This document shows positions 1 to 64,000 of a stretch of 64,000 nucleotides of DNA, one piece after another; the first letter of the stretch is position 1; each line of letters starts with the position of its first letter. A program made the position numbers and the translations under genes. The DNA is from Patescibacteria group bacterium (GTDB lineage Bacteria; Patescibacteriota; UBA1384; CAJBMM01): NCBI GenBank assembly GCA_041660565.1, contig JBAZWC010000001.1, forward strand, positions 6,155 through 70,154. The letters are read 5' to 3'. The notes below the pieces were generated by a model that was not told the DNA's origin, ran no database searches, and saw only the letters and a list, made by a program, of their open reading frames with translations.

Positions 1-1
1 G

Positions 2-220
2 CATCGTGGAACGCAGCTCGCTCCTCACCTGTTTCTCGAAGCTACAGAGGGCGAAGGCCTGGTAATGGTGGCGAAGTGGTTCGCTGGAATATGGCTACAG
101 ACCGTTACCGGCGACTACCAAATCAACGACCTGCGCTGGCCAACCAATACCAATGTAGTGCCATACGAGGCGATGATGGAAGCGCAGCGAATCCTCGCTG
201 AGTCACTCTCAACTCCGTAA
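2..220 (+). CDS. 3' end (about 72 codons) of an unknown ORF, partial at the window edge, inside high-GC cassette A
   Basis: An open frame from the window start to TAA at 218-220. High-GC codon usage unlike the host. No homology recognised. Confidence 0.3.
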   Translation, partial: HRGTQLAPHLFLEATEGEGLVMVAKWFAGIWLQTVTGDYQINDLRWPTNTNVVPYEAMMEAQRILAESLSTP

Positions 221-270
221 TGGACCACGCCCAGACGCATTTGTTTTGTTAGGAGGGAGGTGAGACTGCA

Positions 271-690
271 ATGCCTGAAATGTCAGATGTAACTGTTGTG
301 TGCTCCGATATACACTTTACCGAGGTTACGGTGTACTCGGTATTGCGAGTTGAGCATAACCGAATCATTCCAATCGATTCGAACAAACCCAACTCACGGA
401 TCACTCTGGTGTGCCCAGCATGTGGTGCGTTCCTCAATGTCCCAAGTAAGCCAAAGGGGCTGCCTAATGTTCTCGACGCGCACTACACGACAACCGCAGC
501 TAAGGTTGTGTACGGGCACCGATTCTTGGACGGTGACATCGCACACTGTGCCAAGGAAGTTGCAGATTGGTACGCACAGAAAAGGAAAGAGATGGCTAAT
601 AGTAGCTTCCCACACCGAAACCTCTGTGTTGTGGGTTGTGAAGATCCTTCAGCTACCCATCTCATTCAGGGGATCCTCGGACGTACCTGA
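271..690 (+). CDS. hypothetical protein (high-GC cassette A)
   Basis: 139-aa ORF preceded by the strong SD ggagggagg. Local GC is much higher than the genome. No recognisable domain. Confidence 0.45.
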   Translation: MPEMSDVTVVCSDIHFTEVTVYSVLRVEHNRIIPIDSNKPNSRITLVCPACGAFLNVPSKPKGLPNVLDAHYTTTAAKVVYGHRFLDGDIAHCAKEVADWYAQKRKEMANSSFPHRNLCVVGCEDPSATHLIQGILGRT

Positions 691-714
691 TGTGACTTTC
701 CTGGTCCAAATCCA

Positions 715-746
715 CCCGGACGATTCGTCGCCCGGGTGTTTCTTTT
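715..746 (+). terminator. rho-independent terminator closing cassette A
   Basis: Hairpin CCCGG-acgattcgtcg-CCGGG followed by the T-run tgtttctttt. Confidence 0.5.
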
Positions 747-762
747 ATGTTATAATCTGGCT

Positions 763-2220
763 ATGAAAATACCAACTCATATTAAACCGCAAATTGAAGC
801 TCTACCAAAAACGGCGGGGGTGTATTTTTTTAAAGGTGAGTTGGGCGAAATTATGTACGTGGGCAAAGCCAATAGCTTGCGCGACCGCGTTAAATCGTAC
901 TGGGCCAAAGAGCTAAATCGAAGCACGTTAATTTACAAAATGGTTGAGCAGGTGGTTACGATTGATTTTGAGCTGTGCGATTCGGGTATGGAAGCATTAA
1001 TTGCCGAGGCAAACTATATCAAACGTTTGCTGCCAAAATATAATACCCGTTTGAAGGATGATAAAAGTTATTATTACGTTAAATTAGATTCATCTGACGG
1101 CTCGGATTTCCCCAAACTGTTGCTGATTCGCAAAAATCAGATATTGGATGATGAAAAAAAAGTGCGCTATTTTGGTCCGTACACTTCGGCAAAAAATCTG
1201 CGCTTGGCACTCAAAATGATCCGTCGTATTTTCCCCTATCGATCATGCAACATTATGCCCCAAAAACCGTGTTTGCAATATCATATCAAACGGTGCAGCG
1301 CGCCGTGCGCCGGAAATATCGACCAAAAAGAATATGCCAAAACCATCTCGCGAATTGTAATGATGTTGGAAGGTAATACGCAAACACTAATTAAACAACT
1401 TAAAAAAGAGATGGATCAGCTGGCAAAAAAACAGTTGTTCGAACAGGCATCCGTTGTTCGCAACCAATACCTTGCCCTTCAACACTTGCGCCAATCGGCA
1501 AAAATTTTAGACGTTGACGATATTCGGGTCGAGGATAATGTTGAGGGCGTACCAGGTCGTCTGGAAGGGTTTGACGTCTCTAACCTGTCTGGAAAAGAAG
1601 CGGTTGTGTCGATGGTGGTATTTACCAGCGGAAAGCCGGACAAAAAGCGGTATAAAAAATTCAAAATTCGTGGCGTTTTTCAGCCCGATGATTACGCCAT
1701 GTTACAAGAGACAATTACCCGCCGTTTAATTAGGGCTAACGTTCGGCCAGATGGTGCGGAAGAGCTGGTTAACGCTGTCACCAACGATTTTTCTGCTGAC
1801 AATGAGTGGAGTCTGCCCGATATTTTCATTATCGATGGGGGCAAAGGCCAGGTTTCGGCGGTTAAGGCGGTTTTAGATCAATTTAACGTCGAAATTCCAA
1901 TAATTGGCATTGCCAAAGGTCCAGACAGAAAAGGCGAAGATTTGTATTTTTCAACTCAGACAGATTTTAAGGATATTAAAATAATTAGGTCAATTCGCGA
2001 TGAAGCCCATCGATTTGCCATTGCGTATCATCGTTTATTGCATCAGAAATCTATCATTAAATCTGAATTAGATGACGTTCCCGGTATTGGCAAAATTACT
2101 AAGACAAAATTGTTGAAACATTTTGGCTCGGTGGCCAAAATTAGACAAGCATCAGAGTTAGAAATTGCGTCAGTTGTTGGCCCAAAGCTAACCAAGGCTA
2201 TCATAAAACATCTAATTTGA
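763..2220 (+). CDS. uvrC: excinuclease ABC subunit C (UvrC)
   Basis: N-terminal GIY-YIG motif (GVYFFKG...MYVGKANSLRDRVKSY) and C-terminal HhH (IPGIGKITKTKLLKHFGS). The ATG at 763 is preferred over the GTG at 736. A TATAAT sits 6 nt upstream of the ATG. Confidence 0.85.
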   Translation: MKIPTHIKPQIEALPKTAGVYFFKGELGEIMYVGKANSLRDRVKSYWAKELNRSTLIYKMVEQVVTIDFELCDSGMEALIAEANYIKRLLPKYNTRLKDDKSYYYVKLDSSDGSDFPKLLLIRKNQILDDEKKVRYFGPYTSAKNLRLALKMIRRIFPYRSCNIMPQKPCLQYHIKRCSAPCAGNIDQKEYAKTISRIVMMLEGNTQTLIKQLKKEMDQLAKKQLFEQASVVRNQYLALQHLRQSAKILDVDDIRVEDNVEGVPGRLEGFDVSNLSGKEAVVSMVVFTSGKPDKKRYKKFKIRGVFQPDDYAMLQETITRRLIRANVRPDGAEELVNAVTNDFSADNEWSLPDIFIIDGGKGQVSAVKAVLDQFNVEIPIIGIAKGPDRKGEDLYFSTQTDFKDIKIIRSIRDEAHRFAIAYHRLLHQKSIIKSELDDVPGIGKITKTKLLKHFGSVAKIRQASELEIASVVGPKLTKAIIKHLI

Positions 2221-2284
2221 TTGTTTGGGCAATTTGGCGAAATGACAGGAGACATGAACTTTGCTATGCTTAAATTGAGGCAAT

Positions 2285-3319
2285 ATGGCTGACGAACCGT
2301 CTGGGTCGGAAGTAATGATCGACCTTAATATAGTGCTTAATAAAATGTCCGATGACAATGCGCGGTTATCGTTTTTGGAGAACTTGCGTAAAAAAGTTGA
2401 AGACAATTTGACTAGTAACCCAAAGTTAAAGCCATTACTATGGCAAATTGCCTCTGCGTTATCGCCAATATATATTCACCATAATCGTACTGAAGACGCT
2501 GCCAAGCTGTTTGAAAGTGCCGGTGTGTATGATCAAGCCGCGGTAAATTTTATGAAAGTCAGAGCGTTTGGCGATGCCGGGCGCTGTTACTCTAAAAACG
2601 GTGAGCACGAAAAGGCGCTTCAACTGTATACTCAAGCTGAAATGTGGTTGCCTGCTGCTGAAATTGCCGATCAAACAGGTAATCCGACAGTTGCCAAAAA
2701 CTTATATTCAAAGGCAATTGAACAGTTTACTAATAGTCGTGAGTACGAAAAAGCTGCTTATGCGGCGGAAAAGGCCGGTTTGGTTAAAGAAACTTTAACC
2801 TTGACCGCGGATCATATTGATCATATTGGTAATAAAGATTCCAAATTTTTGTACCAAGAGTTAGTGGAGCGGGCGCTGAAGGCAAATTTCAGACCGTTAG
2901 CGATTGAGCTGGCTATTCGAGGTGAGTTGTTTGACCAGGCTATTCAGATGGCAATCCAAGACCATCAAACCGATCAAGTGCCGGAAATTTATCAACAGTA
3001 TTTAAATTCACTTTATCCCAAAGAACGAATGCCGGTTTTTAAGCGCTACATATCATTTCTAACTGAGCACGCAACGGTTGCAGTGGTTAGAGTGGCGTAT
3101 CAGAAGGAAGTGAGGCATTTGATTGAGCGCGCAGAGCTTTTGTCTGCTGGGATGCTGGCAGAGGAAGCAAAGTTGCCAGAAGCGGCTGAAATTTATCGTC
3201 AAGCAATGGAAATAGCGGAGAGCAACGCTGATTTTGCCCAGGCAACCTTGGCTGCCACTAAACTTGGATTAGCTAGCGAAGCAAATTATTATCGCCAGTT
3301 GGCATCCATGATCGGATGA
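2285..3319 (+). CDS. hypothetical alpha-helical repeat protein
   Basis: 344-aa ORF with low-GC host-like composition. No confident domain. Confidence 0.5.
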   Translation: MADEPSGSEVMIDLNIVLNKMSDDNARLSFLENLRKKVEDNLTSNPKLKPLLWQIASALSPIYIHHNRTEDAAKLFESAGVYDQAAVNFMKVRAFGDAGRCYSKNGEHEKALQLYTQAEMWLPAAEIADQTGNPTVAKNLYSKAIEQFTNSREYEKAAYAAEKAGLVKETLTLTADHIDHIGNKDSKFLYQELVERALKANFRPLAIELAIRGELFDQAIQMAIQDHQTDQVPEIYQQYLNSLYPKERMPVFKRYISFLTEHATVAVVRVAYQKEVRHLIERAELLSAGMLAEEAKLPEAAEIYRQAMEIAESNADFAQATLAATKLGLASEANYYRQLASMIG

Positions 3320-3337
3320 TGAGAAATGCCGCAATCT

Positions 3338-3565
3338 GTCATTTCGACTCCTCGAGCCTTGTCTCGAGGGTGGCTTCCTGCCCTCTTAGGGCGTAAGCCC
3401 GGAGGGAGAAATCTACAAAATTAGAATTTTTAATTTTTAATTTTTAATTTCAAATGAAAGGTAGCCAATTTTAAATGACTAAATAAGGAACTATTTAAAA
3501 TTTAAACATTTGGTTCTTATTCATTTAAAATTTAGCCTTTAAAATTAAAAATTATGTCGGGACGC
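3338..3565. repeat. MITE-like intergenic repeat, family 1, right end truncated
   Basis: Starts with the TIR TGTCATTTCGAC and has an AT-rich core (aatttttaattttta...aaatgaaaggtagccaatttt...) that recurs at 51084-51338 and, inverted, at 55147-55401. Confidence 0.6.
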
Positions 3566-3606
3566 GTCACGTTTAATTATTGCTGAAGTAACGAATTTGA
3601 TTAGGT

Positions 3607-4647
3607 ATGAGCACAAAAACATTGTTTGACAAATGGTGGCATTATCTAAAATATAGCCCAACTGATCCGCATTTTTATGCCGATTCGGCACCAAAAGTGG
3701 TGGCAATTGGTGGTGGAACCGGCCTGTCTAGTTTACTACGCGGGCTAAAACAAATTACGCCAAACATTACTGCTATTGTTGCCGTTACGGACAATGGGCA
3801 GAGTAGCGGACGATTGCGAAAACTTTATGACACGTTGCCACCGGGAGATATTCGTCAGTGCATCGCCGCGCTTTCACCGGATGAGGATGTTTTAACCAAA
3901 CTAATGAACTATCGTTTCAAAAAAGGTGACGGGTTAAAGGGGCATGCGCTTGGAAATCTGCTGATGGTAGCGTTGGCAGATCAATCCGGTGGTTTTGACC
4001 GTGCCATCATTAGACTGAGCGAAATTTTACGTATTACTGGACGGGTAATGCCGGTTTCTTTAGGAAATATCCAATTAAACGCCAAATTAAAATCCGGCCA
4101 AGTGGTGGTAGGCGAGGAGCAAATTAGTCTTGCCGGGCACGATGACCCAATAGATCGTGTCTTTCTGCCTCATTCAGTGCGTGTTTATCCGCCCGCGGTA
4201 CAGGCGATACTTGAGGCCGATCTAATTATTATTGGCCCGGGTAGTTTGTACACCAGCGTAATTCCGCCTTTGCTTTTTTCGGGCATCACTAAGGCGCTAA
4301 AAAGCTCGTTGGCGGTTAAAGCTTATGTTTGCAACATCTCGACCGAGCGTGGCGAAACCGAAGGATATTCGGTTCAGAATCATATCGAAAAAATTGTAGA
4401 GGTGGTTGGGAAGAATGTCGTTAATTTTGCGTTGGTGAACAAAAATCATGTTAGATCAAACCAGATCCCAGAAGGCGAATTGGGATCGATTAAAGTGATT
4501 TCTACCAGGCAATCGATAATTGAGGGCGTGCGGATCAAATTAGATTCAGTATCAAATTCAAAACAGCCGTTGTATCATGACAGTATTCGTTTGGCGGAAG
4601 TGTTGATTATGGAATATAATGAAATCAAGAAAAGGTTGAAACGATGA
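3607..4647 (+). CDS. yvcK: YvcK/CofD-like gluconeogenesis factor (UPF0052)
   Basis: VVAIGGGTGLSSLLRGLK...AIVAVTDNGQSSGRLR motif block. Confidence 0.75.
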   Translation: MSTKTLFDKWWHYLKYSPTDPHFYADSAPKVVAIGGGTGLSSLLRGLKQITPNITAIVAVTDNGQSSGRLRKLYDTLPPGDIRQCIAALSPDEDVLTKLMNYRFKKGDGLKGHALGNLLMVALADQSGGFDRAIIRLSEILRITGRVMPVSLGNIQLNAKLKSGQVVVGEEQISLAGHDDPIDRVFLPHSVRVYPPAVQAILEADLIIIGPGSLYTSVIPPLLFSGITKALKSSLAVKAYVCNISTERGETEGYSVQNHIEKIVEVVGKNVVNFALVNKNHVRSNQIPEGELGSIKVISTRQSIIEGVRIKLDSVSNSKQPLYHDSIRLAEVLIMEYNEIKKRLKR

Positions 4648-5366
4648 AACCGTTGGTTGTGGCAAATTGGAAGATGAATACCACTTTGGCTGATGCCAGT
4701 GTGTTGGCAACGCTGGTGCGCAATCAGTTGCACGACTTAAGTGGGGTAGATGTGGTGCTTTGCCCGCCGTACATTTGGTTGCAAGAAGTCGCGTCAATCT
4801 TAGAGGTTTCGGCCAGGCATATCTATTTAGGAGCGCAAAACTGCCATCCAGATAAGTTTGGAGCACTAACTGGCGAAGTCTCGGTGGCGCAAGTTAAAGA
4901 TCTGTGCCAGTTTGTGATTGTGGGACATTCCGAGCGCCGTGAGCATTTTCATGAAACAAACGAATTTGTCAGCGACAAAGTGCAGGCGGTACTGGAAAAC
5001 GGAATGACGCCAATTTTGTGCGTAGGCGAAAAAACCAAATCTGACCGTAGTATTGGGCTGGTAATAGATGAATTGCATCAGTCGCTGGCTGGAATCAAGC
5101 CAGCCGAATACGAGAAGTTAGTAATTGCGTACGAGCCAATTTGGGCAATTGGCACCGGCAACGCGTCCGAGGCGGTTTACTGCGAAATGGTCTGCGATGA
5201 AATTAAAAAGGTTGTGGGCAAAGAAACACGAGTGTTGTATGGTGGCAGCGTTACTGCCGAAAACGTTGACCGATTTACTAGTCTAACAGCAATCGACGGT
5301 GTATTAGTGGGTGGCGCCAGTTTAAAGGCATCAGAATTTGTTGAGCTGTGTAAAAAGGTTAGATAA
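4644..5366 (+). CDS. tpiA: triosephosphate isomerase
   Basis: VVANWKMN, IVGHSERR and CVGE motifs. The ATGA stop/start overlaps yvcK. Confidence 0.9.
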   Translation: MKPLVVANWKMNTTLADASVLATLVRNQLHDLSGVDVVLCPPYIWLQEVASILEVSARHIYLGAQNCHPDKFGALTGEVSVAQVKDLCQFVIVGHSERREHFHETNEFVSDKVQAVLENGMTPILCVGEKTKSDRSIGLVIDELHQSLAGIKPAEYEKLVIAYEPIWAIGTGNASEAVYCEMVCDEIKKVVGKETRVLYGGSVTAENVDRFTSLTAIDGVLVGGASLKASEFVELCKKVR

Positions 5367-6481
5367 TGCAAATATTTACCGAATCTGACGTTAAAAATAA
5401 ACGAATCATTTGTCGGTTCGATTTTGATGTACCGGTTTTAGATGATGGTAAAATTGCCGATACAAACCGAATTGATGCGGCAATCCCCACTATTTCACGT
5501 CTGTTGCAGCAAAATGTCGAACAAATTCTTATTTTGGCACATCGTGGTAAGCCGGTTGGCGTAGACGCAACGCTAACAATGCAAGAAGTGGCAAACTATT
5601 TGGCCCAAAAATTGTCCGACAACCCATCCGCAACATCTGAAATTGTTCAACAAGATGCAATCAACAATTTAGGTGTTTACGGGATTTTTCCAAAGGTTTA
5701 TCTGCTAGAAAATATCCGATTTGATGCAGGTGAAGAGAAAAACGATCCAAAATTGGCGGCCGAAATTGCCAGACATGGCGACGTTTTTATTTTTGATGCC
5801 TTTGCCACAGCGCACAGAGAACATGCCTCGACGGTCGGTGTATCGGCGCTGTTGCCACATTTTTCGGGGCTGCATTTGGCGCAAGAAATCCAATATCTAT
5901 CCAACATCAAAGATAACCCAAATCAGCCACTGATGTTCATTATTGGTGGCGCCAAAATTGAAGACAAGCTGCCAATAATCGAGAAATTAGCACCCCTGGC
6001 TGATCAATTTTTGATTGGCGGGGCAGTGGCTAACACCTTTCTCAAATCTAGAAATATTGATGTCAAAAGATCGCTGGTTGATCCGGATTTTATCACTCAA
6101 GCCAACGATATATTTGAGCGGTATGAAGACAAAATTATGTTACCAACCGATTATGCGTGGGACAGAGATTCGATTTGCGATATTGGGCCCGAAACTATTA
6201 TGCAGTTTGAAGATGCGTTGGCAGATGCAAAAACGGTGTTTTGGAACGGTAATTTGGGACGAACCGAAGATCCGCGGTTTAGTCGCGGCACGCTAATGAT
6301 TGCCGATGTCTTGGCTCGCTCACCACAAATTACGCGCGTAATTGCCGGCGGCGATACGGTTGGGTTTTTGAATCAGCATCAGTTGGCCGATAAAATGACT
6401 TTTGTTTCAACCGGCGGTGGTGCCAGTCTGGATTATCTAGCCGGCAAATCCCTTCCAGCTCTCACAATATTAGATGAGTAA
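5366..6481 (+). CDS. pgk: phosphoglycerate kinase
   Basis: RFDFDVPV...ILAHRGKP N-terminal signature. The TAATG overlaps the tpiA stop. Confidence 0.9.
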   Translation: MQIFTESDVKNKRIICRFDFDVPVLDDGKIADTNRIDAAIPTISRLLQQNVEQILILAHRGKPVGVDATLTMQEVANYLAQKLSDNPSATSEIVQQDAINNLGVYGIFPKVYLLENIRFDAGEEKNDPKLAAEIARHGDVFIFDAFATAHREHASTVGVSALLPHFSGLHLAQEIQYLSNIKDNPNQPLMFIIGGAKIEDKLPIIEKLAPLADQFLIGGAVANTFLKSRNIDVKRSLVDPDFITQANDIFERYEDKIMLPTDYAWDRDSICDIGPETIMQFEDALADAKTVFWNGNLGRTEDPRFSRGTLMIADVLARSPQITRVIAGGDTVGFLNQHQLADKMTFVSTGGGASLDYLAGKSLPALTILDE

Positions 6482-6532
6482 CTTGACTTTTTGCTCTTAA
6501 CTCGCTACACCTATGGTATAAGTGAGTAATAA

Positions 6533-6922
6533 ATGGCCACACATTTAGCAGTGTTTGTGGGGGAAGCGATTAATCATATTTTGACCGGCGATAAGTCGGT
6601 TGATATTCGATTGTCGCGGTCGGCTACCTTGCCATATCGCAAAATTATGAGTGGCGATGAAATTTACCTAAAACAGTCGTCGGGGGCGGTGATGGCAAAA
6701 GTTGAAGTTGAAAATGTGCTATATTTTCATCATTTAACGCCCGAAAAGATAGCCCAGATAGCTCAAAAATACGGCGAACAGATAAATATGCCAATCGCAT
6801 TTTGGGATTCAAAACAAAAATCCCAGTATGCCACGCTAATTTTCTTATCTAACCCTCAGCGGCTATTAAGCACCATCAACTATCATAAAAACGACAGGCG
6901 GTCTTGGGTTGTACTGCAATAA
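6533..6922 (+). CDS. hypothetical protein (possible PUA/ASCH-like fold)
   Basis: 129-aa ORF with only a weak resemblance to ASCH-type small beta-barrel proteins. Confidence 0.4.
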   Translation: MATHLAVFVGEAINHILTGDKSVDIRLSRSATLPYRKIMSGDEIYLKQSSGAVMAKVEVENVLYFHHLTPEKIAQIAQKYGEQINMPIAFWDSKQKSQYATLIFLSNPQRLLSTINYHKNDRRSWVVLQ

Positions 6923-6992
6923 TAGATCGATATCAATGCTAGTCAAATCGATCGGAATCAGTTATAATTGACTATTGAAACAAAGGAAAATA

Positions 6993-8162
6993 ATGCAGAC
7001 AAAATTAGAGAATCTACCGAAATCTCGAGTCAAAATTACCATCACCTTAACCGCGCAAGAGTGGCAAAAAGCTTACGAGGAAGCGTTGGTAGAGATTGCC
7101 AAAACAATTAAGCTAGCCGGATTTCGTCCTGGCAAAGTGCCAGCAGTGATGGCGGAAAAACACATTGGCAAGGCCGGTATTACTTCGGAAGCGCTAGAGA
7201 AAGCCATTCCGCATTATTATTACGAAGCGGTTTTGGAACACAATTTACACCCGTTGCATCAGCCCGCCGTTACGGTGGCAAAATCTGATCCGGAGCTTGA
7301 ATTTAACGCCGAGGTAGATATTTTACCAACAGTTGAAATCAAAGATTGGCACAATATCAAAATAAAAAAGAATGATGCCCAAAAAGTAACTGACTTGGAT
7401 GTGAAGAAAGTGCTCGAGCACTTGCGCAAAGAGCGATCTCAGCTGGAAGCGGTTACTCGTCCGGCAGAAACTAAAGATTTTGTGCGAATTAACTTTTCCG
7501 GGTCGGTAGATGGCGTCAAACACGAAGGAATGCAGAGTAACGAACATCCTCTAGTTTTGGGCGATAATACGATGATCTCGGGATTTGAAGACCAAATTGT
7601 GGGCATGTCAGTGGATGAAGAAAAAACCTTTGACATCGTTTTTCCAAAAGACTATCGCGACAAAACTTTAGCCAAAAAGAAAGCTCAATTTATGGTCAAA
7701 TTACTTGAAGTTAAACAAATCAACCTACCTGAATTAGATGAGAAATTCGCCGCAGACTTTGGCAAAAAGAACATGACTGAAATTGAATCTGCTATTTTAG
7801 AGCAGCTGGAAGCTGAAGCAGAAGAAGAGGCCAAAAATAAAGACGAGGTGCTAATTTTAGAAGAGTTGGTTAAGCGCACCAAAGTGGTTTTGCCAAAATC
7901 GATTGTGGAAAGCGAAATCGATCGCATTATAGACACCATGAAAGAGCGCATGGGTGCCAATGACACTCAGTTTAGTCAATACCTAGAGAGCCAAGGTAAA
8001 TCGTTAGTCAAGCTGCGCGAAGAGGCTAACGATCAAGCGATCAAAAATGCCACCATTGGATTAGCGTTGGGAGAAATAATGAAGGCAGAAAAGATTGATC
8101 CCGAAGACAAAGACGCGGTAAAATTAGTTTTAGATAAAATCAAAGCAGAATCAACTAAATAA
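6993..8162 (+). CDS. tig: trigger factor
   Basis: N-terminal GFRPGKVP motif, SD aaagga upstream, and classic tig-clpP synteny. Confidence 0.85.
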   Translation: MQTKLENLPKSRVKITITLTAQEWQKAYEEALVEIAKTIKLAGFRPGKVPAVMAEKHIGKAGITSEALEKAIPHYYYEAVLEHNLHPLHQPAVTVAKSDPELEFNAEVDILPTVEIKDWHNIKIKKNDAQKVTDLDVKKVLEHLRKERSQLEAVTRPAETKDFVRINFSGSVDGVKHEGMQSNEHPLVLGDNTMISGFEDQIVGMSVDEEKTFDIVFPKDYRDKTLAKKKAQFMVKLLEVKQINLPELDEKFAADFGKKNMTEIESAILEQLEAEAEEEAKNKDEVLILEELVKRTKVVLPKSIVESEIDRIIDTMKERMGANDTQFSQYLESQGKSLVKLREEANDQAIKNATIGLALGEIMKAEKIDPEDKDAVKLVLDKIKAESTK

Positions 8163-8167
8163 CCCCC

Positions 8168-8334
8168 TGTCATTCCGGACATGATCCGGAATCTATGCGA
8201 TAACAACAATTCCATCATTAAAAATTTCAAATTTCAAATTTCAAATTCTTGTTTGAGATTTCTCCCTCCGGGCTTACGCCCTAAGAGGGCAGGAAGCCAC
8301 CCTCGACTCGAATGTCGAGTAGTCGAAATGACAA
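8168..8334. repeat. composite intergenic palindromic repeat
   Basis: Starts with TGTCATTCCGGAcatgaTCCGGAAT and contains an (aatttcaaat)n microsatellite. Positions 8254-8305 are the reverse complement of 3350-3400. Ends with GTCGAAATGACA. Confidence 0.6.
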
Positions 8335-8369
8335 CTCGTGAGCATAAAAATTAGAAACCAAGGAGCCCT

Positions 8370-8954
8370 ATGTCCTATTTAATCCCCACGGTAATTGAAA
8401 AATCGCAGTATGGTGAGCGTGCCTACGATATTTATTCGCGCTTGCTCAAAGAACGCATTATCTTTTTGGGTGGGCCGGTAGATGATGTTATCGCCAATTT
8501 GGTAATTGCGCAAATGCTATTTCTAGAATCCGAAGATCCAAAAAAAGATATCCAGCTATACATCAACAGCCCGGGTGGATCGGTTAGCGCCGGCATGGCC
8601 ATTTACGATACCATGCGGGTGATAAAGCCGGATGTTTCGACTATTTGCGTTGGTCTAGCGGCGTCAATGGGCGCGTTTCTGCTAGCCGGTGGCGCCAAAG
8701 GCAAGCGATTTTCATTGCCAAACAGCAAAATTTTAATTCATCAAGTGATGGGCGGGGCAGAAGGCCAAGCGACCGAAATAGACATTGCCGCCAAAGAAAT
8801 CATCAAAACCCGCGAACAGCTAGATAAAATTTTAGCCGAAAATACCGGGCAAAAATTAGAAAAAATCTCGCACGATACCGAGCGCGATTATTATATGACC
8901 TCACTTGAAGCCAAAACCTACGGCATCATTGACGAGATAATTACAAAGAAATAG
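8370..8954 (+). CDS. clpP: ATP-dependent Clp protease proteolytic subunit
   Basis: ClpP core motifs ([22 protein letters not shown]); SD aaggag. Confidence 0.9.
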
Positions 8955-9051
8955 TCGAGCTGATTAGGGGAGGAAATGGATAATATCATTGCATCTTATC
9001 CTGTTTTGTGGTAAAACAATTATGGAAATCACATACCTCTGGGAGGTGCGC

Positions 9052-9396
9052 ATGGCTGATCACGGGTATCGCGCCACCGTTGGGTTGAAGGCGCGAACGA
9101 TGGCTGAAGCACAGAAGGTGGTCGCCCATCTGCGGGAAATGGACGGAATCGAGTTCGTTCTCGAGCCGTTCCAGATCCGCAGTGCCGCGGCGGCTGAGGA
9201 AGGCGCTGCTCAAGAGTCTCGGCCGCGAGTGCTAGCCCAGCAAGGTCTGGCAGCGGTTGCCGGCGGGGTGGCAAGCGGTGGCAATTGGTTTCGCGAGCAG
9301 TTGGACGAGGTCGCTCAGGAGGCTGAGGGGTGGCCACCGTGGCGCACAGCGGGCACTGATCGCTTCGCGCCGAGCAATGAGCCCGTGACGTTGTAG
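9052..9396 (+). CDS. hypothetical protein (high-GC cassette B, gene 1)
   Basis: ATG preceded by SD gggaggtg. GC is about 60-65%. No recognisable domain. Confidence 0.4.
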   Translation: MADHGYRATVGLKARTMAEAQKVVAHLREMDGIEFVLEPFQIRSAAAAEEGAAQESRPRVLAQQGLAAVAGGVASGGNWFREQLDEVAQEAEGWPPWRTAGTDRFAPSNEPVTL

Positions 9397-9431
9397 GTCG
9401 GTATGTCGTTTCTGGTGAGGGAAGGGAGGTG

Positions 9432-9803
9432 ATGAGCACAATGTCGTACAGTTTCGTTGTCGTGTGCGACGATGAAATCGATCAAGATCAGGCTTATGCC
9501 ATCACGCAAGAGGTTGATAGGATCCGAGGTGTTAGGTTCACCTACGCTCCCTATCGCAGTGGACCGGAGTCGGAGGCTCCGTCGCGACCGAAGACGTGGG
9601 GCGATGTCTTCCCGTCTGCACCGTTTTATCGAGCGGGATCGGCCGATCCGGTTGATATCCCGTTGGCAGATGGTGATGCGGACGACAAGCCGCCGCGGCC
9701 GGCGAAGGTGGGGGCTGCTCGGTTTGACTTCGCGGAGGTTGTGGAAGTCGAAGACCCTCCGCGGATGGAGAAGCAAGGGCATTACCCCGGCGAGGTCGGG
9801 TGA
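9432..9803 (+). CDS. hypothetical acidic protein (high-GC cassette B, gene 2)
   Basis: ATG preceded by SD gggagg. Acidic, Pro-rich sequence. No recognisable domain. Confidence 0.4.
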   Translation: MSTMSYSFVVVCDDEIDQDQAYAITQEVDRIRGVRFTYAPYRSGPESEAPSRPKTWGDVFPSAPFYRAGSADPVDIPLADGDADDKPPRPAKVGAARFDFAEVVEVEDPPRMEKQGHYPGEVG

Positions 9804-9816
9804 TACCGGGGTTATT

Positions 9817-9858
9817 GGGCGGGAGCTGCATTGCGCAGCCCTCGCCCGTTTTCTTTTC
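9817..9858 (+). terminator. rho-independent terminator closing cassette B
   Basis: GGGCGGGAGCTGCattGCGCAGCCCTCGCCCG hairpin followed by ttttcttttc. Confidence 0.55.
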
Positions 9859-9867
9859 TATCATCTG

Positions 9868-9896
9868 TTGACAAATGGTCGCGACTTTGATAAATT
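9868..9896 (+). promoter_or_regulatory. sigma70-like promoter upstream of the 16S rRNA
   Basis: TTGACA, a 17-nt spacer, then TAAATT. Confidence 0.5.
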
Positions 9897-10112
9897 GAAT
9901 AAGTCCTTTGAATAAAAGAGATTTTTGAAACGTTAGCAATACGATGACGTATTGCTGATTGTTGCGAACTTTAATAATTTGATTTTTATCGTTTTACATT
10001 TTATTTGTGGTCAATTGACCATCGCAGGCTGACGAAAGTTGGTCGGCGAAAGATTTCCGAATAAGTTTTTTAATTTTAGAGCTAACAAGCATCTAATTCG
10101 ATCCTTAGGGAT

Positions 10113-11577
<1,465 letters not shown>

Positions 11578-11753
11578 AGGAGTCTAGCCCCTTTTTGTCG
11601 CAAGATAAATTGGTAGGTTAGGTCGATCGCTCCGATGTCCTGCTTGCAGGAACCGGAGTGACACTCTCGGAAACTGGTCACCCTCCTACGCTCCTTGGAG
11701 CTTCGGAAGGGCAAGATTGGCCACAAATAAGATGTAAATAGTTCTATAAAACA

Positions 11754-11791
11754 AAAATCCCCGTTAATTTGGGGATTTTTTGTGTGATGTG
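11754..11791 (+). terminator. hairpin terminator downstream of the 16S
   Basis: aaaaaTCCCCgttaatttGGGGAtttttt. A similar hairpin occurs at 12206-12231. Confidence 0.4.
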
Positions 11792-11816
11792 ATATTCTTG
11801 AAGAAAAGGAGTCGAA

Positions 11817-12197
11817 GTGGTAGAAAATGGTGCACCTAGTCCGGATGGTCAACGTCGGCAGCCAACGAATGAGGAATATGGTCGAATGTACGCGGAGGAT
11901 GATGCTTATGAGAAAAAAATTCGCGAGCTTACCGAAATGTCAGTGAGTTTTCTAAATGAGCTTGATCAAAGGTATGAAGCCGAAGGTAATTTAACTGGAC
12001 TGATAGCAACCAAATATTGTGAAGAAGTGGCAGATTGGCTTGGGCAAAACCCTGAATGCTGTGAGCCGTTTTTAGAGGTGTATTTTGAGCGTAATAGACA
12101 TAAATATGACGAGAGTACCTTGGCATCGCAGTTGGTAAATGAGCACGGTGTGTTGCTAGCGGCGGTGGCTAGAAAAGCAAAACCAGTAACCAACTAG
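11817..12197 (+). CDS. hypothetical protein
   Basis: GTG start 5 nt after SD aaaggag; 126 aa; sits between the 16S and 23S. Confidence 0.45.
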   Translation: MVENGAPSPDGQRRQPTNEEYGRMYAEDDAYEKKIRELTEMSVSFLNELDQRYEAEGNLTGLIATKYCEEVADWLGQNPECCEPFLEVYFERNRHKYDESTLASQLVNEHGVLLAAVARKAKPVTN

Positions 12198-12246
12198 TTA
12201 ATCCAAAAATCCCCAAATCAAGGGGATTTTTGTGTAATTGATAATC

Positions 12247-12334
12247 TGGTGGGCGTACATGGATTTGAACCATGGACCTCGTCATTATATTTCGTGCTTC
12301 GCGCGAAATTATTTACAACTGAGAAATCGCCTAT
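12247..12334 (-). pseudogene. tRNA-Ile 3'-half remnant
   Basis: Repeats the T-arm and acceptor 3' half of the adjacent tRNA-Ile (gacgaggtccatggttcaaatccatgtacgcccacc) but has no 5' half. Confidence 0.5.
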
Positions 12335-12335
12335 C

Positions 12336-12412
12336 TGGTGGGCGTACATGGATTTGAACCATGGACCTCGTCATTATCAGTGACGCGCTCTAACCAACTG
12401 AGCTATACGCCC
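12336..12412 (-). tRNA. tRNA-Ile (anticodon GAT)
   Basis: The reverse complement GGGCGTATAGCTCAGTTGGTTAGAGCGCGTCACTGATAATGACGAGGTCCATGGTTCAAATCCATGTACGCCCACCA folds as a cloverleaf with GAU in the loop. Confidence 0.9.
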
Positions 12413-12415
12413 TTT

Positions 12416-12508
12416 ATGCCCACCAGATAACAGATTTTCAGTTGTAAATATCATTGTACGCGCTCTAACCAACTGCCTGCCCTTCCGTAGCCTTGGCGAA
12501 GGAGGGAG
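12416..12508 (-). pseudogene. degenerate tRNA-Ile 5'-half remnant with a short-repeat insertion
   Basis: gggcgtatagct / cagttggttagagcgcgt are split by the inserted short repeat ccctccttcgccaaggctacggaagggcagg. Confidence 0.45.
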
Positions 12509-12617
12509 CTATACGCCCGTGTTTGATGTTAATATCATAACAAATTCTGACGCTTTCAGCAAGACCGTGCAATATGATATGTTAAACGCGTAATAAGATA
12601 ATAAATATGGAGAGAAT

Positions 12618-12944
12618 ATGGATCATGCAAATGTAACCACTGCTTTGGAACTACCGGACAAGAAAATTGTCAAAAATTTGGGATTAGTACGCGGGGTAAC
12701 TGTTCGTTCTCGTTCAATGTTTGGCACCATTGGTGCTTCATTCCAAACTTTATTTGGTGGAAACATCTCTTTATTCACCGAGTTGTGTGAGAAAACGCGA
12801 CAAGAGGCGTATGATATTATGATCAAACACGCCGAAACTATGGGCGCAAACGCCATCATTGCAGTTAGATACGATGCCAACGAAGTGATGCAAGGCGCCA
12901 CCGAAGTATTGTGCTACGGCACCGCTGTTGTGGTGAAAGAATAA
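12618..12944 (+). CDS. YbjQ/UPF0145 family protein
   Basis: Typical UPF0145 length and motif pattern (GANAIIAVRYD...). Confidence 0.7.
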   Translation: MDHANVTTALELPDKKIVKNLGLVRGVTVRSRSMFGTIGASFQTLFGGNISLFTELCEKTRQEAYDIMIKHAETMGANAIIAVRYDANEVMQGATEVLCYGTAVVVKE

Positions 12945-12947
12945 TCT

Positions 12948-13289
12948 ATGAACACGTACCAAATGAGGCTGGCGAAGAGTCAGTTTGATATGATACGAAA
13001 CGGACAAAAGATTATCGAGTCTAGAATATGCGACGAAAAGAGACAGCGTCTTAATATCGGGGATGACGTGCTGTTTATATCCAGAAACGATCCTAAGCAA
13101 ACAGTCCTGACAAAAATCAAAGCACTTTTTCGCTACGCTACTTTTGATGATTTATTTACGGATTTCCCCCCTGAGTTGTTCGGAAATCATTCAAAATCCG
13201 CGCTGATTCAAGATGTCAGAGAGTTCTACTCTGTTGATGAAGAAAAGAAGTATGGCGTTGTTGGAATTAAAATTGAGTTAGTAAAATAA
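12948..13289 (+). CDS. ASCH domain protein
   Basis: A small ASCH-like beta-barrel pattern (RLNIGDDVLF). Confidence 0.55.
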   Translation: MNTYQMRLAKSQFDMIRNGQKIIESRICDEKRQRLNIGDDVLFISRNDPKQTVLTKIKALFRYATFDDLFTDFPPELFGNHSKSALIQDVREFYSVDEEKKYGVVGIKIELVK

Positions 13290-13290
13290 A

Positions 13291-13752
13291 ATGCTATCAA
13301 CCCCACATATATTAACCGGATCGGCTATTGGCAAAATAGCGGCGCCTTTAGGCTTGCCGGCAGTTTTTGCGCTCGGATTCATTAGTCATTTTGTATTAGA
13401 TTTAATTCCGCACACCGATGCAGCGCTACTAGAAAGTTCAACCGAAGATCATACCTCGACCCACGACCTATTAGTGGTGATTGCCGAGGTCGTGGTTGGC
13501 ACAGGGCTGTTTTTGTATTTTTGGTATATCAGCCACTGGAATCTGAGTTTATTAGTTGGCGCATTTGGGGCAACACTACCGGATTTATTTGACAACGCGC
13601 CGTGGTGGAAAAAATGGTTTCGCACTTCCAAACTTGGCTCAATTTTTCACTATCTGCATGAGCTGGTTGATGGCGGGCTAGAGAAAAATAAATTACTTGG
13701 CATCGCTACGCAATTTTTGGTTATTGCCGTGGCCATTATTGTTTTGACCTAA
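13291..13752 (+). CDS. hypothetical membrane protein
   Basis: Several hydrophobic helices; no known domain. Confidence 0.5.
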   Translation: MLSTPHILTGSAIGKIAAPLGLPAVFALGFISHFVLDLIPHTDAALLESSTEDHTSTHDLLVVIAEVVVGTGLFLYFWYISHWNLSLLVGAFGATLPDLFDNAPWWKKWFRTSKLGSIFHYLHELVDGGLEKNKLLGIATQFLVIAVAIIVLT

Positions 13753-13771
13753 ATCGTGCTAAATTAGAACT

Positions 13772-13996
13772 ATGTGGATGATTATCTTACGTCGATTATT
13801 TGTTGGCCCAATTGCTATTCTGCTTGGGTATTTGTTGATCAAATATACCGACCGACTTTTGATGTCTGTTGGTAATCCAGAATGGATGGATAATTTTCCC
13901 GGCGGGGCACAGGCTGTTTGGAAAATCGCCGGTATTATACTAATAATGCTCGGAATCGTCGTCTTGTTAGGCGGATTCTCGAGCATGGGTTTGTGA
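13772..13996 (+). CDS. small hypothetical membrane protein
   Basis: 74 aa with two hydrophobic segments. Confidence 0.4.
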   Translation: MWMIILRRLFVGPIAILLGYLLIKYTDRLLMSVGNPEWMDNFPGGAQAVWKIAGIILIMLGIVVLLGGFSSMGL

Positions 13997-13997
13997 T

Positions 13998-14072
13998 TGG
14001 TGGACCTGAGAGGATTTGGACCTCCGACCTCTTCCTTGCAAAGGAATTGCTCTACCACTGAGCTACAGGCCC
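13998..14072 (-). tRNA. tRNA-Ala (anticodon TGC)
   Basis: The reverse complement GGGCCTGTAGCTCAGTGGTAGAGCAATTCCTTTGCAAGGAAGAGGTCGGAGGTCCAAATCCTCTCAGGTCCACCA has a G3:U70 pair and UGC in the loop. Confidence 0.85.
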
Positions 14073-14139
14073 TTAACTTTTCGACTGTCTGTCAAAACTT
14101 ATTTTAACATAAAATTTAACTAATTACTACGTCAATCGC

Positions 14140-14454
14140 TTAGAATTTATTCCATTTTGGGTTTTGGAGATAGAATAGGTCTTCTTTGACAATGAATTTG
14201 ACTCCTTCCTTCTCGAGGAGGATTTTTTGTTGCGTGGGAGTGACGCTTGGGTTAACAATCGAAATATATCCTTTAGCATTAATCACCCGCCACCAAGGGA
14301 TTTCAACTTCTGCGGGTAATCGTCTGAGTGCCCAGCCGACAACGCGAGCGCCGTTTTGTAGTCCCGCTGCTTTTGCTACATCACCGTAACTAGCCACAAT
14401 ACCGGAGGGTATTTTGGCGACGATTGAATATATTTTGGTATAAAGTTCAGACAT
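14140..14454 (-). CDS. alkyltransferase-like protein (MGMT DNA-binding domain, catalytic Cys replaced)
   Basis: YGDVA...ARVVGWAL...PWWRV in place of the PCHRV active site. The true start is ATG at 14452-14454. The upstream extension to 14712 in the six-frame ORF track is spurious because it runs over repeat and high-GC DNA. Confidence 0.7.
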   Translation of the reverse strand: MSELYTKIYSIVAKIPSGIVASYGDVAKAAGLQNGARVVGWALRRLPAEVEIPWWRVINAKGYISIVNPSVTPTQQKILLEKEGVKFIVKEDLFYLQNPKWNKF

Positions 14455-14460
14455 TATAAT

Positions 14461-14560
14461 CCTTGTAGGGGTGGGTCTCGACCCGCCCACGGGCGGACAT
14501 CCTCCTTCGCCAAGGCTACGGAACGACAAGTATGAGTCCGCCCCTACATTGCTCGGAGAA
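14461..14560. repeat. nested short palindromic repeats
   Basis: GTAGGGG...GGGCGGAC[cctccttcgccaaggctacgg...]GAGTCCGCCCCTAC. The same outer palindrome, without the insert, occurs at 58600-58640. Confidence 0.5.
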
Positions 14561-14612
14561 TATGATAGTGAAAAAGGAAGGCCCGCCTGCGAACGTCGCA
14601 GGCGGGGTCGAG

Positions 14613-14840
14613 CTACTGTGGGATCTCCTCTAGGGGAGAGGGGGTTCCTGCATGGAAGCAATCGGGCTGGTCGGCGTGATAGTGTCCGGTGAAACCAAGC
14701 GCGGAGCCCCATGCGAACTGAACGATTGGGGAGAAGTATCTGCCCCTTGGTTGTCTCGGGCTGTCATCTACCCGATCTAGTTGTGGAGGGGGCGATCCCT
14801 CCGGAATTGTGAGGACTAACTCCTGCCCATCAGGCATCAT
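14613..14840 (-). CDS. hypothetical small protein (high-GC cassette C), doubtful
   Basis: 75-aa ORF with SD ggagg upstream. High GC makes a spurious ORF quite possible. Confidence 0.25.
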   Translation of the reverse strand: MMPDGQELVLTIPEGSPPPQLDRVDDSPRQPRGRYFSPIVQFAWGSALGFTGHYHADQPDCFHAGTPSPLEEIPQ

Positions 14841-14964
14841 AAGTTCCTCCGAAAATGGCTTAGCATCTTGGCCTTAATTTAATCATATTCTTATGTGTCC
14901 AGGCGGCGCAACTTGTACAAATCCAGCGGCCTGTGTCATAATTAAGAGTGAGAAATGAGGGGAA

Positions 14965-15717
14965 ATGCCACAAGCACAAAATTTACATCGTCGTACAACA
15001 CATCCAAAAGCAGACGATAATGTTTCGCCAAAAGTCAATCGGAAAAATAGCAAAAAAGCCGAAGCTGAAAAAGTGGATTTACATGTTTTGCCTGTGGAAA
15101 AACATGAATCTTTTCACGAGTTTTATCCGTTAAACGTAACCAAAGTTGAGACTGAAAAAACCGGTGGGTACATTGGTTTGATTATTGGGTTGGTAATTCT
15201 GGCGCTGGTGGGTGGGCTGACGTTTTGGTACGTAAAAGAGCAGAACAATGCCACCAGTTCATCATCAACGCCAGCAAGCTCGGATCAAACCGGCGCCTCG
15301 ACGAAATATCAAAACTCTACGTATGGATTTAATCTAACCCTTCCTAGTACATGGAAAACGGTTAAATACTCGGACGGCACGGTTTGCACTGCTACAAATT
15401 GTCCGGTGGCAGATATAATTTTTGTGATGCCTGTTGGGGGCGCATCGGACAGCATTGCGCTGTTAGCTCTTGACGTGTATTCAATCGCAAATTACACTGC
15501 CTTGGTTAGTGCCGCAACAATAAGTGGTGGGGTCGCGCCTGTGTTGGTAGGGCAGACTGACCAGTACGCGGTGGTAGTAAATTCGCAAGCAACTCGTGAA
15601 TCTGGTACGACCGAGTTGGTTGGGATGGCGATTGATGCAATTCCAACGGTATTAAACTCATTTATAGCCACAACGCCGGTTGTAACCCCAACTCCGACCG
15701 CGACAGCCACACCTTAA
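14965..15717 (+). CDS. hypothetical membrane-anchored secreted protein
   Basis: One TM segment after about 65 aa, a Thr/Ser-rich region, and a TPTPTATATP tail. Confidence 0.5.
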   Translation: MPQAQNLHRRTTHPKADDNVSPKVNRKNSKKAEAEKVDLHVLPVEKHESFHEFYPLNVTKVETEKTGGYIGLIIGLVILALVGGLTFWYVKEQNNATSSSSTPASSDQTGASTKYQNSTYGFNLTLPSTWKTVKYSDGTVCTATNCPVADIIFVMPVGGASDSIALLALDVYSIANYTALVSAATISGGVAPVLVGQTDQYAVVVNSQATRESGTTELVGMAIDAIPTVLNSFIATTPVVTPTPTATATP

Positions 15718-15803
15718 TCATGAAATAAAATAGATTTGACAAGCCCGCCTCTACACTGGTCGTGGCGTTTATTCTCCATTTGTGCTAAAATAATGTTAGA
15801 AAT

Positions 15804-15879
15804 GGGCCTGTAGCTCATCTGGTAGAGCGCAGCATTCGCATTGCTGAGGTAAGGAGTTCGAGTCTCCTCAGGTCCACCA
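15804..15879 (+). tRNA. tRNA-Ala (anticodon CGC)
   Basis: GGGCCTGTAGCTCATCTGGTAGAGCGCAGCATTCGCATTGCTGAGG...TTCGAGTCTCCTCAGGTCCACCA with G3:U70, encoded CCA, and loop TTCGCAT. Confidence 0.85.
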
Positions 15880-15902
15880 AATCAGAGGATGGGAGATGGA
15901 AT

Positions 15903-16232
15903 ATGGATGATGGAAACAGTGATTTTTATTGCGATTTTGTTTTAAATGACAAGATTAAGGTCAATATTATCAAAGAGACAGACATGGTACTGGCCTTCTT
16001 TCACACTAAACCATCTTGGGCTTTTCATGTAGTGATTGTGCCAAAAACTCATATATCAAATATTACTGAGCTAAAAGATCTGGCGATAATTGAAGAAATT
16101 TTTAAAATCGCACAAGAAATTATTAATAACAATAATCTCAAGGCTATAAATTATCGCATAATCACCAATGGTGGTGGTTTTCAGGACTCAAAACATTTGC
16201 ATTTTCATTTAGTGTCTGGGGATAAGTTGTGA
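15903..16232 (+). CDS. HIT family hydrolase
   Basis: Histidine triad HLHFHLV near the C-terminus. Confidence 0.75.
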   Translation: MDDGNSDFYCDFVLNDKIKVNIIKETDMVLAFFHTKPSWAFHVVIVPKTHISNITELKDLAIIEEIFKIAQEIINNNNLKAINYRIITNGGGFQDSKHLHFHLVSGDKL

Positions 16233-16302
16233 AAAAGCTATTGCATTGTTTTTTAAACCATATAGAATTAATATATAAGTAATAAATATTTAGGAGGGGT
16301 TT

Positions 16303-16554
16303 ATGGATGGAAAAGAACCATCTAGCCATTTGGGGCATGTGGCGTTCGTGATATTAGCGTTTGTTTTGGGCGGAATAGTCGGATATATGGTTGGCGCAGC
16401 ATACAATAGTATGTATACCAACGAAGATTCGTCATTCTTGTCATCTTGGGTTAAAAAGACCAATTCAACCGCATCACCAAGTGCGACAACATCTGCGTCG
16501 CCAAGTGCTACGGCAACCACAACTGCGTCACCTTCGGCTACTGCTACTCCGTAG
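16303..16554 (+). CDS. small membrane protein with an Ala/Ser/Thr-rich low-complexity tail
   Basis: One TM helix followed by ASPSATTSASPSATATTTASPSATATP. Confidence 0.4.
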   Translation: MDGKEPSSHLGHVAFVILAFVLGGIVGYMVGAAYNSMYTNEDSSFLSSWVKKTNSTASPSATTSASPSATATTTASPSATATP

Positions 16555-16565
16555 TTGTAAAATCG

Positions 16566-16595
16566 TTGACATTTCATATCAGTTTGTGATAAGAT
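16566..16595 (+). promoter_or_regulatory. candidate promoter in front of the long 23S leader
   Basis: TTGACA, an 18-nt spacer, then TAAGAT. About 700 nt of non-coding AT-rich leader lies before the 23S. Confidence 0.35.
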
Positions 16596-17808
16596 GATTT
16601 AAAGTTGTTTGATGTACAAATAACCGTGAGGTTAAAACGTTTTACTTAAACAATCAGTTTAATTTCGGGATGGAATTAAAGATGTGAGCAATATTGTTTT
16701 GCTTGTGTTTTTGAACGCTTCCCGATGGGAAGTTTTTTGTTTCACTAGCCAGTGATGAGTCTCGGTCTTGAAACCGGGTCCACAAATTGCACGGGGACTG
16801 ATGTCCTGGCGAGTAAGTTCTTTTACAACTGAAAGGTGCATTAACGTGTTAAGTAATTTCACGGTTAATGCATTAAATTATGTATAACTTCCTTATTGAT
16901 TATACATAATATGATTCTTCCGATAATACTTAAGCCGCAAGGCTGTAGCAATTCGAAACCCCGCGAGGTTTTGTTTGCGCGAGCAAATGAAAATGAGCAA
17001 CGAGGTGAGAGCCGAGTTGATCCAAAACCGACACGAGGTTTCCATAAAAAATAAAATTGTTAGGATGAAACTTACCAAAGCCTGGTAAGGATCAGTCATA
17101 ACGTGTCAAGTAACCAATAATGAAAACAGATGACTAGAAGCACTTGTGTTTCAAATCTGATGTTTAGTTAAAGGTTTTGTTAGATCCGTTAATTAGAAGC
17201 AGAGACTCGAGACTGTAGAGGATTTTTCCTCTTAGGTTTCTTGTTTCTGGTCTCTAGTTAGCAGTCATGTAAAAAGTGACGAAAGCGCATGTGGAGGATG
17301 CCTTGACTGAAGATGCTGATGAAGGACGCACGAGGCGGCGATATGCTCCGGGAAGGTGCCAACGAACCAATGATCCGGAGATTTCCGAATGGGGTAACCC
17401 ATCCCGTTTTACGGGATACTCTCCTTTGAATATATAGAAGGAGTAGGAGGCAGCTCGGGAACTGAAACATCTTAGTACCGAGACGAAAAAAAAGTAATTA
17501 ACGATTCCGTGAGTAGTGGCGAGCGAAAGCGGATCAGCCTAAACCATCCGGAGGACTTAGAGCAGAATTATTTCTGTTTTATGTCTTCTGGATGGGGTTG
17601 CAGGGTGCGAACAGACCGTAAGGTCGAGTAGTTTGAAAAAATCAATTTATAGCAGAAGGTGCCTGGAAAGGCCCACCATAGAGGGTGATAGTCCCGTTAT
17701 GCGAAATATTTTGGTCTACTTGGTTTGCAAACCTAAGTACCACAGGGCACGAGAAACCCGGTGGGAATCTGGGACGGTCACGTCCTAAGGCTAAATACAT
17801 CTTCAGAT

Positions 17809-17848
<40 letters not shown>

Positions 17849-19207
17849 GCCGCATAGGCGAGTGAAATAGTACCTGAAACCACAATGCGTACAAGATGTC
17901 GGAGGGCTATGCCCCGTAAGGGGAATGCCTGACGGCGTGCCTTTTGTAGAATGAGCCAACGAGTTAGCTGTGTATGGCGAGGTTAAACTTTAAATTAGTG
18001 AAGCCGTAGTGAAAGCGAGGCCTAAATGGCCGACTAGTCGTACACACTAGACCCGAAACCAGGTGATCTATCCATGGTCAGGGTGAAGCCCCAGTAAAAA
18101 GGGGTGGAGGCCCGCACTCGGCAACGTTGTAAAGTTGCGGGATGAACTGTGGATAGCGCAAATATTGCAATCGAACCTGGAAATAGCTGGTTCTCCTCGA
18201 AATATATATAGGTATAGCCTACATTTAAAATACACAGAGGTAGAGCACTGGTAGGGCTACTCCGCCGTGAGGTGGGGAAACCCTGATAAACTCCGAATTC
18301 TGATGTATGTTCATGTAGAGTCAGACGGTGGGGGCTAAGCTTCATCGTCGAGAGGGAAACAACCCAGACCATTAGCTAAGGTCCCAAATTAATCGCTAAG
18401 TGGGGAAGGCAGTGATCGTCCCAAAACAACCAGGAAGTTGGCTCAGAAGCAGCCATCTTTTAAAGAGTGCGTAATAGCTCACTGGTCTAGTTAAGGATGG
18501 TTGCACCGAAAATGTAACGGGGCTCAAGCGATTAACCGAAGCTATGGACTTCAACGCAAGTTGGAGTGGTAGAGGAGCGTTCGTAACTGCTGTGAAGCCA
18601 TACCGTAAGGAGTGGTGGAGTGTTACGAAGTGAGAATGTTGGCATGAGTAACGAATTAGGCAGGCGAGAAACCTGCCCACCGCAAGAGCAAGGTTTCCTG
18701 GGCCACGATAATCGTCCCAGGGTTAGGCGGTCCTAAGTCGAGGCGCAAAGGCGTAGACGATGGACAGCTGGTTGATATTCCAGCCCTTGTTAAATTTTGA
18801 TTGGCGTGACGCCTCATAGGGGCTTAAATGATCGCATGGTTGAAAGTTTAAGTGAGTACGAGGACAAGAAAAGCGTCCAATCGCTAAGGTTTAACAATCC
18901 GTACCGCAAACCGACGCAGGTGCTCGAGTCGAGTAGACTCAGGTGATCGGAAGAACCCTCGTTAAGGAACTCGGCAAAATAGCGTCCGTAAGTTCGCAAT
19001 AAGGACTGTCCCGCGAAACTCGCAAGAGTGTAGAGGGATTACAACAAAAGAGATCAAGCGACTGTTTAGCAAAAACTTAGCTCCCTGCCAAAGCGAAAGC
19101 TGATGTATAGGGGGTGATGCCTGCCCAATGCCCGAAGGTCAAGAGGAGATTTAAGATTATATCAGGAATCGAATTTAAGCCCGGGTGAATGGCGGCCGTA
19201 ACTATAA

Positions 19208-19913
19208 ACCAAATTGTAGTTATAAAATTCGGCCAAATGCTGGAAAATCTGTCCTGAAAAAGGACTAGTATCCCGAACTAAAACCGTATAATATTAAATT
19301 ATGTACGATTTTGAAAATGTTACGGGTGCAGACAATCAGCAGGAAAGACTTGTCGTGAGTATTTCATCCGAAATTGGCTCGTTTCTCTCCGGTTTTGCCA
19401 TGGGAGAAGCCAGTTTCATGATCGTTTGTCGTTCAAGAAATGACTATAAAAGAAAATGGAAAGTGTCTGCAGCGTTTAATGTTTCTCAACACGATCGAGA
19501 GCCTCTCGATTTGTTTCATGAAACATTGGGTTGCGGAACGATTAGAAAAGCAGGAAATGATGGTTGGTATTTCGAAGTGAATAAATTATCAGATATCTGT
19601 AAAATAATTATTCCATTTTTTCTTAGGTTTCCTTTAGTGGGAATTAAGCAGAAAGATTTTGAATTATTCAAAGCTGCTGCTCAAATCCTGTCAAAGAGTG
19701 AAATTGACGATCAAGATTTTTCTAAAGTACTTTCACTGCGTGAGCAGATGAATAACGGAGGAAAAAGAAAATACTCAAAAACAAGAATCCTCAGAGACTA
19801 TACGCCGAACTCCCGCTTAGCGGGATGATGATATAGTCCGATCTTCATGGCGACATGAAGTATCAATCAGAAATGATTGGTCTTTCAAGAAATTGAATGT
19901 AACATAAATGAAC
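19208..19913 (+). mobile_element. group I intron 1 in the 23S (inserted after ...CGTAACTATAA, E. coli position about 1917)
   Basis: The exon sequence is interrupted exactly between ACTATAA and CGGTCC. It contains an ORF. Confidence 0.7.
19301..19828 (+). CDS. LAGLIDADG homing endonuclease (encoded in intron 1)
   Basis: LAGLIDADG-type motif LSGFAMGEASF; about 175 aa, typical for single-motif homing endonucleases. Confidence 0.75.
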   Translation: MYDFENVTGADNQQERLVVSISSEIGSFLSGFAMGEASFMIVCRSRNDYKRKWKVSAAFNVSQHDREPLDLFHETLGCGTIRKAGNDGWYFEVNKLSDICKIIIPFFLRFPLVGIKQKDFELFKAAAQILSKSEIDDQDFSKVLSLREQMNNGGKRKYSKTRILRDYTPNSRLAG

Positions 19914-19944
19914 GGTCCTATGGTAGCGAAATTCCTTGTCGGGT

Positions 19945-20630
19945 GAGAGGAAACAAGCCCGACGCAAAAAAGTTGGCTTATAACGGTGAAGCCCTATTGT
20001 AATTATGGTATATGTTCGGTTAGAATGAATGTATAAATGCAAGGGTAATACCGTGGGAAGTCTTAGTGACCCCGTAACGACTGAGAGCGTAAGCTCGAGA
20101 ATCCACGCAAGTGGGTTAACACGCCAGCCTTTAAAGGATGAAGAAATTAAATTTGCTTCATATCTCTCTGGGTATGTTGATGGAGAAGGATGTTTTTCCG
20201 TATCCCTCAACCCTAGAAAGAAAATGAATAATACTTGGGAAGTCAGACCGAGTTTTTCGGTCAGTCAGAATGCTGAACGTTCAGCCTTTTTATTCAAAAT
20301 GAAAGAATATTTTTCGTGTGGTACTATCCGGCCTGATCGGTCTGATAATACCTTGAAATATGAAATTCGATCATTAGATAAATTAATTGAACGAATAATC
20401 CCGCATTTTGAAAATTTTCCATTACGTTCCGAGAAGCAAAAATCATTTCTAATATTCACGCATATTTGTCAGATGTTGAAATCAAAAAAGCACTTAACTT
20501 CAGACGGAATTTCTGAAATTATTGCTTTAGCCCCGACAATCAACAATGGCAAGCGAAGATATTATCCATTAAAGAAGATATAGTCTGCGCCACTAGTAAT
20601 AGTGGATTGAACAAACGTTCAAAGAACGCG
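19945..20630 (+). mobile_element. group I intron 2 in the 23S (inserted after CCTTGTCGGGT, E. coli position about 1931)
   Basis: The exon resumes with AAGTTCCGACCCGCACGAATGG at 20631. Confidence 0.7.
20029..20583 (+). CDS. LAGLIDADG homing endonuclease (encoded in intron 2); start uncertain
   Basis: Motif YLSGYVDGEGCF. Confidence 0.75.
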   Translation: MYKCKGNTVGSLSDPVTTESVSSRIHASGLTRQPLKDEEIKFASYLSGYVDGEGCFSVSLNPRKKMNNTWEVRPSFSVSQNAERSAFLFKMKEYFSCGTIRPDRSDNTLKYEIRSLDKLIERIIPHFENFPLRSEKQKSFLIFTHICQMLKSKKHLTSDGISEIIALAPTINNGKRRYYPLKKI

Positions 20631-21103
20631 AAGTTCCGACCCGCACGAATGGCATAACGGTCTTGATCACTGTCTCAACGAGGGATCCGGTGAAATTACA
20701 ATCTCGGTAAAGATGCCGAGTACCCGCATCAAGACGGAAAGACCCCGTGGAGCTTTACTACATCCTGGCATTGATATACGGATATCTTCACGTAGCATAA
20801 GTGGGAGCCTTTGATAACATTCTCGCGGGAGTGTTTGAGGCGACAGTGAAATACCACCTCTAGCTATTTGTGTATCTAACCCCTCACCCTGAATCGGGTG
20901 GGAGAGACAGTGTTTGGTGGGTAGTTTAACTGGGGCGGTTTCCTCCCAAATGGTAACGGAGGAGTACAAAGGTCGGCTAGCTCCGGATGGAAATCGGAGT
21001 GATAGCGCAAAAGCATATGCCGGCTTAACTGTGAGACCTACAAGTCGAACAGATGGGAAACCAGGTTTTAGTGAACTGCTGCACTTGAGTGATTTAGGCA
21101 GCA

Positions 21104-21143
<40 letters not shown>

Positions 21144-21168
21144 GCATCCAAGAGATCACTTCGACGAT

Positions 21169-21206
<38 letters not shown>

Positions 21207-21242
21207 AGGTGAAGTCGCTTCCAAGGGTTTGGCTGTTCGCCA

Positions 21243-21294
<52 letters not shown>

Positions 21295-21643
21295 AATCTG
21301 ATGTGGGCGTGGAATTTTGAGTGGGGTTGCGCGTAGTACGAGAGGACCCGCGCGAACGAACCTCTGGTGTGCCAGTTGTTCTACCAAGGGCAGTGCTGGG
21401 TAGCTATGTTCGGTTATGGATAACCGCTGAAAGCATATAAGCGGGAAGCCGGCCACAAGATAAGAATTCATAGATCCCCTGTAGACCACAGGGTTGATAG
21501 ACGCTAGGTCGAAGCTCTGTAAGGAGTTAAGCCAAGGCGCACTAACGGATCATTTCATTTTTTATAACAACCCTCCTTCGCATAAAGCTACGGAGGGCAA
21601 GCGCTTGACACGTTATGACTGGTCTTTTAAAAAAAGTCCATTG

Positions 21644-21763
21644 TTCTGGTGCCTTTTGCCCCTAGGAAACACCCGTTCCCATCCCGAACACGGTCGTTCA
21701 GCTAGGGAGTCGCCAATGATACTTGCCTCGCAAGGGGCCGGGAAAGTAGGTCGGTGCCAGAAC
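21644..21763 (+). rRNA. rrf: 5S ribosomal RNA
   Basis: TTCTGGTGCC...CCCATCCCGAACACGG...GTAGGTCGGTGCCAGAA with complementary ends. Confidence 0.85.
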
Positions 21764-21853
21764 AATGGGCTTTTTTTGGTGCCTAAATTGCTCTAAAAAA
21801 TTTGTTGACAATAAAATTAGCAGTAGATAACATTATAATGAGGTAATGTACAA

Positions 21854-24800
21854 ATGAAATTCATTATGGGACATGCTGCTATCCCAACTTTTTTGGGGTA
21901 CAAAAGGTGTATCTACAAATTGTTAGTTTTATTGATGTTATTTTTCTCTATGTTTGGCGGAGAGGTTTTTGCATTATCAGCGTTAACCAAATTAGCGAAC
22001 GCGGCCGGCCCAACCACCTATTACGTGGATGCTGCTACCGGTTTAGATACAAACGATGGTAAATCAGAAGGTGCTCCTTGGCTAACAATAAATAAAGCCG
22101 CTACCACATTGGTCGCTGGAGACACAGTCTATATTAAGAACGGTGTTTATCGCGAAGGGGTTAGTTTCACTGTGTCGGGAACAAGTGGCAGCCCAATTAC
22201 CTTTAGTGCGTATCCCGAACATTCTCCGGTGTTGGATGGGGGGGTAGCGGTGTCCGACTGGACACTACACGCAGGAAATGTTTATAAGACTACTTGGAAC
22301 TATACCAGTGCCGGTTTTTGGGAGGACACGACAAAATTATTGACACCGAATGGCGCAGTGCCAGACGCTGCTGGTGAGTGGTATTTAGACGATGCGGGTA
22401 ATACCTTGTACGTCTGGCCGTCAGACTCGGCCAATCCAGCCACACATACTTATGAAGCATCGGTTCCAACTGTTGCCTCAACAACATCGGGCAATATGTT
22501 GGAAATGACGGGTGAAAATTATATCACGATCAATGGGCTAAAAACTATTCATGCTAATAATGACGGAATTAATATGAGCGGAACCAGCACCGGCCTCGTA
22601 TTTAACGATGTTATTTCAGAAGATAATACATATGACGGTTTTTCTCAGCATAATACGGTTAGAACCACTGTGACAAATATTACAGTGAACCGTAATGGAA
22701 AATGTAATCTTGTTAACGTAAACGATACATATATAAGCCTAAATGGTTTAAGTTCTACTCAAGGTACTTATGGGCCTAATGCTGCCGCGTCAATTCTATT
22801 CACCGAAAATGCAGCAGCGGACATTTATGACGCCACTATTGCCAGCGGATCCCATGATCTTACGTCTGTTTTTGCTACTGCAGCTGGAATAGTGAACCTA
22901 TATGATTCTACCATGACAGCCAGAGCGTCGTCATATTACTTAAATTGTGGCGAGAAAACGGTTTTTGACCGAGTAGTGATTGACGCGCAAGATACAGGGG
23001 CACGGCTTTATAGTGGCTCAAATTCATCCGCAGATGCTGCTGATAAATTTATTTTTCGAAATTCCATCGCAAAAAATATTGGGACCGATGGTTTCTATAT
23101 TACTACTGCCAACATTAAGGTGCTGATTGAAAACAGTATTATCATTGGTCAGAGTAGCTCCAACTTGTTACACGCTTGGGGAGCCGGGACGACTCTAGAG
23201 GTGTACAACACGATTATCGCCGATAATCCACTTCGGACATTCAAAGCCACAAGTGGCACAGTGACCGAGGATTATAACATTCTTTATAACTCTGGTGGGT
23301 ATAGTAGCGTTGCAGCTGGAGCACATACGGTTGCAACTGACCCGAAATTTGTTAATTTTGCCGGAGGTGATTACAATATTCAGTCAGACTCACCGGCGAT
23401 TGATAGTGGTATCTCTACTTACTCATCCACGACAGATTACGCCCAAAATAGCCGTTACGACCTACCGAGTACTGTAAACACCGGTGCGGGTACGTACGAT
23501 TATTATGATCGTGGAGCCTATGAATACATAACGCCGCCAACCCCGGCTGTCTCTAGTGCGTCTCATCCGTCGCAAACCACATATTACTCTGATAGTACGC
23601 CAGATATAACGATAACCTCAGACACTTCATCAACAACTTTGTACCGTTATTTAGTTGATCAAACCGCAACCCGGAGCGCGGCAACGGTGGTGGCATCTGG
23701 AACATCTATTGGGACAAATACCACTTTTACGGTGGCAGCAGGAATAATTACCAGTAGTGGCACATGGTATATTCATGTCGTCGCTCAAAACTTAGATAAC
23801 GATCCGGGTGGAGTAGTAAATTATACTATTAAGTATGATGGCTCTGGGCCAGCTGCATTCGCCCCCACCGCCGATCCGGCAAGTTGGGCAAGCGCGAATT
23901 CAAGTGTTGTTACTTTTGTCACCACCGATGCAGAATCAGGTGTGGCTAGCTATTCAGTGAAAATTGATAGTGGTGCATACATGGATAGCGTTGCCAGTCC
24001 ATATACCCTTGACACATCGGCGCTTACCGATGGGGCTCGTACTGTTACAATTAAGGCGACCGATAATGTGGGAAACCTAACAACCGGAACGGTTACCATT
24101 TATATTGACAGAACATCTCCGGTTAGTTTTACCCCAACCCTAAATGTCGATTCCGTAACTAGCTTAACCAGCGCAGAGCTATCTTTTATTACCACCGATG
24201 CTGGATCGGGAATCGAATATTATACAGTTAGTGTAGACTCCTTAGCTGCTTCTACCCAGGTATCTCCATATTCAATAACAGGATTAAGTAGTGGTTCTCA
24301 CACCGCCACTGTAATTGCGTATGATGTTGTCGGCAACACCACATCTGGTAGTATCACATGGACAGTAGACACCTCTGTTTCGGAAACAACTTCATCCACC
24401 GCAAGTACCTCTACCGTACCCGCGTTTTCGCTGGATAAAATTGGAGGAGTTAACATTAGCACTACTGCGACTCGATTTACGTATTGGGGGCATTTGCCAA
24501 GGTTCAGCGGTACCGCCGATGTTGGGGTATCTGTTGTTATCTCTACTCCCTCGATTACACTTTGCAGTGTTGTTGTCGACTCAGCAGGGAATTGGGAATG
24601 TCAATCTGAACAATATTTAGCTTTTGGCGAATATGCCATCACCGCAAGGGCTACAAATTCTATCGGGTTATTAACCGAACGAACCATAACACTTATTGCT
24701 GTTGAGGCAACATCTGTTGCTACTGAGCCGACAAGTCCTGCCACCGTTTCTCCAACACCAACAAGCGCTACTTCTGCTTCGCCAACTTCAATGGTTACAG

Positions 24801-24952
24801 TCTCGCCTGGTCCGATATCGTCCGCAGACTCAGGATCAAAAGCAAAATTACCAGTTTTGCCCAATGTAATTAGATATGCGCTCGAAGGACTAGGATCCTT
24901 AATTGTAGGTTTTCTACTAGCACGCCGTTATTATTTTAACAATAACACATAA
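21854..24952 (+). CDS. large surface protein: signal/TM, right-handed beta-helix (pectin-lyase fold), at least three tandem Ig/Big-like repeats, and a C-terminal TM anchor
   Basis: N-terminal hydrophobic segment, NGVYREG-type beta-helix rungs, about 80-aa repeats (TTDAESGVASYSVKIDSG... / TTDAGSGIEYYTVSVDS...), and a C-terminal LGSLIVGFLLARR. Confidence 0.7.
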   Translation: MKFIMGHAAIPTFLGYKRCIYKLLVLLMLFFSMFGGEVFALSALTKLANAAGPTTYYVDAATGLDTNDGKSEGAPWLTINKAATTLVAGDTVYIKNGVYREGVSFTVSGTSGSPITFSAYPEHSPVLDGGVAVSDWTLHAGNVYKTTWNYTSAGFWEDTTKLLTPNGAVPDAAGEWYLDDAGNTLYVWPSDSANPATHTYEASVPTVASTTSGNMLEMTGENYITINGLKTIHANNDGINMSGTSTGLVFNDVISEDNTYDGFSQHNTVRTTVTNITVNRNGKCNLVNVNDTYISLNGLSSTQGTYGPNAAASILFTENAAADIYDATIASGSHDLTSVFATAAGIVNLYDSTMTARASSYYLNCGEKTVFDRVVIDAQDTGARLYSGSNSSADAADKFIFRNSIAKNIGTDGFYITTANIKVLIENSIIIGQSSSNLLHAWGAGTTLEVYNTIIADNPLRTFKATSGTVTEDYNILYNSGGYSSVAAGAHTVATDPKFVNFAGGDYNIQSDSPAIDSGISTYSSTTDYAQNSRYDLPSTVNTGAGTYDYYDRGAYEYITPPTPAVSSASHPSQTTYYSDSTPDITITSDTSSTTLYRYLVDQTATRSAATVVASGTSIGTNTTFTVAAGIITSSGTWYIHVVAQNLDNDPGGVVNYTIKYDGSGPAAFAPTADPASWASANSSVVTFVTTDAESGVASYSVKIDSGAYMDSVASPYTLDTSALTDGARTVTIKATDNVGNLTTGTVTIYIDRTSPVSFTPTLNVDSVTSLTSAELSFITTDAGSGIEYYTVSVDSLAASTQVSPYSITGLSSGSHTATVIAYDVVGNTTSGSITWTVDTSVSETTSSTASTSTVPAFSLDKIGGVNISTTATRFTYWGHLPRFSGTADVGVSVVISTPSITLCSVVVDSAGNWECQSEQYLAFGEYAITARATNSIGLLTERTITLIAVEATSVATEPTSPATVSPTPTSATSASPTSMVTVSPGPISSADSGSKAKLPVLPNVIRYALEGLGSLIVGFLLARRYYFNNNT

Positions 24953-25064
24953 GCAAGTCTGTGGCTTGGCCAGCGAATAAGCAGTTTATTAAAAAAAACG
25001 ACTGATTTTTTGACGTTGATTTTATTGTTGAGATATAATATTAGTGTAAGAATGGAGGGTACTA

Positions 25065-25706
25065 ATGTATAGTCGAACAAGAGGATTCACTCTATTAGAA
25101 CTAATGGTGGTTATTGCAATTATTGGTATTTTGGCTGCGCTTACGATCTCACTTACTGCCAGCTCACGGCAACGAGCGGCAGATGCAGCTATCAAAAACA
25201 ACGTTCACTCTGTTATGGTCGCGGTTGAGGCGATATCTATTGCTTCAAATCCGCAACAACAATCCTCTGGTATGATTAACCAGTTTATTCCAAAGGCAGG
25301 TGCGGTTACGGCTCCAGAGCCTCCTCCGGGAGACCCGTACGGAGTGTTAAGTAATACCATGGCTGATGCTGTTTGGATAGACGGTACATTTGACTTAATA
25401 TCCTTAAACACGACTGATCCGGGGTACATTGTGATGCAAATATTACTTAACCATAACTTACTTCATCCACCAACATTATTGGGCAGCAAGGCAGGAGTTT
25501 ATTATTATGCAAGTTGGGGAGGCAATATCATCTCCACAACCACCGCACCTGCGTTGCGTGCAGTTAATGCGGCGGCAATTGGTAAGCTAAACGCAAAAGT
25601 CAAGCCGGATAACAACGCTACCTTCAATGGTGGATCATTGGTTAAAGGTAAAGCAACCCTGCCCGGAAACAATACAACTCAATATTTTGTCGTTACCGAC
25701 AATTAA
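25065..25706 (+). CDS. type IV pilin / pseudopilin
   Basis: Prepilin leader and N-methylation motif RGFTLLELMVVIAIIGILAA. Confidence 0.8.
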   Translation: MYSRTRGFTLLELMVVIAIIGILAALTISLTASSRQRAADAAIKNNVHSVMVAVEAISIASNPQQQSSGMINQFIPKAGAVTAPEPPPGDPYGVLSNTMADAVWIDGTFDLISLNTTDPGYIVMQILLNHNLLHPPTLLGSKAGVYYYASWGGNIISTTTAPALRAVNAAAIGKLNAKVKPDNNATFNGGSLVKGKATLPGNNTTQYFVVTDN

Positions 25707-25778
25707 TTTTAATTTATTTACTGAACGATTTACTGGGCATGTGTTGAGACTGGCCCAGTTTTTCGGTATTCTAATAAC

Positions 25779-26522
25779 ATGCCAATAAATATTTCAACTT
25801 GTGCGGTAGTGCTAGCGGCGGGCAAAGGGACGCGCATGCAATCCGATATTCCGAAAGTACTGCATTTATTGCATGGACGGTCGTTAATTGATTTAACTCT
25901 GTCTCAGGTTAATCAATCAGCTATTAATCAAACGGTAGTTGTAGTTGGTTATGCAAAATCTGCCGTTGTTGCCGAGATCGAATCACATAAATATTCTGTT
26001 GATTTTGCGCTGCAAGATCAACAACTTGGCACCGGACACGCGGTTCAGATGGCTATTCCTCAAATCAAATCAAATACCTCGACGGTCATTGTAACCTACG
26101 GCGATATGCCATTTGTCTCGTCCGATATCTTTAATCAACTTATTGCAAAACAGCAGCAAACAAATGCCGCGGTGGTACTAACCTCGGTATTTTTCGATGA
26201 CCCAATGAAGCCGGCATTCGGACGAATTAAACGTGATATCAACGGTCGTATCGAAAAAATTGTCGAGCAAAAAGTGGCCAGTCCGGCAGAACTTAAAATT
26301 CAAGAATGTAATGCCGGTCCGGTGGCGTATGATTATCAATGGTTGATCAAGGCGTTACCCAAGCTAAAGCGAAATCCGCAGAGTCAAGAATATTATCTGA
26401 CAGATTTGGCCGAGGAGGCGTGCCTAGAGGGGCGACTAGTTGAATCCATTGTGGCCGAAAATGAAAACGAGGTGTTTGGAATTAATACTGTTGAACACCT
26501 AAGCCAAGCGATTCTAATATGA
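25779..26522 (+). CDS. sugar-phosphate nucleotidyltransferase, GlmU N-terminal-like (uridyltransferase domain only)
   Basis: AVVLAAGKGTRMQSDIPKVLH matches the GlmU pyrophosphorylase P-loop. No left-handed beta-helix acetyltransferase half. Confidence 0.6.
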   Translation: MPINISTCAVVLAAGKGTRMQSDIPKVLHLLHGRSLIDLTLSQVNQSAINQTVVVVGYAKSAVVAEIESHKYSVDFALQDQQLGTGHAVQMAIPQIKSNTSTVIVTYGDMPFVSSDIFNQLIAKQQQTNAAVVLTSVFFDDPMKPAFGRIKRDINGRIEKIVEQKVASPAELKIQECNAGPVAYDYQWLIKALPKLKRNPQSQEYYLTDLAEEACLEGRLVESIVAENENEVFGINTVEHLSQAILI

Positions 26523-26989
26523 AAGTAAAAATTAACTCATTCTGGTTTGGTTTGATAATTGTTTTTGCTACTGCAGGAATTGGACTGGGACTTTATTTGC
26601 GTACTCAAACCGATAATCTGGTCACCGTAACCATCGGGCAAACCAAAATCACGACTGAAATTGCAAAGACGTCGACGCAAAAAGAACAGGGGCTTAGTGG
26701 GCGAACGTCTCTCAAGTTCGATTCCGGGATGTTATTCTCGTACGATAATCCGACTCGTCCAACCTTTTGGATGAAAGGGATGAAATTCCCGCTCGATTTT
26801 ATCTGGGTGCGTGACGGTAAAGTGATTGAATTAACCGAGCACGTTGCAGCGCCGCTATCAAGTATGACCGAAAGCCAGATGCTAAAATACGTGCCAAAAG
26901 AAAATGTTGACGCTGTAATAGAAGTGAACGGCGGATTTGTGGAGTATAATAAAATCAAAGTTGGTGATACGGTTCAAATGACGAATTGA
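26519..26989 (+). CDS. DUF192 family protein
   Basis: GMLF...FWMKGMKFPLDFIWVRDG pattern; N-terminal TM. Confidence 0.6.
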   Translation: MKVKINSFWFGLIIVFATAGIGLGLYLRTQTDNLVTVTIGQTKITTEIAKTSTQKEQGLSGRTSLKFDSGMLFSYDNPTRPTFWMKGMKFPLDFIWVRDGKVIELTEHVAAPLSSMTESQMLKYVPKENVDAVIEVNGGFVEYNKIKVGDTVQMTN

Positions 26990-26996
26990 GATTGAA

Positions 26997-27851
26997 ATGA
27001 GAAAAATTGGTTGTCATATTTCTAGTGCGGGGGGAATCAGCAAGATTTTTGATCGTGCCAAAATTGCAGATGCTGAATGCCTACAAACCTTTGCCGGAAG
27101 TCCGCAAACATGGAAACCAGCGGAGTATTCGGATGAAGATGTTGAAAAGTTCAAAACTGAGCGAGTAAAAAACACTAACATTGGGCCGTTGTTTATTCAT
27201 GCAATGTATTTAATCAACCTAGCCTCGCCTAATAATCAAATTAGGCATGGATCAATTAATGCGTTGGTCAAAAGTCTAATGGTAGCCGAAAAATTGGGAT
27301 TTGACGGGGTGATTACGCATACCGGCTCAGCAGGGTCGGCTAGTTTTGATGATGTTTTGCCTACGTTGCAAAAATCCCTTGGTCAGATTTTGGAACAAGT
27401 GCCGGCAAATCTTAAGACTAAATTACTGTTAGAAAACGCGGCCGGTGCGGGCGGAATTATCGGTGGTTCTGTAAGCGAGTTAAGCCAGATGTTAAAATCG
27501 GTTGGTTTGGATGAACGAATCGGTTTTTGCATCGACACGTGCCACGCCTTTGTTTCCGGTTATGATTTGCGCACCGACGCAGGTATTTCTCGCCTCGCTA
27601 CAGAAATCGAATCCGACTTGGGTTGGAACAGGTTGAAAGCTATCCACTTAAACGATTCAAAAGGTGATTTAGGTTCAAAAAAGGACCGGCACGAAATTGT
27701 GGGCAAAGGATATTTAGGGCTCGAGTCATTTAAAAAAATCCTACATCACCCGCAATTCAGTCAGATCCCGATGATTTTAGAAACCCCAGACCTAAAATCC
27801 GACCTAACCGAACCTCCGGAGAGTCTGGTATCGATCAGATCGCTGATGTAA
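26997..27851 (+). CDS. nfo: endonuclease IV (AP endonuclease family 2)
   Basis: IGCHISSAGG and HAMYLINLASP signatures. Confidence 0.85.
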   Translation: MRKIGCHISSAGGISKIFDRAKIADAECLQTFAGSPQTWKPAEYSDEDVEKFKTERVKNTNIGPLFIHAMYLINLASPNNQIRHGSINALVKSLMVAEKLGFDGVITHTGSAGSASFDDVLPTLQKSLGQILEQVPANLKTKLLLENAAGAGGIIGGSVSELSQMLKSVGLDERIGFCIDTCHAFVSGYDLRTDAGISRLATEIESDLGWNRLKAIHLNDSKGDLGSKKDRHEIVGKGYLGLESFKKILHHPQFSQIPMILETPDLKSDLTEPPESLVSIRSLM

Positions 27852-27872
27852 AATACAGATGAAGGGATAATA

Positions 27873-28106
27873 ATGAACCAAATTTTTACCTACTACGACA
27901 AATTTTTAACCATGTTCCCGGATCCGTGGCATCCGTATGTTTCCATTGCCATTTTAATCGCCATGGCCGTCATTGTTTTTCGATTTTGGAAAGTAGAGAT
28001 CGTTGGTATTATTTTGCTGATAATTTTCGTTCCCGCGTCTATTCCAATCTTGCGCAATCTTGGCCAGACTCTCCTTCAATTTGCCAATCATATTATTGGT
28101 AAATAA
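27873..28106 (+). CDS. small hypothetical membrane protein
   Basis: 77 aa with two hydrophobic helices. Confidence 0.35.
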   Translation: MNQIFTYYDKFLTMFPDPWHPYVSIAILIAMAVIVFRFWKVEIVGIILLIIFVPASIPILRNLGQTLLQFANHIIGK

Positions 28107-28156
28107 AAGACATTGGAGTAGTTAGGGAGATTTGGGATTTTAGGGGTCGCGGACGA

Positions 28157-28555
28157 TTATAAAACAATCGCTTTATTTATAAGTGGCATTATTTCGCCGT
28201 ACGTTTTAGCCGCGATGCGAAAAGCGGATTTACCTTTGGGAGTGATTTGGTAAACTTTGCGCTCGCGACCCTTAAAAATAGTGCCGTGAACCGTAACATA
28301 TCCCTCTTTTTGCAACTGATTTAACGCGGGATATAAAGTGCCCTCAGTTGGTTTGCATGCGCCCCAACTAAGATCATCAATTTTTTGTGAGATCACATAT
28401 CCGTACAAAGCTTCATCTTTAAGCGCTTTGAGCAAAAAGAATCGAATTAGGCCCTGATTAATCAACTTTTGCCAATAATCTGGCGATTCTAAATCGGGCA
28501 TTTTTCCTCCAATTGAACCGCATTTGCAGCTCAAACTTTTTGTACTTTGCCCCAC
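28157..28555 (-). CDS. PadR family transcriptional regulator
   Basis: GYVISQKI...GTLYPALNQLQKEGYV...RKVYQITPKG winged-helix pattern. Confidence 0.65.
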   Translation of the reverse strand: MGQSTKSLSCKCGSIGGKMPDLESPDYWQKLINQGLIRFFLLKALKDEALYGYVISQKIDDLSWGACKPTEGTLYPALNQLQKEGYVTVHGTIFKGRERKVYQITPKGKSAFRIAAKTYGEIMPLINKAIVL

Positions 28556-28669
28556 TTCAAGTAACTTTAGACTAGACCAATAGTAGGGCGTGTGTCAAGG
28601 GCGATGCGGGTGACAGTTGATCTTATAAATGATATGATCAACGGGTAAAGGATAAAGATTGGAGGAAGT

Positions 28670-29014
28670 ATGGTCAAAAATCTACCTTTATGGTCATTTG
28701 CAGTTCTCGGATTGTCGTTGGTGCTCGGCATTAGTTTTTATGTTAAGAACCAGTTTAACCAAAGTATTATCTCTGAAAACTCGTCTTATGAAGCAATCGC
28801 CGCCGAGGATGCTCCCGTTGCGTCAACTCAGCAGAAAAAACTTATTGACCAATGGATTACCGCGAACGACTTAAATACCTATGGCGATCCAAAGTGGGTG
28901 GTTTATTCCTCGGGTCCGTTGAAAAAAGATGGCGGCTTGAACAAGTACACTGATCGTTATATCTACATTATTGATAAACATCCTGACGCGCCTTGGAATA
29001 CTGTTACTAACTAG
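28670..29014 (+). CDS. hypothetical secreted protein
   Basis: N-terminal signal/TM; SD ggagga. Confidence 0.45.
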   Translation: MVKNLPLWSFAVLGLSLVLGISFYVKNQFNQSIISENSSYEAIAAEDAPVASTQQKKLIDQWITANDLNTYGDPKWVVYSSGPLKKDGGLNKYTDRYIYIIDKHPDAPWNTVTN

Positions 29015-29016
29015 GA

Positions 29017-29274
29017 ATGATGATGAAAAAATGGCAATTAGCGCTAATTGGAGTGGCTATTGGATTATTGGCCGCCTTAATATTCCCGACAAAATCGGCC
29101 AGCAACACTTTACCAGGGCAAAACGTGATTAAAGTGAAAACTGCTGATGGTGTTTCGCCCGTGAATAGCCAAGTTTTTGGAGTGAACGCACTCGGATCGG
29201 CCATAATTGGGCCAAAAAAAGGTGATAGCGGGCAAGTTTTGCAGAACACTGTGAATAATATAATCGGGAATTAG
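29017..29274 (+). CDS. hypothetical small secreted/membrane protein
   Basis: N-terminal hydrophobic segment. Confidence 0.4.
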   Translation: MMMKKWQLALIGVAIGLLAALIFPTKSASNTLPGQNVIKVKTADGVSPVNSQVFGVNALGSAIIGPKKGDSGQVLQNTVNNIIGN

Positions 29275-29286
29275 CATCACGACCTG

Positions 29287-29367
29287 TCATTCCGGACTAG
29301 ATCCGGAGTCCAGGCAATAATAGATTTTTTATATAGATTCCGGGTCGAGCCCGGAATGACAAATTAA
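29287..29367. repeat. palindromic repeat, family 2 (TGTCATTCCGGA...TCCGGGAATGACA)
   Basis: cctgtcattccggactagatccgg...ttatatagattccgggtcgagcccggaatgacaa. Confidence 0.6.
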
Positions 29368-29377
29368 GGAATATAGT

Positions 29378-30241
29378 ATGCCAGAGCTACCAGAAGTTGA
29401 AACTTTAAAAAATGGGCTTAAAACCGTTCTCATTGGGCAGAAATTGGCATCGGTGCAAATTAACAAACCCAAAATGTGGCGTGGTTTATCCTCGGATCAA
29501 CTTGTAAATCAAACCATCCAGTCTATCGACCGGCTGGCTAAAATGCTGGTGATAAACTGGTCAAATAATTTAACCTTAATTGTGCACCTAAAAATGACCG
29601 GTCAGCTGATTTTTGTAGATAAAGCAGGTGAAGAAATTGCCGGCGGTCATCCTGATGATCAATTTGTAGCCAAGCAGCCGAGTAAATACACCCACATTAT
29701 TTTTGATTTTTTGAGTGGTGATCATCTGTATTTTAATGATATGCGTCAGTTTGGTTATGCGCATTTAATTGCGTCTGATCAATTGGAGCAGGAACATCAG
29801 CAAATTGCTAACATTGGGGTTGACCCGTTTGTGGCAGATTTTACGCCGGAATATTTATTTAAACATTTTCAGGATAAGCCAAAAACCTCGGTCAAACAGG
29901 TGATAATGGACCAGTCGGTTGTCGCCGGCATTGGCAACATCTATGCCGATGAAAGTTTGTTTGAAGCCAAAATTGCTCCAACACGACCAGCCAAGAGTAT
30001 TACCGAAGTTGAGTCAACGAAACTACACCAAGCGATTATCAATATACTCAAGCTTGGCATCAACTTGGGTGGCACATCGTACAAAGATTATGTGCATCAC
30101 GACGGTAAAAAAGGGACCATGCAAGATCATCTAAAAGTTTATCGCCGGGGTGGTTTGCCTTGCGTGGAATGTGGTGGAAAAATATCGCGTATTACCATTG
30201 GCGGCCGTGGTACTCACTTTTGCCCACACTGCCAAAAATAA
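29378..30241 (+). CDS. mutM: formamidopyrimidine-DNA glycosylase
   Basis: N-terminal MPELPEVE and the C-terminal zinc finger CVECGGKI...CPHCQ. Confidence 0.85.
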   Translation: MPELPEVETLKNGLKTVLIGQKLASVQINKPKMWRGLSSDQLVNQTIQSIDRLAKMLVINWSNNLTLIVHLKMTGQLIFVDKAGEEIAGGHPDDQFVAKQPSKYTHIIFDFLSGDHLYFNDMRQFGYAHLIASDQLEQEHQQIANIGVDPFVADFTPEYLFKHFQDKPKTSVKQVIMDQSVVAGIGNIYADESLFEAKIAPTRPAKSITEVESTKLHQAIINILKLGINLGGTSYKDYVHHDGKKGTMQDHLKVYRRGGLPCVECGGKISRITIGGRGTHFCPHCQK

Positions 30242-30337
30242 AATTCGAAATTCCAATATATCCAATCAATCCAATTTGGCCAATTGGAAACGGTGTGAAT
30301 GATTTTATGTGGTCTAACTATGGTGTAGAATAAAGTT

Positions 30338-31261
30338 ATGAATAAAAAAACTTTACCGCGACACATCATTGGTGGGGTGGCGTTTACCTCTGGGCTGGTG
30401 CTTTACGCGCCAGACGTTGCGGTAATGGCGCTGCGTGAGCCATCGGGTCAAATTGCGGTTAAGTCTGTTGCGCTTGATCCGGTTCACTATCAAAACAAAC
30501 TAATAAAACTGTTTTTTGTGCGCGGGTTGTGGCTATTGTGGAACAGTATTAGTCTAAATGGCCGATTAAGGCGGATGGTAGATCAAACCGCCAGCGCCAT
30601 GATTGAGCCGGGCGACAAATCGACCGGGGCCAAACACAAGCCATCCGCTTCACTATTCCCGACTGTTGGTTTGGTGGCAGCGGTGTTGATTTACGGCGCG
30701 GTTTTATTTGCAATCGATTTGTGGAATGCGGTGTCTGCGGGCCAAAATGATGCCGTTCAGACCAACGGGGTGGCGCTGGGCTTGAGTTTACTGGCGGTGG
30801 CGTACATTTTATGGAAAGGTGATCTGTGGTCGTACTTGGGCTATCACGGTGCCGAACATCAAGCCATTACCGCCTACGAAAACGGCAAAATCGACATAAA
30901 GAACATTGGGCTTGCCTGGCCATATCAAAACCGCTGTGGTGCCGGGGTGGTGTCTTACGTGGCGATATTTTTGGTAGCGCTTGGGTTATTCGCGCCGGAA
31001 TTAACTTTTTGGCAAACGGTGGCGCTGGCTCTGGTCTTGTTTAGCTTGTCCTACGAGTTAGTGCACTTTTTAGATAAGTACAGCGCACATCTTTGGGCGC
31101 GGTTGTTACTGATTCCGGGAGTGCTGTTGCAGCTGTTGGTGGCAAAACATCCGCATGCCGACCAAAGCGAGGTAGCTTACGCCGCAATATCCGAACTGGT
31201 TAAAGAAAGTGCTGTGCTAAAATCGCAAAATCCTAAATTTGATGAAATGACACTAGACTAA
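30338..31261 (+). CDS. DUF1385 (YqhQ-like) membrane protein
   Basis: N-terminal IIGGVAF...ALREPSGQIAV and the conserved HGAEHQAI. TAGAAT sits 6 nt before the ATG. Confidence 0.6.
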   Translation: MNKKTLPRHIIGGVAFTSGLVLYAPDVAVMALREPSGQIAVKSVALDPVHYQNKLIKLFFVRGLWLLWNSISLNGRLRRMVDQTASAMIEPGDKSTGAKHKPSASLFPTVGLVAAVLIYGAVLFAIDLWNAVSAGQNDAVQTNGVALGLSLLAVAYILWKGDLWSYLGYHGAEHQAITAYENGKIDIKNIGLAWPYQNRCGAGVVSYVAIFLVALGLFAPELTFWQTVALALVLFSLSYELVHFLDKYSAHLWARLLLIPGVLLQLLVAKHPHADQSEVAYAAISELVKESAVLKSQNPKFDEMTLD

Positions 31262-31573
31262 ATTCGAAGCACTAAATCCGAAATCCGAAAAAAATTAAAA
31301 AAGCTCAAATTCAAATTTTTTAAAAAATAAAAAAATTGTAATTAACTTTTTGCCACCATTGACAAAATACTCTCGATTTTGATACTATACCAAAGTATGA
31401 TTAAACACATTCAACCAATTAATAAGTGCTTTACGCTCTATCGCTTAGAAGGGCACGGGCTTAATTTGTAAGATGACAATAAATCAGAATTAACAAATAA
31501 GAGCTCCTCTAAGGCCCAAACCACCTTGTAGGAGCTCTTTACAGTTTATTCTGGAAAGACCTTAACAACTCAC

Positions 31574-31647
31574 GCCTCGTTAGCTCAGATGGCAGAGCGG
31601 CCTGGTTAGCACCAGGACGGCCGGCGGTTCGAGTCCGCCCCGGGGCA
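31574..31647 (+). tRNA. tRNA-like gene with an aberrant anticodon arm (possible pseudo-tRNA / integration target)
   Basis: Canonical D-arm (TAGCTCAGATGGCAGAGC), T-arm (GGCGGTTCGAGTCCGCC) and a 6/7-bp acceptor. The anticodon region CCTGG-TTAGCA-CCAGG has only a 6-nt loop, so no anticodon can be assigned. No encoded CCA. Confidence 0.45.
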
Positions 31648-31695
31648 TGTATTCTACGGCAAGACGTCCACAACGCGCATCAAGGAGGACAGCAA

Positions 31696-31914
31696 GTGAG
31701 GCGAAAGCCAGTGGACCAACTGATGGTCCGAGATGTCTTGTCACCAGGCGAGGCATTGAAGATCATGCGTGATGCCGCCGAAGCGGCTAAGGGCAATGTC
31801 CTGCAACGTCAGGACGACGTCACGAAATCCGGACAGGCCCATGTAATGCGGGCCACTGCCGGAACGACTGTTACGCAGTACCGCAATGAGGAGGTCAAGC
31901 GCTGTGACAAGTGA
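31696..31914 (+). CDS. hypothetical small protein (high-GC cassette E, gene 1)
   Basis: GTG start after SD aaggagg; 72 aa. Confidence 0.35.
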   Translation: MRRKPVDQLMVRDVLSPGEALKIMRDAAEAAKGNVLQRQDDVTKSGQAHVMRATAGTTVTQYRNEEVKRCDK

Positions 31915-32032
31915 CTTGGAGGCAATTCGTGAAGCGGCTGGACTGCCAATTCCGATTGCAGATGCCACCAGTGGTTTCATCACCAACTCGGACACGACAC
32001 AAGGAAGTGGAAGGGCTGGTGGCAATGCCTAA
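31904..32032 (+). CDS. hypothetical 42-aa protein (cassette E, gene 2; frame chosen over the 134-aa track ORF)
   Basis: The frame-2 ORF VTSDLEAIREAAGLPIPIADATSG... is protein-like. The overlapping 31911-32315 frame gives an R/S/P-rich N-terminus typical of off-frame high-GC translation. Confidence 0.25.
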   Translation: MTSDLEAIREAAGLPIPIADATSGFITNSDTTQGSGRAGGNA

Positions 32033-32315
32033 GCAACGGACACACTCCACTGCAGCGGGGCGGCGCGTCACTGATGAAGATGCGCGTGATGGCGATATAA
32101 TGCAACTGGCCAAGGCTGTGGTTGATGGGGCACGAATAACTGAGTTCCAAGCTGCCAATGCATTGTGCCATCGTCTTCGGGTCGCCATTGATAGCGAGTC
32201 GCCCAAAAGCAGATCTCTCGTGACCCTTCGTCTGGCAATACGGACTCTCGAGGCACAATTCTCGACCATGGTTGGGTCTGTCACCTTGTCCAGTGCCGTA
32301 GTCCGGGCGCGGTAA
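32025..32315 (+). CDS. hypothetical protein (cassette E, gene 3)
   Basis: ATG at 32025 overlaps the gene 2 stop (ATGCCTAA); 96 aa. Confidence 0.3.
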   Translation: MPKQRTHSTAAGRRVTDEDARDGDIMQLAKAVVDGARITEFQAANALCHRLRVAIDSESPKSRSLVTLRLAIRTLEAQFSTMVGSVTLSSAVVRAR

Positions 32316-32553
32316 CAGGCGCAATACTCGCTCCATTGGGAGCAGACCGATAGTCCGGGCGGGAGAACATCCCCGCTCGGGCTTCTTTTTATCCATTAAT
32401 CGTAGGGGCGGTCTCATACCTGCCCCTCGTAGCCTTCTTGACCTTCCGAAGCTTTAGCGCAGGAGGTGGCGTAGTGGGGTGTCCGCCCGTTTAATTATAT
32501 AGATTCCGGGTCAAGCCCGGAATGACAAGTGAATAATGTGCTAAAGTAATCTT

Positions 32554-33261
32554 ATGAGAAACGTTACCACGCTTGGAATAGTGTTAAAACGCACTAATTT
32601 AGACGAAACTGACAAGATCTTGACCATTTACAGTCAAGAACTGGGAAAAGTGTCGGCTATTGCCAAAGGTATTAAAAAAATCACCAGCCGTAAAGCCGGG
32701 CATTTAGAACCGGGTAACGTGGTGCAATTTGAACTAGCCAAAGGTAAAACATTTTACATTATTACAAACGCCAAAATTACCCATTCTTTTGCTTATGCTG
32801 ATTTGGATAAAATGAAAAAATTATTTTTGTGGTGCGAGATTCTGGATAAATTAGCACACGATAGTGAAAAAAACACCGATTTGTTTGATCTGGCTGTTAG
32901 GGGGTTAAGTCATATTGCCGCTGAAAACGATCTAATTAAAGCCGAATTAGAGTTATATAGTACTACTGGTTACCAATTAGAAATTCGCCAATGTATTTTA
33001 GGACAAGAAGTCCTAAAACAAGATCAAAATTACTTTAGCATTACCGGTGGCGGGGTGGTTTGCGCAGATCACATGGCCAAATATCCCGATTGCGTCCCCA
33101 TCTCCGTTGAGGCGATTAAATTTTTGCGGTTAATTCAAAATCGAGATTACGAAACGCTGGCTCGAGTAAAAGTTGGCGTCGAAATTGGGGAAGAACTTGA
33201 AAGAATTGCCATATTACAGCGCCACCATGTCATTGAGCGGAAAATAAATTCTGAAGGATAG
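32554..33261 (+). CDS. recO: DNA repair protein RecO
   Basis: N-terminal OB-fold pattern GIVLKRTNLDETDKILTIYSQELGK and a C-terminal Cys-containing region. Confidence 0.7.
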   Translation: MRNVTTLGIVLKRTNLDETDKILTIYSQELGKVSAIAKGIKKITSRKAGHLEPGNVVQFELAKGKTFYIITNAKITHSFAYADLDKMKKLFLWCEILDKLAHDSEKNTDLFDLAVRGLSHIAAENDLIKAELELYSTTGYQLEIRQCILGQEVLKQDQNYFSITGGGVVCADHMAKYPDCVPISVEAIKFLRLIQNRDYETLARVKVGVEIGEELERIAILQRHHVIERKINSEG

Positions 33262-33450
33262 AAAAATAATTTCAAATTTCAAATTAAAAATTTCAAATTG
33301 GGGGGATTCTTCTATGTAGATTTCTCTCTCCGAGCCGTAGGACTACGAGCCGGAGGCCAACATAGTCGATTTGACAATCTCCTAGGGTCGAAATGACATA
33401 TTTGGTAATATCGTCTAGAATCCCGGCCGATATTGTGCTAGGGTGGGCGT

Positions 33451-34554
33451 ATGCATAACGACGTTTGGGCTGAGGTCAATTTAGAAAATATCAAATATAA
33501 TTTTAATGTACTAAAAAAATCGTTAATGCCGGAAACCGGAATAATCGCCGTAGTTAAATCTAATGCCTATGGGCACGGTCTAGTTGAAACATCGCGTGCA
33601 CTATCAGATGTTGGTGCGGATATGTTGGCAGTAACCAGTATTAAAGAAGCGCTAGATTTGCGCCAGAATAACATTACCACCGCCATCATCAACCTCTCAT
33701 ACACCGCCCCCGAAGACGTAGAGCAATGTATCACCAAAAAAATCACCGCCACCATTTATGATGCCGGGCAAGCGGAAAAGTGTAATCAAATTGCGTCCGA
33801 TTTAAGAAAGCCGCTTCGGGTGCACCTGAAAATAGACACGGGGATGTCGCGATTGGGGATTTTGGCAGAAGAGGTTGAGGCTTTAGTGCCCAAAATTATG
33901 CGTTATCCGTATTTGCGAGTAGATGGGTTGTATTCGCATTTTGCCGACGAAACCGATGCGCAGATGGTACAAAATCAATACCAGAATATGCAGATGGCAT
34001 TGTTTTCGTTGCAAAAACAAGGGTTGGTAGTGCCGGCGGTACACATGGCCAAGTCTGGTGTTGTGTTTAAATCGAATCAGTATCACTTTGACGCGGTGCG
34101 TGCGGGGATGGCGCTTTACGGATATGAAGACTATGGCAAAAATTTGCGCCCCAGCATGACTCTTAAAACAGTGCTCGCGCAGGTAAAGAAAATCAAAGCT
34201 GGTGCCAGTGTTGGGTATATGCAGACGTTTACCACGTCCAAAGACCTCTTAATTGGCGTTTTGCCAATTGGTTACGCGCATGGGATTGACCGCGGGTTAT
34301 CAAATGTTGGCCATGTTTTGGTGGATGGTTGGAAATGTCCGATCATTGGGCGGGTATGTATGGCGCAAACGATTGTAGATTTGTCGCCGGTGCTAATGAC
34401 ATCTAGAATAAAAATGGGTGATGAAGTGGTGGTGCTGGGTAAACAGGGCAAGCAAGAAATCACCGCGCGCCAGATTGCGGATTGGCTTGGTACTAACACC
34501 TACGAGGTAGTCACCCGCATTCCCGAATCCGTCCCCAGGATTTATATGAATTGA
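33451..34554 (+). CDS. alr: alanine racemase
   Basis: PLP-binding signature AVVKSNAYGHG. Confidence 0.85.
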   Translation: MHNDVWAEVNLENIKYNFNVLKKSLMPETGIIAVVKSNAYGHGLVETSRALSDVGADMLAVTSIKEALDLRQNNITTAIINLSYTAPEDVEQCITKKITATIYDAGQAEKCNQIASDLRKPLRVHLKIDTGMSRLGILAEEVEALVPKIMRYPYLRVDGLYSHFADETDAQMVQNQYQNMQMALFSLQKQGLVVPAVHMAKSGVVFKSNQYHFDAVRAGMALYGYEDYGKNLRPSMTLKTVLAQVKKIKAGASVGYMQTFTTSKDLLIGVLPIGYAHGIDRGLSNVGHVLVDGWKCPIIGRVCMAQTIVDLSPVLMTSRIKMGDEVVVLGKQGKQEITARQIADWLGTNTYEVVTRIPESVPRIYMN

Positions 34555-34667
34555 ATCCTTGTCATTCCGGACTTGATTGTTCCGTTAGGAACTAATGACC
34601 CCGACCGGAAAGGGCGTGAGGAATATCCGGAATCTATATAATATAAATTTCCTTAAGGAGAGAAACA

Positions 34668-35294
34668 GTGAATCTATCACCAGAAGAAATTAAGACAATC
34701 AAAACGTATGATGACCATTATGATGCCATTTATCAACAGCGTAATACTGATGGATATTGGAAAGCAGAAGCGGACGAACTAAAAAAACATCTGCCGAGTG
34801 GCAAAATCATTGAATTTGGTTGCGGTGGTGGGCGTGACGTTCGAATGTTATTAGATTTGGGATACGAATATATTGGCACCGATATCTCCAAGGTAGCGGT
34901 GGAAAAATGCAAAGCAAAATTTCCAAATCAAGAATTTATAAGCACAGATTTATACTCGCTTCCATTTGAAGATGGTAGCTTTGACGGATTCTGGACCATG
35001 GTAACATTGATGCACATCTATCCACGGCAAAAAATTAATCTGGCGTTGGCCGAAATAAAACGCGTTCTTCATCCTGAAGCATATGGTTGTTTATCAATTA
35101 AAAACGGAGAAGGTGAGACATTGCATCCGGATGTTTTGAAGCAAGGCGGTGAAAGGCCACGAATGTTTACGCTATGGACCGAAAAACAATTCGCAGACGT
35201 TTTAGCTAAAAACGGGTTTGAAGTGCTAAAATCATATGGAAAAACAGCAAATTCGTGGTCAGATTGGTTAGTTTATTTTGTCAAAGTGAGATAA
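34668..35294 (+). CDS. class I SAM-dependent methyltransferase
   Basis: Motif I IIEFGCGGGRD followed by an acidic loop DIS. Confidence 0.7.
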   Translation: MNLSPEEIKTIKTYDDHYDAIYQQRNTDGYWKAEADELKKHLPSGKIIEFGCGGGRDVRMLLDLGYEYIGTDISKVAVEKCKAKFPNQEFISTDLYSLPFEDGSFDGFWTMVTLMHIYPRQKINLALAEIKRVLHPEAYGCLSIKNGEGETLHPDVLKQGGERPRMFTLWTEKQFADVLAKNGFEVLKSYGKTANSWSDWLVYFVKVR

Positions 35295-35306
35295 TTTGGA
35301 GGAAAT

Positions 35307-35612
35307 ATGCAAACATATAACAAATTGGTGCGGGATAGAATTCCCGAGATCATCAAATCCAAAGGTGGGGAGTTTAAGACACGTATTTTGTCTGATGACG
35401 AATACAAAGTTGAACTAGACAAAAAATTATCCGAAGAAATAAAAGAATATCAAGCAGATCAAAATATGGATGAATTAGCTGATCTGCTAGAAATAATCTA
35501 TGCCATTGCCGAAAATAATGGGGTAAGTAAGGAAGAGCTCGAAAAAATCCGCGTAGATAAGGCGGCCAAACGAGGTGGATTCAAAGACAAAATCTTTCTC
35601 ATCGAATCGTAA
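35307..35612 (+). CDS. MazG-like house-cleaning NTP pyrophosphohydrolase (small all-alpha)
   Basis: KLVRDRIPEII...EELADLLEIIYAIA...RGGF pattern. Confidence 0.6.
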   Translation: MQTYNKLVRDRIPEIIKSKGGEFKTRILSDDEYKVELDKKLSEEIKEYQADQNMDELADLLEIIYAIAENNGVSKEELEKIRVDKAAKRGGFKDKIFLIES

Positions 35613-35704
35613 GGGATCAAGTCAAATACTACGACCTGTGTAGGGGCGATTCTCGTTGGCCGTCGGACATCCGATGCGTCAGATAGGACATCGCCCATTT
35701 ATGG

Positions 35705-35733
35705 TTGACTACATGTACTGTAAAGCGTATATT
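35705..35733 (+). promoter_or_regulatory. sigma70-like promoter of cassette D gene 1
   Basis: TTGACT, a 17-nt spacer, then TATATT. The same architecture and leader recur at 36581-36609. Confidence 0.5.
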
Positions 35734-35788
35734 TGTGTTGCCTGCAAAACTGCGCAGAGTACCGATACAGAACGGTGGTGAGACAAAC

Positions 35789-36481
35789 GTGGTAGATTTG
35801 GACGGATTTCCGGCCAGCATCGCCAATGGTGAGATTCGGGTAGAGGTGTACGATAACCTGAAGTACCCTGAGTTCGGTCGGTTGTACACCGAGCGCGTTG
35901 TTACTATCCCCTCTGACGATCTGCACGCATGGTCTTTGCTGGCTGATGGTGCCCAACTGTTGGTGACTTACCGTCATCTGTATCCCACTGGTGGAGGCGT
36001 GGCCAGCACTGAGGTTGGAGAGTACCGGGTTCCCGAGGGCACGAAGGAGGTATTCGTGTCGTACGCCTTTGGGATGGATGACTTGATACCGTTCCATGGG
36101 TCTGGCGATGACAGAGCATCTGAGCTACATGCTTCGAAGCAGGGCGTGTTCCCTTTCCGGCAAGGTTTGGGGCGTGCCCACAACTTGTACCACCAGCCTC
36201 TTGGGCTCGACTGGGGCCAACTGTGTAAGGCAGCAGATGTGTTGGCTATTCATGGTCGGTTAGTCGGGCGAAAGGGCATCCCTGCTGACTTGTCCGAAGG
36301 TAAAGTGCTTAAGAGCGGATGGGCAGCCGGCGAAGGTGGTGCCGAGGTGTATCGTGGTTACCACGATGTCGTAAGCGGTCGCCTGGTCTATCCCAACAAC
36401 CTACCAGGCCGATCCCCGTATCTGGTCCTCAAGTTTGACCAGCCGCACATCATCTGGTGCCCGGAGATCAACTGGAAGTAG
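35789..36481 (+). CDS. hypothetical protein, high-GC cassette D paralog 1
   Basis: GTG after SD ggtggtgag. About 230 aa and paralogous to the next gene (LLVTYRHLYPTGGGVA / LLVTYDRPVGVGAA; PLGLDWGQL / PLYLGWKEF). Confidence 0.45.
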   Translation: MVDLDGFPASIANGEIRVEVYDNLKYPEFGRLYTERVVTIPSDDLHAWSLLADGAQLLVTYRHLYPTGGGVASTEVGEYRVPEGTKEVFVSYAFGMDDLIPFHGSGDDRASELHASKQGVFPFRQGLGRAHNLYHQPLGLDWGQLCKAADVLAIHGRLVGRKGIPADLSEGKVLKSGWAAGEGGAEVYRGYHDVVSGRLVYPNNLPGRSPYLVLKFDQPHIIWCPEINWK

Positions 36482-36580
36482 CGCCGAGTCTTGTCGTGTG
36501 GGCTGTGCCAACTGGCGCAGCCCACGTTTCTTTCGTAGACCACGCTTTAGCGTAGGAGGTAGCTAAGGAGGGCGCCCGCC

Positions 36581-36609
36581 CGCTTGAGATTGACTAGATG
36601 TACCGAAAA
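36581..36609 (+). promoter_or_regulatory. sigma70-like promoter of cassette D gene 2
   Basis: TTGACT, a 17-nt spacer, then TATTTT, followed by a leader gtgttgcctgcaaaactgcgcagagtacc identical to that of gene 1. Confidence 0.5.
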
Positions 36610-36662
36610 GCGTATTTTGGTGTTGCCTGCAAAACTGCGCAGAGTACCTAAACAGAGAGAAG

Positions 36663-37328
36663 GTGAAAATCGTGGCAGTTTCACCTAAAAGACCAACCGA
36701 GGTTGGTCGGATCAGAGTGTTGTGGAAGGACAACCTGGAGTGGCCAAACATGGATGATCTTCTTGGGGCTAACGTGGTCTCTCTGCCTACCAATGAAGAC
36801 CGTTGGGCCATGCTTGGGGGCGAGGACAGGCAATTGTTGGTCACTTACGACCGCCCTGTGGGTGTTGGAGCGGCGAAAGTGGACATGAAGACCAGCTTCA
36901 TCGTTGGGGACGATGGTGGCATCCCGTTCTGTTTCTCGGCCACAGGGCAGGCAGATCAGCTGTTCGAGACGCAGCTAAGCGTTTTCGAAGTGCCGCGGCT
37001 AATGAGCCAGATTACGGAAGAGATGGATTTGGTGAGTAACCGGCGCCATGACGTCTATTACGCGCCACTCTATCTCGGGTGGAAGGAATTCCTTCGTGTA
37101 GTCGCTGCCCTGAACATCCTAGGAACCTCTTGTTTGCCAGACGCCAATCCAACCAATGTTCCTCGAGGTGAAGTTGTGCTTCGGAAGTGGGTGGCAGGCG
37201 ATAACACATTTGTGGTCAAGGGGAATGGAATCATGATTGCATCTGGGACCCTTCACCATCCTCAAGCTGGCCCATTGTCTCTTGGTGATCCTCACCTCGT
37301 TCAGGCGATCACATTCCCGACCCTCTAG
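36663..37328 (+). CDS. hypothetical protein, high-GC cassette D paralog 2
   Basis: GTG start (an alternative GTG lies at 36672); about 220 aa; paralog of 35789-36481. Confidence 0.45.
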   Translation: MKIVAVSPKRPTEVGRIRVLWKDNLEWPNMDDLLGANVVSLPTNEDRWAMLGGEDRQLLVTYDRPVGVGAAKVDMKTSFIVGDDGGIPFCFSATGQADQLFETQLSVFEVPRLMSQITEEMDLVSNRRHDVYYAPLYLGWKEFLRVVAALNILGTSCLPDANPTNVPRGEVVLRKWVAGDNTFVVKGNGIMIASGTLHHPQAGPLSLGDPHLVQAITFPTL

Positions 37329-37355
37329 CCCCAACAACAATATCGCCAACACTCA

Positions 37356-37391
37356 CGGGCAGGCCAACTGGTCTGCCCGTTTCAATATTTT
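37356..37391 (+). terminator. rho-independent terminator closing cassette D
   Basis: CGGGCAGGCCaactGGTCTGCCCG followed by tttcaatatttt. Confidence 0.55.
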
Positions 37392-37429
37392 GAATAGCCG
37401 AATGAGCAAAAGTTTGCTATAATTCGAAT

Positions 37430-38743
37430 ATGAGTTCAACGTCTTTAGACCAAATTGTTAATCTAGCCAAGCGGCGGGGATTTGTTTTCCCATCGTCCGA
37501 GATTTATGGTGGGCTAGCTAGCACCTGGGATTACGGCCCGTACGGTGTACTGCTCAAGAATAACGTCAAAGCGGCCTGGTGGAAGGCGATGGTGCTAATG
37601 CGCGATGATATTGTGGGGCTAGACGCCGCTATTTTGATGCATCCGCGCACTTGGGAAGCCAGCGGGCATACTGATAGCTTTTCTGATCCGCTAGTAGAAT
37701 GTCGTCAGTGTCACAATCGATTCAGGCTAGATGAGTTGCAAGATCTACAAAAATCCGACAAAGACAAATTACAATGTCCGGTTTGTGGCACCAAAGATAA
37801 CTTTACCGAGCCTAAAAACTTTAATCTGTTAATGAAAACTTTTCTGGGTACAACTGAAGATGCAAAATCGGCCGTGTACCTGCGTGGAGAAACTTGCCAG
37901 GGTATTTACGTTAACTTCAAAAACGTCCTAGCTACATCGCGCCAAAAAATCCCGTTTGGGATTGCCCAAATTGGTAAAGCGTTTAGGAACGAAATCACCC
38001 CCGGAAACTTTACTTTTAGAATGCGCGAGTTTGAACAGATGGAGATGCAGTTTTTTGTTAAACCAGATGCCGCTGCGGTCTATTACGATGAGTGGAAATC
38101 GCGTCGGTTAGACTGGTACAAATCGCTTGGGTTTGAAATGACGCGAGTCAGGTTCAAAGACCACGACAAGCTGGCGCACTACGCCAAAGCGGCAGTGGAC
38201 ATTGAGTACGACACGCCGTGGGGTTGGAAAGAGGTAGAGGGAATCCACAATCGTGGTGATTGGGATCTATCACGTCACTCCGAGTTTTCGGGTAAAGATC
38301 TATCTTATTTTGATGAAGAAAGCGGCGATAAATTTATGCCATACATTGTAGAAACGTCGGGTGGTGCTGACAGGATTAGTTTGATGGCTCTAATAGATGC
38401 GTATAACGAGGAAGAAACCGATGGCGAAACTCGTGTGGTATTAAAATTACATAAAGATTTGGCACCAATTAAAGTGGCGGTAATGCCGTTATTAAAGAAT
38501 AAGCCGGAGCTGGTGGAAGTTGCTACCAAATTATTCCATGAACTTAAAGCGGCCGGCATTATGGCCGAATACGACGAATCGGGTTCAATTGGGCGCCGTT
38601 ACCGCCGCCAAGACGAGATTGGTACACCAATTTGCGTAACCATCGATTTTGACACACTCGAAAATAAAACTGTCACCATCCGCGACCGCGATACAATGAA
38701 GCAGGAACGCGTTGGGCTAGACAAAGTACTAAAACTGACATAG
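37430..38743 (+). CDS. glyQS: glycine--tRNA ligase (alpha2 dimeric type)
   Basis: N-terminal [25 protein letters not shown] signature. TATAAT sits 6 nt before the ATG. Confidence 0.9.
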
Positions 38744-38751
38744 CGCACTAT

Positions 38752-38893
38752 GTCATCCCGGACTTGATTGTTCCGTTAGGAACTAACGACTCCAACCGCA
38801 AGGTTGCGAGGAGTATCCGGGATCCAGACTATAAAAGACGAGAATGAACTCTGTTTTTTTATATAGATTCCGGCTCGGGGGCCGGAATGACAC
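38752..38893. repeat. composite palindromic repeats, family 2 (two units)
   Basis: tgtcatcccggacttgattgttccgttaggaactaa... is homologous to 34561-34640. Also ...tatagattccggctcgggggccggaatgaca. Confidence 0.55.
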
Positions 38894-38999
38894 GATGGGA
38901 CGGGTGATTCGTGAATCACCCCTACGGGTAACAATGGATTGCGAGGGATTTTGCAATGTAGTCCGTCATCTGTCCTCTGTTATCTGTCTTTTGATCCCC

Positions 39000-39029
39000 T
39001 TGACAGTGGTGGGGTAGGGGGATTATTAT
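39000..39029 (+). promoter_or_regulatory. dcw-cluster promoter (PmraZ)
   Basis: TTGACA, an 18-nt spacer, then TATTAT. Confidence 0.55.
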
Positions 39030-39043
39030 CAATACAGATCCTT

Positions 39044-39075
39044 AAAAGTGGGGCAAAGTGGGGAAAAGTGGAAAA
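39044..39075 (+). promoter_or_regulatory. putative MraZ operator: three direct repeats with 10-bp periodicity
   Basis: aaaaGTGGGGcaaaGTGGGGaaaaGTGGaaaa immediately downstream of the -10. Confidence 0.5.
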
Positions 39076-39220
39076 CTTCTGGGGATAACTCCGCTGATTC
39101 CAACTAAGCAAGCCGGCCCAAACGAACCCATAGGTTCGAGCGGGTTTTTGAGGAGGGGCACGGCCGGTACCCGAGGGAGTTATCTCTTGGGTACCGCGCC
39201 GAAAATAATCAAAGGAATAA

Positions 39221-39652
39221 ATGTTTATTGGCGAACACAACCACAACATAGACGACAAAGGGCGCTTACAGATACCAGCGCGTTTTCGGGGTGCGTTTGC
39301 TGACGGTGCGGTTGTGACTCGGGGCTTAGACGGTTGTTTGTTCATCTACACCTTAACCGAATGGCAAAAACTAGCCGAGAAATTAGACGAATTGCCGCTA
39401 ACCGGCAAAGATGCTCGTCAATTTAGTCGGTTAATGCTGGCCGGTGCAGTAGACGTTGAGCTTGACAAGCAGGGTCGCGTTATCTTGCCTGGCTACTTAC
39501 GTCAATTTGCCGGAATAAAGTCAAATGTAGTAGTAGCCGGTTTAATGAATCGTCTTGAAGTTTGGGATGAAGCCAAGTGGAAGACAGAACAATCATCTTT
39601 AGATCAGAATAGCGACGAAATCGCTGAAAAATTGATGGACTTTGGGATTTAG
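39221..39652 (+). CDS. mraZ: transcriptional regulator MraZ
   Basis: Duplicated DxxxR-type motifs (DDKGRLQIPARFR / DKQGRVILPGYLR). Confidence 0.9.
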   Translation: MFIGEHNHNIDDKGRLQIPARFRGAFADGAVVTRGLDGCLFIYTLTEWQKLAEKLDELPLTGKDARQFSRLMLAGAVDVELDKQGRVILPGYLRQFAGIKSNVVVAGLMNRLEVWDEAKWKTEQSSLDQNSDEIAEKLMDFGI

Positions 39653-40591
39653 ATGCATCCCCATATTCCAGTTCTTTTACAACAAGTCACGGATTTTGCA
39701 AAAGTCGACCATGGGGATACAGTTGTCGACGCAACGGTTGGTTACGGTGGGCATGCCGAAGCGTTATTGGAAAAAATCGGTTCAACCGGAAAATATCTAG
39801 GCATCGATAAAGATGAACAGGCAATTGCATATTGTCAGAGCCGACTAAAAAGATTTGGGGGTATCGTCAAAGTTGAAAACGCCGCAATGGGGCAGATGTC
39901 TCAGGTCGCTGAGCGTTTGGGAATAGATCAAGTAGACGTGGTATTGATGGACCTTGGAGTGTCGTCGCCTCAATTAGACGCGCCGGACTCCCCCATTAGT
40001 TTCAAATCTTCAGGAAGCTTGGATATGCGTTTGGGCTCTGGTCAAGGCGATCAAACAGCGGCAGACATTATCAATAAATGGGATTCAACTCGCCTCAAGA
40101 AATTATTTACCGAACATGGTCAGACCGGCACTAACAGGTTGGTTGATGCAATCATTCAGGCCAGACAGAAATCACCTATCACCTCAATTCCACAGTTAGT
40201 TCAGATAGTTAATCAGTCCGTACCGCACTTTCCTGGGATTAACCCAGCTACTCAAGTAATGCAGGCGCTGCGGGTGGAAGTTAATCAAGAATATCAACAA
40301 ATACGTCTTGGGTTGGAACAAGCAGTTCGCTTACTGAAAAACGGGGGCAGACTGCTGGTTATCAGCTTTCAAAGCGGCGAGGACAGGATTGTGAAGCAAT
40401 TTTTGCAAACCGAGAGCAAGGATTGTATTTGTCCGAGTGATTATCCGGTTTGTCGTTGTGATCATCGTGCATCCTTGCGGGTGATTACATCTAAGCCGAT
40501 TGTCCCGGATGGCGTAGAGGTAAAATCCAATCCGCGCAGCCGCAGTGCCAAGCTTAGAGTCGCGATTCGGAGGATGGAAGATGGAGCATAG
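39653..40591 (+). CDS. rsmH: 16S rRNA (cytosine1402-N4)-methyltransferase RsmH
   Basis: HIPVLL...DATVGYGGH...DLGVSSPQLD motifs. Confidence 0.9.
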   Translation: MHPHIPVLLQQVTDFAKVDHGDTVVDATVGYGGHAEALLEKIGSTGKYLGIDKDEQAIAYCQSRLKRFGGIVKVENAAMGQMSQVAERLGIDQVDVVLMDLGVSSPQLDAPDSPISFKSSGSLDMRLGSGQGDQTAADIINKWDSTRLKKLFTEHGQTGTNRLVDAIIQARQKSPITSIPQLVQIVNQSVPHFPGINPATQVMQALRVEVNQEYQQIRLGLEQAVRLLKNGGRLLVISFQSGEDRIVKQFLQTESKDCICPSDYPVCRCDHRASLRVITSKPIVPDGVEVKSNPRSRSAKLRVAIRRMEDGA

Positions 40592-40712
40592 AGGATAGAC
40601 GTCACGACCTGTCATTTCGACTCCCTCTGGGCGTAGCCTACGGGCAGAGCCTCGAGCATTGTCTCGAGGGCGGAGAAATCTCAAGAAAAATCAGTTAAGG
40701 GAGGGAACACAA

Positions 40713-41060
40713 ATGGGGCGAGCACTTGTTTATACTGGCAAAAATCGATATCGTCACGGTTACCGTCGTCGAACGGTAAGTAAGTCGGCATTTATTGGGC
40801 CGACCACATTTAGGTTCGTCGCCATTGCGGCGCTCGGAGTATTGTTAGGTTTGTACGTTATCAATACTACGCGCACCACTGGGAACGATGCGGTGATTCG
40901 GGATATCTCGCAGCAAAAAGAGAGTTTGAATAATCAACTAGACGCCTTAACCGCTGAAGAAGCGCGAAACCAGACCGCAACCGAGACAAAAAAGAAGGCT
41001 GAAGGTCAGGGGATGGTGCAGGGGGCAAATCAGGTACAGTTGGCGAGCCCAACTCCGTAG
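40713..41060 (+). CDS. ftsL: FtsL-like cell division protein
   Basis: Small bitopic protein with one TM followed by a coiled coil, in the conserved position between rsmH and ftsI. Start chosen at the Met after SD gggaggg. Confidence 0.55.
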   Translation: MGRALVYTGKNRYRHGYRRRTVSKSAFIGPTTFRFVAIAALGVLLGLYVINTTRTTGNDAVIRDISQQKESLNNQLDALTAEEARNQTATETKKKAEGQGMVQGANQVQLASPTP

Positions 41061-41262
41061 GGAAAGCACGAAGCACGAAATACGAAGCACGAAAAAAATT
41101 TCAAATCACAATTTTTAATTTTAAATATAAAACCGTAGCCCAGACTTCGTGACCTTCCGTAGCTCGAAGAGCGAAGGAGGTTAGTCTGTTTTCCAGAGAA
41201 AAACACGCTGAAGCGTGGACTACGTTTATAATTAATGATTTGGAACTCAGAGTTAATATATT

Positions 41263-43005
41263 ATGAAACCGATATCATTTATTAATCGCGAATCTAATCA
41301 TTTTGCGCCGGATCGTCGTATCGCGGTGATGTTAACGATATTAATGGCGTTCTCGGCGGTGGTGTTAATCCAACTTTTCCGCCGCTCGGTTTTGCAATCA
41401 GGTCTTGCCGAAGCTAAGGCAGAAGCGCAACAGACGGTGCAGGTCAAATTAAACCCGTTTCGCGGGTCAATTTTGGTTAAAGACAAAGACAGCACAGCAA
41501 CTACGCCAATCGCTCTAAACGAGCCACAATCAACCGTAAACGTGGTGCCTAATCAGGTTAAAGACGCTAAAATGGTGGCGCAAAAGTTATCACCTTTAAT
41601 CGGGATGGATGAAGCAGCCCTTTTTGATCTAATCAATAACAAAAAAACCTATATTCCGCCGGTGGCCAAAAAGTTATCGCTTGAAGTTGGCCAGCAAATT
41701 ATCGCGATGCACTTAAATGGGGTGACGGTTTCAATTGATGGTTATCGCACCTATCCCGAAGGCCAGCTAGCCAGCCAGTTACTCGGATTTGTGAATGCGG
41801 AAGGCAACGGCCAGTATGGAGTCGAAGGATACTATAACAACCAGTTGCAAGGGTTTATTGGTAGCATTTTCGGCAAAAAGGATGGTTGGGGGAATACCTA
41901 TATCGACCAAGAGTCGGTTACGAATAACAAAGGGGCGAGTATTGTCTTGACCATTGATCGCGATGTTCAGGCAACGGTGGAGCAGCTGCTTCAAAAATAC
42001 GTGGACGAATTCAAAGCCAAAAGCGGTTCGGTGGTGATTGTAGAGCCTCAAAGTGGCAAGATTATCGCTATGGCCAGTATGCCAACTTATGATCCGAATA
42101 ATTATAACCTAGTTAAATCTGATCAACAAAACGTATTCCAGAATTTGAACGTGTCAAGAACTTTTGAGCCAGGTAGTGTAATGAAAACTATCTCAATTGC
42201 TGGCGCACTAGATTCGGGCAAGGTGCCGATAGATTATACTGGTAATTATGGGTCATCTGTAAATGTGGATGGATTTGAGATTCACACAGCTGATAATAAG
42301 TCGTACGGACACGAAACTGTGGCTGATATCTTGGTTAATTCAGACAACGTGGCCATGGTAGACATTTCGTCAAAAATGGGGCGAGAACTATTAAATGACT
42401 ATATGAATCGTTTCGGTTTTGGGTCAAAAACCGGCATCGATTTAGACTCCGAAGTCGCTGGTTCGTTTCCCGCGCTAAAAAATTGGCGGTCGACAAACCT
42501 GGCTACAATTTCATTCGGACAAGGTATTTCAGTAACCCCTCTACAAATGGCAATGGCATATTCTGCAATTGCTAATAATGGTAAGTTGATGAAGCCGTAC
42601 GTTGTTGGTGAGATTGATTATTCCGATGGCCGAGTAGATAAAACTAAAGCACAAACTGTGCGTCAAGTGGTAGGTTCTAGTGTGGTTCAACAGGTTACTG
42701 ATATGATGGTACAGGTAGTTGATCGAGGCCACGGAAAGCGAGCAGGGGTAACGGGATACAAAGTCGCCGGTAAAACTGGAACAGCCCAAATTGCTAATCC
42801 AGATGGCCCCGGATATGTTGAAGGTAAGAATAACGGCTCGTTTGCCGGTTTTGCCCCCGCCACCGACCCAAAATTTGCGATGTTAGTAACAATAGAAGAG
42901 CCACAAGGGGTACAGTTTGCCGAAAGTTCCGCAGCGCCGCTTTGGGGCGATATTGCGAAATACCTGTTAAAAGATTATTATCGGGTTGCGCCAAACGGAG
43001 GATAG
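41263..43005 (+). CDS. ftsI: peptidoglycan D,D-transpeptidase FtsI (class B PBP)
   Basis: SVMK (SxxK), SDN and KTGT motifs; N-terminal TM. Confidence 0.85.
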   Translation: MKPISFINRESNHFAPDRRIAVMLTILMAFSAVVLIQLFRRSVLQSGLAEAKAEAQQTVQVKLNPFRGSILVKDKDSTATTPIALNEPQSTVNVVPNQVKDAKMVAQKLSPLIGMDEAALFDLINNKKTYIPPVAKKLSLEVGQQIIAMHLNGVTVSIDGYRTYPEGQLASQLLGFVNAEGNGQYGVEGYYNNQLQGFIGSIFGKKDGWGNTYIDQESVTNNKGASIVLTIDRDVQATVEQLLQKYVDEFKAKSGSVVIVEPQSGKIIAMASMPTYDPNNYNLVKSDQQNVFQNLNVSRTFEPGSVMKTISIAGALDSGKVPIDYTGNYGSSVNVDGFEIHTADNKSYGHETVADILVNSDNVAMVDISSKMGRELLNDYMNRFGFGSKTGIDLDSEVAGSFPALKNWRSTNLATISFGQGISVTPLQMAMAYSAIANNGKLMKPYVVGEIDYSDGRVDKTKAQTVRQVVGSSVVQQVTDMMVQVVDRGHGKRAGVTGYKVAGKTGTAQIANPDGPGYVEGKNNGSFAGFAPATDPKFAMLVTIEEPQGVQFAESSAAPLWGDIAKYLLKDYYRVAPNGG

Positions 43006-43037
43006 AGTATAGAATATTGACGATGGATTTCTTTGTT

Positions 43038-43191
43038 TGTCATTTCGACCCGAGGAGTGTGTCAACACGACTACGATGGAGAAATCTAAGAAAAAATCTC
43101 ATCCGCAATTTTAAATTGTAAATTGAAAATTTCAAATTCTTTTGTAAGATCTCTCCACCCTCTCGACAACGCTCGAGGAGTCGAGATGACA
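43038..43191. repeat. MITE-like repeat, family 1, short copy
   Basis: TGTCATTTCGAC ... GTCGAGATGACAA termini with an aatttcaaat core. Confidence 0.6.
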
Positions 43192-43235
43192 AGTCGTGGA
43201 GTATAACAACATTCAAAATTAAAATTGAGGCAATA

Positions 43236-44255
43236 ATGGAATTACTAACTAACAACATTCTCGCTTTGCAGAAAATTTCTTGGCTGACTTTTGGTGCATT
43301 TGCTCTGGCAATGCTATTCACCCCCATTCTGACTGATATTTTATATCGCTATAAGCTAGGCAAGAAAATTCGACAGGGTTCCACTCCAATTTTTTCCATG
43401 CTTCACAAGGGCAAAGAAAACGTGCCTACTATGGGCGGAATCTTAATTTGGTTGCCGGTTATTATTATTACCTTACTATTTAATAATGTGCGCGGGCAAA
43501 CTTGGTTGCCGTTATTTACATTAGTCTGCGCCGCCCTGCTTGGTTTAACCGACGACATCTATAACGTCTTTCGCATTGGGCCAAACGGTGGTGGTATTCG
43601 CACCCGTCACAAATTAATCTGGCTGCTGGCCATCGCTTTTGTTGGCGCATGGTGGTTTTACACTAAACTAGGATGGGGAACTCAATTCGGAATTCACATT
43701 CCGGGATTATCCGACGTGTCTATTGGTTGGTGGTACATCCCGTTGTTTGTCTTTGTAATCGTTGGATTCGCCAATGCCGTCAACATTACCGATGGGCTTG
43801 ATGGTTTAGCGGGTGGGTTAGTGATGTGCGCGTTTGGAGCTTACACCATTATTGCATATGTTAATGGTAGCTATGGGCTAGCCGCTTTTTGTGCCAGTAT
43901 TGTGGGTGCCACGTTGGCATTTCTGTGGTTCAACATCTACCCGGCGCGGTTTATTATGGGAGATACGGGCTCGCTAGCCCTTGGAGCCACGCTTGGCGTG
44001 GTCGCAATGTTAACCAATACAGTTTTTATTTTACCTATCATTGGCTCGGTTTTTGTGATCGAAACGTTATCGGTTATTCTTCAGCTAAGCTATCGTAAAA
44101 TCACGCATGGCAAAAAAATATTTAAAGTTGCACCAATTCATCATCATTTTGAAGCCATTGGCTGGCCCGAACCCAAAGTAACAATGCGCTTTTGGGTTGT
44201 CGGTATGATCTCAGCTGTTATCGGTATCTTGCTTGCTCTTCTTGGCAAAGGATAG
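43236..44255 (+). CDS. mraY: phospho-N-acetylmuramoyl-pentapeptide transferase
   Basis: NAVNITDGLDGLAGG motif; polytopic membrane protein. Confidence 0.9.
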   Translation: MELLTNNILALQKISWLTFGAFALAMLFTPILTDILYRYKLGKKIRQGSTPIFSMLHKGKENVPTMGGILIWLPVIIITLLFNNVRGQTWLPLFTLVCAALLGLTDDIYNVFRIGPNGGGIRTRHKLIWLLAIAFVGAWWFYTKLGWGTQFGIHIPGLSDVSIGWWYIPLFVFVIVGFANAVNITDGLDGLAGGLVMCAFGAYTIIAYVNGSYGLAAFCASIVGATLAFLWFNIYPARFIMGDTGSLALGATLGVVAMLTNTVFILPIIGSVFVIETLSVILQLSYRKITHGKKIFKVAPIHHHFEAIGWPEPKVTMRFWVVGMISAVIGILLALLGKG

Positions 44256-44451
44256 AGTAGAATTTCTAATGTCTAATTACTAATTTCTACCATCACGACC
44301 TATCGTTCCGTTCTCGATCCATGTCATCCCCGACATTATATTCGGGGATCCAAAAATAGAACGATTCTTTTTATGTAGATTCCGGATTAAATCCGGAATG
44401 ACAACATCCCCCAACCACCCCAAAATCCCGAATATGCGCTATAATAGAAAC

Positions 44452-45564
44452 ATGAGATTACGTGACCGCGGGCGAATTGATGTACAACTTGCCACCGCCA
44501 TTTTTGGCTTGGCTGTTTTTGGGTTGTTAATGTTGTACTCAGCCTCGGCTGATCTATCACGCGTGGCTACCGGTAGCGCCACAAATTCCACCTATTACCT
44601 AATCTTACAGCTAGAGGCGTTTGGTGTGGGCATGGTAGCGTGGATATTATTGCAGCTAGTGGATTATCATAAATATCAAAAATGGATGTGGTGGTGGTTT
44701 GGTGTTACTGCAATTCTATTAATTTCTGTTATTTTTATTTCTAAAGGCGAAGTTAACGGAGCCCATCGCTGGATTAGCGTGTTTGGTCAGACTTTCCAGC
44801 CCTCCGAAATTTCTAAACTGACCTTGATATTATTTTTGGCTTCGTGGTTTAGCCGCCAGCAATCTCGCGTGACCAGCTGGACCACCGGTCTTCTGCCATT
44901 TTTGCTCATCATTGGTGCCATTTCAGCGTTGATGTTAAAACAGCGCGATCTAGGGTCGCTCGGGGTTTTGGTCTGTATTGCCGTGGCGATGTATGTGGTG
45001 GCCGGCGCCAAGCTATCCCAAATATCAACGGTCATTTTGGCGATGTGCGCGGTGGTAGTGACAGCAATCAAAATCGCCCCTTATCGTTTAGCCCGCATTA
45101 CCGCATTTTTGAATCCTGATGCAGCGACGCTTGGGACCGGATATCATATCTCGCAAGCAAAAATTTCGATAGGTTTAGGTGGGTTGTGGGGTAAAGGATT
45201 TTTGCAAGGAGTACAAAAGCAAGGTTTTTTGCCCGAGGCGCACACCGACTCGATTTTCGCGGTGGTGGTAGAGGAGCTGGGTTTTTTACGCGCCAGCTTG
45301 GTGGTGCTGGTCTTTGGATTCATAGGATTGCGGGGGCTAAGGGTGGCAAAATACGCGCCGGATATGTTTGGTACGCTTTTAGCGGTAGGCATAACCACTT
45401 GGTTTGTGTCACAGGCACTAATAAACATGTCCGCGATGGTTTCTTTGGTGCCTTTAACCGGCGTGCCGTTGCCGTTTATTAGTTTTGGCCGCTCAGCTCT
45501 GGTTGCGGCATTTATGGCTACGGGGGTGTTGTTAAATATTTCTAGACATATGGAGGCGAAGTGA
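44452..45564 (+). CDS. ftsW: SEDS-family peptidoglycan glycosyltransferase FtsW/RodA
   Basis: SEDS motifs (PEAHTDSIFAVVVEELGF). The ATG at 44452 sits 6 nt after TATAAT. The track ORF start at 44398 lies inside a repeat TIR (ggaATGaca). Confidence 0.85.
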   Translation: MRLRDRGRIDVQLATAIFGLAVFGLLMLYSASADLSRVATGSATNSTYYLILQLEAFGVGMVAWILLQLVDYHKYQKWMWWWFGVTAILLISVIFISKGEVNGAHRWISVFGQTFQPSEISKLTLILFLASWFSRQQSRVTSWTTGLLPFLLIIGAISALMLKQRDLGSLGVLVCIAVAMYVVAGAKLSQISTVILAMCAVVVTAIKIAPYRLARITAFLNPDAATLGTGYHISQAKISIGLGGLWGKGFLQGVQKQGFLPEAHTDSIFAVVVEELGFLRASLVVLVFGFIGLRGLRVAKYAPDMFGTLLAVGITTWFVSQALINMSAMVSLVPLTGVPLPFISFGRSALVAAFMATGVLLNISRHMEAK

Positions 45565-45695
45565 CAGAACAAGCACGAAGCACGAATTTCGAAATTCGAA
45601 AAATTATTAATCCAAAAATTGAATATTCGATTTTGAGATTTATTTCGTATTTCGAGTTTCGTATTTCGAATTTTTATTGATTGTCGGAGAATTAA

Positions 45696-46820
45696 ATGTC
45701 CAAAGAAGAAAATCACAATTTGAGAATAGTGGTAACCGGTGGTGGCAGCGGTGGACACATCACTCCAATTATCGCGGTCATAGCACAGCTGCGAACCAAA
45801 ACCGACGCCCATATTTTATGGTTGGGTGAGAAAAATGGGCTAGATGCCTCAGCGGCAAAGCAAGTGGGGGTGCGTTTCATGCCCGTGGCGGTTGGAAAAT
45901 GGCGTCGGTATTGGTCTGTCGATAACTTAGTCAGCATCGCCAAAACATTTTTGGGATTCTGGCAAGCGCTCGGATATCTAGCTACCTATAAACCCAATGT
46001 GGTTTTCTCTAAAGCAGGTTACGTGGCGGTGCCGGTGGTAATTGCGGCACGCGTGTTAGGAATCAAAGTAATCGCACACGAATCAGATACGGTGATGGGT
46101 GCGGCAAATCGGGTATCAATCGGTTTGAGTCAAACTGTTTGTACCGGGTGGCCGATTGTGAATTATCCCACCAACTTTAGACGCCAATTAATTTACACCG
46201 GGAATCCAACTAAAAAGTACTCAAAAACAATCGATAAAGCCAAGGTTCTTAGTCGCTTTGGATTCACGAACGATATGCCGGTACTACTGATAATGGGGGG
46301 CAGTCAAGGCGCCTTATTTATCAACGAACTAATTTGGCATAACCTTGAGCAACTGGCCGAACATTTTCAGATTATTCATCAGACTGGGGCAAATTACAAA
46401 ATTACGGCCGAAAAATATCGTCAAAAACTGTCTGCCACTTGTAAATCGCGTTATCAGCCGTTTGGTTTTGTGGAACAAAATATGGTTGAGCAGTGGCTAA
46501 CCATTGCAAACCTAGCATTGTTTCGCGCTGGGGCAAACGGTATTGCCGATCTGTCGTATTTTGGCATTCCGGCGGTGCTGATTCCACTACCAAGTGGTGC
46601 TAACAATCATCAGGTTAAAAACGCTGAGGTTTGTGAGAAAGCTGGCGGGGTGGTGATGATGGATCAAAATGGCTTGGATTCGCAAAAATTTGTTGGACAG
46701 TTGTTGCATATCGCATCCGAGAAAAACAAATTACATCAAATGGGTTTGAATATGCAAAAAATTAATCCTAAAGATGCCGATATCAAAATCGCCGAAGTGA
46801 TTCTCAGCGCGGTCAAATAG
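45696..46820 (+). CDS. murG: UDP-GlcNAc:lipid I N-acetylglucosaminyltransferase MurG
   Basis: N-terminal GGTGGH-type motif (VTGGGSGGHITP). Confidence 0.85.
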   Translation: MSKEENHNLRIVVTGGGSGGHITPIIAVIAQLRTKTDAHILWLGEKNGLDASAAKQVGVRFMPVAVGKWRRYWSVDNLVSIAKTFLGFWQALGYLATYKPNVVFSKAGYVAVPVVIAARVLGIKVIAHESDTVMGAANRVSIGLSQTVCTGWPIVNYPTNFRRQLIYTGNPTKKYSKTIDKAKVLSRFGFTNDMPVLLIMGGSQGALFINELIWHNLEQLAEHFQIIHQTGANYKITAEKYRQKLSATCKSRYQPFGFVEQNMVEQWLTIANLALFRAGANGIADLSYFGIPAVLIPLPSGANNHQVKNAEVCEKAGGVVMMDQNGLDSQKFVGQLLHIASEKNKLHQMGLNMQKINPKDADIKIAEVILSAVK

Positions 46821-46950
46821 CATGTCATTCCCGTGAAGACGGGAATCCAGTCTATAAAAGAATTTTCTATCTCTGCTCCGAATCAAGTTCGGGGTGGTTG
46901 GCGCCAGATCCCCAAATAGTCCGCCAGCTGGCAGAGTCGGGGATGACAAA

Positions 46951-48357
46951 CTATTTTGTCAGCTTATTAATCGCGCTGATAATTTTTGGAATAGAGCCGT
47001 CTAGGCTGCCACTGGATTCGATGAGTACAACATCTTTTTTGGAATTTAGGTGGGGAAGTATTTGGTCGCTCAAATTATCTGATTTTTTTAGGGAAATTAC
47101 TTTTTTACCGGTACTTTTTACTCGCTCCACAATTTGCGCTTGTGTTAGTTGATCATGAGTTTCTGACCCGGCGGTTGGTGGTTGGTAAATAAAGACTAGG
47201 TCGGCAAAATCAAACAAACGGTCATACCATTCCAATGCACCGTGATTACGAAAACTAAAAGTGTGTGGTTCAAAAATTACTACAATTCGTTTATCCGGAT
47301 ATTGATCGCGTACTGCTTTAATGCCAGCGGTTGCTTTGGCGTAGGAGCTGCCAAAATCTTCATAAACCGGCATTGGATGAGCGGTTTTTAACTCTAGCCG
47401 TCTAAATAATGGTTTGAATGTGGCTACCGCCTTGGAAATTTGCTCAGGACTGGCTAGCTTTAACTCTAGTAGCCACGCTGCCACGCCAATAATATTTAAC
47501 CAATTATGCTCGCCAAGCAAAGAGGTGGTGATAGGAATAATTTGGTCATGGTGATGAATATCGAATCTGGTTTGGCTACCAATGCTAAACCCACTGCCAT
47601 AATAATCTGCATCAGTATTTTTTAAACTATAATAAATTGCTTGACGATCGCTTTCTTTCACAACCTCGGTGGTGTTCTTTTCGTCAAAATTAGCCACAAT
47701 CACTGCCGATTTAGGTAAAGTTTTTAACAGCTGAACAAATGGTTTTTTGTAACTCTCTATGGTGGGGAAAACATTGTAGTGATCGTGCTCACAACCAGTG
47801 ACTAAAACATTACGAGCGTTTAGATGTAAAAATTTGGCGTCGCTATCCCAATTTGAAGAAGGATATTCATCGCCTTCCATCACAAAAATTTGATCTTTGC
47901 CAACATGGGCGTTTTCATCAAAATTATCCGACAATGCGCCTAAAAAGTAATAAGGATCAAGATTGCTATGAGCTAAAATGTAGGCGGCTAAAGTGGAACA
48001 GGTTGATTTGCCATAACTACCAACCACCACTAAATTGCAGGTATCTTTGGCGATGTCGGCCAGCACCTCTGGGTATGATAAAGTATGATACTTCTTCGCA
48101 AAAACTTCTTTTACCTCTGCATTTTGTTCCGGGGTCAAAGTTGAGTGTTTGCCAATTACTACCATATCCGGATTATCGGGAACGTTATTTTTTTCATACT
48201 TTGTATGAAACTTGATATGATTTTTGATTAAATAATCGCTAATTGGTGGGTAAAATCCTTCATCAGATCCTTCTACCTGCCATCCCTTTTGTTTAAGTAA
48301 AATGGCGGTGGCACTCATTCCCACGCCGCAAATGCCAATAAAATATGCTTTTTTCAT
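46951..48357 (-). CDS. murC: Mur ligase family, most likely UDP-N-acetylmuramate--L-alanine ligase (MurC/Mpl-like)
   Basis: N-terminal YFIGICGVGMSATAILL...GSDE; central Mur-ligase P-loop GSYGKST. Confidence 0.65.
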   Translation of the reverse strand: MKKAYFIGICGVGMSATAILLKQKGWQVEGSDEGFYPPISDYLIKNHIKFHTKYEKNNVPDNPDMVVIGKHSTLTPEQNAEVKEVFAKKYHTLSYPEVLADIAKDTCNLVVVGSYGKSTCSTLAAYILAHSNLDPYYFLGALSDNFDENAHVGKDQIFVMEGDEYPSSNWDSDAKFLHLNARNVLVTGCEHDHYNVFPTIESYKKPFVQLLKTLPKSAVIVANFDEKNTTEVVKESDRQAIYYSLKNTDADYYGSGFSIGSQTRFDIHHHDQIIPITTSLLGEHNWLNIIGVAAWLLELKLASPEQISKAVATFKPLFRRLELKTAHPMPVYEDFGSSYAKATAGIKAVRDQYPDKRIVVIFEPHTFSFRNHGALEWYDRLFDFADLVFIYQPPTAGSETHDQLTQAQIVERVKSTGKKVISLKKSDNLSDQILPHLNSKKDVVLIESSGSLDGSIPKIISAINKLTK

Positions 48358-49109
48358 TGGAATCTTTCCGCTTGACGTTGCTTCCATTCATCTACCAAAT
48401 GTACCTGACGCCCGGCGTCTGAACGGCAACGGTCACGCAACTGATCGCGACTGTCTACCCAGCGCTCACCGTTCCAAAACTCTAACTGATCAAAGTTAGT
48501 TTTATACAAACCTTTATCGCCATAGGCGGTGCCTAAATAATGATATTTTTTGCCATCATCTTTAGCGTATTTAATACAATCGGTCATTAGCCACAACCCA
48601 AGTGAATTGGAAAAATGTTCAAGGTTGTAAAAGGAATAAATATAATGACTCATCTGGTCATCTTGAATCAAAAAACAGTAGCCAAAAACTTCATTATCTT
48701 TTTTGTATTCAATAATGTCGGTAATTACGCCCATATCCAAAATCTGTCTAAACCGACTTTCAGGCATTACTCTTTCGCCAAATCGTTCGCCAAAATAATG
48801 CAGGCAAAAATGGACAAATTTGGGGTCGTGGGTGTCAAATTTAGTAATGGGGATAAGAGTTGATTTTAGATCGTTAAATTTGGCATAGATGCGACGGTTT
48901 TCGCTGTTCATCTGCCAATCATCTAGTTTGATTCGCACGCTACGAGACATATAGTACATATTATTAATGCCTTTGGTGCCGGTGTAGGGTAGGAAGCCGA
49001 GGTTGTAGATATCTGCTAGTTTGTCACCATCTTCGCGTACGGCGTAAGTGGTGTAGCCAAAAGTGTAGGTGCCGTAATCTTGCATTAGTTCGGAATTAAA
49101 TATTTTCAT
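48354..49109 (-). CDS. aminoacyl-tRNA-dependent transferase-like protein (ATE_C / FemABX-like GNAT fold)
   Basis: C-terminal YHYLGTAYGDKGLYKTNFDQLEFWNGERW resembles the Ate1/Bpt C-domain. The true start is ATG at 49107-49109; the longer track ORF runs into repeat DNA. Confidence 0.45.
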   Translation of the reverse strand: MKIFNSELMQDYGTYTFGYTTYAVREDGDKLADIYNLGFLPYTGTKGINNMYYMSRSVRIKLDDWQMNSENRRIYAKFNDLKSTLIPITKFDTHDPKFVHFCLHYFGERFGERVMPESRFRQILDMGVITDIIEYKKDNEVFGYCFLIQDDQMSHYIYSFYNLEHFSNSLGLWLMTDCIKYAKDDGKKYHYLGTAYGDKGLYKTNFDQLEFWNGERWVDSRDQLRDRCRSDAGRQVHLVDEWKQRQAERFQ

Positions 49110-49139
49110 ACGTAAATTATAACATAATATATGGAAATG

Positions 49140-49310
49140 TTCTTTCTTGTTCGAACGCAGCGAGAACTCTGTTGGGGGTGCATGACAGTTCTCGTCGCAG
49201 TGCTCCTCGAACAAGAACAGACTGGATTCTGGACCAGTCTCGACGAGGTTGAGCAGAGGTGGATCAAGCCCAGAATGGCAAAGAATAAGCCCGGGGACGT
49301 CGTGTGACAT
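49140..49310. repeat. palindromic repeat, family 4 (TTCTTGTTCGAAcg...cGAACAAGAA) plus a family 2-like tail
   Basis: TTCTTGTTCGAACGCAGCGAGAACTC...AGTTCTCGTCG...CTCGAACAAGAA. Homologs occur at 58420-58500 and in part at 57395-57430 and 58565-58600. Confidence 0.55.
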
Positions 49311-49319
49311 CCTCGGGCA

Positions 49320-49844
49320 TTAGGCATCCTCCTGTTGGCTGGCACGGAGCAGTACCTCTTCGTCAGGGCGATCAGATGGCCGCAGCAGCCTGGCGGTTTT
49401 GGCAGCCTCGTCCACGGCCAGTTTCCTCGCCAACTCAGCGAGCCTTCTTTCCTCCGCCTGCGCTTTTCGGATGACCTCGGCTTGTTCTACAACGGTAACC
49501 TCGTGGGCGATCTCCTGCTGTTGACGAGTGCCCCACTGTACGGCTGCCTGGCTGGGAGTAACAATCAGGTACTTCCAGAACGCTTTGGCAACCGCCCCGA
49601 TCGAGGGTGAATGTATCCAGCAACATATCAGGAGCAATGTCCACTCCCAAAGTGATCTGTGACTGTGATGCGTGACAAGATCGAATATCGTGACAAATCC
49701 GATGGCCATCCCGAATGCCCATATACCTACCGCGAAACCGCAAGTGCTCTCACCCACCCAATTTGGGACATACATAACGGCACGCCCAAATCGGCGAAGC
49801 TTTCGGCCAAGGTATCGGCCGATTGCTTTCAGCCAAATGTGCAT
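49320..49844 (-). CDS. hypothetical membrane protein (high-GC cassette F)
   Basis: ATG at 49842-49844 after SD aggagg and a TGGACA-17-TAAAAT promoter. Two TM helices then a charged helical tail. Confidence 0.4.
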   Translation of the reverse strand: MHIWLKAIGRYLGRKLRRFGRAVMYVPNWVGESTCGFAVGIWAFGMAIGFVTIFDLVTHHSHRSLWEWTLLLICCWIHSPSIGAVAKAFWKYLIVTPSQAAVQWGTRQQQEIAHEVTVVEQAEVIRKAQAEERRLAELARKLAVDEAAKTARLLRPSDRPDEEVLLRASQQEDA

Positions 49845-50092
49845 CTCCGTGAACCTCCTGTTGAGGGGAACTTGCGGCACGGTGCCACAATGACCATATT
49901 TTACACCATTTTTAGAACTTTGTCCAGTGGTTTGCCACTCTATCCTCCTCACCCGGCCTACGGCCACCCTCTCCTCTAGGAGGAGAGGGAAACCTCGAAA
50001 CCCTTCTCCTCGTTTTGAGGAGAAGGTGCCTGAAAGGCGGATGAGGAGCTACAAATTCTGACTTTTGTTGTTGAAAAGTGTATAATGGCAAT

Positions 50093-51076
50093 ATGAATCA
50101 CGATCAAGTTGAAGAAATTTTAACTAAAAATCTACCAGGGGTGCAACAAAATGTACTTTTGCGCCAATTTACCACCATGCGCGTTGGCGGCGCGAGTGAC
50201 TTCCTGATCGAAGTTTCAAATATCGATGACTTGGTTAAAGCCCTAAAAACCTGTTTTGAAAACGATATTCCTTATATCGTATTAGGCGGTGGAAGCAATG
50301 TCATTGCATCTGATTCCGGTTTTCCCGGGTTGACTATTATTAACCATGCCAATCACATTTCTTTTGTGCTTGAAAAAAGCCAGGTAATGGCTGAATCCGG
50401 CGCTATATTGGCTCAGGTTGTTACAGAAGCGGCAGGGCGAGAACTGGGCGGTTTGGAGTGGTGGTTTGGTTTGCCGGGCACGCTTGGTGGGGCGGTTCAT
50501 AATAACTCAGAGACTTGGGGTCATAGCATGTCTGAGATCGTGAAATCTGTTACCATCCTATTTCCGCCAACAAACGGCGAGGCGGCCAAGATTGAACAAG
50601 TTGATGTGAATTGGATGGGATATGGCTATCGAACCAGTAAGTTGAAACAATGGCACACGGATCAGAAGCCGGTAATATTGTCTGTAACGTTGCAGCTGCG
50701 TCAGCAACGTAAAGATGAAATTTTGCGTCGGATGAAAGAATCCAAACAAGGGCGATGGGATTTGAATCAGCCCAAAGGCATTGCTTCTGCGGGTAGTTAC
50801 TTCAAAAATCCGGGTGGGGCAAGCCACGCCGAAAATGCCGATCGTAAACCGGAAGATTCTGCGGGTTGGCTGCTAGATCAGGTTGGGGCTAAAAAAATGC
50901 GAGTGGGCGACGCTGGGGTAGCCAAAGAACATGCAAATTTTGTCACTAACGGCGGTAAAGCATCGGCGTCTGAAATAAAACAGCTATCAGATAAATTAAA
51001 ACATTTAGTTAAAGAAAAATTCGATATCAATTTAGAAGAAGAAGTCGAATATATTGGCACTTGGGCAAAGCACTAG
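50093..51076 (+). CDS. murB: UDP-N-acetylenolpyruvoylglucosamine reductase
   Basis: FAD-binding N-terminus (FTTMRVGGASDFLIEV). The ATG is 6 nt after an extended -10 TGTATAAT. Confidence 0.85.
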   Translation: MNHDQVEEILTKNLPGVQQNVLLRQFTTMRVGGASDFLIEVSNIDDLVKALKTCFENDIPYIVLGGGSNVIASDSGFPGLTIINHANHISFVLEKSQVMAESGAILAQVVTEAAGRELGGLEWWFGLPGTLGGAVHNNSETWGHSMSEIVKSVTILFPPTNGEAAKIEQVDVNWMGYGYRTSKLKQWHTDQKPVILSVTLQLRQQRKDEILRRMKESKQGRWDLNQPKGIASAGSYFKNPGGASHAENADRKPEDSAGWLLDQVGAKKMRVGDAGVAKEHANFVTNGGKASASEIKQLSDKLKHLVKEKFDINLEEEVEYIGTWAKH

Positions 51077-51083
51077 TATGTGA

Positions 51084-51338
51084 TGTCATTTCGACTCCTC
51101 GAGCATTGTCTCGAGGGTGGAGAAATCTCAAAGAAAGAAAATTTTTAATTTTTAATTTTTAATTTCAAATGAAAGGTAGCCAATTTTTAAATGACTAAAT
51201 AAGGAACCTTTTAAAAATTTAAACATTCGGCACTTATTCATTTAAAATTTAGCCTTTAAAATTTAAAATTTGGATAGGATTTTTTCTTAGATTTCTCCAA
51301 CATAGTCGAGCTGACGCTCTTCTAGGGTCGAAATGACA
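51084..51338. repeat. MITE-like repeat, family 1, full-length copy (about 255 bp)
   Basis: Left TIR TGTCATTTCGACTCCTCGAG...CTCGAGGGTGGAGAAATCT and right ...AGATTTCTCC...GGGTCGAAATGACA, with an AT-rich core shared with 3420-3550. Confidence 0.65.
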
Positions 51339-51365
51339 TATTTTGAAGTTGATTAGAGGAAATTT

Positions 51366-52181
51366 ATGCGACCATTATCTGAGCCTACACCGCAATTGAC
51401 GCCAAAAGCGCCTAAAATTAGCCAAAAAACTGTTATTAGACAGCGAAAGATCTCTGCCTCAACGGCTCCAATTAAAAGTAAAAAGCAATTTCCTTGGCGC
51501 CCAATTGTTAGAATTATTTTTTTTGCGTGCGTAGTGTCACTGGCAGTGTGGTTGGCTAATTCACCTATTTTTACAGTTAGAAACGTGACAATAGATGGCT
51601 TAAAGACAGTTGATTTAAAATTGGTTTCTAAACAGATTCCGTCTGGCGCGAATTTATGGTTGTTCCCAACTAAAAAGACCGAGGACGCAATTCGAAAGTC
51701 ATCACCACTAATCGCTGATGTGGTGGTATATCGGGTGATTCCGGATTCCATTAAAGTGGTGGTGGTGGAACGGGTGATGGCTGCAGAGTGGCGATCGAAT
51801 AATGCATCGTTTCTGGTAGGGTTAGACGGAAAAGTGATTGTTACCGCATCTCCTCCATATGAAATGCCGGTGGTGGTAGACACCACCAATATTGCCTACA
51901 CTAACGGTGAGAGTGTGGCGACGCCGGGATTTATTCATTTCATCACAACTTCGTACGAAAAGTTTAATATCATTATTGGTCAACCACTCGATCATTTTGA
52001 GGTTGGTGCAACTACGTTTGATGTTACTGCCATTCCAAAGAGTGGTCCGAAAATTATTTTGGATGCAACTCGAGACCCGATCATCGAACTTAAGGCGGCA
52101 AAGCTGGTTTTAGATCAATTTCCAAGCCAAATAAAGGAATATTTGGACGTGAGGGTGGTGGGGAAAGCGTATTATAAATGA
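51366..52181 (+). CDS. ftsQ: cell division protein FtsQ/DivIB
   Basis: N-terminal TM followed by a POTRA-like region; sits after murB at the end of the dcw cluster. Confidence 0.65.
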   Translation: MRPLSEPTPQLTPKAPKISQKTVIRQRKISASTAPIKSKKQFPWRPIVRIIFFACVVSLAVWLANSPIFTVRNVTIDGLKTVDLKLVSKQIPSGANLWLFPTKKTEDAIRKSSPLIADVVVYRVIPDSIKVVVVERVMAAEWRSNNASFLVGLDGKVIVTASPPYEMPVVVDTTNIAYTNGESVATPGFIHFITTSYEKFNIIIGQPLDHFEVGATTFDVTAIPKSGPKIILDATRDPIIELKAAKLVLDQFPSQIKEYLDVRVVGKAYYK

Positions 52182-53836
52182 AAAATATTGGTGCGAAATG
52201 GGTGGTACAAGATCGTCTGGACAGCGATTTACTTAGCCACCTTTTAAAATTACGAAATGCGAATGATAAAGAATCGTTTTTGTCCCCATCGTTTGAAAAT
52301 CAACTGTTTGATCCAGAAACGCTACCAAACATTGATACGGCTGTGAATTTGATATCAGAAAATGTCATACAAAATCATACTATTGGTATATTTGGGGATT
52401 ACGACGCAGACGGTATCCCGGCGTCTGCCTTACTTTATTTGGGCTTAAACCAAATTGGGGCAAAAACCGTGGTGTATATTCCTAAGCGCAGCGACGGTTA
52501 CGGGCTTTCTTTGGCAGGTATTGATGCGCTACTTGGCCAAGGAGCCAAGCTTATTATTACCGTTGATAACGGCACAACCGCAATTGAAGAAATAAATTAT
52601 GCCAAAAGCAAGGGCATTGATGTGGTTGTGGTAGATCATCACTTGCCGCATCTTGATTTGCCAGATGCGATTATTGTTAATCATAAATTATCCGATAACC
52701 AATATCCGTTTGACGAGTTGTGCGCAACCGGGTTGGTGTTTAAGCTGCTTACATATCTTTCTAAAAAATATCCGGCACTGACCGAAGGTTGGTTAAAATG
52801 GCACTTAGATTTAGTGGCGTTGGCTACAGTTTGCGACATGGTGCCATTGCTTGGGGAAAATCGAGTTTTAGTCCACTTTGGGCTTAAAGTCATTAACAGT
52901 ACTCGCAATATTGGGTTAAAATATATGATCAAACACGCCGGAATTGTGCCAGGCGAAATCTCGTCGTATCATCTTGGATTTCTACTGGGGCCAAGGATAA
53001 ATGCGCTCGGGCGGATGAACGAAGATCCAATGCAAGTGTTTTGGCTATTGGCATCGTCTGAAACTGCAGAAGTTGAGAGATTATCCGAGTTAGTGAACCA
53101 ACACAACCTTGACCGTCAAGAACTATTGAGCAAAGCGATGAAGACGGCAGACAATTTGGCGCAAGACGAGGCAGCTAAAAACTGTGCCGCAATTGTGTTA
53201 GCGCACGAGGACTGGCCGGTCGGCGTAGTTGGGTTGATCGCAGGACGGTTGGCGGAAATTTACCGCCGGCCAACTTTTATTTTTGAAAAAACCCCGACAA
53301 TATATAAAGGTAGCGCCAGGTCTGTTGACCCGTTTTTGTTACCCGACATTTTTGATCAGATTGGTGAGCAGTTAGAAAGTTTTGGTGGTCATAATTTTGC
53401 CGCCGGTCTAACCTTAAAGCCAGAAAAATTTGAGACAATCAAGACTGAAATAAATCGAATAATTAATCAAAAATGGCCTAATACTGATCACACAAAAGTT
53501 ATATTGATCGATGCCGAGGTTAGTCTTGACCAAATAAGTATGAAGTTATCATACTTATTGGAGCAGTTTGAGCCATTTGGGCTAGGCAATCTGAAGCCGA
53601 AATTTTTATTGAAATCGGTCAATTTTTCCGATATTAAGACCATGGGCAAAGAAAATAATCATATTAGAGGGATAATTAGCCAAGGTGCAAAACAGATTCC
53701 GTTTGTTGGTTTTGGTTTGGGCGATAAGATTAAAGAATTAAATCAGCCAATAGCCAAAGATATTGTTGCAACATTAGAGATAAATAGATATGGTGGGAAT
53801 GAAAAGTGCGAATTAAGACTAATTGATTTTAAGTAG
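52178..53836 (+). CDS. recJ: single-stranded-DNA-specific exonuclease RecJ
   Basis: DHH motifs IFGDYDADGI and VVDHH, followed by a DHHA1 region. Confidence 0.85.
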   Translation: MKNIGAKWVVQDRLDSDLLSHLLKLRNANDKESFLSPSFENQLFDPETLPNIDTAVNLISENVIQNHTIGIFGDYDADGIPASALLYLGLNQIGAKTVVYIPKRSDGYGLSLAGIDALLGQGAKLIITVDNGTTAIEEINYAKSKGIDVVVVDHHLPHLDLPDAIIVNHKLSDNQYPFDELCATGLVFKLLTYLSKKYPALTEGWLKWHLDLVALATVCDMVPLLGENRVLVHFGLKVINSTRNIGLKYMIKHAGIVPGEISSYHLGFLLGPRINALGRMNEDPMQVFWLLASSETAEVERLSELVNQHNLDRQELLSKAMKTADNLAQDEAAKNCAAIVLAHEDWPVGVVGLIAGRLAEIYRRPTFIFEKTPTIYKGSARSVDPFLLPDIFDQIGEQLESFGGHNFAAGLTLKPEKFETIKTEINRIINQKWPNTDHTKVILIDAEVSLDQISMKLSYLLEQFEPFGLGNLKPKFLLKSVNFSDIKTMGKENNHIRGIISQGAKQIPFVGFGLGDKIKELNQPIAKDIVATLEINRYGGNEKCELRLIDFK

Positions 53837-53841
53837 GAATT

Positions 53842-55128
53842 ATGTCGGCATCATCAATTTTTGTTTGTCAACAATGTGGAAAGACCTCAGCCAAATGGCA
53901 GGGGAGATGTGACAGTTGTGGCGCATTTGGCAGTTTAGTTGAAGAGGTGGTGATTAAATCTACCACTAAACTTCGGGCATCTCGGTCAGCTAATCCGGTT
54001 GAACTTTCTCAAATTTCTCGACAAAACTGGCACCGGATGACATGTGGGAATGCCGACGTGGATAAAGTTTTGGGGGGCGGCATTGTACCCGGATCGATTG
54101 TACTATTAGGTGGAGAACCGGGAATCGGTAAATCGACATTATTGCTACAAATTGCGGATAAAATTCCGAATGCACTGTATATTACCGGTGAAGAATCGCT
54201 TGAGCAGGTAAGCGATCGAGCAGACAGACTAAAAATCAAATCAAACTTCAAATTATTACAAGAAACCGATATTAATATCATCGCGGCTACAATTGAAAAC
54301 GAAAAACCGGCGTTGGTCATTATTGATTCAATTCAAACAGTAATTAACTCAGACATTCCCGGGGTGGCAGGTAGTATTGTTCAGGTTCGCGGTGGCGCGC
54401 AGCTGTTTCAGCAGCTAGCCAAAAAGCTTAATATCCCCATCGTTTTAGTTGGCCATGTTACCAAAGAGGGGACCATCGCCGGTCCACGAACTTTGGAGCA
54501 TATTGTAGATGTGGTGTTGTCATTTGAAGGTGATGCGTTTCAACAATCACGAATTTTAAGAGGACTGAAAAATCGTTTTGGCGCCACTAACGAGGTCGCC
54601 ATTTTATCAATGTCAGAAAACGGACTGACCACGGTTGATAACCCGTCCGAACTTTTCTTGTCGAATCACCTAGATAATGTGCCTGGGAGCGTGGTAACAT
54701 CAATTTTAGAAGGGCGACGTCCGCTACTTGTCGAAGTGCAAGCGTTAACGGTGCCAACCGGTTTCGGTTACCCTAAACGAACCGCAGTTGGCATAGATTT
54801 GAATAGACTGAACATTTTGGTGGCAGTGTTGCAACGACGCGCTAGCCTAAAGCTAGAATCTTCTGATGTGTATGTTAATGTGGTTGGGGGAATAAAAATT
54901 CAAGATCCGGCGGGGGATTTGGCTATCTGTGTGGCCATCGCGTCGTCATTGCTAAATATCTCAATTCCAAAATCGATGTTGATAATTGGCGAAGTTGGAT
55001 TGCTTGGTGAAATAAGACCGGTTTCAAAGCTGACCGACCGCGAAAAAGAAGCCAAACGGCTGGGGTATAGTTCAACAATTTCGGAAAAAACAATTAAAGC
55101 AGTGATTTCGAAGTTATTCCAAAAATAA
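53842..55128 (+). CDS. radA: DNA repair protein RadA/Sms
   Basis: N-terminal zinc finger CQQCG...CDSCG, Walker A GGEPGIGKSTLLLQ, KNRFG, and a Lon-like C-terminus. Confidence 0.9.
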   Translation: MSASSIFVCQQCGKTSAKWQGRCDSCGAFGSLVEEVVIKSTTKLRASRSANPVELSQISRQNWHRMTCGNADVDKVLGGGIVPGSIVLLGGEPGIGKSTLLLQIADKIPNALYITGEESLEQVSDRADRLKIKSNFKLLQETDINIIAATIENEKPALVIIDSIQTVINSDIPGVAGSIVQVRGGAQLFQQLAKKLNIPIVLVGHVTKEGTIAGPRTLEHIVDVVLSFEGDAFQQSRILRGLKNRFGATNEVAILSMSENGLTTVDNPSELFLSNHLDNVPGSVVTSILEGRRPLLVEVQALTVPTGFGYPKRTAVGIDLNRLNILVAVLQRRASLKLESSDVYVNVVGGIKIQDPAGDLAICVAIASSLLNISIPKSMLIIGEVGLLGEIRPVSKLTDREKEAKRLGYSSTISEKTIKAVISKLFQK

Positions 55129-55146
55129 TAATGAAAACATCGCGAC

Positions 55147-55401
55147 TGTCATTTCGACTCGGGGAGAGCGTCGGCTCGACCACGCTTCAAGAAATCTAAG
55201 AAAGAATCTCATCCATAATTATAAATTTTAAAGGCTAAATTTTTAATGAATAAGTACCGAATGATTAAATTTTAAATGGTTCCTTATTTAGTCATTTAAA
55301 ATTGGCTTCCTTTCATTTGAAATTGAAAATTGAAAATTTAAAATTCTCATATTGTAGATTTGCACACGCCCCAATTGGAACATCGAGGAGTCGAGATGAC
55401 A
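55147..55401. repeat. MITE-like repeat, family 1, full-length copy in the opposite orientation to 51084-51338
   Basis: TGTCATTTCGAC...GTCGAGATGACAA, with a core that is the reverse complement of 51140-51270. Confidence 0.65.
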
Positions 55402-55421
55402 ATATGTTATGAGGAGAAAAT

Positions 55422-56369
55422 ATGACCGATCCAAATCAATCCATTTTATTTGTCATTATTTTAGTGATATCTATTTCCGCGCTTTTCATTACTCGCAAAT
55501 TAATGAAATCATCATTTCCATATGTATTTGTGGGCATTTTAGGGTTAATATTTGGATTGCTCGTTGGTGCGCTGTTGGCCATTCCGGTTTCACGTCTACC
55601 GGGGGATTATGGCAAGTGGTTGCCAATGATAGTAAATATTTTTGCGGCCGTAGCCGTTCTGGATTTGTTCATGGCACAAGGCAAGCGATTCAATCTAGTA
55701 TATCAATCATGGATTAACGGGAAAAACCCACTCAACTTTAACAACGTTAATTTATTACCAGAGCTGTTGTTAGACACCTCGGCACTAATTGACGGGCGGA
55801 TTTTAGAGGTGGCGGAAACTGGATTTATGATATCCCCTTTTGCAGTGCCGGTTTTTGTGATTGATGAATTGCAACAATTGGCCGATAGTAAAGACGATAT
55901 CAAACGCGAAAAAGGCCGCCGTGGTCTAGAGTTGTTAGAAGCATTGCGTCAGAGCCCAAAAATTGATTTGCGTATAATCGACAAAGATATCGATCAGAAA
56001 ATCGGGGTTGATCATAAATTGGTGGTATTAGCCAAAGAGCGCGGTAGCCGGGTTTTGACCACAGACAGCGCGCTTAATCGATCTGCTACCATTCAGGGTG
56101 TGGTGGTGTTGAATCTGAACGATCTAGCTGCATCGTTAAAACCGGTCGTTTATCCGGGTGAAACAATGAATATCGAAATTGTGCAAAAAGGCAAAGAGCG
56201 CGGGCAAGGCGTTGGGTACCTCGCAGACGGGACAATGGTGGTGGTGGAGGGTGCGGATAAAGAAATTAGCAAAACAGTGAACTGCAACGTGGTGCGTGTT
56301 TTTCAAACATCCTCCGGCCGAATGCTCTTTGCCGAAATTACCAAGACGCCTGTCGTCCGTAGCTCGTAA
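55422..56369 (+). CDS. membrane-anchored PIN/TRAM domain protein (YacL-like)
   Basis: Two N-terminal TMs, a PIN-like acidic core (LLLDTSALIDGR...VFVIDEL), and a C-terminal TRAM-like beta region. Sits downstream of radA as in Firmicutes. Confidence 0.6.
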   Translation: MTDPNQSILFVIILVISISALFITRKLMKSSFPYVFVGILGLIFGLLVGALLAIPVSRLPGDYGKWLPMIVNIFAAVAVLDLFMAQGKRFNLVYQSWINGKNPLNFNNVNLLPELLLDTSALIDGRILEVAETGFMISPFAVPVFVIDELQQLADSKDDIKREKGRRGLELLEALRQSPKIDLRIIDKDIDQKIGVDHKLVVLAKERGSRVLTTDSALNRSATIQGVVVLNLNDLAASLKPVVYPGETMNIEIVQKGKERGQGVGYLADGTMVVVEGADKEISKTVNCNVVRVFQTSSGRMLFAEITKTPVVRSS

Positions 56370-56460
56370 GAGCGTAGGATGATGAACGTGTTTCACCCCG
56401 AGGGTGTGAAGGTGATTCGTCTATCAATCGTCTACGATTAATATAAAATACAGGAGAAAA

Positions 56461-57357
56461 ATGAACGATAAAATTCTTAATCACTATCTAGAATTTGGTC
56501 TTTTCACAAACCCAGGATTATACAAAAACATACTCCAGCACGATCTACCAGACAACATCCAAGAAATCGGAAGCTTAGTAAGAAAAAATATTATTCATCG
56601 CACCACTCTTGAGGCTGGGAATGTGGGCACAAATTATGACTTGAAATTTGGCGATATGAAACAAGTTCCATGGTATCGTCAGCCAGAAGATGATAACTTA
56701 CCCACCACCCCAGCGATGTTAGCTGAGCTATACCGTCGTGACGCTCGCGGCCTAACCCCAAACCGCAAAGTTGAGGACAAATTAATACTCACTTGTAGAT
56801 TTGTCTCAATTCTCACGGCATCTATTCTCAAATCTAAAGGAATACCGGCTCGCGTTCGGTCTGGTAATGCGCCATACTTTGATATGGGGAGTTTGGGAGA
56901 TGTGAGTACGGATCACTGGATTAATCAGTATTGGAAAAAAGACGATAACCGTTGGGTAACAATAGATGTTGACGGAAGTCTGAGTCTAAAAGACAAATTT
57001 AATCCATATGATATGCCAAACGACAAATTTGATTTTCCAGCAGTTGCTTGGCTAAATATTCGTTCTGGAAAAGTCGACCCGGACCATTTTTATAACGCCT
57101 CGTCTGATCGTGGCGCCATTGTGGTTGTATGGTCACTTTTCTATGATTTTCATTCTTTAATGAATGACGAAGTTATTTATTCCCATGTCCCAGAGTTTGG
57201 TACATACAAAAAATTTAAGAAACTTTCCCCAAAAGAGTTAGAAAAAATTGACATGTTGGCCAAATTAATGCTCAAACCTGACGAAAACTTTGATAAGTTA
57301 CTAGAGATATGGAATACAGACCGTGACCTCAGGCTATTAAAAGGTGGACTTCTATAG
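56461..57357 (+). CDS. transglutaminase-like cysteine protease superfamily protein
   Basis: A Cys...His...Asp arrangement (LTCRFVSIL...STDHWINQYW...WVTIDVD). Confidence 0.6.
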   Translation: MNDKILNHYLEFGLFTNPGLYKNILQHDLPDNIQEIGSLVRKNIIHRTTLEAGNVGTNYDLKFGDMKQVPWYRQPEDDNLPTTPAMLAELYRRDARGLTPNRKVEDKLILTCRFVSILTASILKSKGIPARVRSGNAPYFDMGSLGDVSTDHWINQYWKKDDNRWVTIDVDGSLSLKDKFNPYDMPNDKFDFPAVAWLNIRSGKVDPDHFYNASSDRGAIVVVWSLFYDFHSLMNDEVIYSHVPEFGTYKKFKKLSPKELEKIDMLAKLMLKPDENFDKLLEIWNTDRDLRLLKGGLL

Positions 57358-57507
57358 ACTGGATTCCCGCCTTCGCGGGAATGACAACTCGAAGATAGTT
57401 CTCGGTTATGCCTCGAACAAGAAAACCGTAGTCCAAGCTTTCGTGACCTCCGTAGCTCGGAGAGCGAAGGGGGTAGTTTGTTTTCCTCATAACACACTAA
57501 AGCGTGG
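57357..57507. repeat. composite repeat (family 2 unit, family 4 tail and family 3 unit); left flank of cassette G
   Basis: ctggattcccgccttcgcgggaatgacaac...agttctcggt...cgaacaagaaaaccg. Then ccgtagtccaagctttcgtgacctccgtagctcggagagcgaaggggg, which is homologous to 41130-41225. Confidence 0.55.
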
Positions 57508-57523
57508 TCTACGAACGCCAAAC

Positions 57524-57552
57524 TTGACTAAATGTGTAATATATGCTAATAT
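57524..57552 (+). promoter_or_regulatory. sigma70-like promoter of cassette G
   Basis: TTGACTaaATGT, a 17-nt spacer, then TAATAT. The -35 context TTGACTAnATGT is shared with the cassette D promoters. Confidence 0.5.
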
Positions 57553-57626
57553 AGTTGCTAGAACCTGAACATTGGCCCAAACCGTTGGGCCATCATCGCC
57601 GGCGGGCTTACGCAAGGGAGAATTCG

Positions 57627-58241
57627 ATGGCTGACTCTGAGCTGATGCTCGATGTCGGGCAGGCGAATGAGCTCAAGTTGGCTTTCCGCAGATGCGGATG
57701 GACCAACGAAGAGATCAAGAAGCTTAGTGAGGGCGACACTCTGGTCGGGGTGCGGCAGGTGATTCGTGGCGAGGCCACGATTCAGGCAGTCGAAGCGTCG
57801 AAGTTGCTTGAAGACGTCGGCACCTACGGCGTCGATGTGGTCACGGAATTCGACGCCGAGACGGAGTTGGTCGAGGGAAAGCACGGCATCAGTTGGGCCA
57901 GCGAAGAGTTCAAGAAATTCATCGCTGGCAAGATCGAGACCAATGTTCCGGCGGCGCGGCTCCGCGTCAGCAAACTGCTTAGGCAGTCGGTGGATGGCCC
58001 GATCATCGCCGAACTGGGTGGTGAGGCGACGGTAGAGACGTTCTTGGCATGGCTGTCGCAGCTGTTGGGGAAGCTTCCCCACGGCCGCTATCTTTTCTAT
58101 GTCAAGGACGCCCAAGGAAGGCTTTGGGTGGTTCACTGCTTATGGTACTCCAGCTACAGCGGCTGGTGCCTGAACGTCGACTCGGTTGCGAAACTGTTCC
58201 AGTGGACTGTCGGCAACCAGTTCCTCTCTCGCGATTCTTGA
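57627..58241 (+). CDS. hypothetical protein (high-GC cassette G)
   Basis: ATG after SD aaggga. About 205 aa and roughly 60% GC. No recognisable domain. Confidence 0.45.
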   Translation: MADSELMLDVGQANELKLAFRRCGWTNEEIKKLSEGDTLVGVRQVIRGEATIQAVEASKLLEDVGTYGVDVVTEFDAETELVEGKHGISWASEEFKKFIAGKIETNVPAARLRVSKLLRQSVDGPIIAELGGEATVETFLAWLSQLLGKLPHGRYLFYVKDAQGRLWVVHCLWYSSYSGWCLNVDSVAKLFQWTVGNQFLSRDS

Positions 58242-58288
58242 ACCTCTGACCCTTGGGTCTTAGTGCCACTCTGGTGCTCTGACCCTTT

Positions 58289-58324
58289 GGCCCTCTGACA
58301 CTTTGTCGGAGGGCCATTGTTTGT
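58289..58324 (+). terminator. rho-independent terminator closing cassette G
   Basis: GGCCCTCtgacactttgtcgGAGGGCC followed by attgtttgt. Confidence 0.5.
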
Positions 58325-58419
58325 ATATAATACAACAGGAAACTGTGGGATGGTGGCTACGGCTTTCGTCCACGTTTCAGATTGTTGTTTACTCCAGAAT
58401 TGCTTTATATATCACCTTC

Positions 58420-58640
58420 GAGGTGCAAGATTGATTTTCTTGTTCGAACGGAGTGAGAACTCAATCAGATTGGGTAGTTCTCGTCGTAACCCTCCTCGAA
58501 CAAGAATATTGGAAGTCTTCTATATACTGGATTCCGGATCTAGTCCGGAATGACAACAAAAACGGGTAGTTCTCAGTCGCGACTTCGAACAAGAAAACCG
58601 GTGGGCGGACATATGAGTCCGCCCCTACGGTGGTCGTGAT
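58420..58640. repeat. composite repeat (family 4 palindrome, family 2 unit, family 4 tail and a GGGCGGAC palindrome); right flank of cassette G
   Basis: TTCTTGTTCGAACGGAGTGAGAACTC...CTCGAACAAGAA; ctggattccggatctagtccggaatgacaac...agttctcagtcgcgacttcgaacaagaaaaccg; ggtgggcggacatatgagtccgcccctacgg. Confidence 0.55.
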
Positions 58641-58652
58641 GCGTGCCTCGAT

Positions 58653-61529
58653 TTAGAACGTTAGGTCGGCGGAGGAGACGGTTCCGGTGCCAAGCTGCGA
58701 AGTTACTTTGTAATGATAAGTGGCGGTGGCAGTTAGGCCGGTAATAGTAATGGAATGTGACTTTACGTTCCCTTCGCCCTCATTTTGTGTTGAACCGTAG
58801 GTGTTGGTTAAACCATAAACCACATTTCCGGACGCGGCAACACCCGAGCTCCACGTTATCGTAACCGATAGTTTATCCACAGACCGTGTGGCGATTACGT
58901 TGGATATCGCCAATGTCAAATTGTTGGCGGTGGTAAAGCTGGCAGTAGCGGTACTCTCTTGGCCTTGTAGGTCTCTATCTACCACTTTGAATGTATGTTT
59001 TCCATCTATTAGATCAGTGGTGTCGTAAGACACTTTCCATGGAGCATTAGGTTCGGCCACTTTAACATCGTCAATATAGAAGGTCATTAACGATACCCCG
59101 AAAGGTGATGCCCCGGTGGATTGTAGATTGATAGTGCCCGAGACAGTTGCTCCATCGATAGGTGAGACTACGGCTACTGTTAATTTATCGTTCGTGGTTG
59201 GGTCATATTCATCGGTTGGTGGGGATTCGGTATTTAGCCCATTACTTTTAGCCCATGCCTGAACCGGATTTTCCCAGACCGGATCCTTTGGCCTTTCAGA
59301 ATGAATACGGGTGAATATTTTGTTTAATACTAAATCAGTCGGAGTTGCGTCGGTAGCTAGTTTGGATTGATCTAAGCGATAAACTTTGACAGTTTGATGA
59401 ATGTCATCGGCATCCTTGGGCTGTTGGCTATCTGTACAGATATCACGAATGATGTCGTCAGCTGGAGTAGCGTCGGTTGGTTTTTTATTATATGTGTATT
59501 TAACAATGGAGCAGTCTTTTACGTTGTCGGGGCGTACAAAGTCTTCACCCGGCATATCTTTGAGTACTTTTTGCATAAAATCACGCCAAACCGGAGCGGC
59601 TGCCATCGCTCCCGCGCCGGAGTGTGTCATTTCTTTGTTATCGTTATTTCCTACCCACACCGCGGTGACGATTTGGGGGGTGTAACCAATGGTCCACGCG
59701 TCACGATAGCTAGAGGTGGTTCCGGTTTTAACTGCCACTTGTCTGTCGGTAAAGTTAAGCGCAGAATTGCCTCCAAAGGTGGCGGTGCGGGCCCCATTAT
59801 CTGACAAAATCGAGCTTATTTCGTACGCAATTCCCGGGTCAATTACGGTTTTGGGCTGATCCTTCCACTCTTGAATCACATTGCCGCTTGAATCTTCAAC
59901 TTTTTGAATACTTGATGTTGGATGCAAGTTACCGCCGGTAGCAAATACTCCGTAAGCCCCCACCATTTCAGTCATTTTTACTTCGGCCGATCCGAGTACC
60001 ATAGATAAGCCATAATTGTCCGGTTCGGTTAAAGTGGTTATACCTAAATCTTGAGCATTGCTTATTGCATCGCTGGTTCCGACAATTGCTTGCGCCTTAA
60101 CTGCTGAAATGTTTAAAGAGTTGCCTAGTGCGTATCGGGTCGTTAGTGCGCCACGACCACCACCAGAATAGTTATGAGGCCAAATGACATCGGGTTTAGA
60201 TTGGTCGTAGCTACCTTCAACATCAAAAATTGTGCTTCCCGGGCTCCACCCTTCCTTAAATAAAGAAGCATAAACAATCGGCTTGAAACTCGAGCCTGGC
60301 TGGCGCAAAGAAGTAGTGATATTTACAGATCCGAAAGTCTTATTGTTGTAATCAACCGAGCCCACCATGGCTAAAATTTGACCGGTTTTAGCGTCAGTAG
60401 AAAGTAAGGCGATGTTGCTGGCGTTGGTTGACTTAAAAATACTAGTTGATTTGTCAGTAATAATTTGTTCTGCTAATTTTTGCTTTTCTAAATCAAGCGT
60501 AGTTGTTACCTTGTACCCACCGGTCGCCAGACGCTTTTCGCCGTCAGCCCCACCGCCCAGTAAATCAACCAATTGCTCCTTTATATAAAAGATAAAATGG
60601 GTGGCAACGCTGTTTGATTTAATTTGGGTTAAGCCCTCGCTGATACTAATTAATTTTGCTTTATCTCTTAGATCATTTGATATATACCCTTGGTCAGCCA
60701 TTTTGTTTAAAACATTGTTACGGCGAATTTTAAGCGAGTCAACATGGTTGCCATATGGATTATAGTATGATGGTGCTTGAGGAATCGCAGCCAACGTGGC
60801 CACTTGTGCGTACAGAATTGCCTTTTGACCATCGTCGCTGGCCTTTTCCGGATCTAAATCTTGAATATTTTTGCCGTAATAAGTATTTGCGGCGGCTTGA
60901 ATACCGTAATTGTTATTGCCATAAGGAATCTGGTTTAGATAATAGGCAAGTATTTGATCTTTGTCATAAATACGTTCAAATTGATACGCCACCACTGCTT
61001 CTCTAATTTTTCGCGCGATCGTTTTTTTGGTGCCAATACCTTCAATTAAGTTTCTGGCCAATTGTTGGGTAATGGTAGAAGCGCCTTGTGATTTTGAGCC
61101 GTGCGTAATATCAACATAAATTGCTCTGGCAATACCGCGATAGTCGATGGCGCCATGTTTATAAAAATCTTTGTCTTCAACGGCCACCGTGGCATTTTTG
61201 GCAGCATCTGGGATATCTTTACCATCTACTACGGTACGTTTTTCCTCGTCGTAAACGTCTTTAATTAATACGCCGTTTCGATCAAATATTTTAGTAGAGC
61301 TAACCGGTTTAATTTGAGCAAGTTCGCCCGGTTTAGGAATGTTAAACGAAAAATAAACAATCATGCCCACAATAATCAACACAAAAACAGCCAATACTTT
61401 TAGCGCGATGACCAGTACTTGTTTAAACGTAAGGCGCTTAACACCACGCTTTATTTCGGCGGGCGAGAGATTTTTTAATCCCAATGGATTAAAAAACTTT
61501 TTAACAAAAATTATTAGTCGATTTTTCAT
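58653..61529 (-). CDS. mrcA: class A penicillin-binding protein (transglycosylase plus transpeptidase) with C-terminal Ig/FN3-like extension
   Basis: N-terminal TM, GT51 motif TITQQLARN, transpeptidase motifs SSFKP (SxxK) and KTGT, and about 250 aa of C-terminal beta-rich repeats. Confidence 0.85.
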   Translation of the reverse strand: MKNRLIIFVKKFFNPLGLKNLSPAEIKRGVKRLTFKQVLVIALKVLAVFVLIIVGMIVYFSFNIPKPGELAQIKPVSSTKIFDRNGVLIKDVYDEEKRTVVDGKDIPDAAKNATVAVEDKDFYKHGAIDYRGIARAIYVDITHGSKSQGASTITQQLARNLIEGIGTKKTIARKIREAVVAYQFERIYDKDQILAYYLNQIPYGNNNYGIQAAANTYYGKNIQDLDPEKASDDGQKAILYAQVATLAAIPQAPSYYNPYGNHVDSLKIRRNNVLNKMADQGYISNDLRDKAKLISISEGLTQIKSNSVATHFIFYIKEQLVDLLGGGADGEKRLATGGYKVTTTLDLEKQKLAEQIITDKSTSIFKSTNASNIALLSTDAKTGQILAMVGSVDYNNKTFGSVNITTSLRQPGSSFKPIVYASLFKEGWSPGSTIFDVEGSYDQSKPDVIWPHNYSGGGRGALTTRYALGNSLNISAVKAQAIVGTSDAISNAQDLGITTLTEPDNYGLSMVLGSAEVKMTEMVGAYGVFATGGNLHPTSSIQKVEDSSGNVIQEWKDQPKTVIDPGIAYEISSILSDNGARTATFGGNSALNFTDRQVAVKTGTTSSYRDAWTIGYTPQIVTAVWVGNNDNKEMTHSGAGAMAAAPVWRDFMQKVLKDMPGEDFVRPDNVKDCSIVKYTYNKKPTDATPADDIIRDICTDSQQPKDADDIHQTVKVYRLDQSKLATDATPTDLVLNKIFTRIHSERPKDPVWENPVQAWAKSNGLNTESPPTDEYDPTTNDKLTVAVVSPIDGATVSGTINLQSTGASPFGVSLMTFYIDDVKVAEPNAPWKVSYDTTDLIDGKHTFKVVDRDLQGQESTATASFTTANNLTLAISNVIATRSVDKLSVTITWSSGVAASGNVVYGLTNTYGSTQNEGEGNVKSHSITITGLTATATYHYKVTSQLGTGTVSSADLTF

Positions 61530-61638
61530 TTAGTCTTACTTACTTGAGAATACTCCAATTTTAATATATTGTCCAAATAGGGGGAAAACTACAATTTGAA
61601 ATTTGAAATTTGAAATTTTTAATGCAAGGATGATTTTT

Positions 61639-62835
61639 ATGCAGAAGCAAATTGAGGAATTGGTAACTCGCAACGTTACTCAAATTATCACCAAAGATGA
61701 ATTAATTAAGGCAACTGCCTCTGGCAAAAAGCTGAAGGTCTATTTGGGAGTTGATCCGTCTAGTCCAGACATCCATTTAGGCCATGCGGTAGTGCTGTGG
61801 AAACTGCGCCAGTTTCAAGATTTAGGCCATCACATTATTTTGCTGATTGGAGATTTTACTGCCCAAATTGGTGATCCAACCGGCAAATCTAAAGAACGCC
61901 CGGTACTGACCCACGAGCAAGTACTAAAAAATGCTACTGACTACAAAAAACAAGCCAGCAAAATCATCAACTTTAGCGGGAAAAATCCGGCGTCATTAGT
62001 TTTCAACAGCAAATGGCTCAGCAAACTAACGTTCAGCGACATCATTAAATTAGCCGGGAATTTTACGGTGCAACAGATGCTTGAGCGAGATATGTTTCAA
62101 GAGCGTTTGAAAAATAATCAACCTATTGGTTTGCACGAGTTCTTATATCCATTAATGGTGGGCTACGATTGTATTCAACTTGAAGCAGACGTAGAAGTAG
62201 GTGGGAACGATCAGTTATTCAACATTACCGCGGGGCGAACTTTACGCCAAAAGGTAAGTGGAAAATCTAAAGTGGTCTTAACTTGCGATTTGCTAACGGG
62301 GTCTGACGGATCGAAAATGAGCAAATCTGCCGGAAACATCATCCCGCTTAACGCGTCTGCTGACGAAATGTTTGGTTCGCTAATGGCGGTGAATGATAAA
62401 CTAATTGAACATTACGCCAAGTTATGTGGAGATTTTTCGTCCGATGAACTTTCAGAAATTGCGCATCGCTTGAAATCCAATGAAAACCCTCGTGATATCA
62501 AGTTAGATGTGGCTCAAAACATCGTCGCAAGATATTATCCTAAAGAATCGAGCGTTGTACGTGAGAAATTCTTATCACGATTTAGTGATGGTAATGCGGG
62601 TGAAGCAACATTAATTGAGCTGGACGTAAAAAATTTACCCTTAATGCAGCTAGTGGCGAAGGTTGCTAATGTATCAAATAGCGAAGCGCGCCGACTGATT
62701 GTGGGTAATGCGGTTGAGGTTGAGGGCAAGGTGCAATTTGACTTAAATAAACAAATTGATTTGGTGAATCCGGTGCAAATGCGCATCGGCAAGCATCGAT
62801 TTGTTAAAGTTAAATATCAACAACAAAATTTGTAA
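61639..62835 (+). CDS. tyrS: tyrosine--tRNA ligase
   Basis: HIGH-type HLGH and KMSKS motifs, with a C-terminal S4 domain. Confidence 0.85.
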   Translation: MQKQIEELVTRNVTQIITKDELIKATASGKKLKVYLGVDPSSPDIHLGHAVVLWKLRQFQDLGHHIILLIGDFTAQIGDPTGKSKERPVLTHEQVLKNATDYKKQASKIINFSGKNPASLVFNSKWLSKLTFSDIIKLAGNFTVQQMLERDMFQERLKNNQPIGLHEFLYPLMVGYDCIQLEADVEVGGNDQLFNITAGRTLRQKVSGKSKVVLTCDLLTGSDGSKMSKSAGNIIPLNASADEMFGSLMAVNDKLIEHYAKLCGDFSSDELSEIAHRLKSNENPRDIKLDVAQNIVARYYPKESSVVREKFLSRFSDGNAGEATLIELDVKNLPLMQLVAKVANVSNSEARRLIVGNAVEVEGKVQFDLNKQIDLVNPVQMRIGKHRFVKVKYQQQNL

Positions 62836-62850
62836 AACCCAACGCCCCCT

Positions 62851-62975
62851 TGTCATTTCGACTCGGGGAGAGTGTCAACTCGACCACGGTGGAGAAATCT
62901 TGAGAAAGAATCCATTCCAGTTGTTCTTAGAGATTTCTCCAACCGTTCGTGGAAGCTCACGGGGTCGAAATGACT
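62851..62975. repeat. MITE-like repeat, family 1, short copy
   Basis: TGTCATTTCGACTCGGGGAG...GGAGAAATCT...AGATTTCTCC...GGGTCGAAATGAC. The right TIR contains the argS ATG. Confidence 0.6.
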
Positions 62976-64000
62976 GCTAAATATAAAGAAGGTTCTGTGA
63001 TCAAAGATCTAATTTCAAAAGCGGTTGCAAAGGTTGGGTTTAATTGCGAGAACGTTGAGGTTACCCGTCCCGATATAGCGTTTGGTGATTATTCCACCAA
63101 CGTAGCCTTAAAATTGGCGCCGCAAGTTAAACAATCGCCATTAAAAATCGCCGAAGCCATTGTTGAACAACTAAAAAAGGACAAAGCAATCAAATCGGCC
63201 ACAGTGGCTGGTCCCGGTTTTATCAATGTTGCAATGGCAGATGACTGGTTGGACCATCAGCTAAATTTGCCGTTAAATGTTGCACCAACTTTGCAAGACA
63301 AAAAATACATCATCGAATTTTCCAGCCCAAACATCGCCAAACCAATGCACGTTGGTCATTTGCGCACCACTATTTTAGGCCAAGTTTTGGTGAATTTATT
63401 TCGGTCGGCAGGTGCTAACATGGTGGCGTGGTCGCATCCGGGAGATTTTGGCACACAGTTCGGCAAATTAATTGTGGGGTGGCTTAAATGGGGTGAAGAT
63501 AAAGCGCTGCAAGATCATCCGATAGACGAGCTACTGCGAGTTTATGTCAAATTTCATCAAGAAGCTAAAGATGATCCAAAGTTAGAAGATCAGGCTCGCC
63601 AAACCTTCAAAAAATTGCAGGACGGCGATAAAGAGGTGGTGGCGCTTTGGCAAATGGTTTCGCGGCTTAGTCACGAAGAATTTGACCGAATGTACGATAA
63701 GTTAAAAATTAAGTTCGATGTTTGGCGGGGTGAGAGCGAATACAATCATTTGCTAGCTCAGTTTGTGGACGATGCGCTTGAGGTAAAAGTCGCGTGCAAA
63801 AGTGAAGGCGCTATCATTATCCCACTAGACGAACAAAACTTGCCACCGTTCCTCATTCAAAAATCTGATGGCGCCACGCTTTATGCCACGTCCGACTTGG
63901 TTTCACTAAAAGAACGCGCCGACGAGGTAAATCCAGACGAACTAATTTATGTGGTGGGCAACGAACAAACTCTGCATTTTCAACAACTGTTTGCCGCGGC
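62970..64000 (+). CDS. argS: arginine--tRNA ligase (partial, continues beyond the window)
   Basis: SSPNIAKPMHVGHLRTTILG HIGH-region signature. The start is either the ATG at 62970 (inside the repeat TIR) or the GTG at 62998. Confidence 0.85.
   Translation, partial: MTAKYKEGSVIKDLISKAVAKVGFNCENVEVTRPDIAFGDYSTNVALKLAPQVKQSPLKIAEAIVEQLKKDKAIKSATVAGPGFINVAMADDWLDHQLNLPLNVAPTLQDKKYIIEFSSPNIAKPMHVGHLRTTILGQVLVNLFRSAGANMVAWSHPGDFGTQFGKLIVGWLKWGEDKALQDHPIDELLRVYVKFHQEAKDDPKLEDQARQTFKKLQDGDKEVVALWQMVSRLSHEEFDRMYDKLKIKFDVWRGESEYNHLLAQFVDDALEVKVACKSEGAIIIPLDEQNLPPFLIQKSDGATLYATSDLVSLKERADEVNPDELIYVVGNEQTLHFQQLFAA

Follow-up and report, generated by a model that had tools for sequence, protein, structure and literature searches.

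The 64-kb window analysed here, i.e. the whole stretch of DNA under study, is the start of a 516-kb contig of a Patescibacteria metagenome-assembled genome (MAG) of roughly 0.5 Mb, and carries seven short GC-rich islets. The overall GC content of the window is 44.7%, with a background of 43-45%, rather than the ~38% given in a first-pass annotation, and the islets average 52-59% GC (52.1, 58.1, 54.3, 56.7, 54.4, 55.6, and 55.8% for islets 1-7 as first delimited), rather than 55-65%. The central observation of that annotation, that all seven segments are compositional outliers, is borne out by sliding-window GC, GC at the third codon position (GC3), and the dinucleotide signature, all of which lie outside the distribution of the host, as in the compositional definition of a horizontally acquired islet. 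Windows of 500 nt from which islets and rRNA are excluded have a mean GC content of 43.2% (sd 3.4, maximum 52.0, n = 486), with none of the 486 reaching 54%; the mean for 500-nt windows in islets is 56.0%. The islets are separated from the host by a Karlin dinucleotide distance of 155, compared with 33 ± 11 (maximum 74) for length-matched host samples. The proposed islet ORFs have the coding pattern GC1>GC3>GC2, with GC3 values of 0.52-0.75 versus 0.33-0.55 for host genes (the exception being the doubtful 42-residue C4m, at 0.44), and the long spurious antisense ORFs noted earlier are present opposite islet DNA. By one criterion applied throughout, there are seven such islands in 64 kb here versus eight in unrelated metagenome loci totalling 780 kb.

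Gene content and layout of the seven islets

Only the 3′ part of islet 1 (1-746, forward strand, 52% GC, terminator at 712-746), initially annotated as 1-750, lies within the window, where it encodes the C-terminal 72 codons of C1a (2-220) and the 139-residue, CPxCG zinc-ribbon-like C1b (271-690). Logan contig L008 reveals that the unit begins ~590 nt before the window start and has three genes in all, with an extended -10 element, TGTGCTATAAT, directly 3′ of an aaRS gene being followed by C1z (79 residues, hydrophobic, and possibly located in the membrane), C1a (155 residues in full), and C1b, each preceded by a GGAGG Shine-Dalgarno (SD) sequence. C1a and C1b are diverged tandem paralogues (E 2e-5). 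Islet 2 (8989-9857, forward strand, 58-59% GC) is flanked by clpP and the 16S promoter (9868-9896), and comprises a promoter-like TTGCAT-17-TAAAAC (8989-9017), C2a (9052-9396, 114 residues) and C2b (9432-9803, 123 residues), both with a GGAGG or GGGAGG SD, and a terminator (9817-9857, -24 kcal/mol). C2a and C2b have no mutual similarity. Islet 3 (14571-14840, reverse strand) has a strong terminator (14571-14607) and a doubtful 75-residue ORF, C3 (14613-14840), which has a GGAGG SD, extends at its C terminus into an interspersed repeat, and is called by JGI and Logan with no NCBI source listed; a REP-like GC-rich element (14465-14547) contributes to the GC peak. This islet is located between MGMT-like and PsbP-like genes, not by the 23S region as first proposed.

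Islet 4 (31574-32390, forward strand) starts with an aberrant tRNA-like gene (31574-31647), followed by the overlapping short ORFs C4a (31696-31914), C4m (31904-32032), and C4b (32025-32315), a terminator (32353-32390), and then recO (at 32554). Pfam and PHROG scans of C4a and C4b gave no match. Islet 5 is a tandem pair on the forward strand: islet 5a (35705-36533; promoter TTGACT-17-TATATT at 35705-35733, terminator at 36498-36533) encodes C5a (35789-36481, 230 residues, GTG start), and its diverged duplicate, islet 5b (36590-37391; promoter at 36590-36618, terminator at 37356-37391), encodes C5b (36672-37328, 218 residues), directly after which a GlyRS-like aaRS gene begins at 37430. The C5a and C5b proteins are 27% identical (E 3e-18), and the 90 nt of promoter and 5′UTR are 82% identical, with a 29-nt exact block. 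Islet 6 (49280-49925, reverse strand) has a promoter-like GGACAA-17-(TG)TAAAAT (49898-49925), a hairpin with a T-rich tail (49280-49317), and a 174-residue protein, C6 (49320-49844), whose hydrophobic N-terminal half, preceding a charged helical C-terminal half, would be compatible with a location in the membrane. The true start of the adjacent FemAB/ATE-like gene is at 49108, leaderless, after TATAAT; thus 49109-49319 is a repeat-bearing, noncoding spacer. Islet 7 (57524-58324, forward strand; promoter TTGACT-17-TAATAT at 57524-57552, terminator-like hairpin at 58291-58324) encodes the 204-residue C7 (57627-58241). Because C7 is convergent with the PBP gene, it is at the 3′ end of the latter and not, as had been suggested, upstream of its promoter. 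The islets do sit in intergenic spacers, and C3 and C6 are on the minus strand.

The expression signals of the islets differ from those of the host genes, many of which are apparently leaderless. A GGAGG SD precedes 7/11 islet ORFs versus 3/46 host genes (p = 1e-4), and a strong hairpin plus T-run terminator is present in 7/8 islet units versus 3/34 host genes (p = 3e-5). Given that the 3′ end of the 16S rRNA is CCUCC, the GGAGG SDs are usable in the host. The description of the islets as self-contained expression units is supported, except for islet 4, which lacks its own promoter, the nearest (31359-31388) being upstream of the tRNA-like gene.

C7 and the DGR variable proteins

In diversity-generating retroelement (DGR) systems, an RT copies a template repeat (TR), misreading adenines, and the resultant cDNA replaces the 3′ variable repeat (VR) of a gene, so that a ligand-binding surface is rewritten. 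Deep homology searches, which covered C5 and C7, reveal that C7 belongs to a family with 192 homologues, mostly from Patescibacteria. Its closest homologue, P0020, has 45% identity along its entire length and adjoins bAvd and RVT_1 genes. The P0020 locus (L095) has a 122-nt VR/TR pair (VR, 10561-10682; TR, 11036-11157), in which all 22 of the 22 mismatches are on TR adenines, i.e. C7 is homologous to a protein that is demonstrably diversified by a DGR. The 3′ end of C7 aligns with the VR and TR of L095 without gaps and collinearly, with TCTCnCGCGATTCT in common; identity falls from 71% at non-A sites to 42% where the TR has A. The VR-like segment of C7 (58115-58238, within a region extending to 58259, forward strand) has a GC-rich end with an IMH-like motif, TCTCTCGCGATTCT (58225-58238), matching the L095 IMH, TCTCCCGCGATTCT, and just 3′ of the stop codon is a short inverted repeat, GACC-CTTG-GGTC (58248-58259), with the counterpart GGCC-TTCG-GGCC in L095. 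Among 13 members of the C7 subfamily, entropy is 2.64 bits in the columns of TR-Asn (TR-AAY) codons and 1.10 elsewhere (p 8e-6).

The predicted fold of C7 is C-type-lectin-like, with the VR-like segment at its C terminus, as in established DGR variable proteins, including Bordetella phage Mtd, Treponema TvpA, and CPR/DPANN DGR targets (PMC5758913, PMC8144416). The C7 family differs from these in coupling the C-type-lectin-like C-terminal domain to a near-invariant three-helix N-terminal module, and in that the entire C7-subfamily gene is 11-15 GC points above its genome. C7 also stands alone: a sensitive blastn search of the 64-kb window found no second copy of 58115-58238 that could be a cognate TR, and tblastn with the L095 RT and Avd gave no match in the window. 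The C7 homologues in L098, L100, L102, and L104 likewise have no RT within 8-10 kb. Some cellular DGRs have remote targets, more than 100 kb away (PMC5758913), and DGR anatomy, remote targets, and a Patescibacteria-restricted clade of cellular DGRs have been described (PMC5758913, PMC8144416); the lack of an RT near C7 hence does not exclude its being a DGR target. C7 would then be the distant target of a DGR located outside the window, or else a gene that was once a target and has since been orphaned; DGR activity on it at the present day may be envisaged. Islet 7 is not an orphan, with C7 belonging to this Patescibacteria-wide family.

The other islet proteins contrast with C7. A C5a query against 5.8 billion proteins matched only itself, and C5 has one remote homologue, P0019, on a contig of 40% GC to which its own GC is native. 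The earlier statement that the islet proteins lack recognizable homology is thus incorrect for C7 and marginally so for C5. Every 90% protein cluster checked, including those of C2a and C2b, consists of this MAG alone. C1z/C1a/C1b, C2a/C2b, C4a-b, C5a/C5b, and C6 appear to be lineage-restricted small proteins, with C3 being doubtful; the orphan proteins may be fast-evolving surface, interaction, or conflict genes.

Mobility signatures and contiguity

A Pfam scan of 10 islet proteins and 20 host ORFs found no integrase, and no transposase, attC site, terminal inverted repeats (TIRs), or target-site duplications were found in the islets; the view that the islets are selfish or mobile is accordingly unsupported. 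They do not have the TIRs, target-site duplications, and transposase of transposons, insertion sequences, or MITEs. Like integron cassettes they are short, single-gene, and mostly ORFan units, but cassettes are promoterless, attC-bearing, and arrayed by intI, whereas the islets are dispersed and have their own promoters and terminators. Nor do they constitute a family, as had been claimed, since similarity between islets is limited to the tandem pairs C5a/C5b and C1a/C1b and to a -35 motif common to islets 5 and 7; no 3′ repeat is shared between islet units. Direct and inverted matches across islet borders are no longer than in shuffled sequence, except for the islet 5 tandem duplication and a local repeat around islet 7. 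At islet 4 the far-border match to the tRNA 3′ end is 8 nt only (GTCCGCCC), which is within chance and not indicative of a tRNA-integrated island.

With respect to small islets of horizontal origin, which are often found at tRNA genes, the similarities include the atypical GC, GC3, and dinucleotide signature, the lineage-restricted content, the position of one islet beside a tRNA-like gene, and interruption of the conserved recO-glyS adjacency. In metagenome loci, recO is ≤2 kb upstream of glyS in 16/80 cases and ≤500 nt in 11/80; in the window the two are 4.17 kb apart, with alr, a methyltransferase gene, a 101-residue ORFan, C5a, and C5b in between. No close relative with an empty islet site was found, the best GlyRS match being 61% and this genome not being among the GTDB representatives. 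The differences are the very small size of the islets (0.3-1.7 kb) and their high density (seven in 64 kb), without mobility genes or direct repeats being found, and a donor that is putative.

Logan contigs, produced by a different assembler, cover both junctions of islets 1 (L008), 2 (L007), 5 (L006), and 7 (L001), with L007 covering clpP-C2a-C2b and L006 covering MTase-101aa-C5a-C5b-aaRS; of these four contigs, BLAST confirmed 100% identity to the window for L001 alone, at islet 7. This coverage makes a chimeric assembly unlikely, with the qualification that run SRR18595301 may underlie both the MAG and the Logan assemblies, such that their agreement falls short of read-level proof.

Origin of the islets

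Their composition suggests that the islets may have been acquired horizontally, as first proposed, and acquisition remains plausible. We consider it probable that they are genuine accessory-gene islets, most likely derived by horizontal transfer from GC-richer Patescibacteria. Each islet would be transcribed independently, a sigma-70-type promoter driving one to three small genes with strong GGAGG ribosome-binding sites and a strong intrinsic terminator closing the unit, and is lodged in a spacer between housekeeping genes that are themselves mostly leaderless or have weak SDs and lack hairpin terminators. The islets are heterogeneous, rather than copies of a single element, and the product of islet 7 is a DGR variable protein of a Patescibacteria-wide family. 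The donors may have been other Patescibacteria of higher GC, or mobile elements of theirs that are as yet unsampled, with insertion occurring at intergenic spacers; capture from an actinobacterial host forms no part of this proposal.

Alternatively, the islets may be long-resident and vertically inherited, with a local force, e.g. gene conversion with a GC bias at accessory loci prone to recombination, or selection acting on mRNA or on adenine content, holding their GC above the genome mean without recent transfer. We regard such an intrinsic offset as possible, though unlikely. The C7-subfamily genes of four genomes (36.6-48.4% GC) lie a similar +13.5, +14.9, +11.6, and +10.8 points above the respective genome, over the whole gene and beyond the VR, despite the proteins being 42-45% identical; an offset of +11 to +15 at this level of divergence is explained at least as well by an intrinsic force as by transfer. 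Gene GC follows host GC (r = 0.95), although with n = 4 only. The islet promoters are AT-rich and host-like, their SDs fit the host anti-SD, neither mobility genes nor insertion scars were found, and the islet coding strands are depleted in A (18-26% versus 30% in host genes). The dinucleotide signature, however, is strongly unlike that of the host in ways beyond GC, the 90% clusters checked are restricted to this MAG, neither the subfamily-2 genes of the C7 family nor P0019 has a GC excess, and import more readily accounts for the distinctive SDs and terminators.

Phage remnants or morons, i.e. leftovers of integrated phages or phage-delivered promoter-gene-terminator units, are an improbable source. 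The islets resemble morons in being compact, with their own promoter, strong SD, and terminator, and in leaving unrelated flanking genes undisturbed; islet 4, with its three short overlapping ORFs next to a tRNA-like 3′ end, and the tandem fast-evolving paralogues also fit such an origin. However, they lie among core housekeeping genes without prophage context, integrase, or att duplication, and phages seldom exceed their hosts in GC. The phage database search suggested by the first-pass annotation was negative: PHROG scans and tblastn of islet proteins against 50,697 phage records gave no matches, IMG/VR has no relatives of C7, the C7 family profile, C5, C6, or C1a, plasmid collections gave no islet matches, and a BFVD fold search with C7 was empty.

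The original model, in which selfish cargo cassettes of one family came from a high-GC donor, e.g. an actinobacterium hosting an episymbiont, accounts for the GC and signature contrast, the self-contained layout, and the predominance of ORFans, but is in our view very improbable. Beyond the tandem pairs the islets share no sequence; they lack the mobility features listed above; C7, from the only islet with relatives, belongs to a mostly Patescibacteria family whose representatives in Patescibacteria of 52% GC match the GC of their genomes; the C5 homologue is on a 40%-GC contig; and the promoters are AT-rich and of the sigma-70 type, like the host 16S promoter. The islet GC3 values of 0.52-0.75 are also well under those expected for actinobacterial genes. 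Finally, that high-GC reads of another organism were chimerically joined into the contig is scarcely credible, since, although the window derives from a MAG and the islets are short segments of odd composition, 14 exact joins, each delivering a complete promoter-SD-ORF-terminator unit into a spacer, would be required, and the Logan contigs span the junctions of four islets.

Beyond acquisition from GC-richer Patescibacteria as the preferred origin, a more speculative proposal, to which we attach limited confidence, is that small Patescibacteria genomes have a 'plug-in' compartment, in which mini-operons that are rich in GC, poor in adenine, and equipped with strong SDs and intrinsic terminators lie among leaderless housekeeping genes and encode interaction proteins that are hypervariable or evolve fast, stand-alone DGR targets among them. 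If so, the +11-15 point offset in four genomes would reflect a mechanism tied to the locus rather than recent import; candidates are a GC bias linked to retroelements or recombination, and selection that removes adenines in the vicinity of DGR targets.

Genome setting and composition of the islets

By exact-sequence matching, the window lies close to one end, the start, of a contig of 516,109 bp from a 'Patescibacteria group bacterium' MAG (locus tags WC773_); the contig is represented in JGI/IMG too, as well as among the Logan contigs of run SRR18595301. Seven segments stand out as compositional outliers from an AT-richer background, as the first-pass annotation had described, with 500-nt windows averaging 56.0% GC in the islets versus 43.2% outside the islets and rRNA genes (sd 3.4, maximum 52.0; 0 of 486 reaching 54%). 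The values first quoted were too extreme, the window being 44.7% GC overall rather than approximately 38% and the seven segments 52-58% rather than 55-65%; with these values and several details of the units corrected, the observation as a whole is partly confirmed. When an island is taken as at least 10 GC points above the mean over at least 450 nt, there are seven in these 64 kb, compared with eight in 780 kb of unrelated metagenome loci. The islet ORFs have the coding signature GC1>GC3>GC2, with GC3 values of 0.52-0.75 (0.44 for C4m, a doubtful 42-aa ORF of island 4) versus 0.33-0.55 in the Patescibacteria core, or host, genes, and the distance in dinucleotide relative abundance between pooled islets and host is 155, against a null of 33±11. 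Autonomous accessory units account for approximately 9% of the stretch.

Because Logan contigs, which derive from a different assembler, cover both junctions of islands 1, 2, 5 and 7, an assembly chimera is very unlikely at these four; the junction check proposed at first pass is thus supported at the level of contigs, not reads. The contigs are L008 (9.4 kb) for island 1, L007 for island 2, L006 for island 5 (in the order MTase-101aa-C5a-C5b-aaRS) and L001, which is 100% identical to 57361-61622, for island 7. L008 also reveals that island 1 starts ~590 nt upstream of the window and comprises three genes.

The flanking genes were for the most part named correctly, i.e. uvrC, clpP, recO, murB and a class-II GlyRS-type aminoacyl-tRNA synthetase by Pfam, and a class A PBP, which was identified from the precomputed Pfam matches of a Logan contig. 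The GlyRS has a best match of 61% identity and no close relative in a scan of metagenome contigs, and an alanine racemase, also encoded in the window, has relatives only 33-36% identical in a scan of contigs from GTDB representative genomes, among which this genome is therefore not included. Some placements required revision: island 3 is not adjacent to the 23S gene, a REP-like element contributes to its GC and its 75-aa ORF, C3, is doubtful; C3 and C6 (island 6) are coded on the minus strand; and C7 (island 7) is convergent with the PBP gene rather than upstream of its promoter.

The 16S (10114-11574) and 23S (17271-21565) genes are unlinked, lying 5.7 kb apart. The interval between them (11575-17270) contains, in addition to island 3, genes for YbjQ, ASCH, MGMT-like, PsbP-like and HIT proteins, tRNA-Ile(GAT) and tRNA-Ala(TGC) on the opposite strand, and tRNA-Ala(CGC) on the + strand; the 3' half of the tRNA-Ile has a 58-nt partial duplicate adjoining the gene (12231-12288 and 12320-12377). 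The 23S gene spans 4295 nt, ~1.4 kb more than the 2925-nt model, and, because two LAGLIDADG endonuclease ORFs (19301-19828 and 20029-20583) lie inside it, probably carries two introns. The gene immediately following that of the 5S rRNA (21854-24952) encodes a possible surface protein of 1032 aa, in which a bacterial Ig-like domain (Big_13) is recognised. Many interspersed repeats occupy the spacers (e.g. 3409-3556 and 55214-55361; 29329-29367; 43037-43087; 14465-14547), including a 148-nt inverted pair of 91% identity separated by 51.6 kb, and there are several intergenic families, i.e. TGTCATTCCGG...CCGGAATC, TGTCATTTCGAC...GGAGAAATCT, GTAGGGGCGG... and runs of AATTTCAAATTT. The unlinked rRNA genes, extra 23S sequence and spacer repeats are typical of CPR bacteria.

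Transcription and translation signals

The units carry between one and three small ORFs each. Units 2, 5a, 5b and 7 are preceded by sigma-70-type promoters (TTGACT-17-TAnnnT; at unit 2, the promoter-like TTGCAT-17-TAAAAC), the -35 motif TTGACTAnATGT occurring only at the latter three, and extended -10 elements are present at units 1 and 6. A GGAGG ribosome binding site, for which the 16S 3' end has CCUCC, precedes 7 of 11 islet ORFs versus 3 of 46 host genes (Fisher p=1e-4). Seven of the eight units end in a hairpin (-12 kcal/mol or better) with a T-run behind it, the remaining one falling narrowly below the T-count, compared with 3 of 34 host genes (p=3e-5), two of which owe their terminators to REP elements. 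The proposal that most units have their own promoter, SD and terminator holds for the terminators of seven of eight units and for GGAGG in 7 of 11 ORFs; island 4 lacks a promoter of its own. That island directly abuts an aberrant, GC-rich tRNA-like gene (31574-31647; 36.5 bits; 6-nt anticodon loop TTAGCA), to which ARAGORN assigns no anticodon; a strong promoter-like site (31359-31388) lies ~185 nt upstream of the tRNA-like gene.

Several host genes have a different arrangement. In the uvrC, glyS, FemAB-like and murB genes (starts at 763, 37430, 49108 and ~50094), TATAAT lies 6-7 nt upstream of the ATG and an SD is missing, which suggests that they are leaderless and that leaderless mRNAs are widespread in this genome. 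For the FemAB-like gene beside island 6 the annotated 5' end is spacer, the real, apparently leaderless, start being 49108; the ORF list appears to start both uvrC (736) and the FemAB-like gene (49310) too far upstream. Judged by SD and terminator, and not by composition alone, the islets thus form a class apart from the host genes. This contrast is a simple flag for the flexible genome when annotating such MAGs, and the distinct signals of the islets, set against a leaderless core, are worth following.

C7, a variable-protein gene of the diversity-generating retroelement type

The islet proteins were said to have no recognisable homology, but C7 has 192 homologs, with the named sources being mostly Moranbacteria, Parcubacteria, Paceibacterota and other Patescibacteria. 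They have in common an N-terminal module ('LMLDVGQANELKLAFRR...') that hardly varies, whereas their C-terminal halves are variable. The closest homolog, P0020 (45% identity), is encoded on a Patescibacteria contig of 206 kb, where it is immediately followed by genes for bAvd and an RVT_1 reverse transcriptase (RT). The last 122 nt of the P0020 gene pair, at 82% identity, with a repeat 475 nt downstream, and all 22 differences between this variable repeat (VR) and the downstream template repeat (TR) fall at adenines of the downstream copy. Such adenine-only differences are the defining signature of diversity-generating retroelements (DGRs), the anatomy being as described (PMC5758913). On L095, the contig with this DGR, the whole element (target, TR, bAvd and RT) lies between 67-nt direct repeats of 93% identity (9648-9714 and 12573-12639), which hints at a mobile DGR cassette; L095 also has further GC-rich small ORFs, for a 76-aa zinc-ribbon-like protein (12755-12985) and a 157-aa lipoprotein-like protein (17295-17768).

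The 3' end of C7 aligns without gaps to the L095 VR/TR, with 71% identity at non-A sites and 42% at A sites; an IMH-like TCTCnCGCGATTCT (the motif at the VR end) is common to C7 and the L095 VR, and a short inverted repeat follows the C7 stop. Across 13 members of the C7 subfamily, entropy is 2.64 bits at TR-AAY columns versus 1.10 at other VR columns (p=8e-6). The 64-kb window itself has neither an RT nor an Avd nor a TR, and C7 homologs in four other genomes are likewise solitary between housekeeping genes. These results make C7 a DGR-type variable-protein gene, whose DGR either acts on it from a distance or has been lost to it (a remote or an orphaned target). Cellular DGRs with remote targets have been described, and RT-centred surveys miss such targets (PMC5758913, PMC8144416), the latter study stating explicitly that stand-alone targets would be missed. 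Foldseek searches with C7 against the PDB and BFVD gave no significant matches.

Relationships and origin of the islets

An all-against-all comparison revealed only two diverged tandem pairs, C5a/C5b of island 5 (27% identical; E 3e-18) and C1a/C1b of island 1 (E 2e-5), so the islets do not form the single sequence family that had been proposed. The C5a and C5b promoters and 5'UTRs (90 nt; 35692-35781 and 36577-36666) are 82% identical and include an exact block of 29 nt, GTGTTGCCTGCAAAACTGCGCAGAGTACC, suggesting a conserved regulatory site or recent conversion; a riboswitch or leader was rejected, there being no Rfam match and a fold no better than shuffles. Nor do the islets share one DGR, since their 3' ends have no common VR-like repeat. 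Their selfish nature is likewise not shown, terminal repeats and flanking target duplications at the islet borders being absent beyond chance. A local repeat, TAGTTCTC-N8-16-TCGAACAAGAA, brackets island 7 and occurs only around it, with one left copy (57396-57423) and two right (58435-58506 and 58567-58595), plus an inverted partial copy; beside island 6 a local repeat recurs, with variants of GAGTTCTC forming an inverted pair (49142-49215). The TAGTTCTC/TCGAACAAGAA repeat could be an islet-linked element acting in recombination or as an insulator.

Apart from the homologs of C7, searches with the islet proteins were largely empty; deep homology searches covered C5 and C7. Nothing rose above noise in Pfam, PHROGs, PADLOC or NCBIfam, this MAG was the sole member of every 90% protein cluster checked, and PDB sequence searches with A1, A2, C6, C1b and C2b (C2b from island 2) gave only noise, e.g. 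T4 lysozyme and SOX-2 at E>0.003. For C5a, a search of 5.8 billion clustered proteins gave no relative; a C5a/C5b profile found one credible remote homolog among 1.84 billion representatives, P0019 (E 9e-5; hhalign probability 96%), the GC of which (38%) is native in its 40%-GC contigs. One of these, L089 (JGI 3300013123; 1-4663, 40% GC), carries a string of ORFans with AP endonuclease and macro-domain genes; in the two regions inspected, a promoter and SD precede both a 230-aa ORF (855) and P0019 (2572), the latter also having a terminator. An AF2 model of C5a from the two-sequence alignment was unusable (pLDDT 29).

Insertion of the islets into spacers is supported indirectly by the interruption of a widely conserved recO-glyS adjacency: of 80 metagenome loci, 16 have recO no more than 2 kb upstream of glyS (11 of them no more than 500 nt), whereas here the two are 4.17 kb apart (33262-37429). 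This gap, which holds alr, a methyltransferase gene, a 101-aa ORFan of host-like GC and C5a/C5b, looks like an insertion hot spot. Given this, and the lack of support for an actinobacterial, phage or plasmid source, GC-richer Patescibacteria, or mobile elements of theirs as yet unsampled, are favoured as the source. One observation points the other way: in four genes of the C7 subfamily GC is higher than in their own genomes, by +10.8 to +14.9 points, and it tracks that of the host (r=0.95, n=4) even though the proteins are only 42-45% identical, a pattern that an intrinsic, locus-linked GC offset fits no less well than transfer does. The actinobacterial high-GC donor proposed at first pass is unsupported, since C7, the sole islet with a family of relatives, belongs to a mostly Patescibacteria family whose members in 52%-GC Patescibacteria have native GC, and since searches of phage and plasmid collections (tblastn, all islet proteins) and of IMG/VR (C7, the C7 family profile, the C5 profile, C6 and C1a) gave no relatives. 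Thus, of the original interpretation, autonomous, foreign-looking islets are retained, and a common family, selfishness and an actinobacterial origin are not shown.

The finding is ordinary in kind, i.e. small accessory islets, one of which falls in a known class of DGR target, and a testable account replaces the attractive but unsupported one in which an episymbiont captured genes of its host by way of selfish cassettes. At least one unit belongs to a DGR hypervariable-protein system, a type known to be enriched in CPR bacteria, and stand-alone DGR-type targets scattered among housekeeping genes would escape RT-centred surveys. The accessory units differ in their transcription and translation signals from the core genes of a minimal genome. 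The host-tracking GC excess of the C7 DGR-target family is an unexplained regularity that can be checked across thousands of CPR genomes and is worth following.

Follow-up and report, generated by a model that had tools for sequence, protein, structure and literature searches.

The intergenic DNA of the window, the whole 64-kb stretch of a Patescibacteria group bacterium analysed here, is interspersed with short palindromic repeats. An earlier note had sorted them into four interrelated families, F1–F4, of MITE-like elements with terminal inverted repeats (TIRs). Each of the copies it listed was located, far above chance (Table 1): TGTCATTTCGAC, with at most one mismatch, has 13 matches in the window against 0.32 expected and TGTCATYCCGGA has 11 against 0.46, and self-BLAST of the window gives 26 repeated segments amounting to 3.1 kb. 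F3 is found at 41130-41225 and 57417-57513, with core copies at 11682, 12481, 21572 and 32442, and F4 at 49143-49217 and 58436-58506, with half copies at 57397 and 58564. The description of the repeats as palindromic, non-coding and non-autonomous is borne out; all are intergenic, none being seen in frame, and the median distance from a stop codon to the left end of an element is 8.5 nt. The elements cover 2.6 kb (4.1% of the window). That nearly every gap of more than 80 bp is filled was too strong a statement, since, of the 36 gaps across the window that reach 80 bp, 20 contain an element (16 of the 23 beyond 28 kb).

Table 1 Positions of the hairpin repeats in the window (strand "." where a locus has no single orientation)
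Element	Position	Strand	Details
F1-type TGTC unit	3337..3416	+	33-nt nested GC-rich hairpin insertion; AT-rich spacer 3417-3556 follows, right-hand unit absent (truncated dimer)
Hybrid head-to-head dimer	8168..8333	.	F2 unit 8168-8195 (+), F1 unit 8255-8333 (-); spacer (AAATTTC)3.7; 33-nt insertion in F1 unit identical to that of the 3337 unit
F3-core hairpin	11682..11710	-	CCTTCCGAAGC...GCGTAGGAGG; downstream of 16S rRNA
F3-core hairpin	12481..12505	+	CCTTCCGTAGCCTTGGCGAAGGAGG
GTAG-tagged REP pair	14465..14548	.	14465-14490 (+), 14491-14548 (-), the latter with loop divided by 31-nt F3-core insertion; inside spurious N-terminal extension of MGMT-like ORF
F3-core hairpin	21572..21597	-	23S-5S rRNA interval
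F2 head-to-head dimer, 77 nt	29285..29361	.	Units 29285-29312 (+), 29334-29361 (-)
F3-core + lone F2 unit	32442..32527	.	32442-32466 (+), 32500-32527 (-); upstream of recO
F1 unit + spacer	33262..33398	-	(AATTTCA)4.6 spacer; unit 33317-33398 with 31-nt nested insertion; left-hand unit absent
Lone F2 unit	34560..34636	+	~50 nt of extra hairpins in loop; 5 nt past alr stop
Degenerate F3-like segment	36530..36575	+	TTTCGTAGACCACGCTTTAGCGTAGGAGG...
F2 head-to-head dimer + GTAG REP	38751..38925	.	Long-loop unit 38751-38826 (+), unit 38865-38892 (-)
GTAG-tagged REP	38899-38925	-	Follows F2 dimer 38751-38892
Lone F1 unit	40610..40682	+	27-nt nested insertion; rsmH-ftsL interval
Full-length F3	41130-41225	+	GTAG-bearing arms flank F3-core hairpin; preceded, within 41064..41225 (+), by (AAGCACG)4.3 and AT-rich spacer
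F1 head-to-head dimer	43038..43191	.	ftsI-mraY interval
F2 head-to-head dimer	44322..44403	.	mraY-ftsW interval
F2 head-to-head dimer	46823..46948	.	Between convergent murG and murC; left unit ATTCCCGTGAAGACGGGAAT, literal fit to dRS3 consensus
F4 palindromic dimer + decayed F2 unit	49143..49281	.	F4 49143-49217, F2 49222-49281
F1 head-to-head dimer, 255 nt	51084..51338	.	Long AT-rich spacer, GC 0.19, of the family of 3417-3556 and 55199-55349
F1 head-to-head dimer, 255 nt	55147..55401	.	Spacer is that of 51130-51287 inverted; right unit partly decayed
Mosaic	57360..57513	.	Lone F2 unit 57360-57386 (-; fits dRS3), F4 half 57397-57424, full-length F3 57426-57513
Mosaic	58436..58631	.	F4 dimer 58436-58506, F2 unit 58528-58555 (-), F4 half 58564-58597
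GTAG-tagged REP, uninterrupted	58601-58631	-	End of mosaic 58436..58631
F1 head-to-head dimer	62851..62975	.	Upstream of argS; right tag AGTC

The families are indeed interrelated. F1, F2 and F4 are built on one unit, in which a TGTC tag is followed by a stem whose first pairs are A-T/T-A, by a hairpin that varies and by a tail, CCA/CTA; at 8168-8333 an F2 unit and an F1 unit are combined in a hybrid dimer. The tag is unpaired and is TGTC in 24 of the 25 units, the remaining one (62975) having AGTC; closure by the unit's own complement plus ATC is seen in 22 window units, and when 87 loci are taken together with the window, 275 tags out of 947 close, compared with 28.5 expected from swapped triplets. 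The inner part of the hairpin is variable and covarying, often with a tandem G.A/A.G step. Alignment of 36 distinct 28-nt units, read at positions outside those used for their selection, gives AU in 14, GC in 12 and CG in 8 units at pair 12-18, and CG in 20 and UA in 5 at pair 13-17, while pairs 10-20 and 11-19 are G.A/A.G in 28 units and Watson–Crick in 8. The AT...AT of columns 5, 6, 24 and 25 is invariant in all 36, as is the C after the stem (column 26); the tails are CCA, CTA or CTC/CTT. In the short window units the stem measures 8 bp (ATTCCGGA, ATTCCGGG, ATTCCCGT, ATCCCCGA), and 8 of the 10 short F2 units have a loop of 4-5 nt (GAAG, CATGA, CTAGA, CTTGA, CTCGA, TTTAA); in the F1 units and the long-loop F2 units (34560, 38751) the loop is replaced by 20-60 nt of extra hairpins. 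The folding z-scores of the elements lie between −2.3 and −5.6. Covariation of the unit stem fits a selected RNA structure equally well.

Paired units face each other, with the tags outside, around an AT-rich spacer belonging to recurrent families rich in heptamer repeats; one such family is common to 3417-3556, 51130-51287 and 55199-55349, in either orientation. The GC content is 0.39-0.64 in the units and 0.19-0.26 in the spacers of seven of the nine dimers. Counting the hybrid at 8168-8333, all nine window dimers are head-to-head, none being tail-to-tail or head-to-tail; elsewhere, at 120 metagenome loci, the corresponding numbers are 78, 24 and 21. Target-site duplications were absent at all nine window dimers, the longest abutting direct repeat being 0-1 nt.

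A second type, comprising F3 and three more hairpins, is REP-like with a GTAG tag, and its members have inserted precisely into other repeats. The tag and a compensated stem are seen at 14465 (GTAG-GGGTGGGT...ACCCGCCC), at 58628 and 14548 (GTAG-GGGCGGAC...GTCCGCCC) and at 38925 (GTAG-GGGTGATT...AATCACCC), and CGTAG is present in both the arms and the core of F3. Nesting, also described previously, is clear at 14491-14548, a copy of the 58601-58631 hairpin whose loop is interrupted by 31 nt of inserted F3 core. Similarly, relative to the F1 units at 51084 and 51338, those at 3337, 8333, 33398 and 40610 contain clean insertions of 27-33 nt. Two F1 sub-types share a single host position for such precise insertions, which fall between GG and AGAAATCT.

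This anatomy closely resembles that of a described superfamily. Di Nocera, De Gregorio & Rocco 2013 (PMC3733652) describe REPs with a CGTC tag, 'changed to TGTC' in many repeats and with a CCTC variant, having 8-9 bp stems that nearly always open with AT, loops of 4-5 nt (longer in some species) and a CCA tail. They are mainly head-to-head dimers with the tags outside, heterodimers being allowed; they lie between genes, usually where neighbouring ORFs are unidirectional or convergent, and near ORF 3' ends, with an occasional in-frame copy inside a gene; they lack a dedicated transposase, and have hosts in five phyla, mostly Alphaproteobacteria. The Neisseria repeat dRS3 is there equated with CGTC-1, and RPE-6 and RPE-4 with CGTC-1 and CGTC-4. 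The window units match in their tag, 8-9 bp A-T/T-A stem, 3-nt tail and head-to-head dimers including heterodimers, most of the short units match in loop length, and they too lie near ORF 3' ends with no adjacent transposase, a relative having an in-frame intragenic copy. They differ in their host, a member of the Patescibacteria/CPR, in the basal ATTTC stem, tandem G.A step and 20-60 nt extra hairpins of the F1 units, which like the two long-loop F2 units go beyond the described loop of 4-5 nt, in spacers of up to 150 nt with heptamer repeats, and in the GTAG-type mini-hairpins nested within units. On this anatomy we place the window units in the CGTC/TGTC superfamily, at a level above the sub-families CGTC-1 to -4.

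Other systems share some of these features. In the NIMEs of Neisseria, dRS3 repeats (20-bp inverted repeats, consensus ATTCCC-N8-GGGAAT) flank recurrent RS families of 50-150 bp, GC peaking at dRS3 and falling at the RS elements, and many dRS3 with different RS elements between them make up long arrays; according to the 2007 FAM18 paper such arrays had not been seen outside Neisseria. The window units at 46823 and 57386 fit this consensus literally, and the others through compensated changes; the 'wave' of GC-rich inverted hairpins around AT-rich recurrent spacers and the mosaic junctions are also similar. In contrast to NIMEs, the window has single dimers and two short mosaics (57360-57513, 58436-58631) rather than long arrays, its repeats have no link to surface-protein genes or a known integrating phage, and the organism is unrelated. 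Rickettsia RPE-4 and RPE-6 are tagged hairpins of this class, again from a reduced genome, and insertion in frame into a housekeeping protein has a parallel in the GlyRS of one relative (L089), whereas the window copies are all intergenic. Like GTAG REPs, REPINs and BIMEs, F3 and the hairpins at 14465, 14491, 38899 and 58601 combine a GTAG tag with covarying stems and occur in doublets without target duplications, but the window has no RAYT as in REP-RAYT systems. Coxiella burnetii QMITE1 and QMITE2 are likewise MITE-like palindromic repeats of a reduced genome, one containing a GTAG REP; identity with them was rejected, the closest proteins of the window being from Patescibacteria MAGs and the 7-11 nt direct repeats of QMITE2 being absent at the window repeats. 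The suggestion that such a density is unusual for a reduced genome is not supported, the same class being present in Rickettsia and Wolbachia, though no report from CPR was found in the literature.

The earlier note had proposed comparison of orthologous sites, and this was carried out with the syntenic loci of five to six relatives. Their MraY identity to the window is 72-76%, at which intergenic DNA is not alignable, so the comparison, made by gap length and unit content, shows no empty site at base resolution: recO-alr is 189 in the window against 35, −4 and 38 in relatives; ftsL-ftsI 202 against 127, 27, 55, 108 and 20; ftsI-mraY 230 against 141, 53, 51, 42 and 60; and ftsW-murG 131 against −8 and 7. 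With a covariance model, 10 short units were detected in the window (64 kb), compared with one, plus one weak, in 76.8 kb of the relatives. L089 has a REP dimer in frame within GlyRS and a canonical CGTC copy at 4661. Because the relatives' junctions are short or overlapping and almost without units, the repeats appear to have expanded in this lineage specifically and are not simply conserved terminators; on these comparisons the ultra-small Patescibacteria genome carries far more of them than its relatives do. Further afield, the F1 signature is found in seven IMG/VR (phage) contigs and is widespread in metagenomes, with GC 0.30-0.65 among the matches listed, and the basal motif TGTCATTTCGA...GGAGAAATCT is conserved across phyla. 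The phage contigs also have hybrid dimers of different families, and a flank plus TGTCATTTCGACCA reiterated in tandem.

Our favoured explanation, in which we have good confidence, is that the repeats are REP-type elements rather than TIR-bounded MITEs, and they appear to extend to CPR an already described class, the small hairpin REPs that carry CGTC/TGTC or GTAG tags. The spacer dimers would then be head-to-head REP dimers or dRS3-RS-dRS3 NIME units, acting as non-autonomous selfish hairpins that multiplied in the present lineage. A different possibility, which we regard as improbable, is that they are mosaics built by recombination, as proposed for NIMEs, the tagged hairpins being sites of binding and crossover for a site-specific recombinase, and spacers and arrays growing through repeated recombination instead of through whole elements transposing. 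The hybrid dimers, the recurrence of spacer families at several loci in both orientations, the two mosaics and the tandem reiteration in phage contigs all fit such a history, and the dRS3 of Neisseria is the integration target of a transposase/recombinase encoded by a phage. The window, however, has no recombinase gene and no long arrays, and the small, precise nested insertions resemble insertion events.

A poorer prospect is that the hairpins are kept by the host for function and not by spreading, as Rho-independent terminators, attenuators or structures that stabilise or process mRNA. Their position just past stop codons and their good folding and covarying stems would be expected of such structures, and transcription is presumed for REPs of this class. 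Against this, no unit is terminator-like, the hairpins being followed by CTATATAAAA or CTAAGAAA and not by a 3' T-tract. The terminator-like sites of the window, which include no unit, are not clearly above shuffled sequence (30 against 22.5, sd 4.2; 20 against 15.9, sd 3.5), and a role as intrinsic terminators, also raised earlier, is not supported. Orthologous junctions in relatives lack such elements, several genes there overlapping; metagenome singletons adjoining gene 3' ends run with the gene in 24 cases and against it in 23; the same conserved sequence recurs in widely differing GC contexts and in phages; and no Rfam family matches, the permissive search covering 28000-64000. Secondary exaptation of REP hairpins by the host may have occurred.

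In several DDE families the ends begin TG and finish CA. Classical MITEs, that is deletion derivatives of a DDE-type IS with TIRs TGTCATTTCGAC / GTCGAAATGACA cut and pasted by the transposase of a parent element elsewhere in the genome, would accordingly have such TG...CA ends, as these repeats do. They would also agree with the inverted ends and AT-rich cores of the repeats, which are 77-255 nt long, and with their intergenic location and two orientations, but this reading, and with it the 'MITE with TIRs' label, is very doubtful given that each 'TIR' is a complete, self-contained hairpin unit of REP anatomy with a covarying stem, found singly 7-8 times, that different families form hybrid dimers at 8168-8333 and in phage contigs, and that none of the nine dimers has a target-site duplication.

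If the repeats are REP-type elements, they would probably be mobilised in trans by an enzyme encoded elsewhere. No transposase gene and no Y1_Tnp/RAYT was found in the 64-kb window, and among 138 ORFs neighbouring units in other contigs no family is common to more than two ORFs and none of the 25 families listed is a transposase; a parent IS with matching terminal inverted repeats was found neither in the window nor beside units elsewhere. Related CPR genomes do have a Y1_Tnp of ~205 aa, but the palindromes that flank it, AGGGT-N3-ACCCT, are unrelated and do not occur in the window, and none of the best 120 homologues is on the 516,109-bp source contig. The precise nested insertions, the motif conserved across phyla and the lineage-specific expansion point to insertion that is site-specific and free of duplications and that would work in phages also. 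Copies probably inserted as single-stranded hairpins through a sequence-specific enzyme encoded outside the window, either HUH/Y1-like or a site-specific recombinase, whose action leaves no target duplication. We infer mobility from the distribution, the nesting and the comparison with relatives at the MraY distance given above; recent transposition is not demonstrated, as the copies are only ~75-93% identical. It is unlikely, in our estimate, that the TGTC hairpins are still mobile and moved by an enzyme no one has yet named. If they were, a genome of ~1 Mb with a tiny gene set would be a tractable place to find that enzyme by elimination, the CGTC superfamily having had no known transposase since 2013. 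Co-transcription of the repeats with the genes of operons such as dcw makes it probable that they have a secondary role as RNA or DNA hairpins affecting mRNA stability rather than as intrinsic terminators.

The repeats also affect gene calls. ORFs that open at ATGACA are ORF-finder extensions, and the proposal that ftsW starts within a TIR proves to be an artefact of this kind: the right tag of the F2 dimer at 44322..44403 supplies the ATGACA of the over-long call, and homologues put the FtsW start 18 codons downstream. For argS the start may be the ATG at 62970, given by the complement of the AGTC right tag of the 62851..62975 dimer, or alternatively the GTG at residue 10, where the conserved N-domain of ArgRS begins. 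A TTG-initiated ORF call for ftsL opens inside the F1 unit at 40610..40682.

The sequence TGTCATTTCGAC, with at most one mismatch, is found 13 times in the window where 0.32 matches are expected, and TGTCATYCCGGA is found 11 times (0.46 expected). Self-BLAST of the window gave 26 repeated segments totalling 3.1 kb, which fall into families, and our curated list comprises 48 repeat pieces, which make up 2,623 bases (4.1% of the window) and lie outside genes throughout. The elements begin a median of 8.5 nt past the upstream stop codon. Copies of the four families, F1 to F4, are present at every position at which the earlier note had placed them, and its description of the repeats as interrelated, palindromic, nested, non-autonomous and more than terminators is upheld. 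At least one piece occurs in 20 of the 36 gaps of 80 bp or more, so the statement that nearly every gap longer than 80 bp is occupied was too strong; except for this claim of density the observation was sound. Rfam gave no match to the repeats, whether the full window was scanned at gathering thresholds or positions 28000–64000 at E ≤ 1. An additional small palindrome family (CTCCTCTAGGRGAGAGGG), absent from the original list, has copies at two positions (see table).

Reading all of the TGTCAT sites in the window, we have found that F1 and F2 share one type of unit, consisting of a TGTC tag, a stem opening with AT, a variable inner part, a closing AT and a tail C(C/T)A. F2 units measure 27–31 nt, and their 8-bp stems vary by compensated changes (ATTCCGGA/TCCGGAAT, ATTCCGGG/CCCGGAAT, ATTCCGGC/GCCGGAAT, ATCCCCGA/TCGGGGAT and ATTCCCGT/ACGGGAAT). 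In F1 units the basal stem, ATTTC/GAAAT, is followed by a G.A/A.G step and at least one extra hairpin. The F4 half-unit, GTTC-GA-ACGGAGT-GA-GAAC, is a partial match to the covariance model of the 28-nt unit, and its inner CGAACGGAGTGAG is also found in TGTC units of other contigs. The full element is an AT-rich spacer between two facing units with their tags outside (the HH arrangement); all nine dimers in the window are of this kind, and that at 8168–8333 is a hybrid of an F2 and an F1 unit. The GC content is 0.39–0.64 in the units and 0.19–0.26 in seven of the nine spacers. Three spacers form a family, and spacers carry heptamer tandem repeats. Arrays of AT-rich heptamers (AATTTTT, AAATTTC, AAGCACG, AATTTCT, TATTTCG and AATTTGA, at 2.3–4.7 copies per array) occur along the window; several start right after a stop codon and some are the dimer spacers. 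Heptamer-like runs likewise lie 3' of stop codons in the related loci L089 and L002.

Over the window and 87 fetched loci, 275 of the 947 [CT]GTCAT tags are closed, no more than 95 nt downstream, by the complement of their own triplet (the three bases after the tag) followed by ATC, compared with 28.5 when triplets are swapped; about 100 of the closures with TTC were preselected by the search pattern, and 101 closures use other triplets. An alignment of 36 distinct 28-nt units shows covariation at positions not used for selection: pair 12–18 is AU in 14 units, GC in 12 and CG in 8, and pair 13–17 is CG in 20 and UA in 5. Pairs 10–20 and 11–19 are G.A/A.G in 28 of these units and Watson–Crick in 8. 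The pairing register is specific, 79% of cells being paired versus 13–47% with the partner slid by 1–3 columns. Folding of the whole dimers gives z-scores between −2.3 and −5.6.

The repeats are tagged hairpins of the REP/NIME type belonging to two published superfamilies, not MITEs with terminal inverted repeats. F2 has the TGTC tag, stem, tail, HH arrangement and location of the CGTC REPs, and their loop of 4–5 nt in 8 of the 10 short units, and thus agrees with the definition as far as this could be tested. In this superfamily CGTC-1 is the Neisseria dRS3, and CGTC-1 and CGTC-4 are the Rickettsia RPE-6 and RPE-4, respectively (Di Nocera et al. 2013, PMC3733652). The dRS3 sequence, ATTCCCNNNNNNNNGGGAAT, flanks RS families of ~50–150 bp in the NIMEs, in which GC is high at dRS3 and low at RS (FAM18 genome paper); window units 46823 (ATTCCCGTGAAGACGGGAAT) and 57386 (ATTCCCGCGAAGGCGGGAAT) fit dRS3 literally. 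F1 resembles the CGTC REPs in its tag, AT opening, tail, HH arrangement and location but differs in having extra hairpins where the class has a short loop. F3 and four further hairpins carry GTAG tags and compensated stems and fit the published GTAG superfamily. Literature searches with the literal repeat strings gave unrelated primers only, plus one Neisseria paper with the dRS3 string, and in the searchable literature we found REP-type repeats nowhere described for the candidate phyla radiation (CPR). What is new here is the CPR host, for which we found no earlier report, together with the elaborate form of F1 and the precision of the nesting. The finding shifts from odd MITEs to a defined repeat class, which is extended to the CPR.

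The nesting of families that had been noted earlier, including that of the GTAG REP at 14491–14548, stands. Compared with units 51084 and 43191, units 3337 and 8333 have one and the same GC-rich hairpin of 33 nt inserted between GG and AGAAATCT, and unit 40610 has one of 27 nt after GACT(CC). At the same site between GG and AGAAATCT, unit 33398 has a 31-nt hairpin (reference units 51338, 43038, 55147 and 62851). The REP at 14491–14548 equals that at 58601–58631 plus 31 nt of F3 core in the loop, between GGGCGGACAT and ATGAGTCCGCCC. CGTAG or CGTAA is present in every inserted piece, and the insertions are clean, without duplication. Since two independent insertions share one host position, the sequences suggest to us a degree of target specificity.

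[quoted passage not shown] The hairpins are also unlikely to be conserved Rho-independent terminators. No unit is among the terminator-like sites found in the window, because the hairpins run into CTATATAAAA or CTAAGAAA instead of a T-tract. Shuffled sequences give similar totals of both terminator-like and promoter-like sites, and a sigma-70 scan gave a few outward ATGACA −35-like matches (for example 33393–33421). There is no orientation bias with respect to the adjacent gene: near gene 3' ends in 120 metagenome loci, 24 singletons lie with the gene and 23 against it, which speaks against an orientation-dependent RNA role.

Terminators are also contradicted by the relatives. In five syntenic loci (L089, L093, L094, L095 and L091), the junctions corresponding to those of the window are shorter or overlapping and nearly free of units. 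The comparison is at the level of junction length, as the nearest genomes (MraY 72–76% identical) are too distant for base-level comparison of empty sites and L001, the one contig that is closer, has the same sequence as the window. With all filters off, the covariance model of the 28-nt unit identifies 10 full units in the 64 kb of the window, five of which were training sequences, and one unit and one weak match in 76.8 kb from six related loci. The sole clear match in the relatives is inside the GlyRS gene of L089, where an in-frame CGTC/TGTC REP dimer adds, within a variable linker of the protein, ~24 residues (…DSGQAGMTE…) that the window GlyRS does not have, a parallel to the RPE insertions of Rickettsia. 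In L002 (FtsI 60% identical), ftsI is closely followed by a unit whose stem is compensated (ATTGC/GCAAT) and by an F3-like core. The class is thus old in this lineage, but the density that it reaches in the window is lineage-specific, which is not how conserved terminators would behave. The Coxiella elements QMITE1/2, suggested by GC content and the intron-bearing 23S, are ruled out, as the window proteins match Patescibacteria MAGs.

Coordinates and junction lengths (nt; negative values denote gene overlap) of features in the window and in other loci
Feature	Window	Other loci
recO-alr junction, nt	189	35, -4, 38
ftsL-ftsI junction, nt	202	127, 27, 55, 108, 20
ftsI-mraY junction, nt	230	141, 53, 51, 42, 60
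ftsW-murG junction, nt	131	-8, 7
AT-rich heptamer arrays	3425-3450, 8222-8247, 31274-31290, 33268-33299, 41064-41093, 43107-43131, 44261-44289, 45571-45673, 51140-51165, 55320-55345, 61593-61618	
Spacer family	3417-3556, 51130-51287, 55199-55349 (inverted)	
GTAG-tagged hairpins	14465, 14491-14548, 38899-38925, 58601-58631	
Small palindrome family	14622-14645, 49968-49990	
GlyRS gene with REP dimer		L089 3609-4988 (REP ~4592-4661)
Y1_Tnp loci		L089 19343-20147; L217 1922-2704; L218 1936-2645; L216 1885-2738
Tandem array with TGTCATTTCGACCA		L088 4096-4168
MGMT-like ORF	14140-14712	
ATE-like ORF	48354-49310	
rRNA region	10114-21762 (16S ends 11574, 23S starts 17271)	
LAGLIDADG ORFs in 23S	19301-19828, 20029-20583	
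58-nt direct repeat	12231-12288, 12320-12377	
tRNA-Ile (minus strand)	12336-12412	
tRNA-like gene	31574-31647	
90-nt repeat	35692-35781, 36577-36666	
ORFs beside 90-nt repeat	35705-36481, 36663-37328	
clpP to 16S	8955-10113	
(AAAAGTGGGG) array upstream of mraZ	39044-39071	L002 3060-3105; L089 5817-5860

The best species-representative match to the window FtsI-like protein (60% identity) is from a MAG labelled Candidatus Saccharibacteria, and the next are from other CPR lineages. Gene order also differs: at window positions 43236–48387, mraY-ftsW-murG precedes a minus-strand murC, and murD is missing between mraY and ftsW; in L089 and L093 a single strand carries mraY...murD-ftsW-murG-murC. Every rearranged junction of this part of the window holds a REP dimer. 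A genome of ~1 Mb with ~4% REP DNA in 64 kb, and relatives nearly without it at the same junctions, makes a compact test system for two questions, namely what mobilises CGTC/TGTC REPs and what role REPs have inside operons such as dcw.

Outside these genomes, the pattern TGTCATTTCGAC-N15-45-GGAGAAATCT is found in seven IMG/VR contigs, at least two of which are phage structural modules whose intergenic gaps contain many HH dimers of 70 nt, and in at least 120 metagenome stretches, with GC of 0.30–0.65 across the 80 loci profiled. The 120 metagenome loci listed contain 342 units, whose adjacent pairs are HH in 78 cases, TT in 24 and HT in 21. L085 and L088 are phage structural-gene contigs with many 70-nt TGTC HH dimers between genes, and both also have tandem arrays of a 10-nt flank plus TGTCATTTCGACCA, repeated three to four times. 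The 138 ORFs beside units in the phage and metagenome contigs are ordinary metabolic or phage genes. Transposases are not enriched among these ORFs and do not figure in the 25 families listed, and no Pfam family recurs in more than two ORFs.

One enzyme, in L089, was considered as a mobiliser: a 200-aa Y1_Tnp protein (Pfam 38.7 bits, cut-off 23) encoded between a hypothetical gene and murB, at a position where the window has a 110-nt gap only. CPR genomes commonly encode Y1_Tnp proteins (IS200-like, ~205 aa), which have thousands of matches in the databases. In L089 and three other CPR genomes the gene is flanked by its own palindromes, AGGGT-N3-ACCCT, with a longer inverted repeat in L216; this is a REPtron-like layout, unlinked to the TGTC repeats. 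The enzyme was rejected because these palindromes occur neither in the rest of the fetched loci nor in the window, and because no close homologue is encoded on the 516,109-bp source contig among the best 120 matches. There is therefore no candidate enzyme, and the mechanism of mobilisation is one that we infer. The 2013 study of CGTC REPs likewise found no mobilising enzyme (PMC3733652).

The earlier suggestion that repeats supply start codons holds for the ORF calls, which begin in tags: that of ftsW starts at the ATGACA of unit 44403, and that of argS within the 62975 tag, at ATG 62970. For ftsW, however, three homologues have their first residue opposite M19 (position 44452). In ArgRS, the Arg_tRNA_synt_N domain begins at residue 10, where a GTG preceded by AAGAAGG may be an alternative start. 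The repeats also lengthen an MGMT-like and an ATE-like ORF. For annotation, the consequence is false N-terminal extensions (ftsW, MGMT-like and ATE-like) and spurious small ORFs at 57344 and 58317.

The housekeeping genes of the window are uvrC, tpiA, pgk, tig, clpP, fpg, recO, alr, glyS, the dcw cluster, murB and argS. Its 16S and 23S genes are unlinked, with YbjQ-like, ASCH, MGMT-like and HIT genes between them and with tRNA-Ile and tRNA-Ala encoded there on the other strand. The 23S gene spans 4,295 nt, compared with 2,925 nt for the model, and holds two ORFs for LAGLIDADG endonucleases. Both the unlinked rRNA genes and the long 23S are in keeping with CPR genomes. The ~1.1 kb from clpP to 16S has a GC near 0.50 and ORFs overlapping on both strands, with no Pfam match for the three ORFs tested and no Rfam match at the gathering threshold. 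Near tRNA-Ile is a 58-nt direct repeat (90% identity), one copy being the 3' part of the tRNA gene and the other a partial duplicate beside it, which could be an old integration scar. A 90-nt repeat (82% identity) lies upstream of and into the starts of two neighbouring ORFs; these have no Pfam match and may be paralogues with a common leader. ARAGORN reports a tRNA-like gene without amino-acid assignment (anticodon field 'ag'), which scores 36.5 bits with the Rfam tRNA model. Upstream of mraZ, and outside the repeat families, (AAAAGTGGGG) is repeated 2.8 times with a 10-nt period; the array, which resembles an MraZ operator, is conserved in L002 and L089.

Follow-up and report, generated by a model that had tools for sequence, protein, structure and literature searches.

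The spacer between two housekeeping genes, DUF1385 and recO, in the genome analysed here, a deep-branching Patescibacteria MAG, holds a conserved leader, a tRNA-like element which is most likely non-decoding, and a GC-rich cassette of what are probably two coupled orphan genes. We tentatively favour, without going so far as to call it probable, the explanation that the element is maintained, probably derives from a resident tRNA and is co-transcribed with an acquired orphan operon under an attenuator, where it may act as an RNase P/RNase Z processing point. All positions refer to the window, by which we mean the whole stretch of 64,000 nucleotides that was analysed, and the features of the locus are listed in Table 1.

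Table 1 Features of the locus and their positions in the window.
Feature	Position	Strand	Description
Sigma-70-like promoter	31359-31388	+	TTGACA 31359-31364, 18-nt spacer, TACTAT 31383-31388, TG 5' of -10
Mini-ORF, proposed leader peptide	31397-31471	+	24 codons (MIKHIQPINKCFTLYRLEGHGLNL)
Proposed antiterminator segment	31443-31455	+	In 3' part of mini-ORF; complementary to 5' arm of hairpin
Long hairpin	31485-31553	+	30-nt arms, -30 kcal/mol, z = -6.8; matches the leader terminator of relatives
tRNA-like element	31574-31647	+	74 nt; from ARAGORN, Rfam, Infernal and folding energies
Shine-Dalgarno AAGGAGG	31682-31688	+	7 nt 5' of ORF1 GTG; read from the sequence
ORF1, orphan	31696-31914	+	72 aa; coding-like position-specific GC (0.66/0.42/0.64)
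ORF2, probably no gene	31886-32032	+	48 aa; frame without coding-type GC pattern
ORF3, orphan	31911-32315	+	134 aa; start is the GTG of the GTGA overlap
Intrinsic terminator, cassette 3' end	32352-32393	+	12-bp GC-rich stem, then TCTTTTTATC
Three short REP-like repeats	32396-32530		Recur in intergenic regions of this genome; outside the cassette, not att sites

A tRNA-like element with a closed anticodon arm

ARAGORN labelled the element as "tRNA-??? anticodon (ag)", giving it a 2-base "anticodon", and drew normal D- and T-arms together with an anticodon arm consisting of a perfect 5-bp stem (CCUGG/CCAGG) and a 6-nt loop (UUAGCA). The Rfam tRNA model (RF00005) matched it at 36.5 bits (gathering score 29; E = 5e-4 over the whole window), compared to 64-76 bits for the window's three ordinary tRNAs. 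The aberrant tRNA-like gene which a preliminary description had placed here was therefore recovered by both programs. Its further statement that no canonical 7-nt loop can be drawn also stood: ARAGORN gave no loop of 7 nt in which U33 and a purine at position 37 flank an anticodon of three bases, and Infernal realignment forced 7 nt only by using an out-of-register stem in which 2 of the 5 pairs are broken.

The cloverleaf with the 6-nt loop has a folding energy of -31.9 kcal/mol, compared to a minimum free energy of -33.6 kcal/mol; it is predicted from a single sequence, as one genome only carries this exact element. Opening the closing G-C pair to produce an 8-nt loop costs 3 kcal/mol, and the anticodon arm folded alone forms a 6-bp stem with a UAGC tetraloop. 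By canonical numbering the element has 73+1 nt and the additional base falls within the anticodon arm, with the result that the loop ends pair (G-C, then U-A) and leave a loop of 6 or 4 nt. The body is that of a canonical tRNA: it forms a cloverleaf in which 6 of 7 acceptor-stem pairs are present and the discriminator is A73, and it retains the conserved nucleotides U8, A14, G18, G19, A21, G53, T54, T55, C56, A58 and C61, those of the D- and T-arms among them. CCA is not encoded, as had been proposed: the 3' end reads ...GGGGCA and is followed by TGT, whereas the window's ordinary tRNA genes, one for Ile and two for Ala (UGC and CGC), all encode it. It is because the anticodon arm is a closed hairpin and CCA is absent that we consider the element most likely non-decoding. 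An assembly indel is unlikely, since an independent Logan assembly matches the locus at 100% identity across 3124 nt.

Seven loci were found in metagenome contigs with a sequence pattern of the element, none of them related to this locus; these are unrelated tRNAs favoured by the spacing of the pattern (an 8-nt loop or a 6-nt variable region). Complementarity of the loop (UUAGCAC) to GTGCTAA, a sequence present both within the 3' end of DUF1385 and just 5' of recO, was considered and dropped, because in 1.4 kb chance alone would produce some 3-4 occurrences of a 9-nt exact repeat.

The locus in related genomes

The gene order Fpg-DUF1385-spacer-RecO-Alr is kept in distant relatives. A neighbouring protein has just 44-47% identity with the nearest relatives, and when genome contigs were scanned with the DUF1385 protein, no close relative came up. 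L016-18 have an empty site, with a spacer of 43 nt. In L012 and L013 the promoter, mini-ORF and hairpin recur, and what comes after them is a class-I tRNA(GAG) and no ORF cassette. This tRNA, which answers the suggestion that the orthologous tRNA locus be compared, has a normal 7-nt loop and no CCA, and lies in the same position and orientation as the window element, to which it is 72% identical (a value typical of many tRNA pairs). In L012 a distance of 150 nt separates it from the hairpin, and it may be transcribed from a promoter of its own. L011, L014 and L019 have the leader followed by different GC-rich orphan genes, and equally foreign cassettes without a tRNA or tRNA remnant are found at the site in L011, L014, L019 and L020. 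The cassettes are GC-enriched in every leader-bearing relative, differ from each other and have no family matches. By these sequence comparisons the DUF1385-recO spacer is a hotspot for lineage-specific DNA. A literature search returned no description of this type of locus.

A candidate leader-peptide attenuator

The promoter, mini-ORF and strong hairpin at 31359-31553 are conserved at the locus in relatives, which agrees with the earlier proposal that promoter and hairpin could form a leader. A promoter-like site is found at the same position, right after the DUF1385 stop, in L011, L012, L014 and L019. The motif AGCTCC...GGAGYT, which in the window is found at the leader hairpin only (the palindrome being counted once per strand), is present just 3' of DUF1385 in L011, L014 and L019. 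Two details of the preliminary description need to be amended: the consensus promoter is present with a spacer of 18 rather than 17 nt, and the 9-bp hairpin, which is also present (AGAGCTCCT...AGGAGCTCT, exactly 31500-31538), is merely the core of the long hairpin. The promoter scan found one other site, within ORF1, and none between the hairpin and the tRNA-like element. The ATG of the mini-ORF lies 8 nt past the -10 hexamer, so the mRNA would be nearly leaderless.

The predicted elements of this leader have the layout of a leader-peptide transcription attenuator, in that a short ORF lies directly 5' of the hairpin and a mutually exclusive pairing overlaps the 3' end of that ORF. The mini-ORFs in the equivalent position in the 6 other leaders have 23-26 codons, and the spacing from mini-ORF stop to hairpin arm is 21-30 nt across leaders. 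All 7 leaders have antiterminator complementarity in the final 15-25 nt of the mini-ORF; in 6 of these it was better than in shuffled sequences (p ≤ 0.03), and truncated folds displayed the pairing in L011b, L012, L014a and L019. In the window the duplex of the antiterminator with the 5' arm has an energy of -13.4 kcal/mol, which 1.8% of 500 shuffles equalled (p = 0.018), and it is among the weaker ones of the 7. The U-run of the window hairpin is degenerate (CUCUUUACAGUUUAUUCU) and the hairpin was not called by the terminator scan; clear U-runs follow the leader hairpin in relatives. Attenuation may thus be degenerate in the window, due to the lack of a clean U-run and the weaker antiterminator pairing.

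The GC-rich cassette

GC content rises from 0.36 in the leader to 0.70 in the tRNA-like element and is 0.57 from 31648 to 32395, compared to 0.447 in the window, confirming that a high-GC cassette follows the tRNA-like element. Three overlapping short ORFs had been described in this cassette; the ORFs and their overlaps are present, and it is the reading as three genes which probably does not hold. Position-specific GC supports solely the ORF1 frame and then the frame starting at 31911, with the switch exactly at the GTGA overlap. GTG 31911 and ATG 32025 (ATGCCTAA) share one frame, and the NCBI annotation of ORF3 is a 96-aa version which starts at ATG 32025. As only these two frames look coding, the cassette is more likely to contain two genes than three, probably coupled by the GTGA overlap, and ORF2 looks spurious.

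No homologues were found for either protein: ORF1 matched only itself among 5.8 billion proteins, and protein searches with ORF3 returned self matches only. Neither the cassette of the window nor the cassette ORFs of relatives had a match in Pfam, PADLOC or PHROGs. For ORF3 (134 aa), AlphaFold predicted a helical hairpin of low confidence (pLDDT 61.6), and a Foldseek search of the PDB with this low-confidence model gave nothing with E < 0.4, only generic helical hairpins. When cassette ORFs were compared all-against-all by BLASTP, no common family was found except for the paralogues F1/F2 elsewhere in the window, and DNA comparison among the window's GC-rich islands found no common cassette sequence, just short dispersed repeats. 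Alignment of the post-cassette tail in the window to the terminator after the L012 tRNA gave a score of 31, which is not significant (shuffle mean 26, sd 5).

The suggestion that the cassette is a phage or selfish module found no backing in Pfam, PHROGs, PADLOC or phage DNA searches. Our leading guess is that the orphan genes form a toxin-antitoxin-like or other accessory module, because they are small, translationally coupled and variable. ORF1 and ORF3 have the layout of a type II toxin-antitoxin pair (small, adjacent, with a GTGA overlap), and no likeness to a toxin or antitoxin family was seen in Pfam, PADLOC, PHROGs, protein searches or Foldseek (low-confidence model).

Discussion

In the explanation that we tentatively favour, a ribosome reaching the mini-ORF stop would cover the segment complementary to the hairpin's 5' arm, and the hairpin would form; if translation of the mini-ORF were impaired, the segment would be freed to compete with the hairpin, resulting in read-through. 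The two-gene orphan operon, which has its own Shine-Dalgarno and terminator and lies directly 3' of the tRNA-like element, would depend for its expression on transcripts that start at the leader promoter and read through the hairpin, because there is no promoter-like site between hairpin and element in our scan. Judging from shape only, the tRNA-like fold would at present most likely serve as a processing point for RNase P and RNase Z, whose cleavage would part the leader from the orphan mRNA and set the 5' end of that mRNA. The element would descend from a class-I tRNA with a Leu-box anticodon (GAG) as in L012/L013; this suggestion rests on position, orientation, the identity of about 72%, the shared absence of CCA and the Leu-box triplet in the loop. 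That a cloverleaf persists despite the 44-47% identity of a neighbouring protein to that of relatives points to selection or recent arrival and not to old decay.

If this explanation is true, an episymbiont lineage with a reduced genome has kept a tRNA fold for a non-decoding job within an mRNA leader, and orphan genes with fast turnover reuse one conserved leader-peptide switch as an expression socket at a single chromosomal hotspot. It would also mean that foreign DNA beside a tRNA need not imply integrase-mediated insertion. If the element is a relic instead, this is an ordinary pseudo-tRNA beside an islet. The locus is a small testable system for the gain and regulation of accessory genes in Patescibacteria, with a promoter, a mini-ORF, a hairpin, a tRNA-like RNA and two small proteins.

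It should be noted that the tRNA-like element, with its GC content of 70%, could equally have arrived with the cassette. We consider it rather unlikely that element and orphan genes came together from a donor of higher GC content, for instance a Patescibacteria phage or plasmid not yet sampled, which would make the positional match to the L012 tRNA coincidental. CCA-less tRNAs whose anticodon loops are altered are frequent in such phages and plasmids, and the rise in GC starts at the element itself, which has no CCA, unlike the tRNAs of the host. Phage tRNAs with anticodon-loop changes are documented (PMC10264068), and the most similar tRNA in a small panel, biased by the search pattern, was a class-I "Leu(UAG)" tRNA from gut-metagenome contigs L007/L009 (79%). 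However, 50,697 phage records contained no DNA match, there was no PHROG match, the anticodon-arm pattern had no copy in IMG/VR, scans of viral contigs gave nothing relevant, and the tRNA in the same orientation at the orthologous L012/L013 site makes a resident origin at least as likely. The preliminary description had instead taken the locus to be consistent with an old integration event; on that reading a mobile element would have integrated site-specifically into a resident tRNA, damaging the gene and leaving the tRNA-like element as an attL-type remnant, a pseudogene. The tRNA without a cassette in L012/L013, the empty site in L016-18 and a compositionally foreign cassette which begins right after the 3' end of the element are what such an event would leave; we nevertheless regard it as unlikely. 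The att-like repeats of the tRNA 3' end that had been suggested were looked for at the distal boundary and throughout the window and none were found (7-nt-seed repeat search; blastn word size 7), the sole T-arm-like match (32405-32420) being inverted, 16 nt long, 81% identical and part of a genome-wide dispersed repeat. No integrase, recombinase or transposase lies within ~10 kb, where the genes are pilin-like, NTP-transferase, DUF192, AP endonuclease, PadR, Fpg, DUF1385, RecO, Alr, methyltransferase, aaRS and MraZ/W. Integrases usually cross over in the 3' half of a tRNA gene, whereas the aberration here sits in the anticodon arm; cassettes of relatives occupy the hotspot without a tRNA or tRNA remnant, and the fold is better preserved than that of an old pseudogene would be. 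The neighbourhood also holds no integrase of an integron, and the 3' ends of the cassettes are, by inspection, plain GC-rich terminators.

Two further readings concern what the RNA itself might do. The whole GC-rich stretch (the tRNA-like element plus ~750 nt) would be one large structured non-coding RNA, with ORFs arising by chance from high GC, if its folding energy (z = -3.8 for 31574-32395 against 20 shuffles), the presence of ORFs on both strands, the disagreement of gene callers on strand and starts and the lack of protein homologues were taken at face value. This is very unlikely, as the z-score takes in the tRNA-like element and the terminator, a strong Shine-Dalgarno lies at the ideal distance from ORF1, and the coding-like position-specific GC changes frame precisely where the GTGA overlap lies. 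Over 31250-32560, Rfam at E ≤ 10 gave only tRNA and chance-level matches, with none to GOLLD, ROOL, HEARO, OLE or tmRNA, and ARAGORN found no tmRNA. We consider it highly improbable that the element works as a decoder whose loop is expanded to 8 nt (in canonical numbering, G-U-UAGC-A-C), reading a quadruplet (GCUA/G) or CUN codons and bringing about either a +1 frameshift that fuses the ORFs or regulated mistranslation. There is an extra base in the anticodon arm, the element aligns without gaps to the 8-nt-loop tRNA of L004 (ARAGORN "(tagc)"), and ORF1, ORF2 and ORF3 are in successive +1 frames. However, G32 and C38 pair, a 6- or 4-nt loop is favoured by at least 3 kcal/mol, and CCA is not encoded. 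Fusion of the three ORFs by frameshifting was rejected on position-specific GC and hand inspection: the ORF2 frame lacks coding signal, and the ORF1/ORF2 overlap contains no GCUA or GCUG quadruplet in the ORF1 frame. CUN reassignment was rejected because in four housekeeping genes CUN aligns with Leu as often as UUR does (55% vs 57%). The suf-type frameshift suppressors are tRNAs with anticodon loops of other than 7 nt. A precedent for decoding with such a loop is yeast mitochondrial tRNAThr1, which has an 8-nt anticodon loop (UUUUAGGU), a UAG anticodon and a class-I body (PMC3113583). The window element shares with such tRNAs the extra anticodon-arm nucleotide, the class-I body and the Leu-box triplet UAG in its loop; it differs in that the ends of its loop pair to leave 6 or 4 nt, and in the absence of CCA and of any sign of CUN reassignment.

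Returning to a maintained, non-decoding element, B. cereus tRNA-Other is an example of a bacterial pseudo-tRNA. Pseudo-tRNAs and tRNA-like RNAs of bacteria, including Y RNA modules (PMC4201824), resemble the window element in being chromosomal and in having a cloverleaf or L-shaped body, with an intact D/T elbow and acceptor stem and an anticodon region unfit for normal decoding. Unlike these, the window element follows a putative leader-peptide attenuator in what would be the 5' untranslated region of the orphan operon, with no Ro60/Rsr context and with an anticodon arm that is a perfect closed hairpin. In tRNA punctuation, for which mitochondria are the model and the E. coli tRNA-tufB operon is another case, tRNA-mRNA co-transcripts are processed by RNase P and RNase Z. 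The window likewise has a tRNA shape directly 5' of coding sequence in one putative transcription unit, and the processed ends would set the mRNA 5' end in the way proposed here, but the tRNA decodes in the known cases, whereas the window element apparently does not and its processing is putative. Integrative elements that target tRNAs share with the locus the foreign DNA immediately 3' of a tRNA-type gene and the presence/absence polymorphism in relatives. They differ from it in that the window has no integrase or duplicated tRNA 3' end, the cassette is smaller than 1 kb and the hotspot is also used without a tRNA.

Known leader-peptide attenuators are those of trp, leu and his, and Term-seq has uncovered others ahead of antibiotic-resistance genes. 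The window leader has in common with these a short ORF, a hairpin and an alternative pairing with the 3' end of the ORF, the spacing of which is conserved in relatives. However, what lies downstream here is a tRNA(-like) gene and/or interchangeable orphan cassettes, not a biosynthetic or resistance operon, and the window mini-ORF is almost leaderless, with no evident run of regulatory codons and a degenerate U-run after the hairpin. It is decidedly doubtful, although a tRNA gene would here for the first time be under leader-peptide attenuation, that the ancestral locus was a translation-sensing attenuator of a non-canonical class-I Leu-box tRNA (GAG, as in L012/L013), that this tRNA became a closed-anticodon regulatory or decoy RNA or a processing handle, and that the stress-inducible leader was repeatedly co-opted to express incoming GC-rich orphan cassettes. 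The leader peptides next to DUF1385 are Leu-rich, and in the L012/L013 context include CUU CUU ... CUC.

An aberrant tRNA-like gene

ARAGORN called the tRNA-like element (31574-31647, +) as "tRNA-??? anticodon (ag)", with an acceptor stem of 6/7 pairs, normal D- and T-arms and a CCUGG/CCAGG stem closing a 6-nt loop, UUAGCA. The Rfam tRNA model scored it at 36.5 bits (gathering score 29), against 64-76 bits for the three ordinary tRNAs of the window, and no Rfam ncRNA family other than tRNA matched the element or the cassette region. By canonical numbering the element exceeds the 73 nt of a standard class-I tRNA by 1 nt, its anticodon arm being 18 rather than 17 nt, and the ends of the anticodon loop pair because they are G and C. 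A 7-nt loop was obtained in the Infernal alignment only with the stem out of register and two pairs broken. The cloverleaf with the 6-nt loop (-31.9 kcal/mol, within 1.7 kcal/mol of the MFE) was 3 kcal/mol better than the 8-nt-loop form, and the anticodon arm on its own folded into a UAGC tetraloop on a 6-bp stem. The gene does not encode CCA, unlike all three ordinary tRNA genes of the window (tRNA-Ile, tRNA-Ala(UGC) and tRNA-Ala(CGC)). The preliminary description of an aberrant tRNA with a 6-nt loop, no canonical 7-nt loop and no CCA is confirmed, and because it fails on both loop and CCA the element is not a canonical tRNA. A 3124-nt Logan assembly of SRR18595301 was 100% identical, which argues against an assembly indel. 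The exact element was found in one genome only, this Patescibacteria (CPR) MAG, and has a GC content of 0.70 (window, 44.7%).

A conserved leader in a hypervariable spacer

The leader, the tRNA-like element and the cassette are housed in a DUF1385-recO spacer of 1292 nt. The order Fpg-DUF1385-spacer-RecO-Alr is kept on the contigs of relatives, while the spacer itself is hypervariable, with no detectable tRNA or tRNA remnant in L011, L014, L016, L019 and L020. The closest DUF1385 homologues are only 40-47% identical, so the lineage is poorly sampled.

Features of the DUF1385-recO locus and the corresponding spacers of relatives (L numbers are contigs)
Feature	Position or length	Details
Fpg gene	29378-30241	flank
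DUF1385 protein gene	30338-31261	flank
Leader promoter	31359-31388	TTGACA, 18 nt, TACTAT; TG upstream
Leader mini-ORF	31397-31471	
Alternative pairing segment	31443-31455	-13.4 kcal/mol, p = 0.018
Leader hairpin	31485-31553	30-nt arms, -30 kcal/mol, z = -6.8
ORF1	31696-31914	72 aa; GTG start, AAGGAGG 7 nt upstream
ORF3	31911-32315	134 aa; NCBI version 96 aa, from 32025
Intrinsic terminator	32352-32393	strong; 3' of ORF3
RecO gene	32554-33261	flank
Alanine racemase (Alr) gene	33451-34554	flank
Spacer, L016-L018	43 nt	empty
Spacer, L012/L013	475 nt	"tRNA-Leu(GAG)", class-I body, short variable arm, no CCA, Rfam 56.8 bits
Spacer, L011	1455 nt	two orphan cassettes
Spacer, L014	2255 nt	three cassettes
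Spacer, L019		two overlapping orphan genes
Spacer, L020		two overlapping orphan genes; no leader

We found the same leader module immediately past the DUF1385 stop codon in the window, L011, L012/L013, L014 and L019, and a second, diverged copy precedes the next cassette in L011 and L014. The module comprises a sigma-70-like promoter, an AT-rich mini-ORF of 23-26 codons whose ATG lies 6-9 nt past the -10 hexamer, and a hairpin with AGAGCTCC/GGAGCT(C)T as its basis, followed by a U-run in relatives which is degenerate in the window copy (leader GC 0.36). The AGCTCC...GGAGYT motif matched only the leader hairpin in the 64-kb window, and only the same position in L011, L014 and L019. In 7/7 leaders the last 15-25 nt of the mini-ORF include a segment complementary to the 5' arm of the hairpin (-9 to -21 kcal/mol). 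In six of them this pairing outdid 500 shuffles (p ≤ 0.03), and stop codon and arm are a constant 21-30 nt apart. When folded without the 3' arm, the leaders L011b, L012, L014a and L019 adopted the alternative pairing outright. As read from these sequences, the architecture is that of a leader-peptide transcription attenuator, and the window leader retains the mini-ORF, the pairing and the hairpin.

The consensus promoter had previously been noted with a 17-nt spacer; its hexamers are present, but 18 nt apart. The 9-bp hairpin lies exactly where it had been placed (31500-31538), as the core of the larger hairpin. Of the two roles offered for them, a small RNA or a leader co-transcribing the tRNA-like gene and the cassette, the latter is the better, since the leader is conserved with attenuator architecture in relatives.

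It should also be noted that TGTGGATAA, the reverse complement of the DnaA-box consensus TTATCCACA, lies between the -35 and -10 hexamers of two leader-module promoters (L019 4826-4843 and L011 6416-6433); there is no copy in the window.

Two probable coupled orphan genes

GC content is 0.57 across 31648-32395, and was raised in every leader-associated cassette (0.51-0.575 vs a background of 0.41-0.46). The three overlapping ORFs described previously are present, but GTG 31911 and ATG 32025 share one frame, and position-specific GC favours the ORF1 frame to ~31919, then the 31911 frame, and never that of ORF2. On these grounds we read the cassette as two putative coupled genes, ORF1 and ORF3, rather than three.

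Among 5.8 billion clustered proteins ORF1 and ORF3 matched only themselves; NCBI lists the ORF3 product, from a contig of 516 kb, as [quoted passage not shown]. A complete HMMER search of 1.84 billion representatives with the 134-aa ORF3 returned only its own entry and one weak match to a repetitive protein (E = 8e-5). No cassette ORF matched Pfam, PADLOC or PHROG, and the region had no DNA match in phage records. A low-confidence single-sequence AlphaFold model of ORF3 (pLDDT 61.6) was a helical hairpin with no significant neighbour in the PDB. Both proteins are true orphans. Nor do the cassettes of different loci resemble each other or match any family (Pfam, PADLOC, PHROG). The pairing of two small, coupled genes within a hotspot is suggestive of an accessory module, perhaps toxin-antitoxin-like, although every family test failed. 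The cassette, whose organisation had previously been called typical of phage or selfish modules, belongs to no known phage, toxin-antitoxin or defence family.

Downstream, 32396-32530 holds three short repeats which recur in many intergenic regions of the window and are not part of the cassette. The palindromic dispersed repeat ATTCCGGGTCAAGCCCGGAATGACA occurs at 8168-8192, 29337-29361, 32503-32527 and 58531-58555 (4 copies at ≤ 3 mismatches vs 0 expected in the window), including just upstream of fpg and recO, with looser copies near 38853, 44371 and 57361; it may represent a REP-like element or serve as an operator for DNA-repair genes. Two further short repeat families adjoin the third copy (32402-32436 and 32451-32492).

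Origin and possible role of the element

A damaged tRNA next to foreign DNA had been taken as consistent with an old integration event; the preliminary interpretation as a whole finds partial support. We found no integrase within ~10 kb and no direct repeat of the tRNA 3' end, and in relatives the hotspot is used even where no tRNA is present; on the integrase and att tests the locus is not a tRNA-targeting integrative element. The element may instead have come in with the cassette, from a phage or plasmid not yet sampled, which would fit the 70% GC and missing CCA, but phage DNA records, viral contigs and PHROG gave no evidence of it. The region could also be one large structured RNA, for which a folding z of -3.8 is the only support; the Shine-Dalgarno sequence and frame-specific composition argue against this. 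A decoding tRNA with an expanded loop has a precedent of sorts in yeast mitochondrial tRNAThr1, which has an 8-nt loop, a UAG anticodon and a class-I body (PMC3113583), although the likeness is by analogy only. Against this reading stand the closed anticodon arm, the absence of quadruplets in frame where the ORFs overlap, an ORF2 that looks non-coding, and the normal use of CUN for Leu (Leu at 55% of CUN-aligned columns vs 57% for UUR).

We tentatively favour, at slightly less than an even chance, a model in which the element derives from a resident class-I tRNA such as that of L012/L013, with the orphan operon sitting directly 3' of it, upstream of the terminator, and in which the fold would now mainly be a processing point separating leader from orphan mRNA. 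Both genes lie at the same position and in the same orientation, lack CCA and have a Leu-box triplet in the loop (UAG vs GAG), and they are 72% identical, which suggests descent from such a tRNA. The element retains all features recognised by RNase P, RNase Z and elbow-binding proteins, without a usable anticodon loop or CCA. Its clean cloverleaf and perfect anticodon stem point to selection or recent arrival rather than an old wreck, because intergenic DNA without constraint would be unrecognisable where the neighbouring protein is < 50% identical. As there is no promoter-like site between hairpin and element, transcription of 31574-32393 most likely depends on read-through from the promoter at 31359-31388. 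Each step of this mechanism is inferred from sequence. By analogy, the element may be likened to a pseudo-tRNA or tRNA-like processing handle, here located downstream of a leader-peptide attenuator within a small hotspot of the genome; tRNA-like RNA, attenuator and hotspot islet are each of a known kind, and it is their combination which is unusual.

Other tRNA-like genes and features of the window

The L012/L013 "tRNA-Leu(GAG)" (L012 2562-2635), which has a 4-bp T-stem and G73, differs from canonical bacterial tRNA-Leu. The leader peptide that precedes it is rich in Leu, with 7 Leu among its 23 codons (CUU CUU and CUC among them). This tRNA may serve a special purpose and be controlled by attenuation.

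Our metagenome scan pattern selects tRNAs with one extra nucleotide, so the likeness of the L004 and L007 hits to the element is partly built in. L004 (4046-4122), on a lake or sediment metagenome contig, has a clear 8-nt anticodon loop, CUUAGCAC (ARAGORN "(tagc)"), and adjoins tRNA-Asn. Its 3' ~55 nt recur with unrelated 5' sequence at L005 6953-6994, L006 1027-1068 and L010 4720-4761, resembling the att site of an integrated element. Human-gut metagenome contigs carry class-I "tRNA-Leu(UAG)" genes near tRNA-Met (L007 998-1071 and L009 2836-2909), which have C37 and a variable region of 6 nt; their 79% identity to the element is biased by the pattern used in the search. One tRNA-like gene of a phage tRNA array in IMG/VR (L002 ~5285-5392, -) was not called by ARAGORN; it has a ~45-nt insertion after the anticodon region and may be an intron-containing or disrupted phage tRNA.

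The rRNA operon of the window is split (10114-21762): the 16S gene (10114-11574) lies 5.7 kb from the 23S gene (17271-21565), with tRNA-Ile(GAU) and tRNA-Ala(UGC) on the opposite strand and protein genes, including an MGMT-like gene (14140-14712), between them. The 23S gene is 4295 nt against a 2925-nt model, with ~1.4 kb of insertions encoding LAGLIDADG homing endonucleases (19301-19828 and 20029-20583; Pfam E = 3e-19 and 2e-24), as is typical for introns in CPR rRNA.

A further four GC-rich (0.55-0.58) orphan cassettes were found at 8981-9921, 35705-37328, 49320-49967 (-) and 57555-58241, all with promoters and terminators of their own and none with a Pfam match. The second contains two paralogues, 35705-36481 and 36663-37328 (27% identity, E = 7e-18), both preceded by a repeated promoter and 5' UTR. 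Relatives have a class II aaRS immediately after Alr, which makes 34668-37400 another window-specific insertion.
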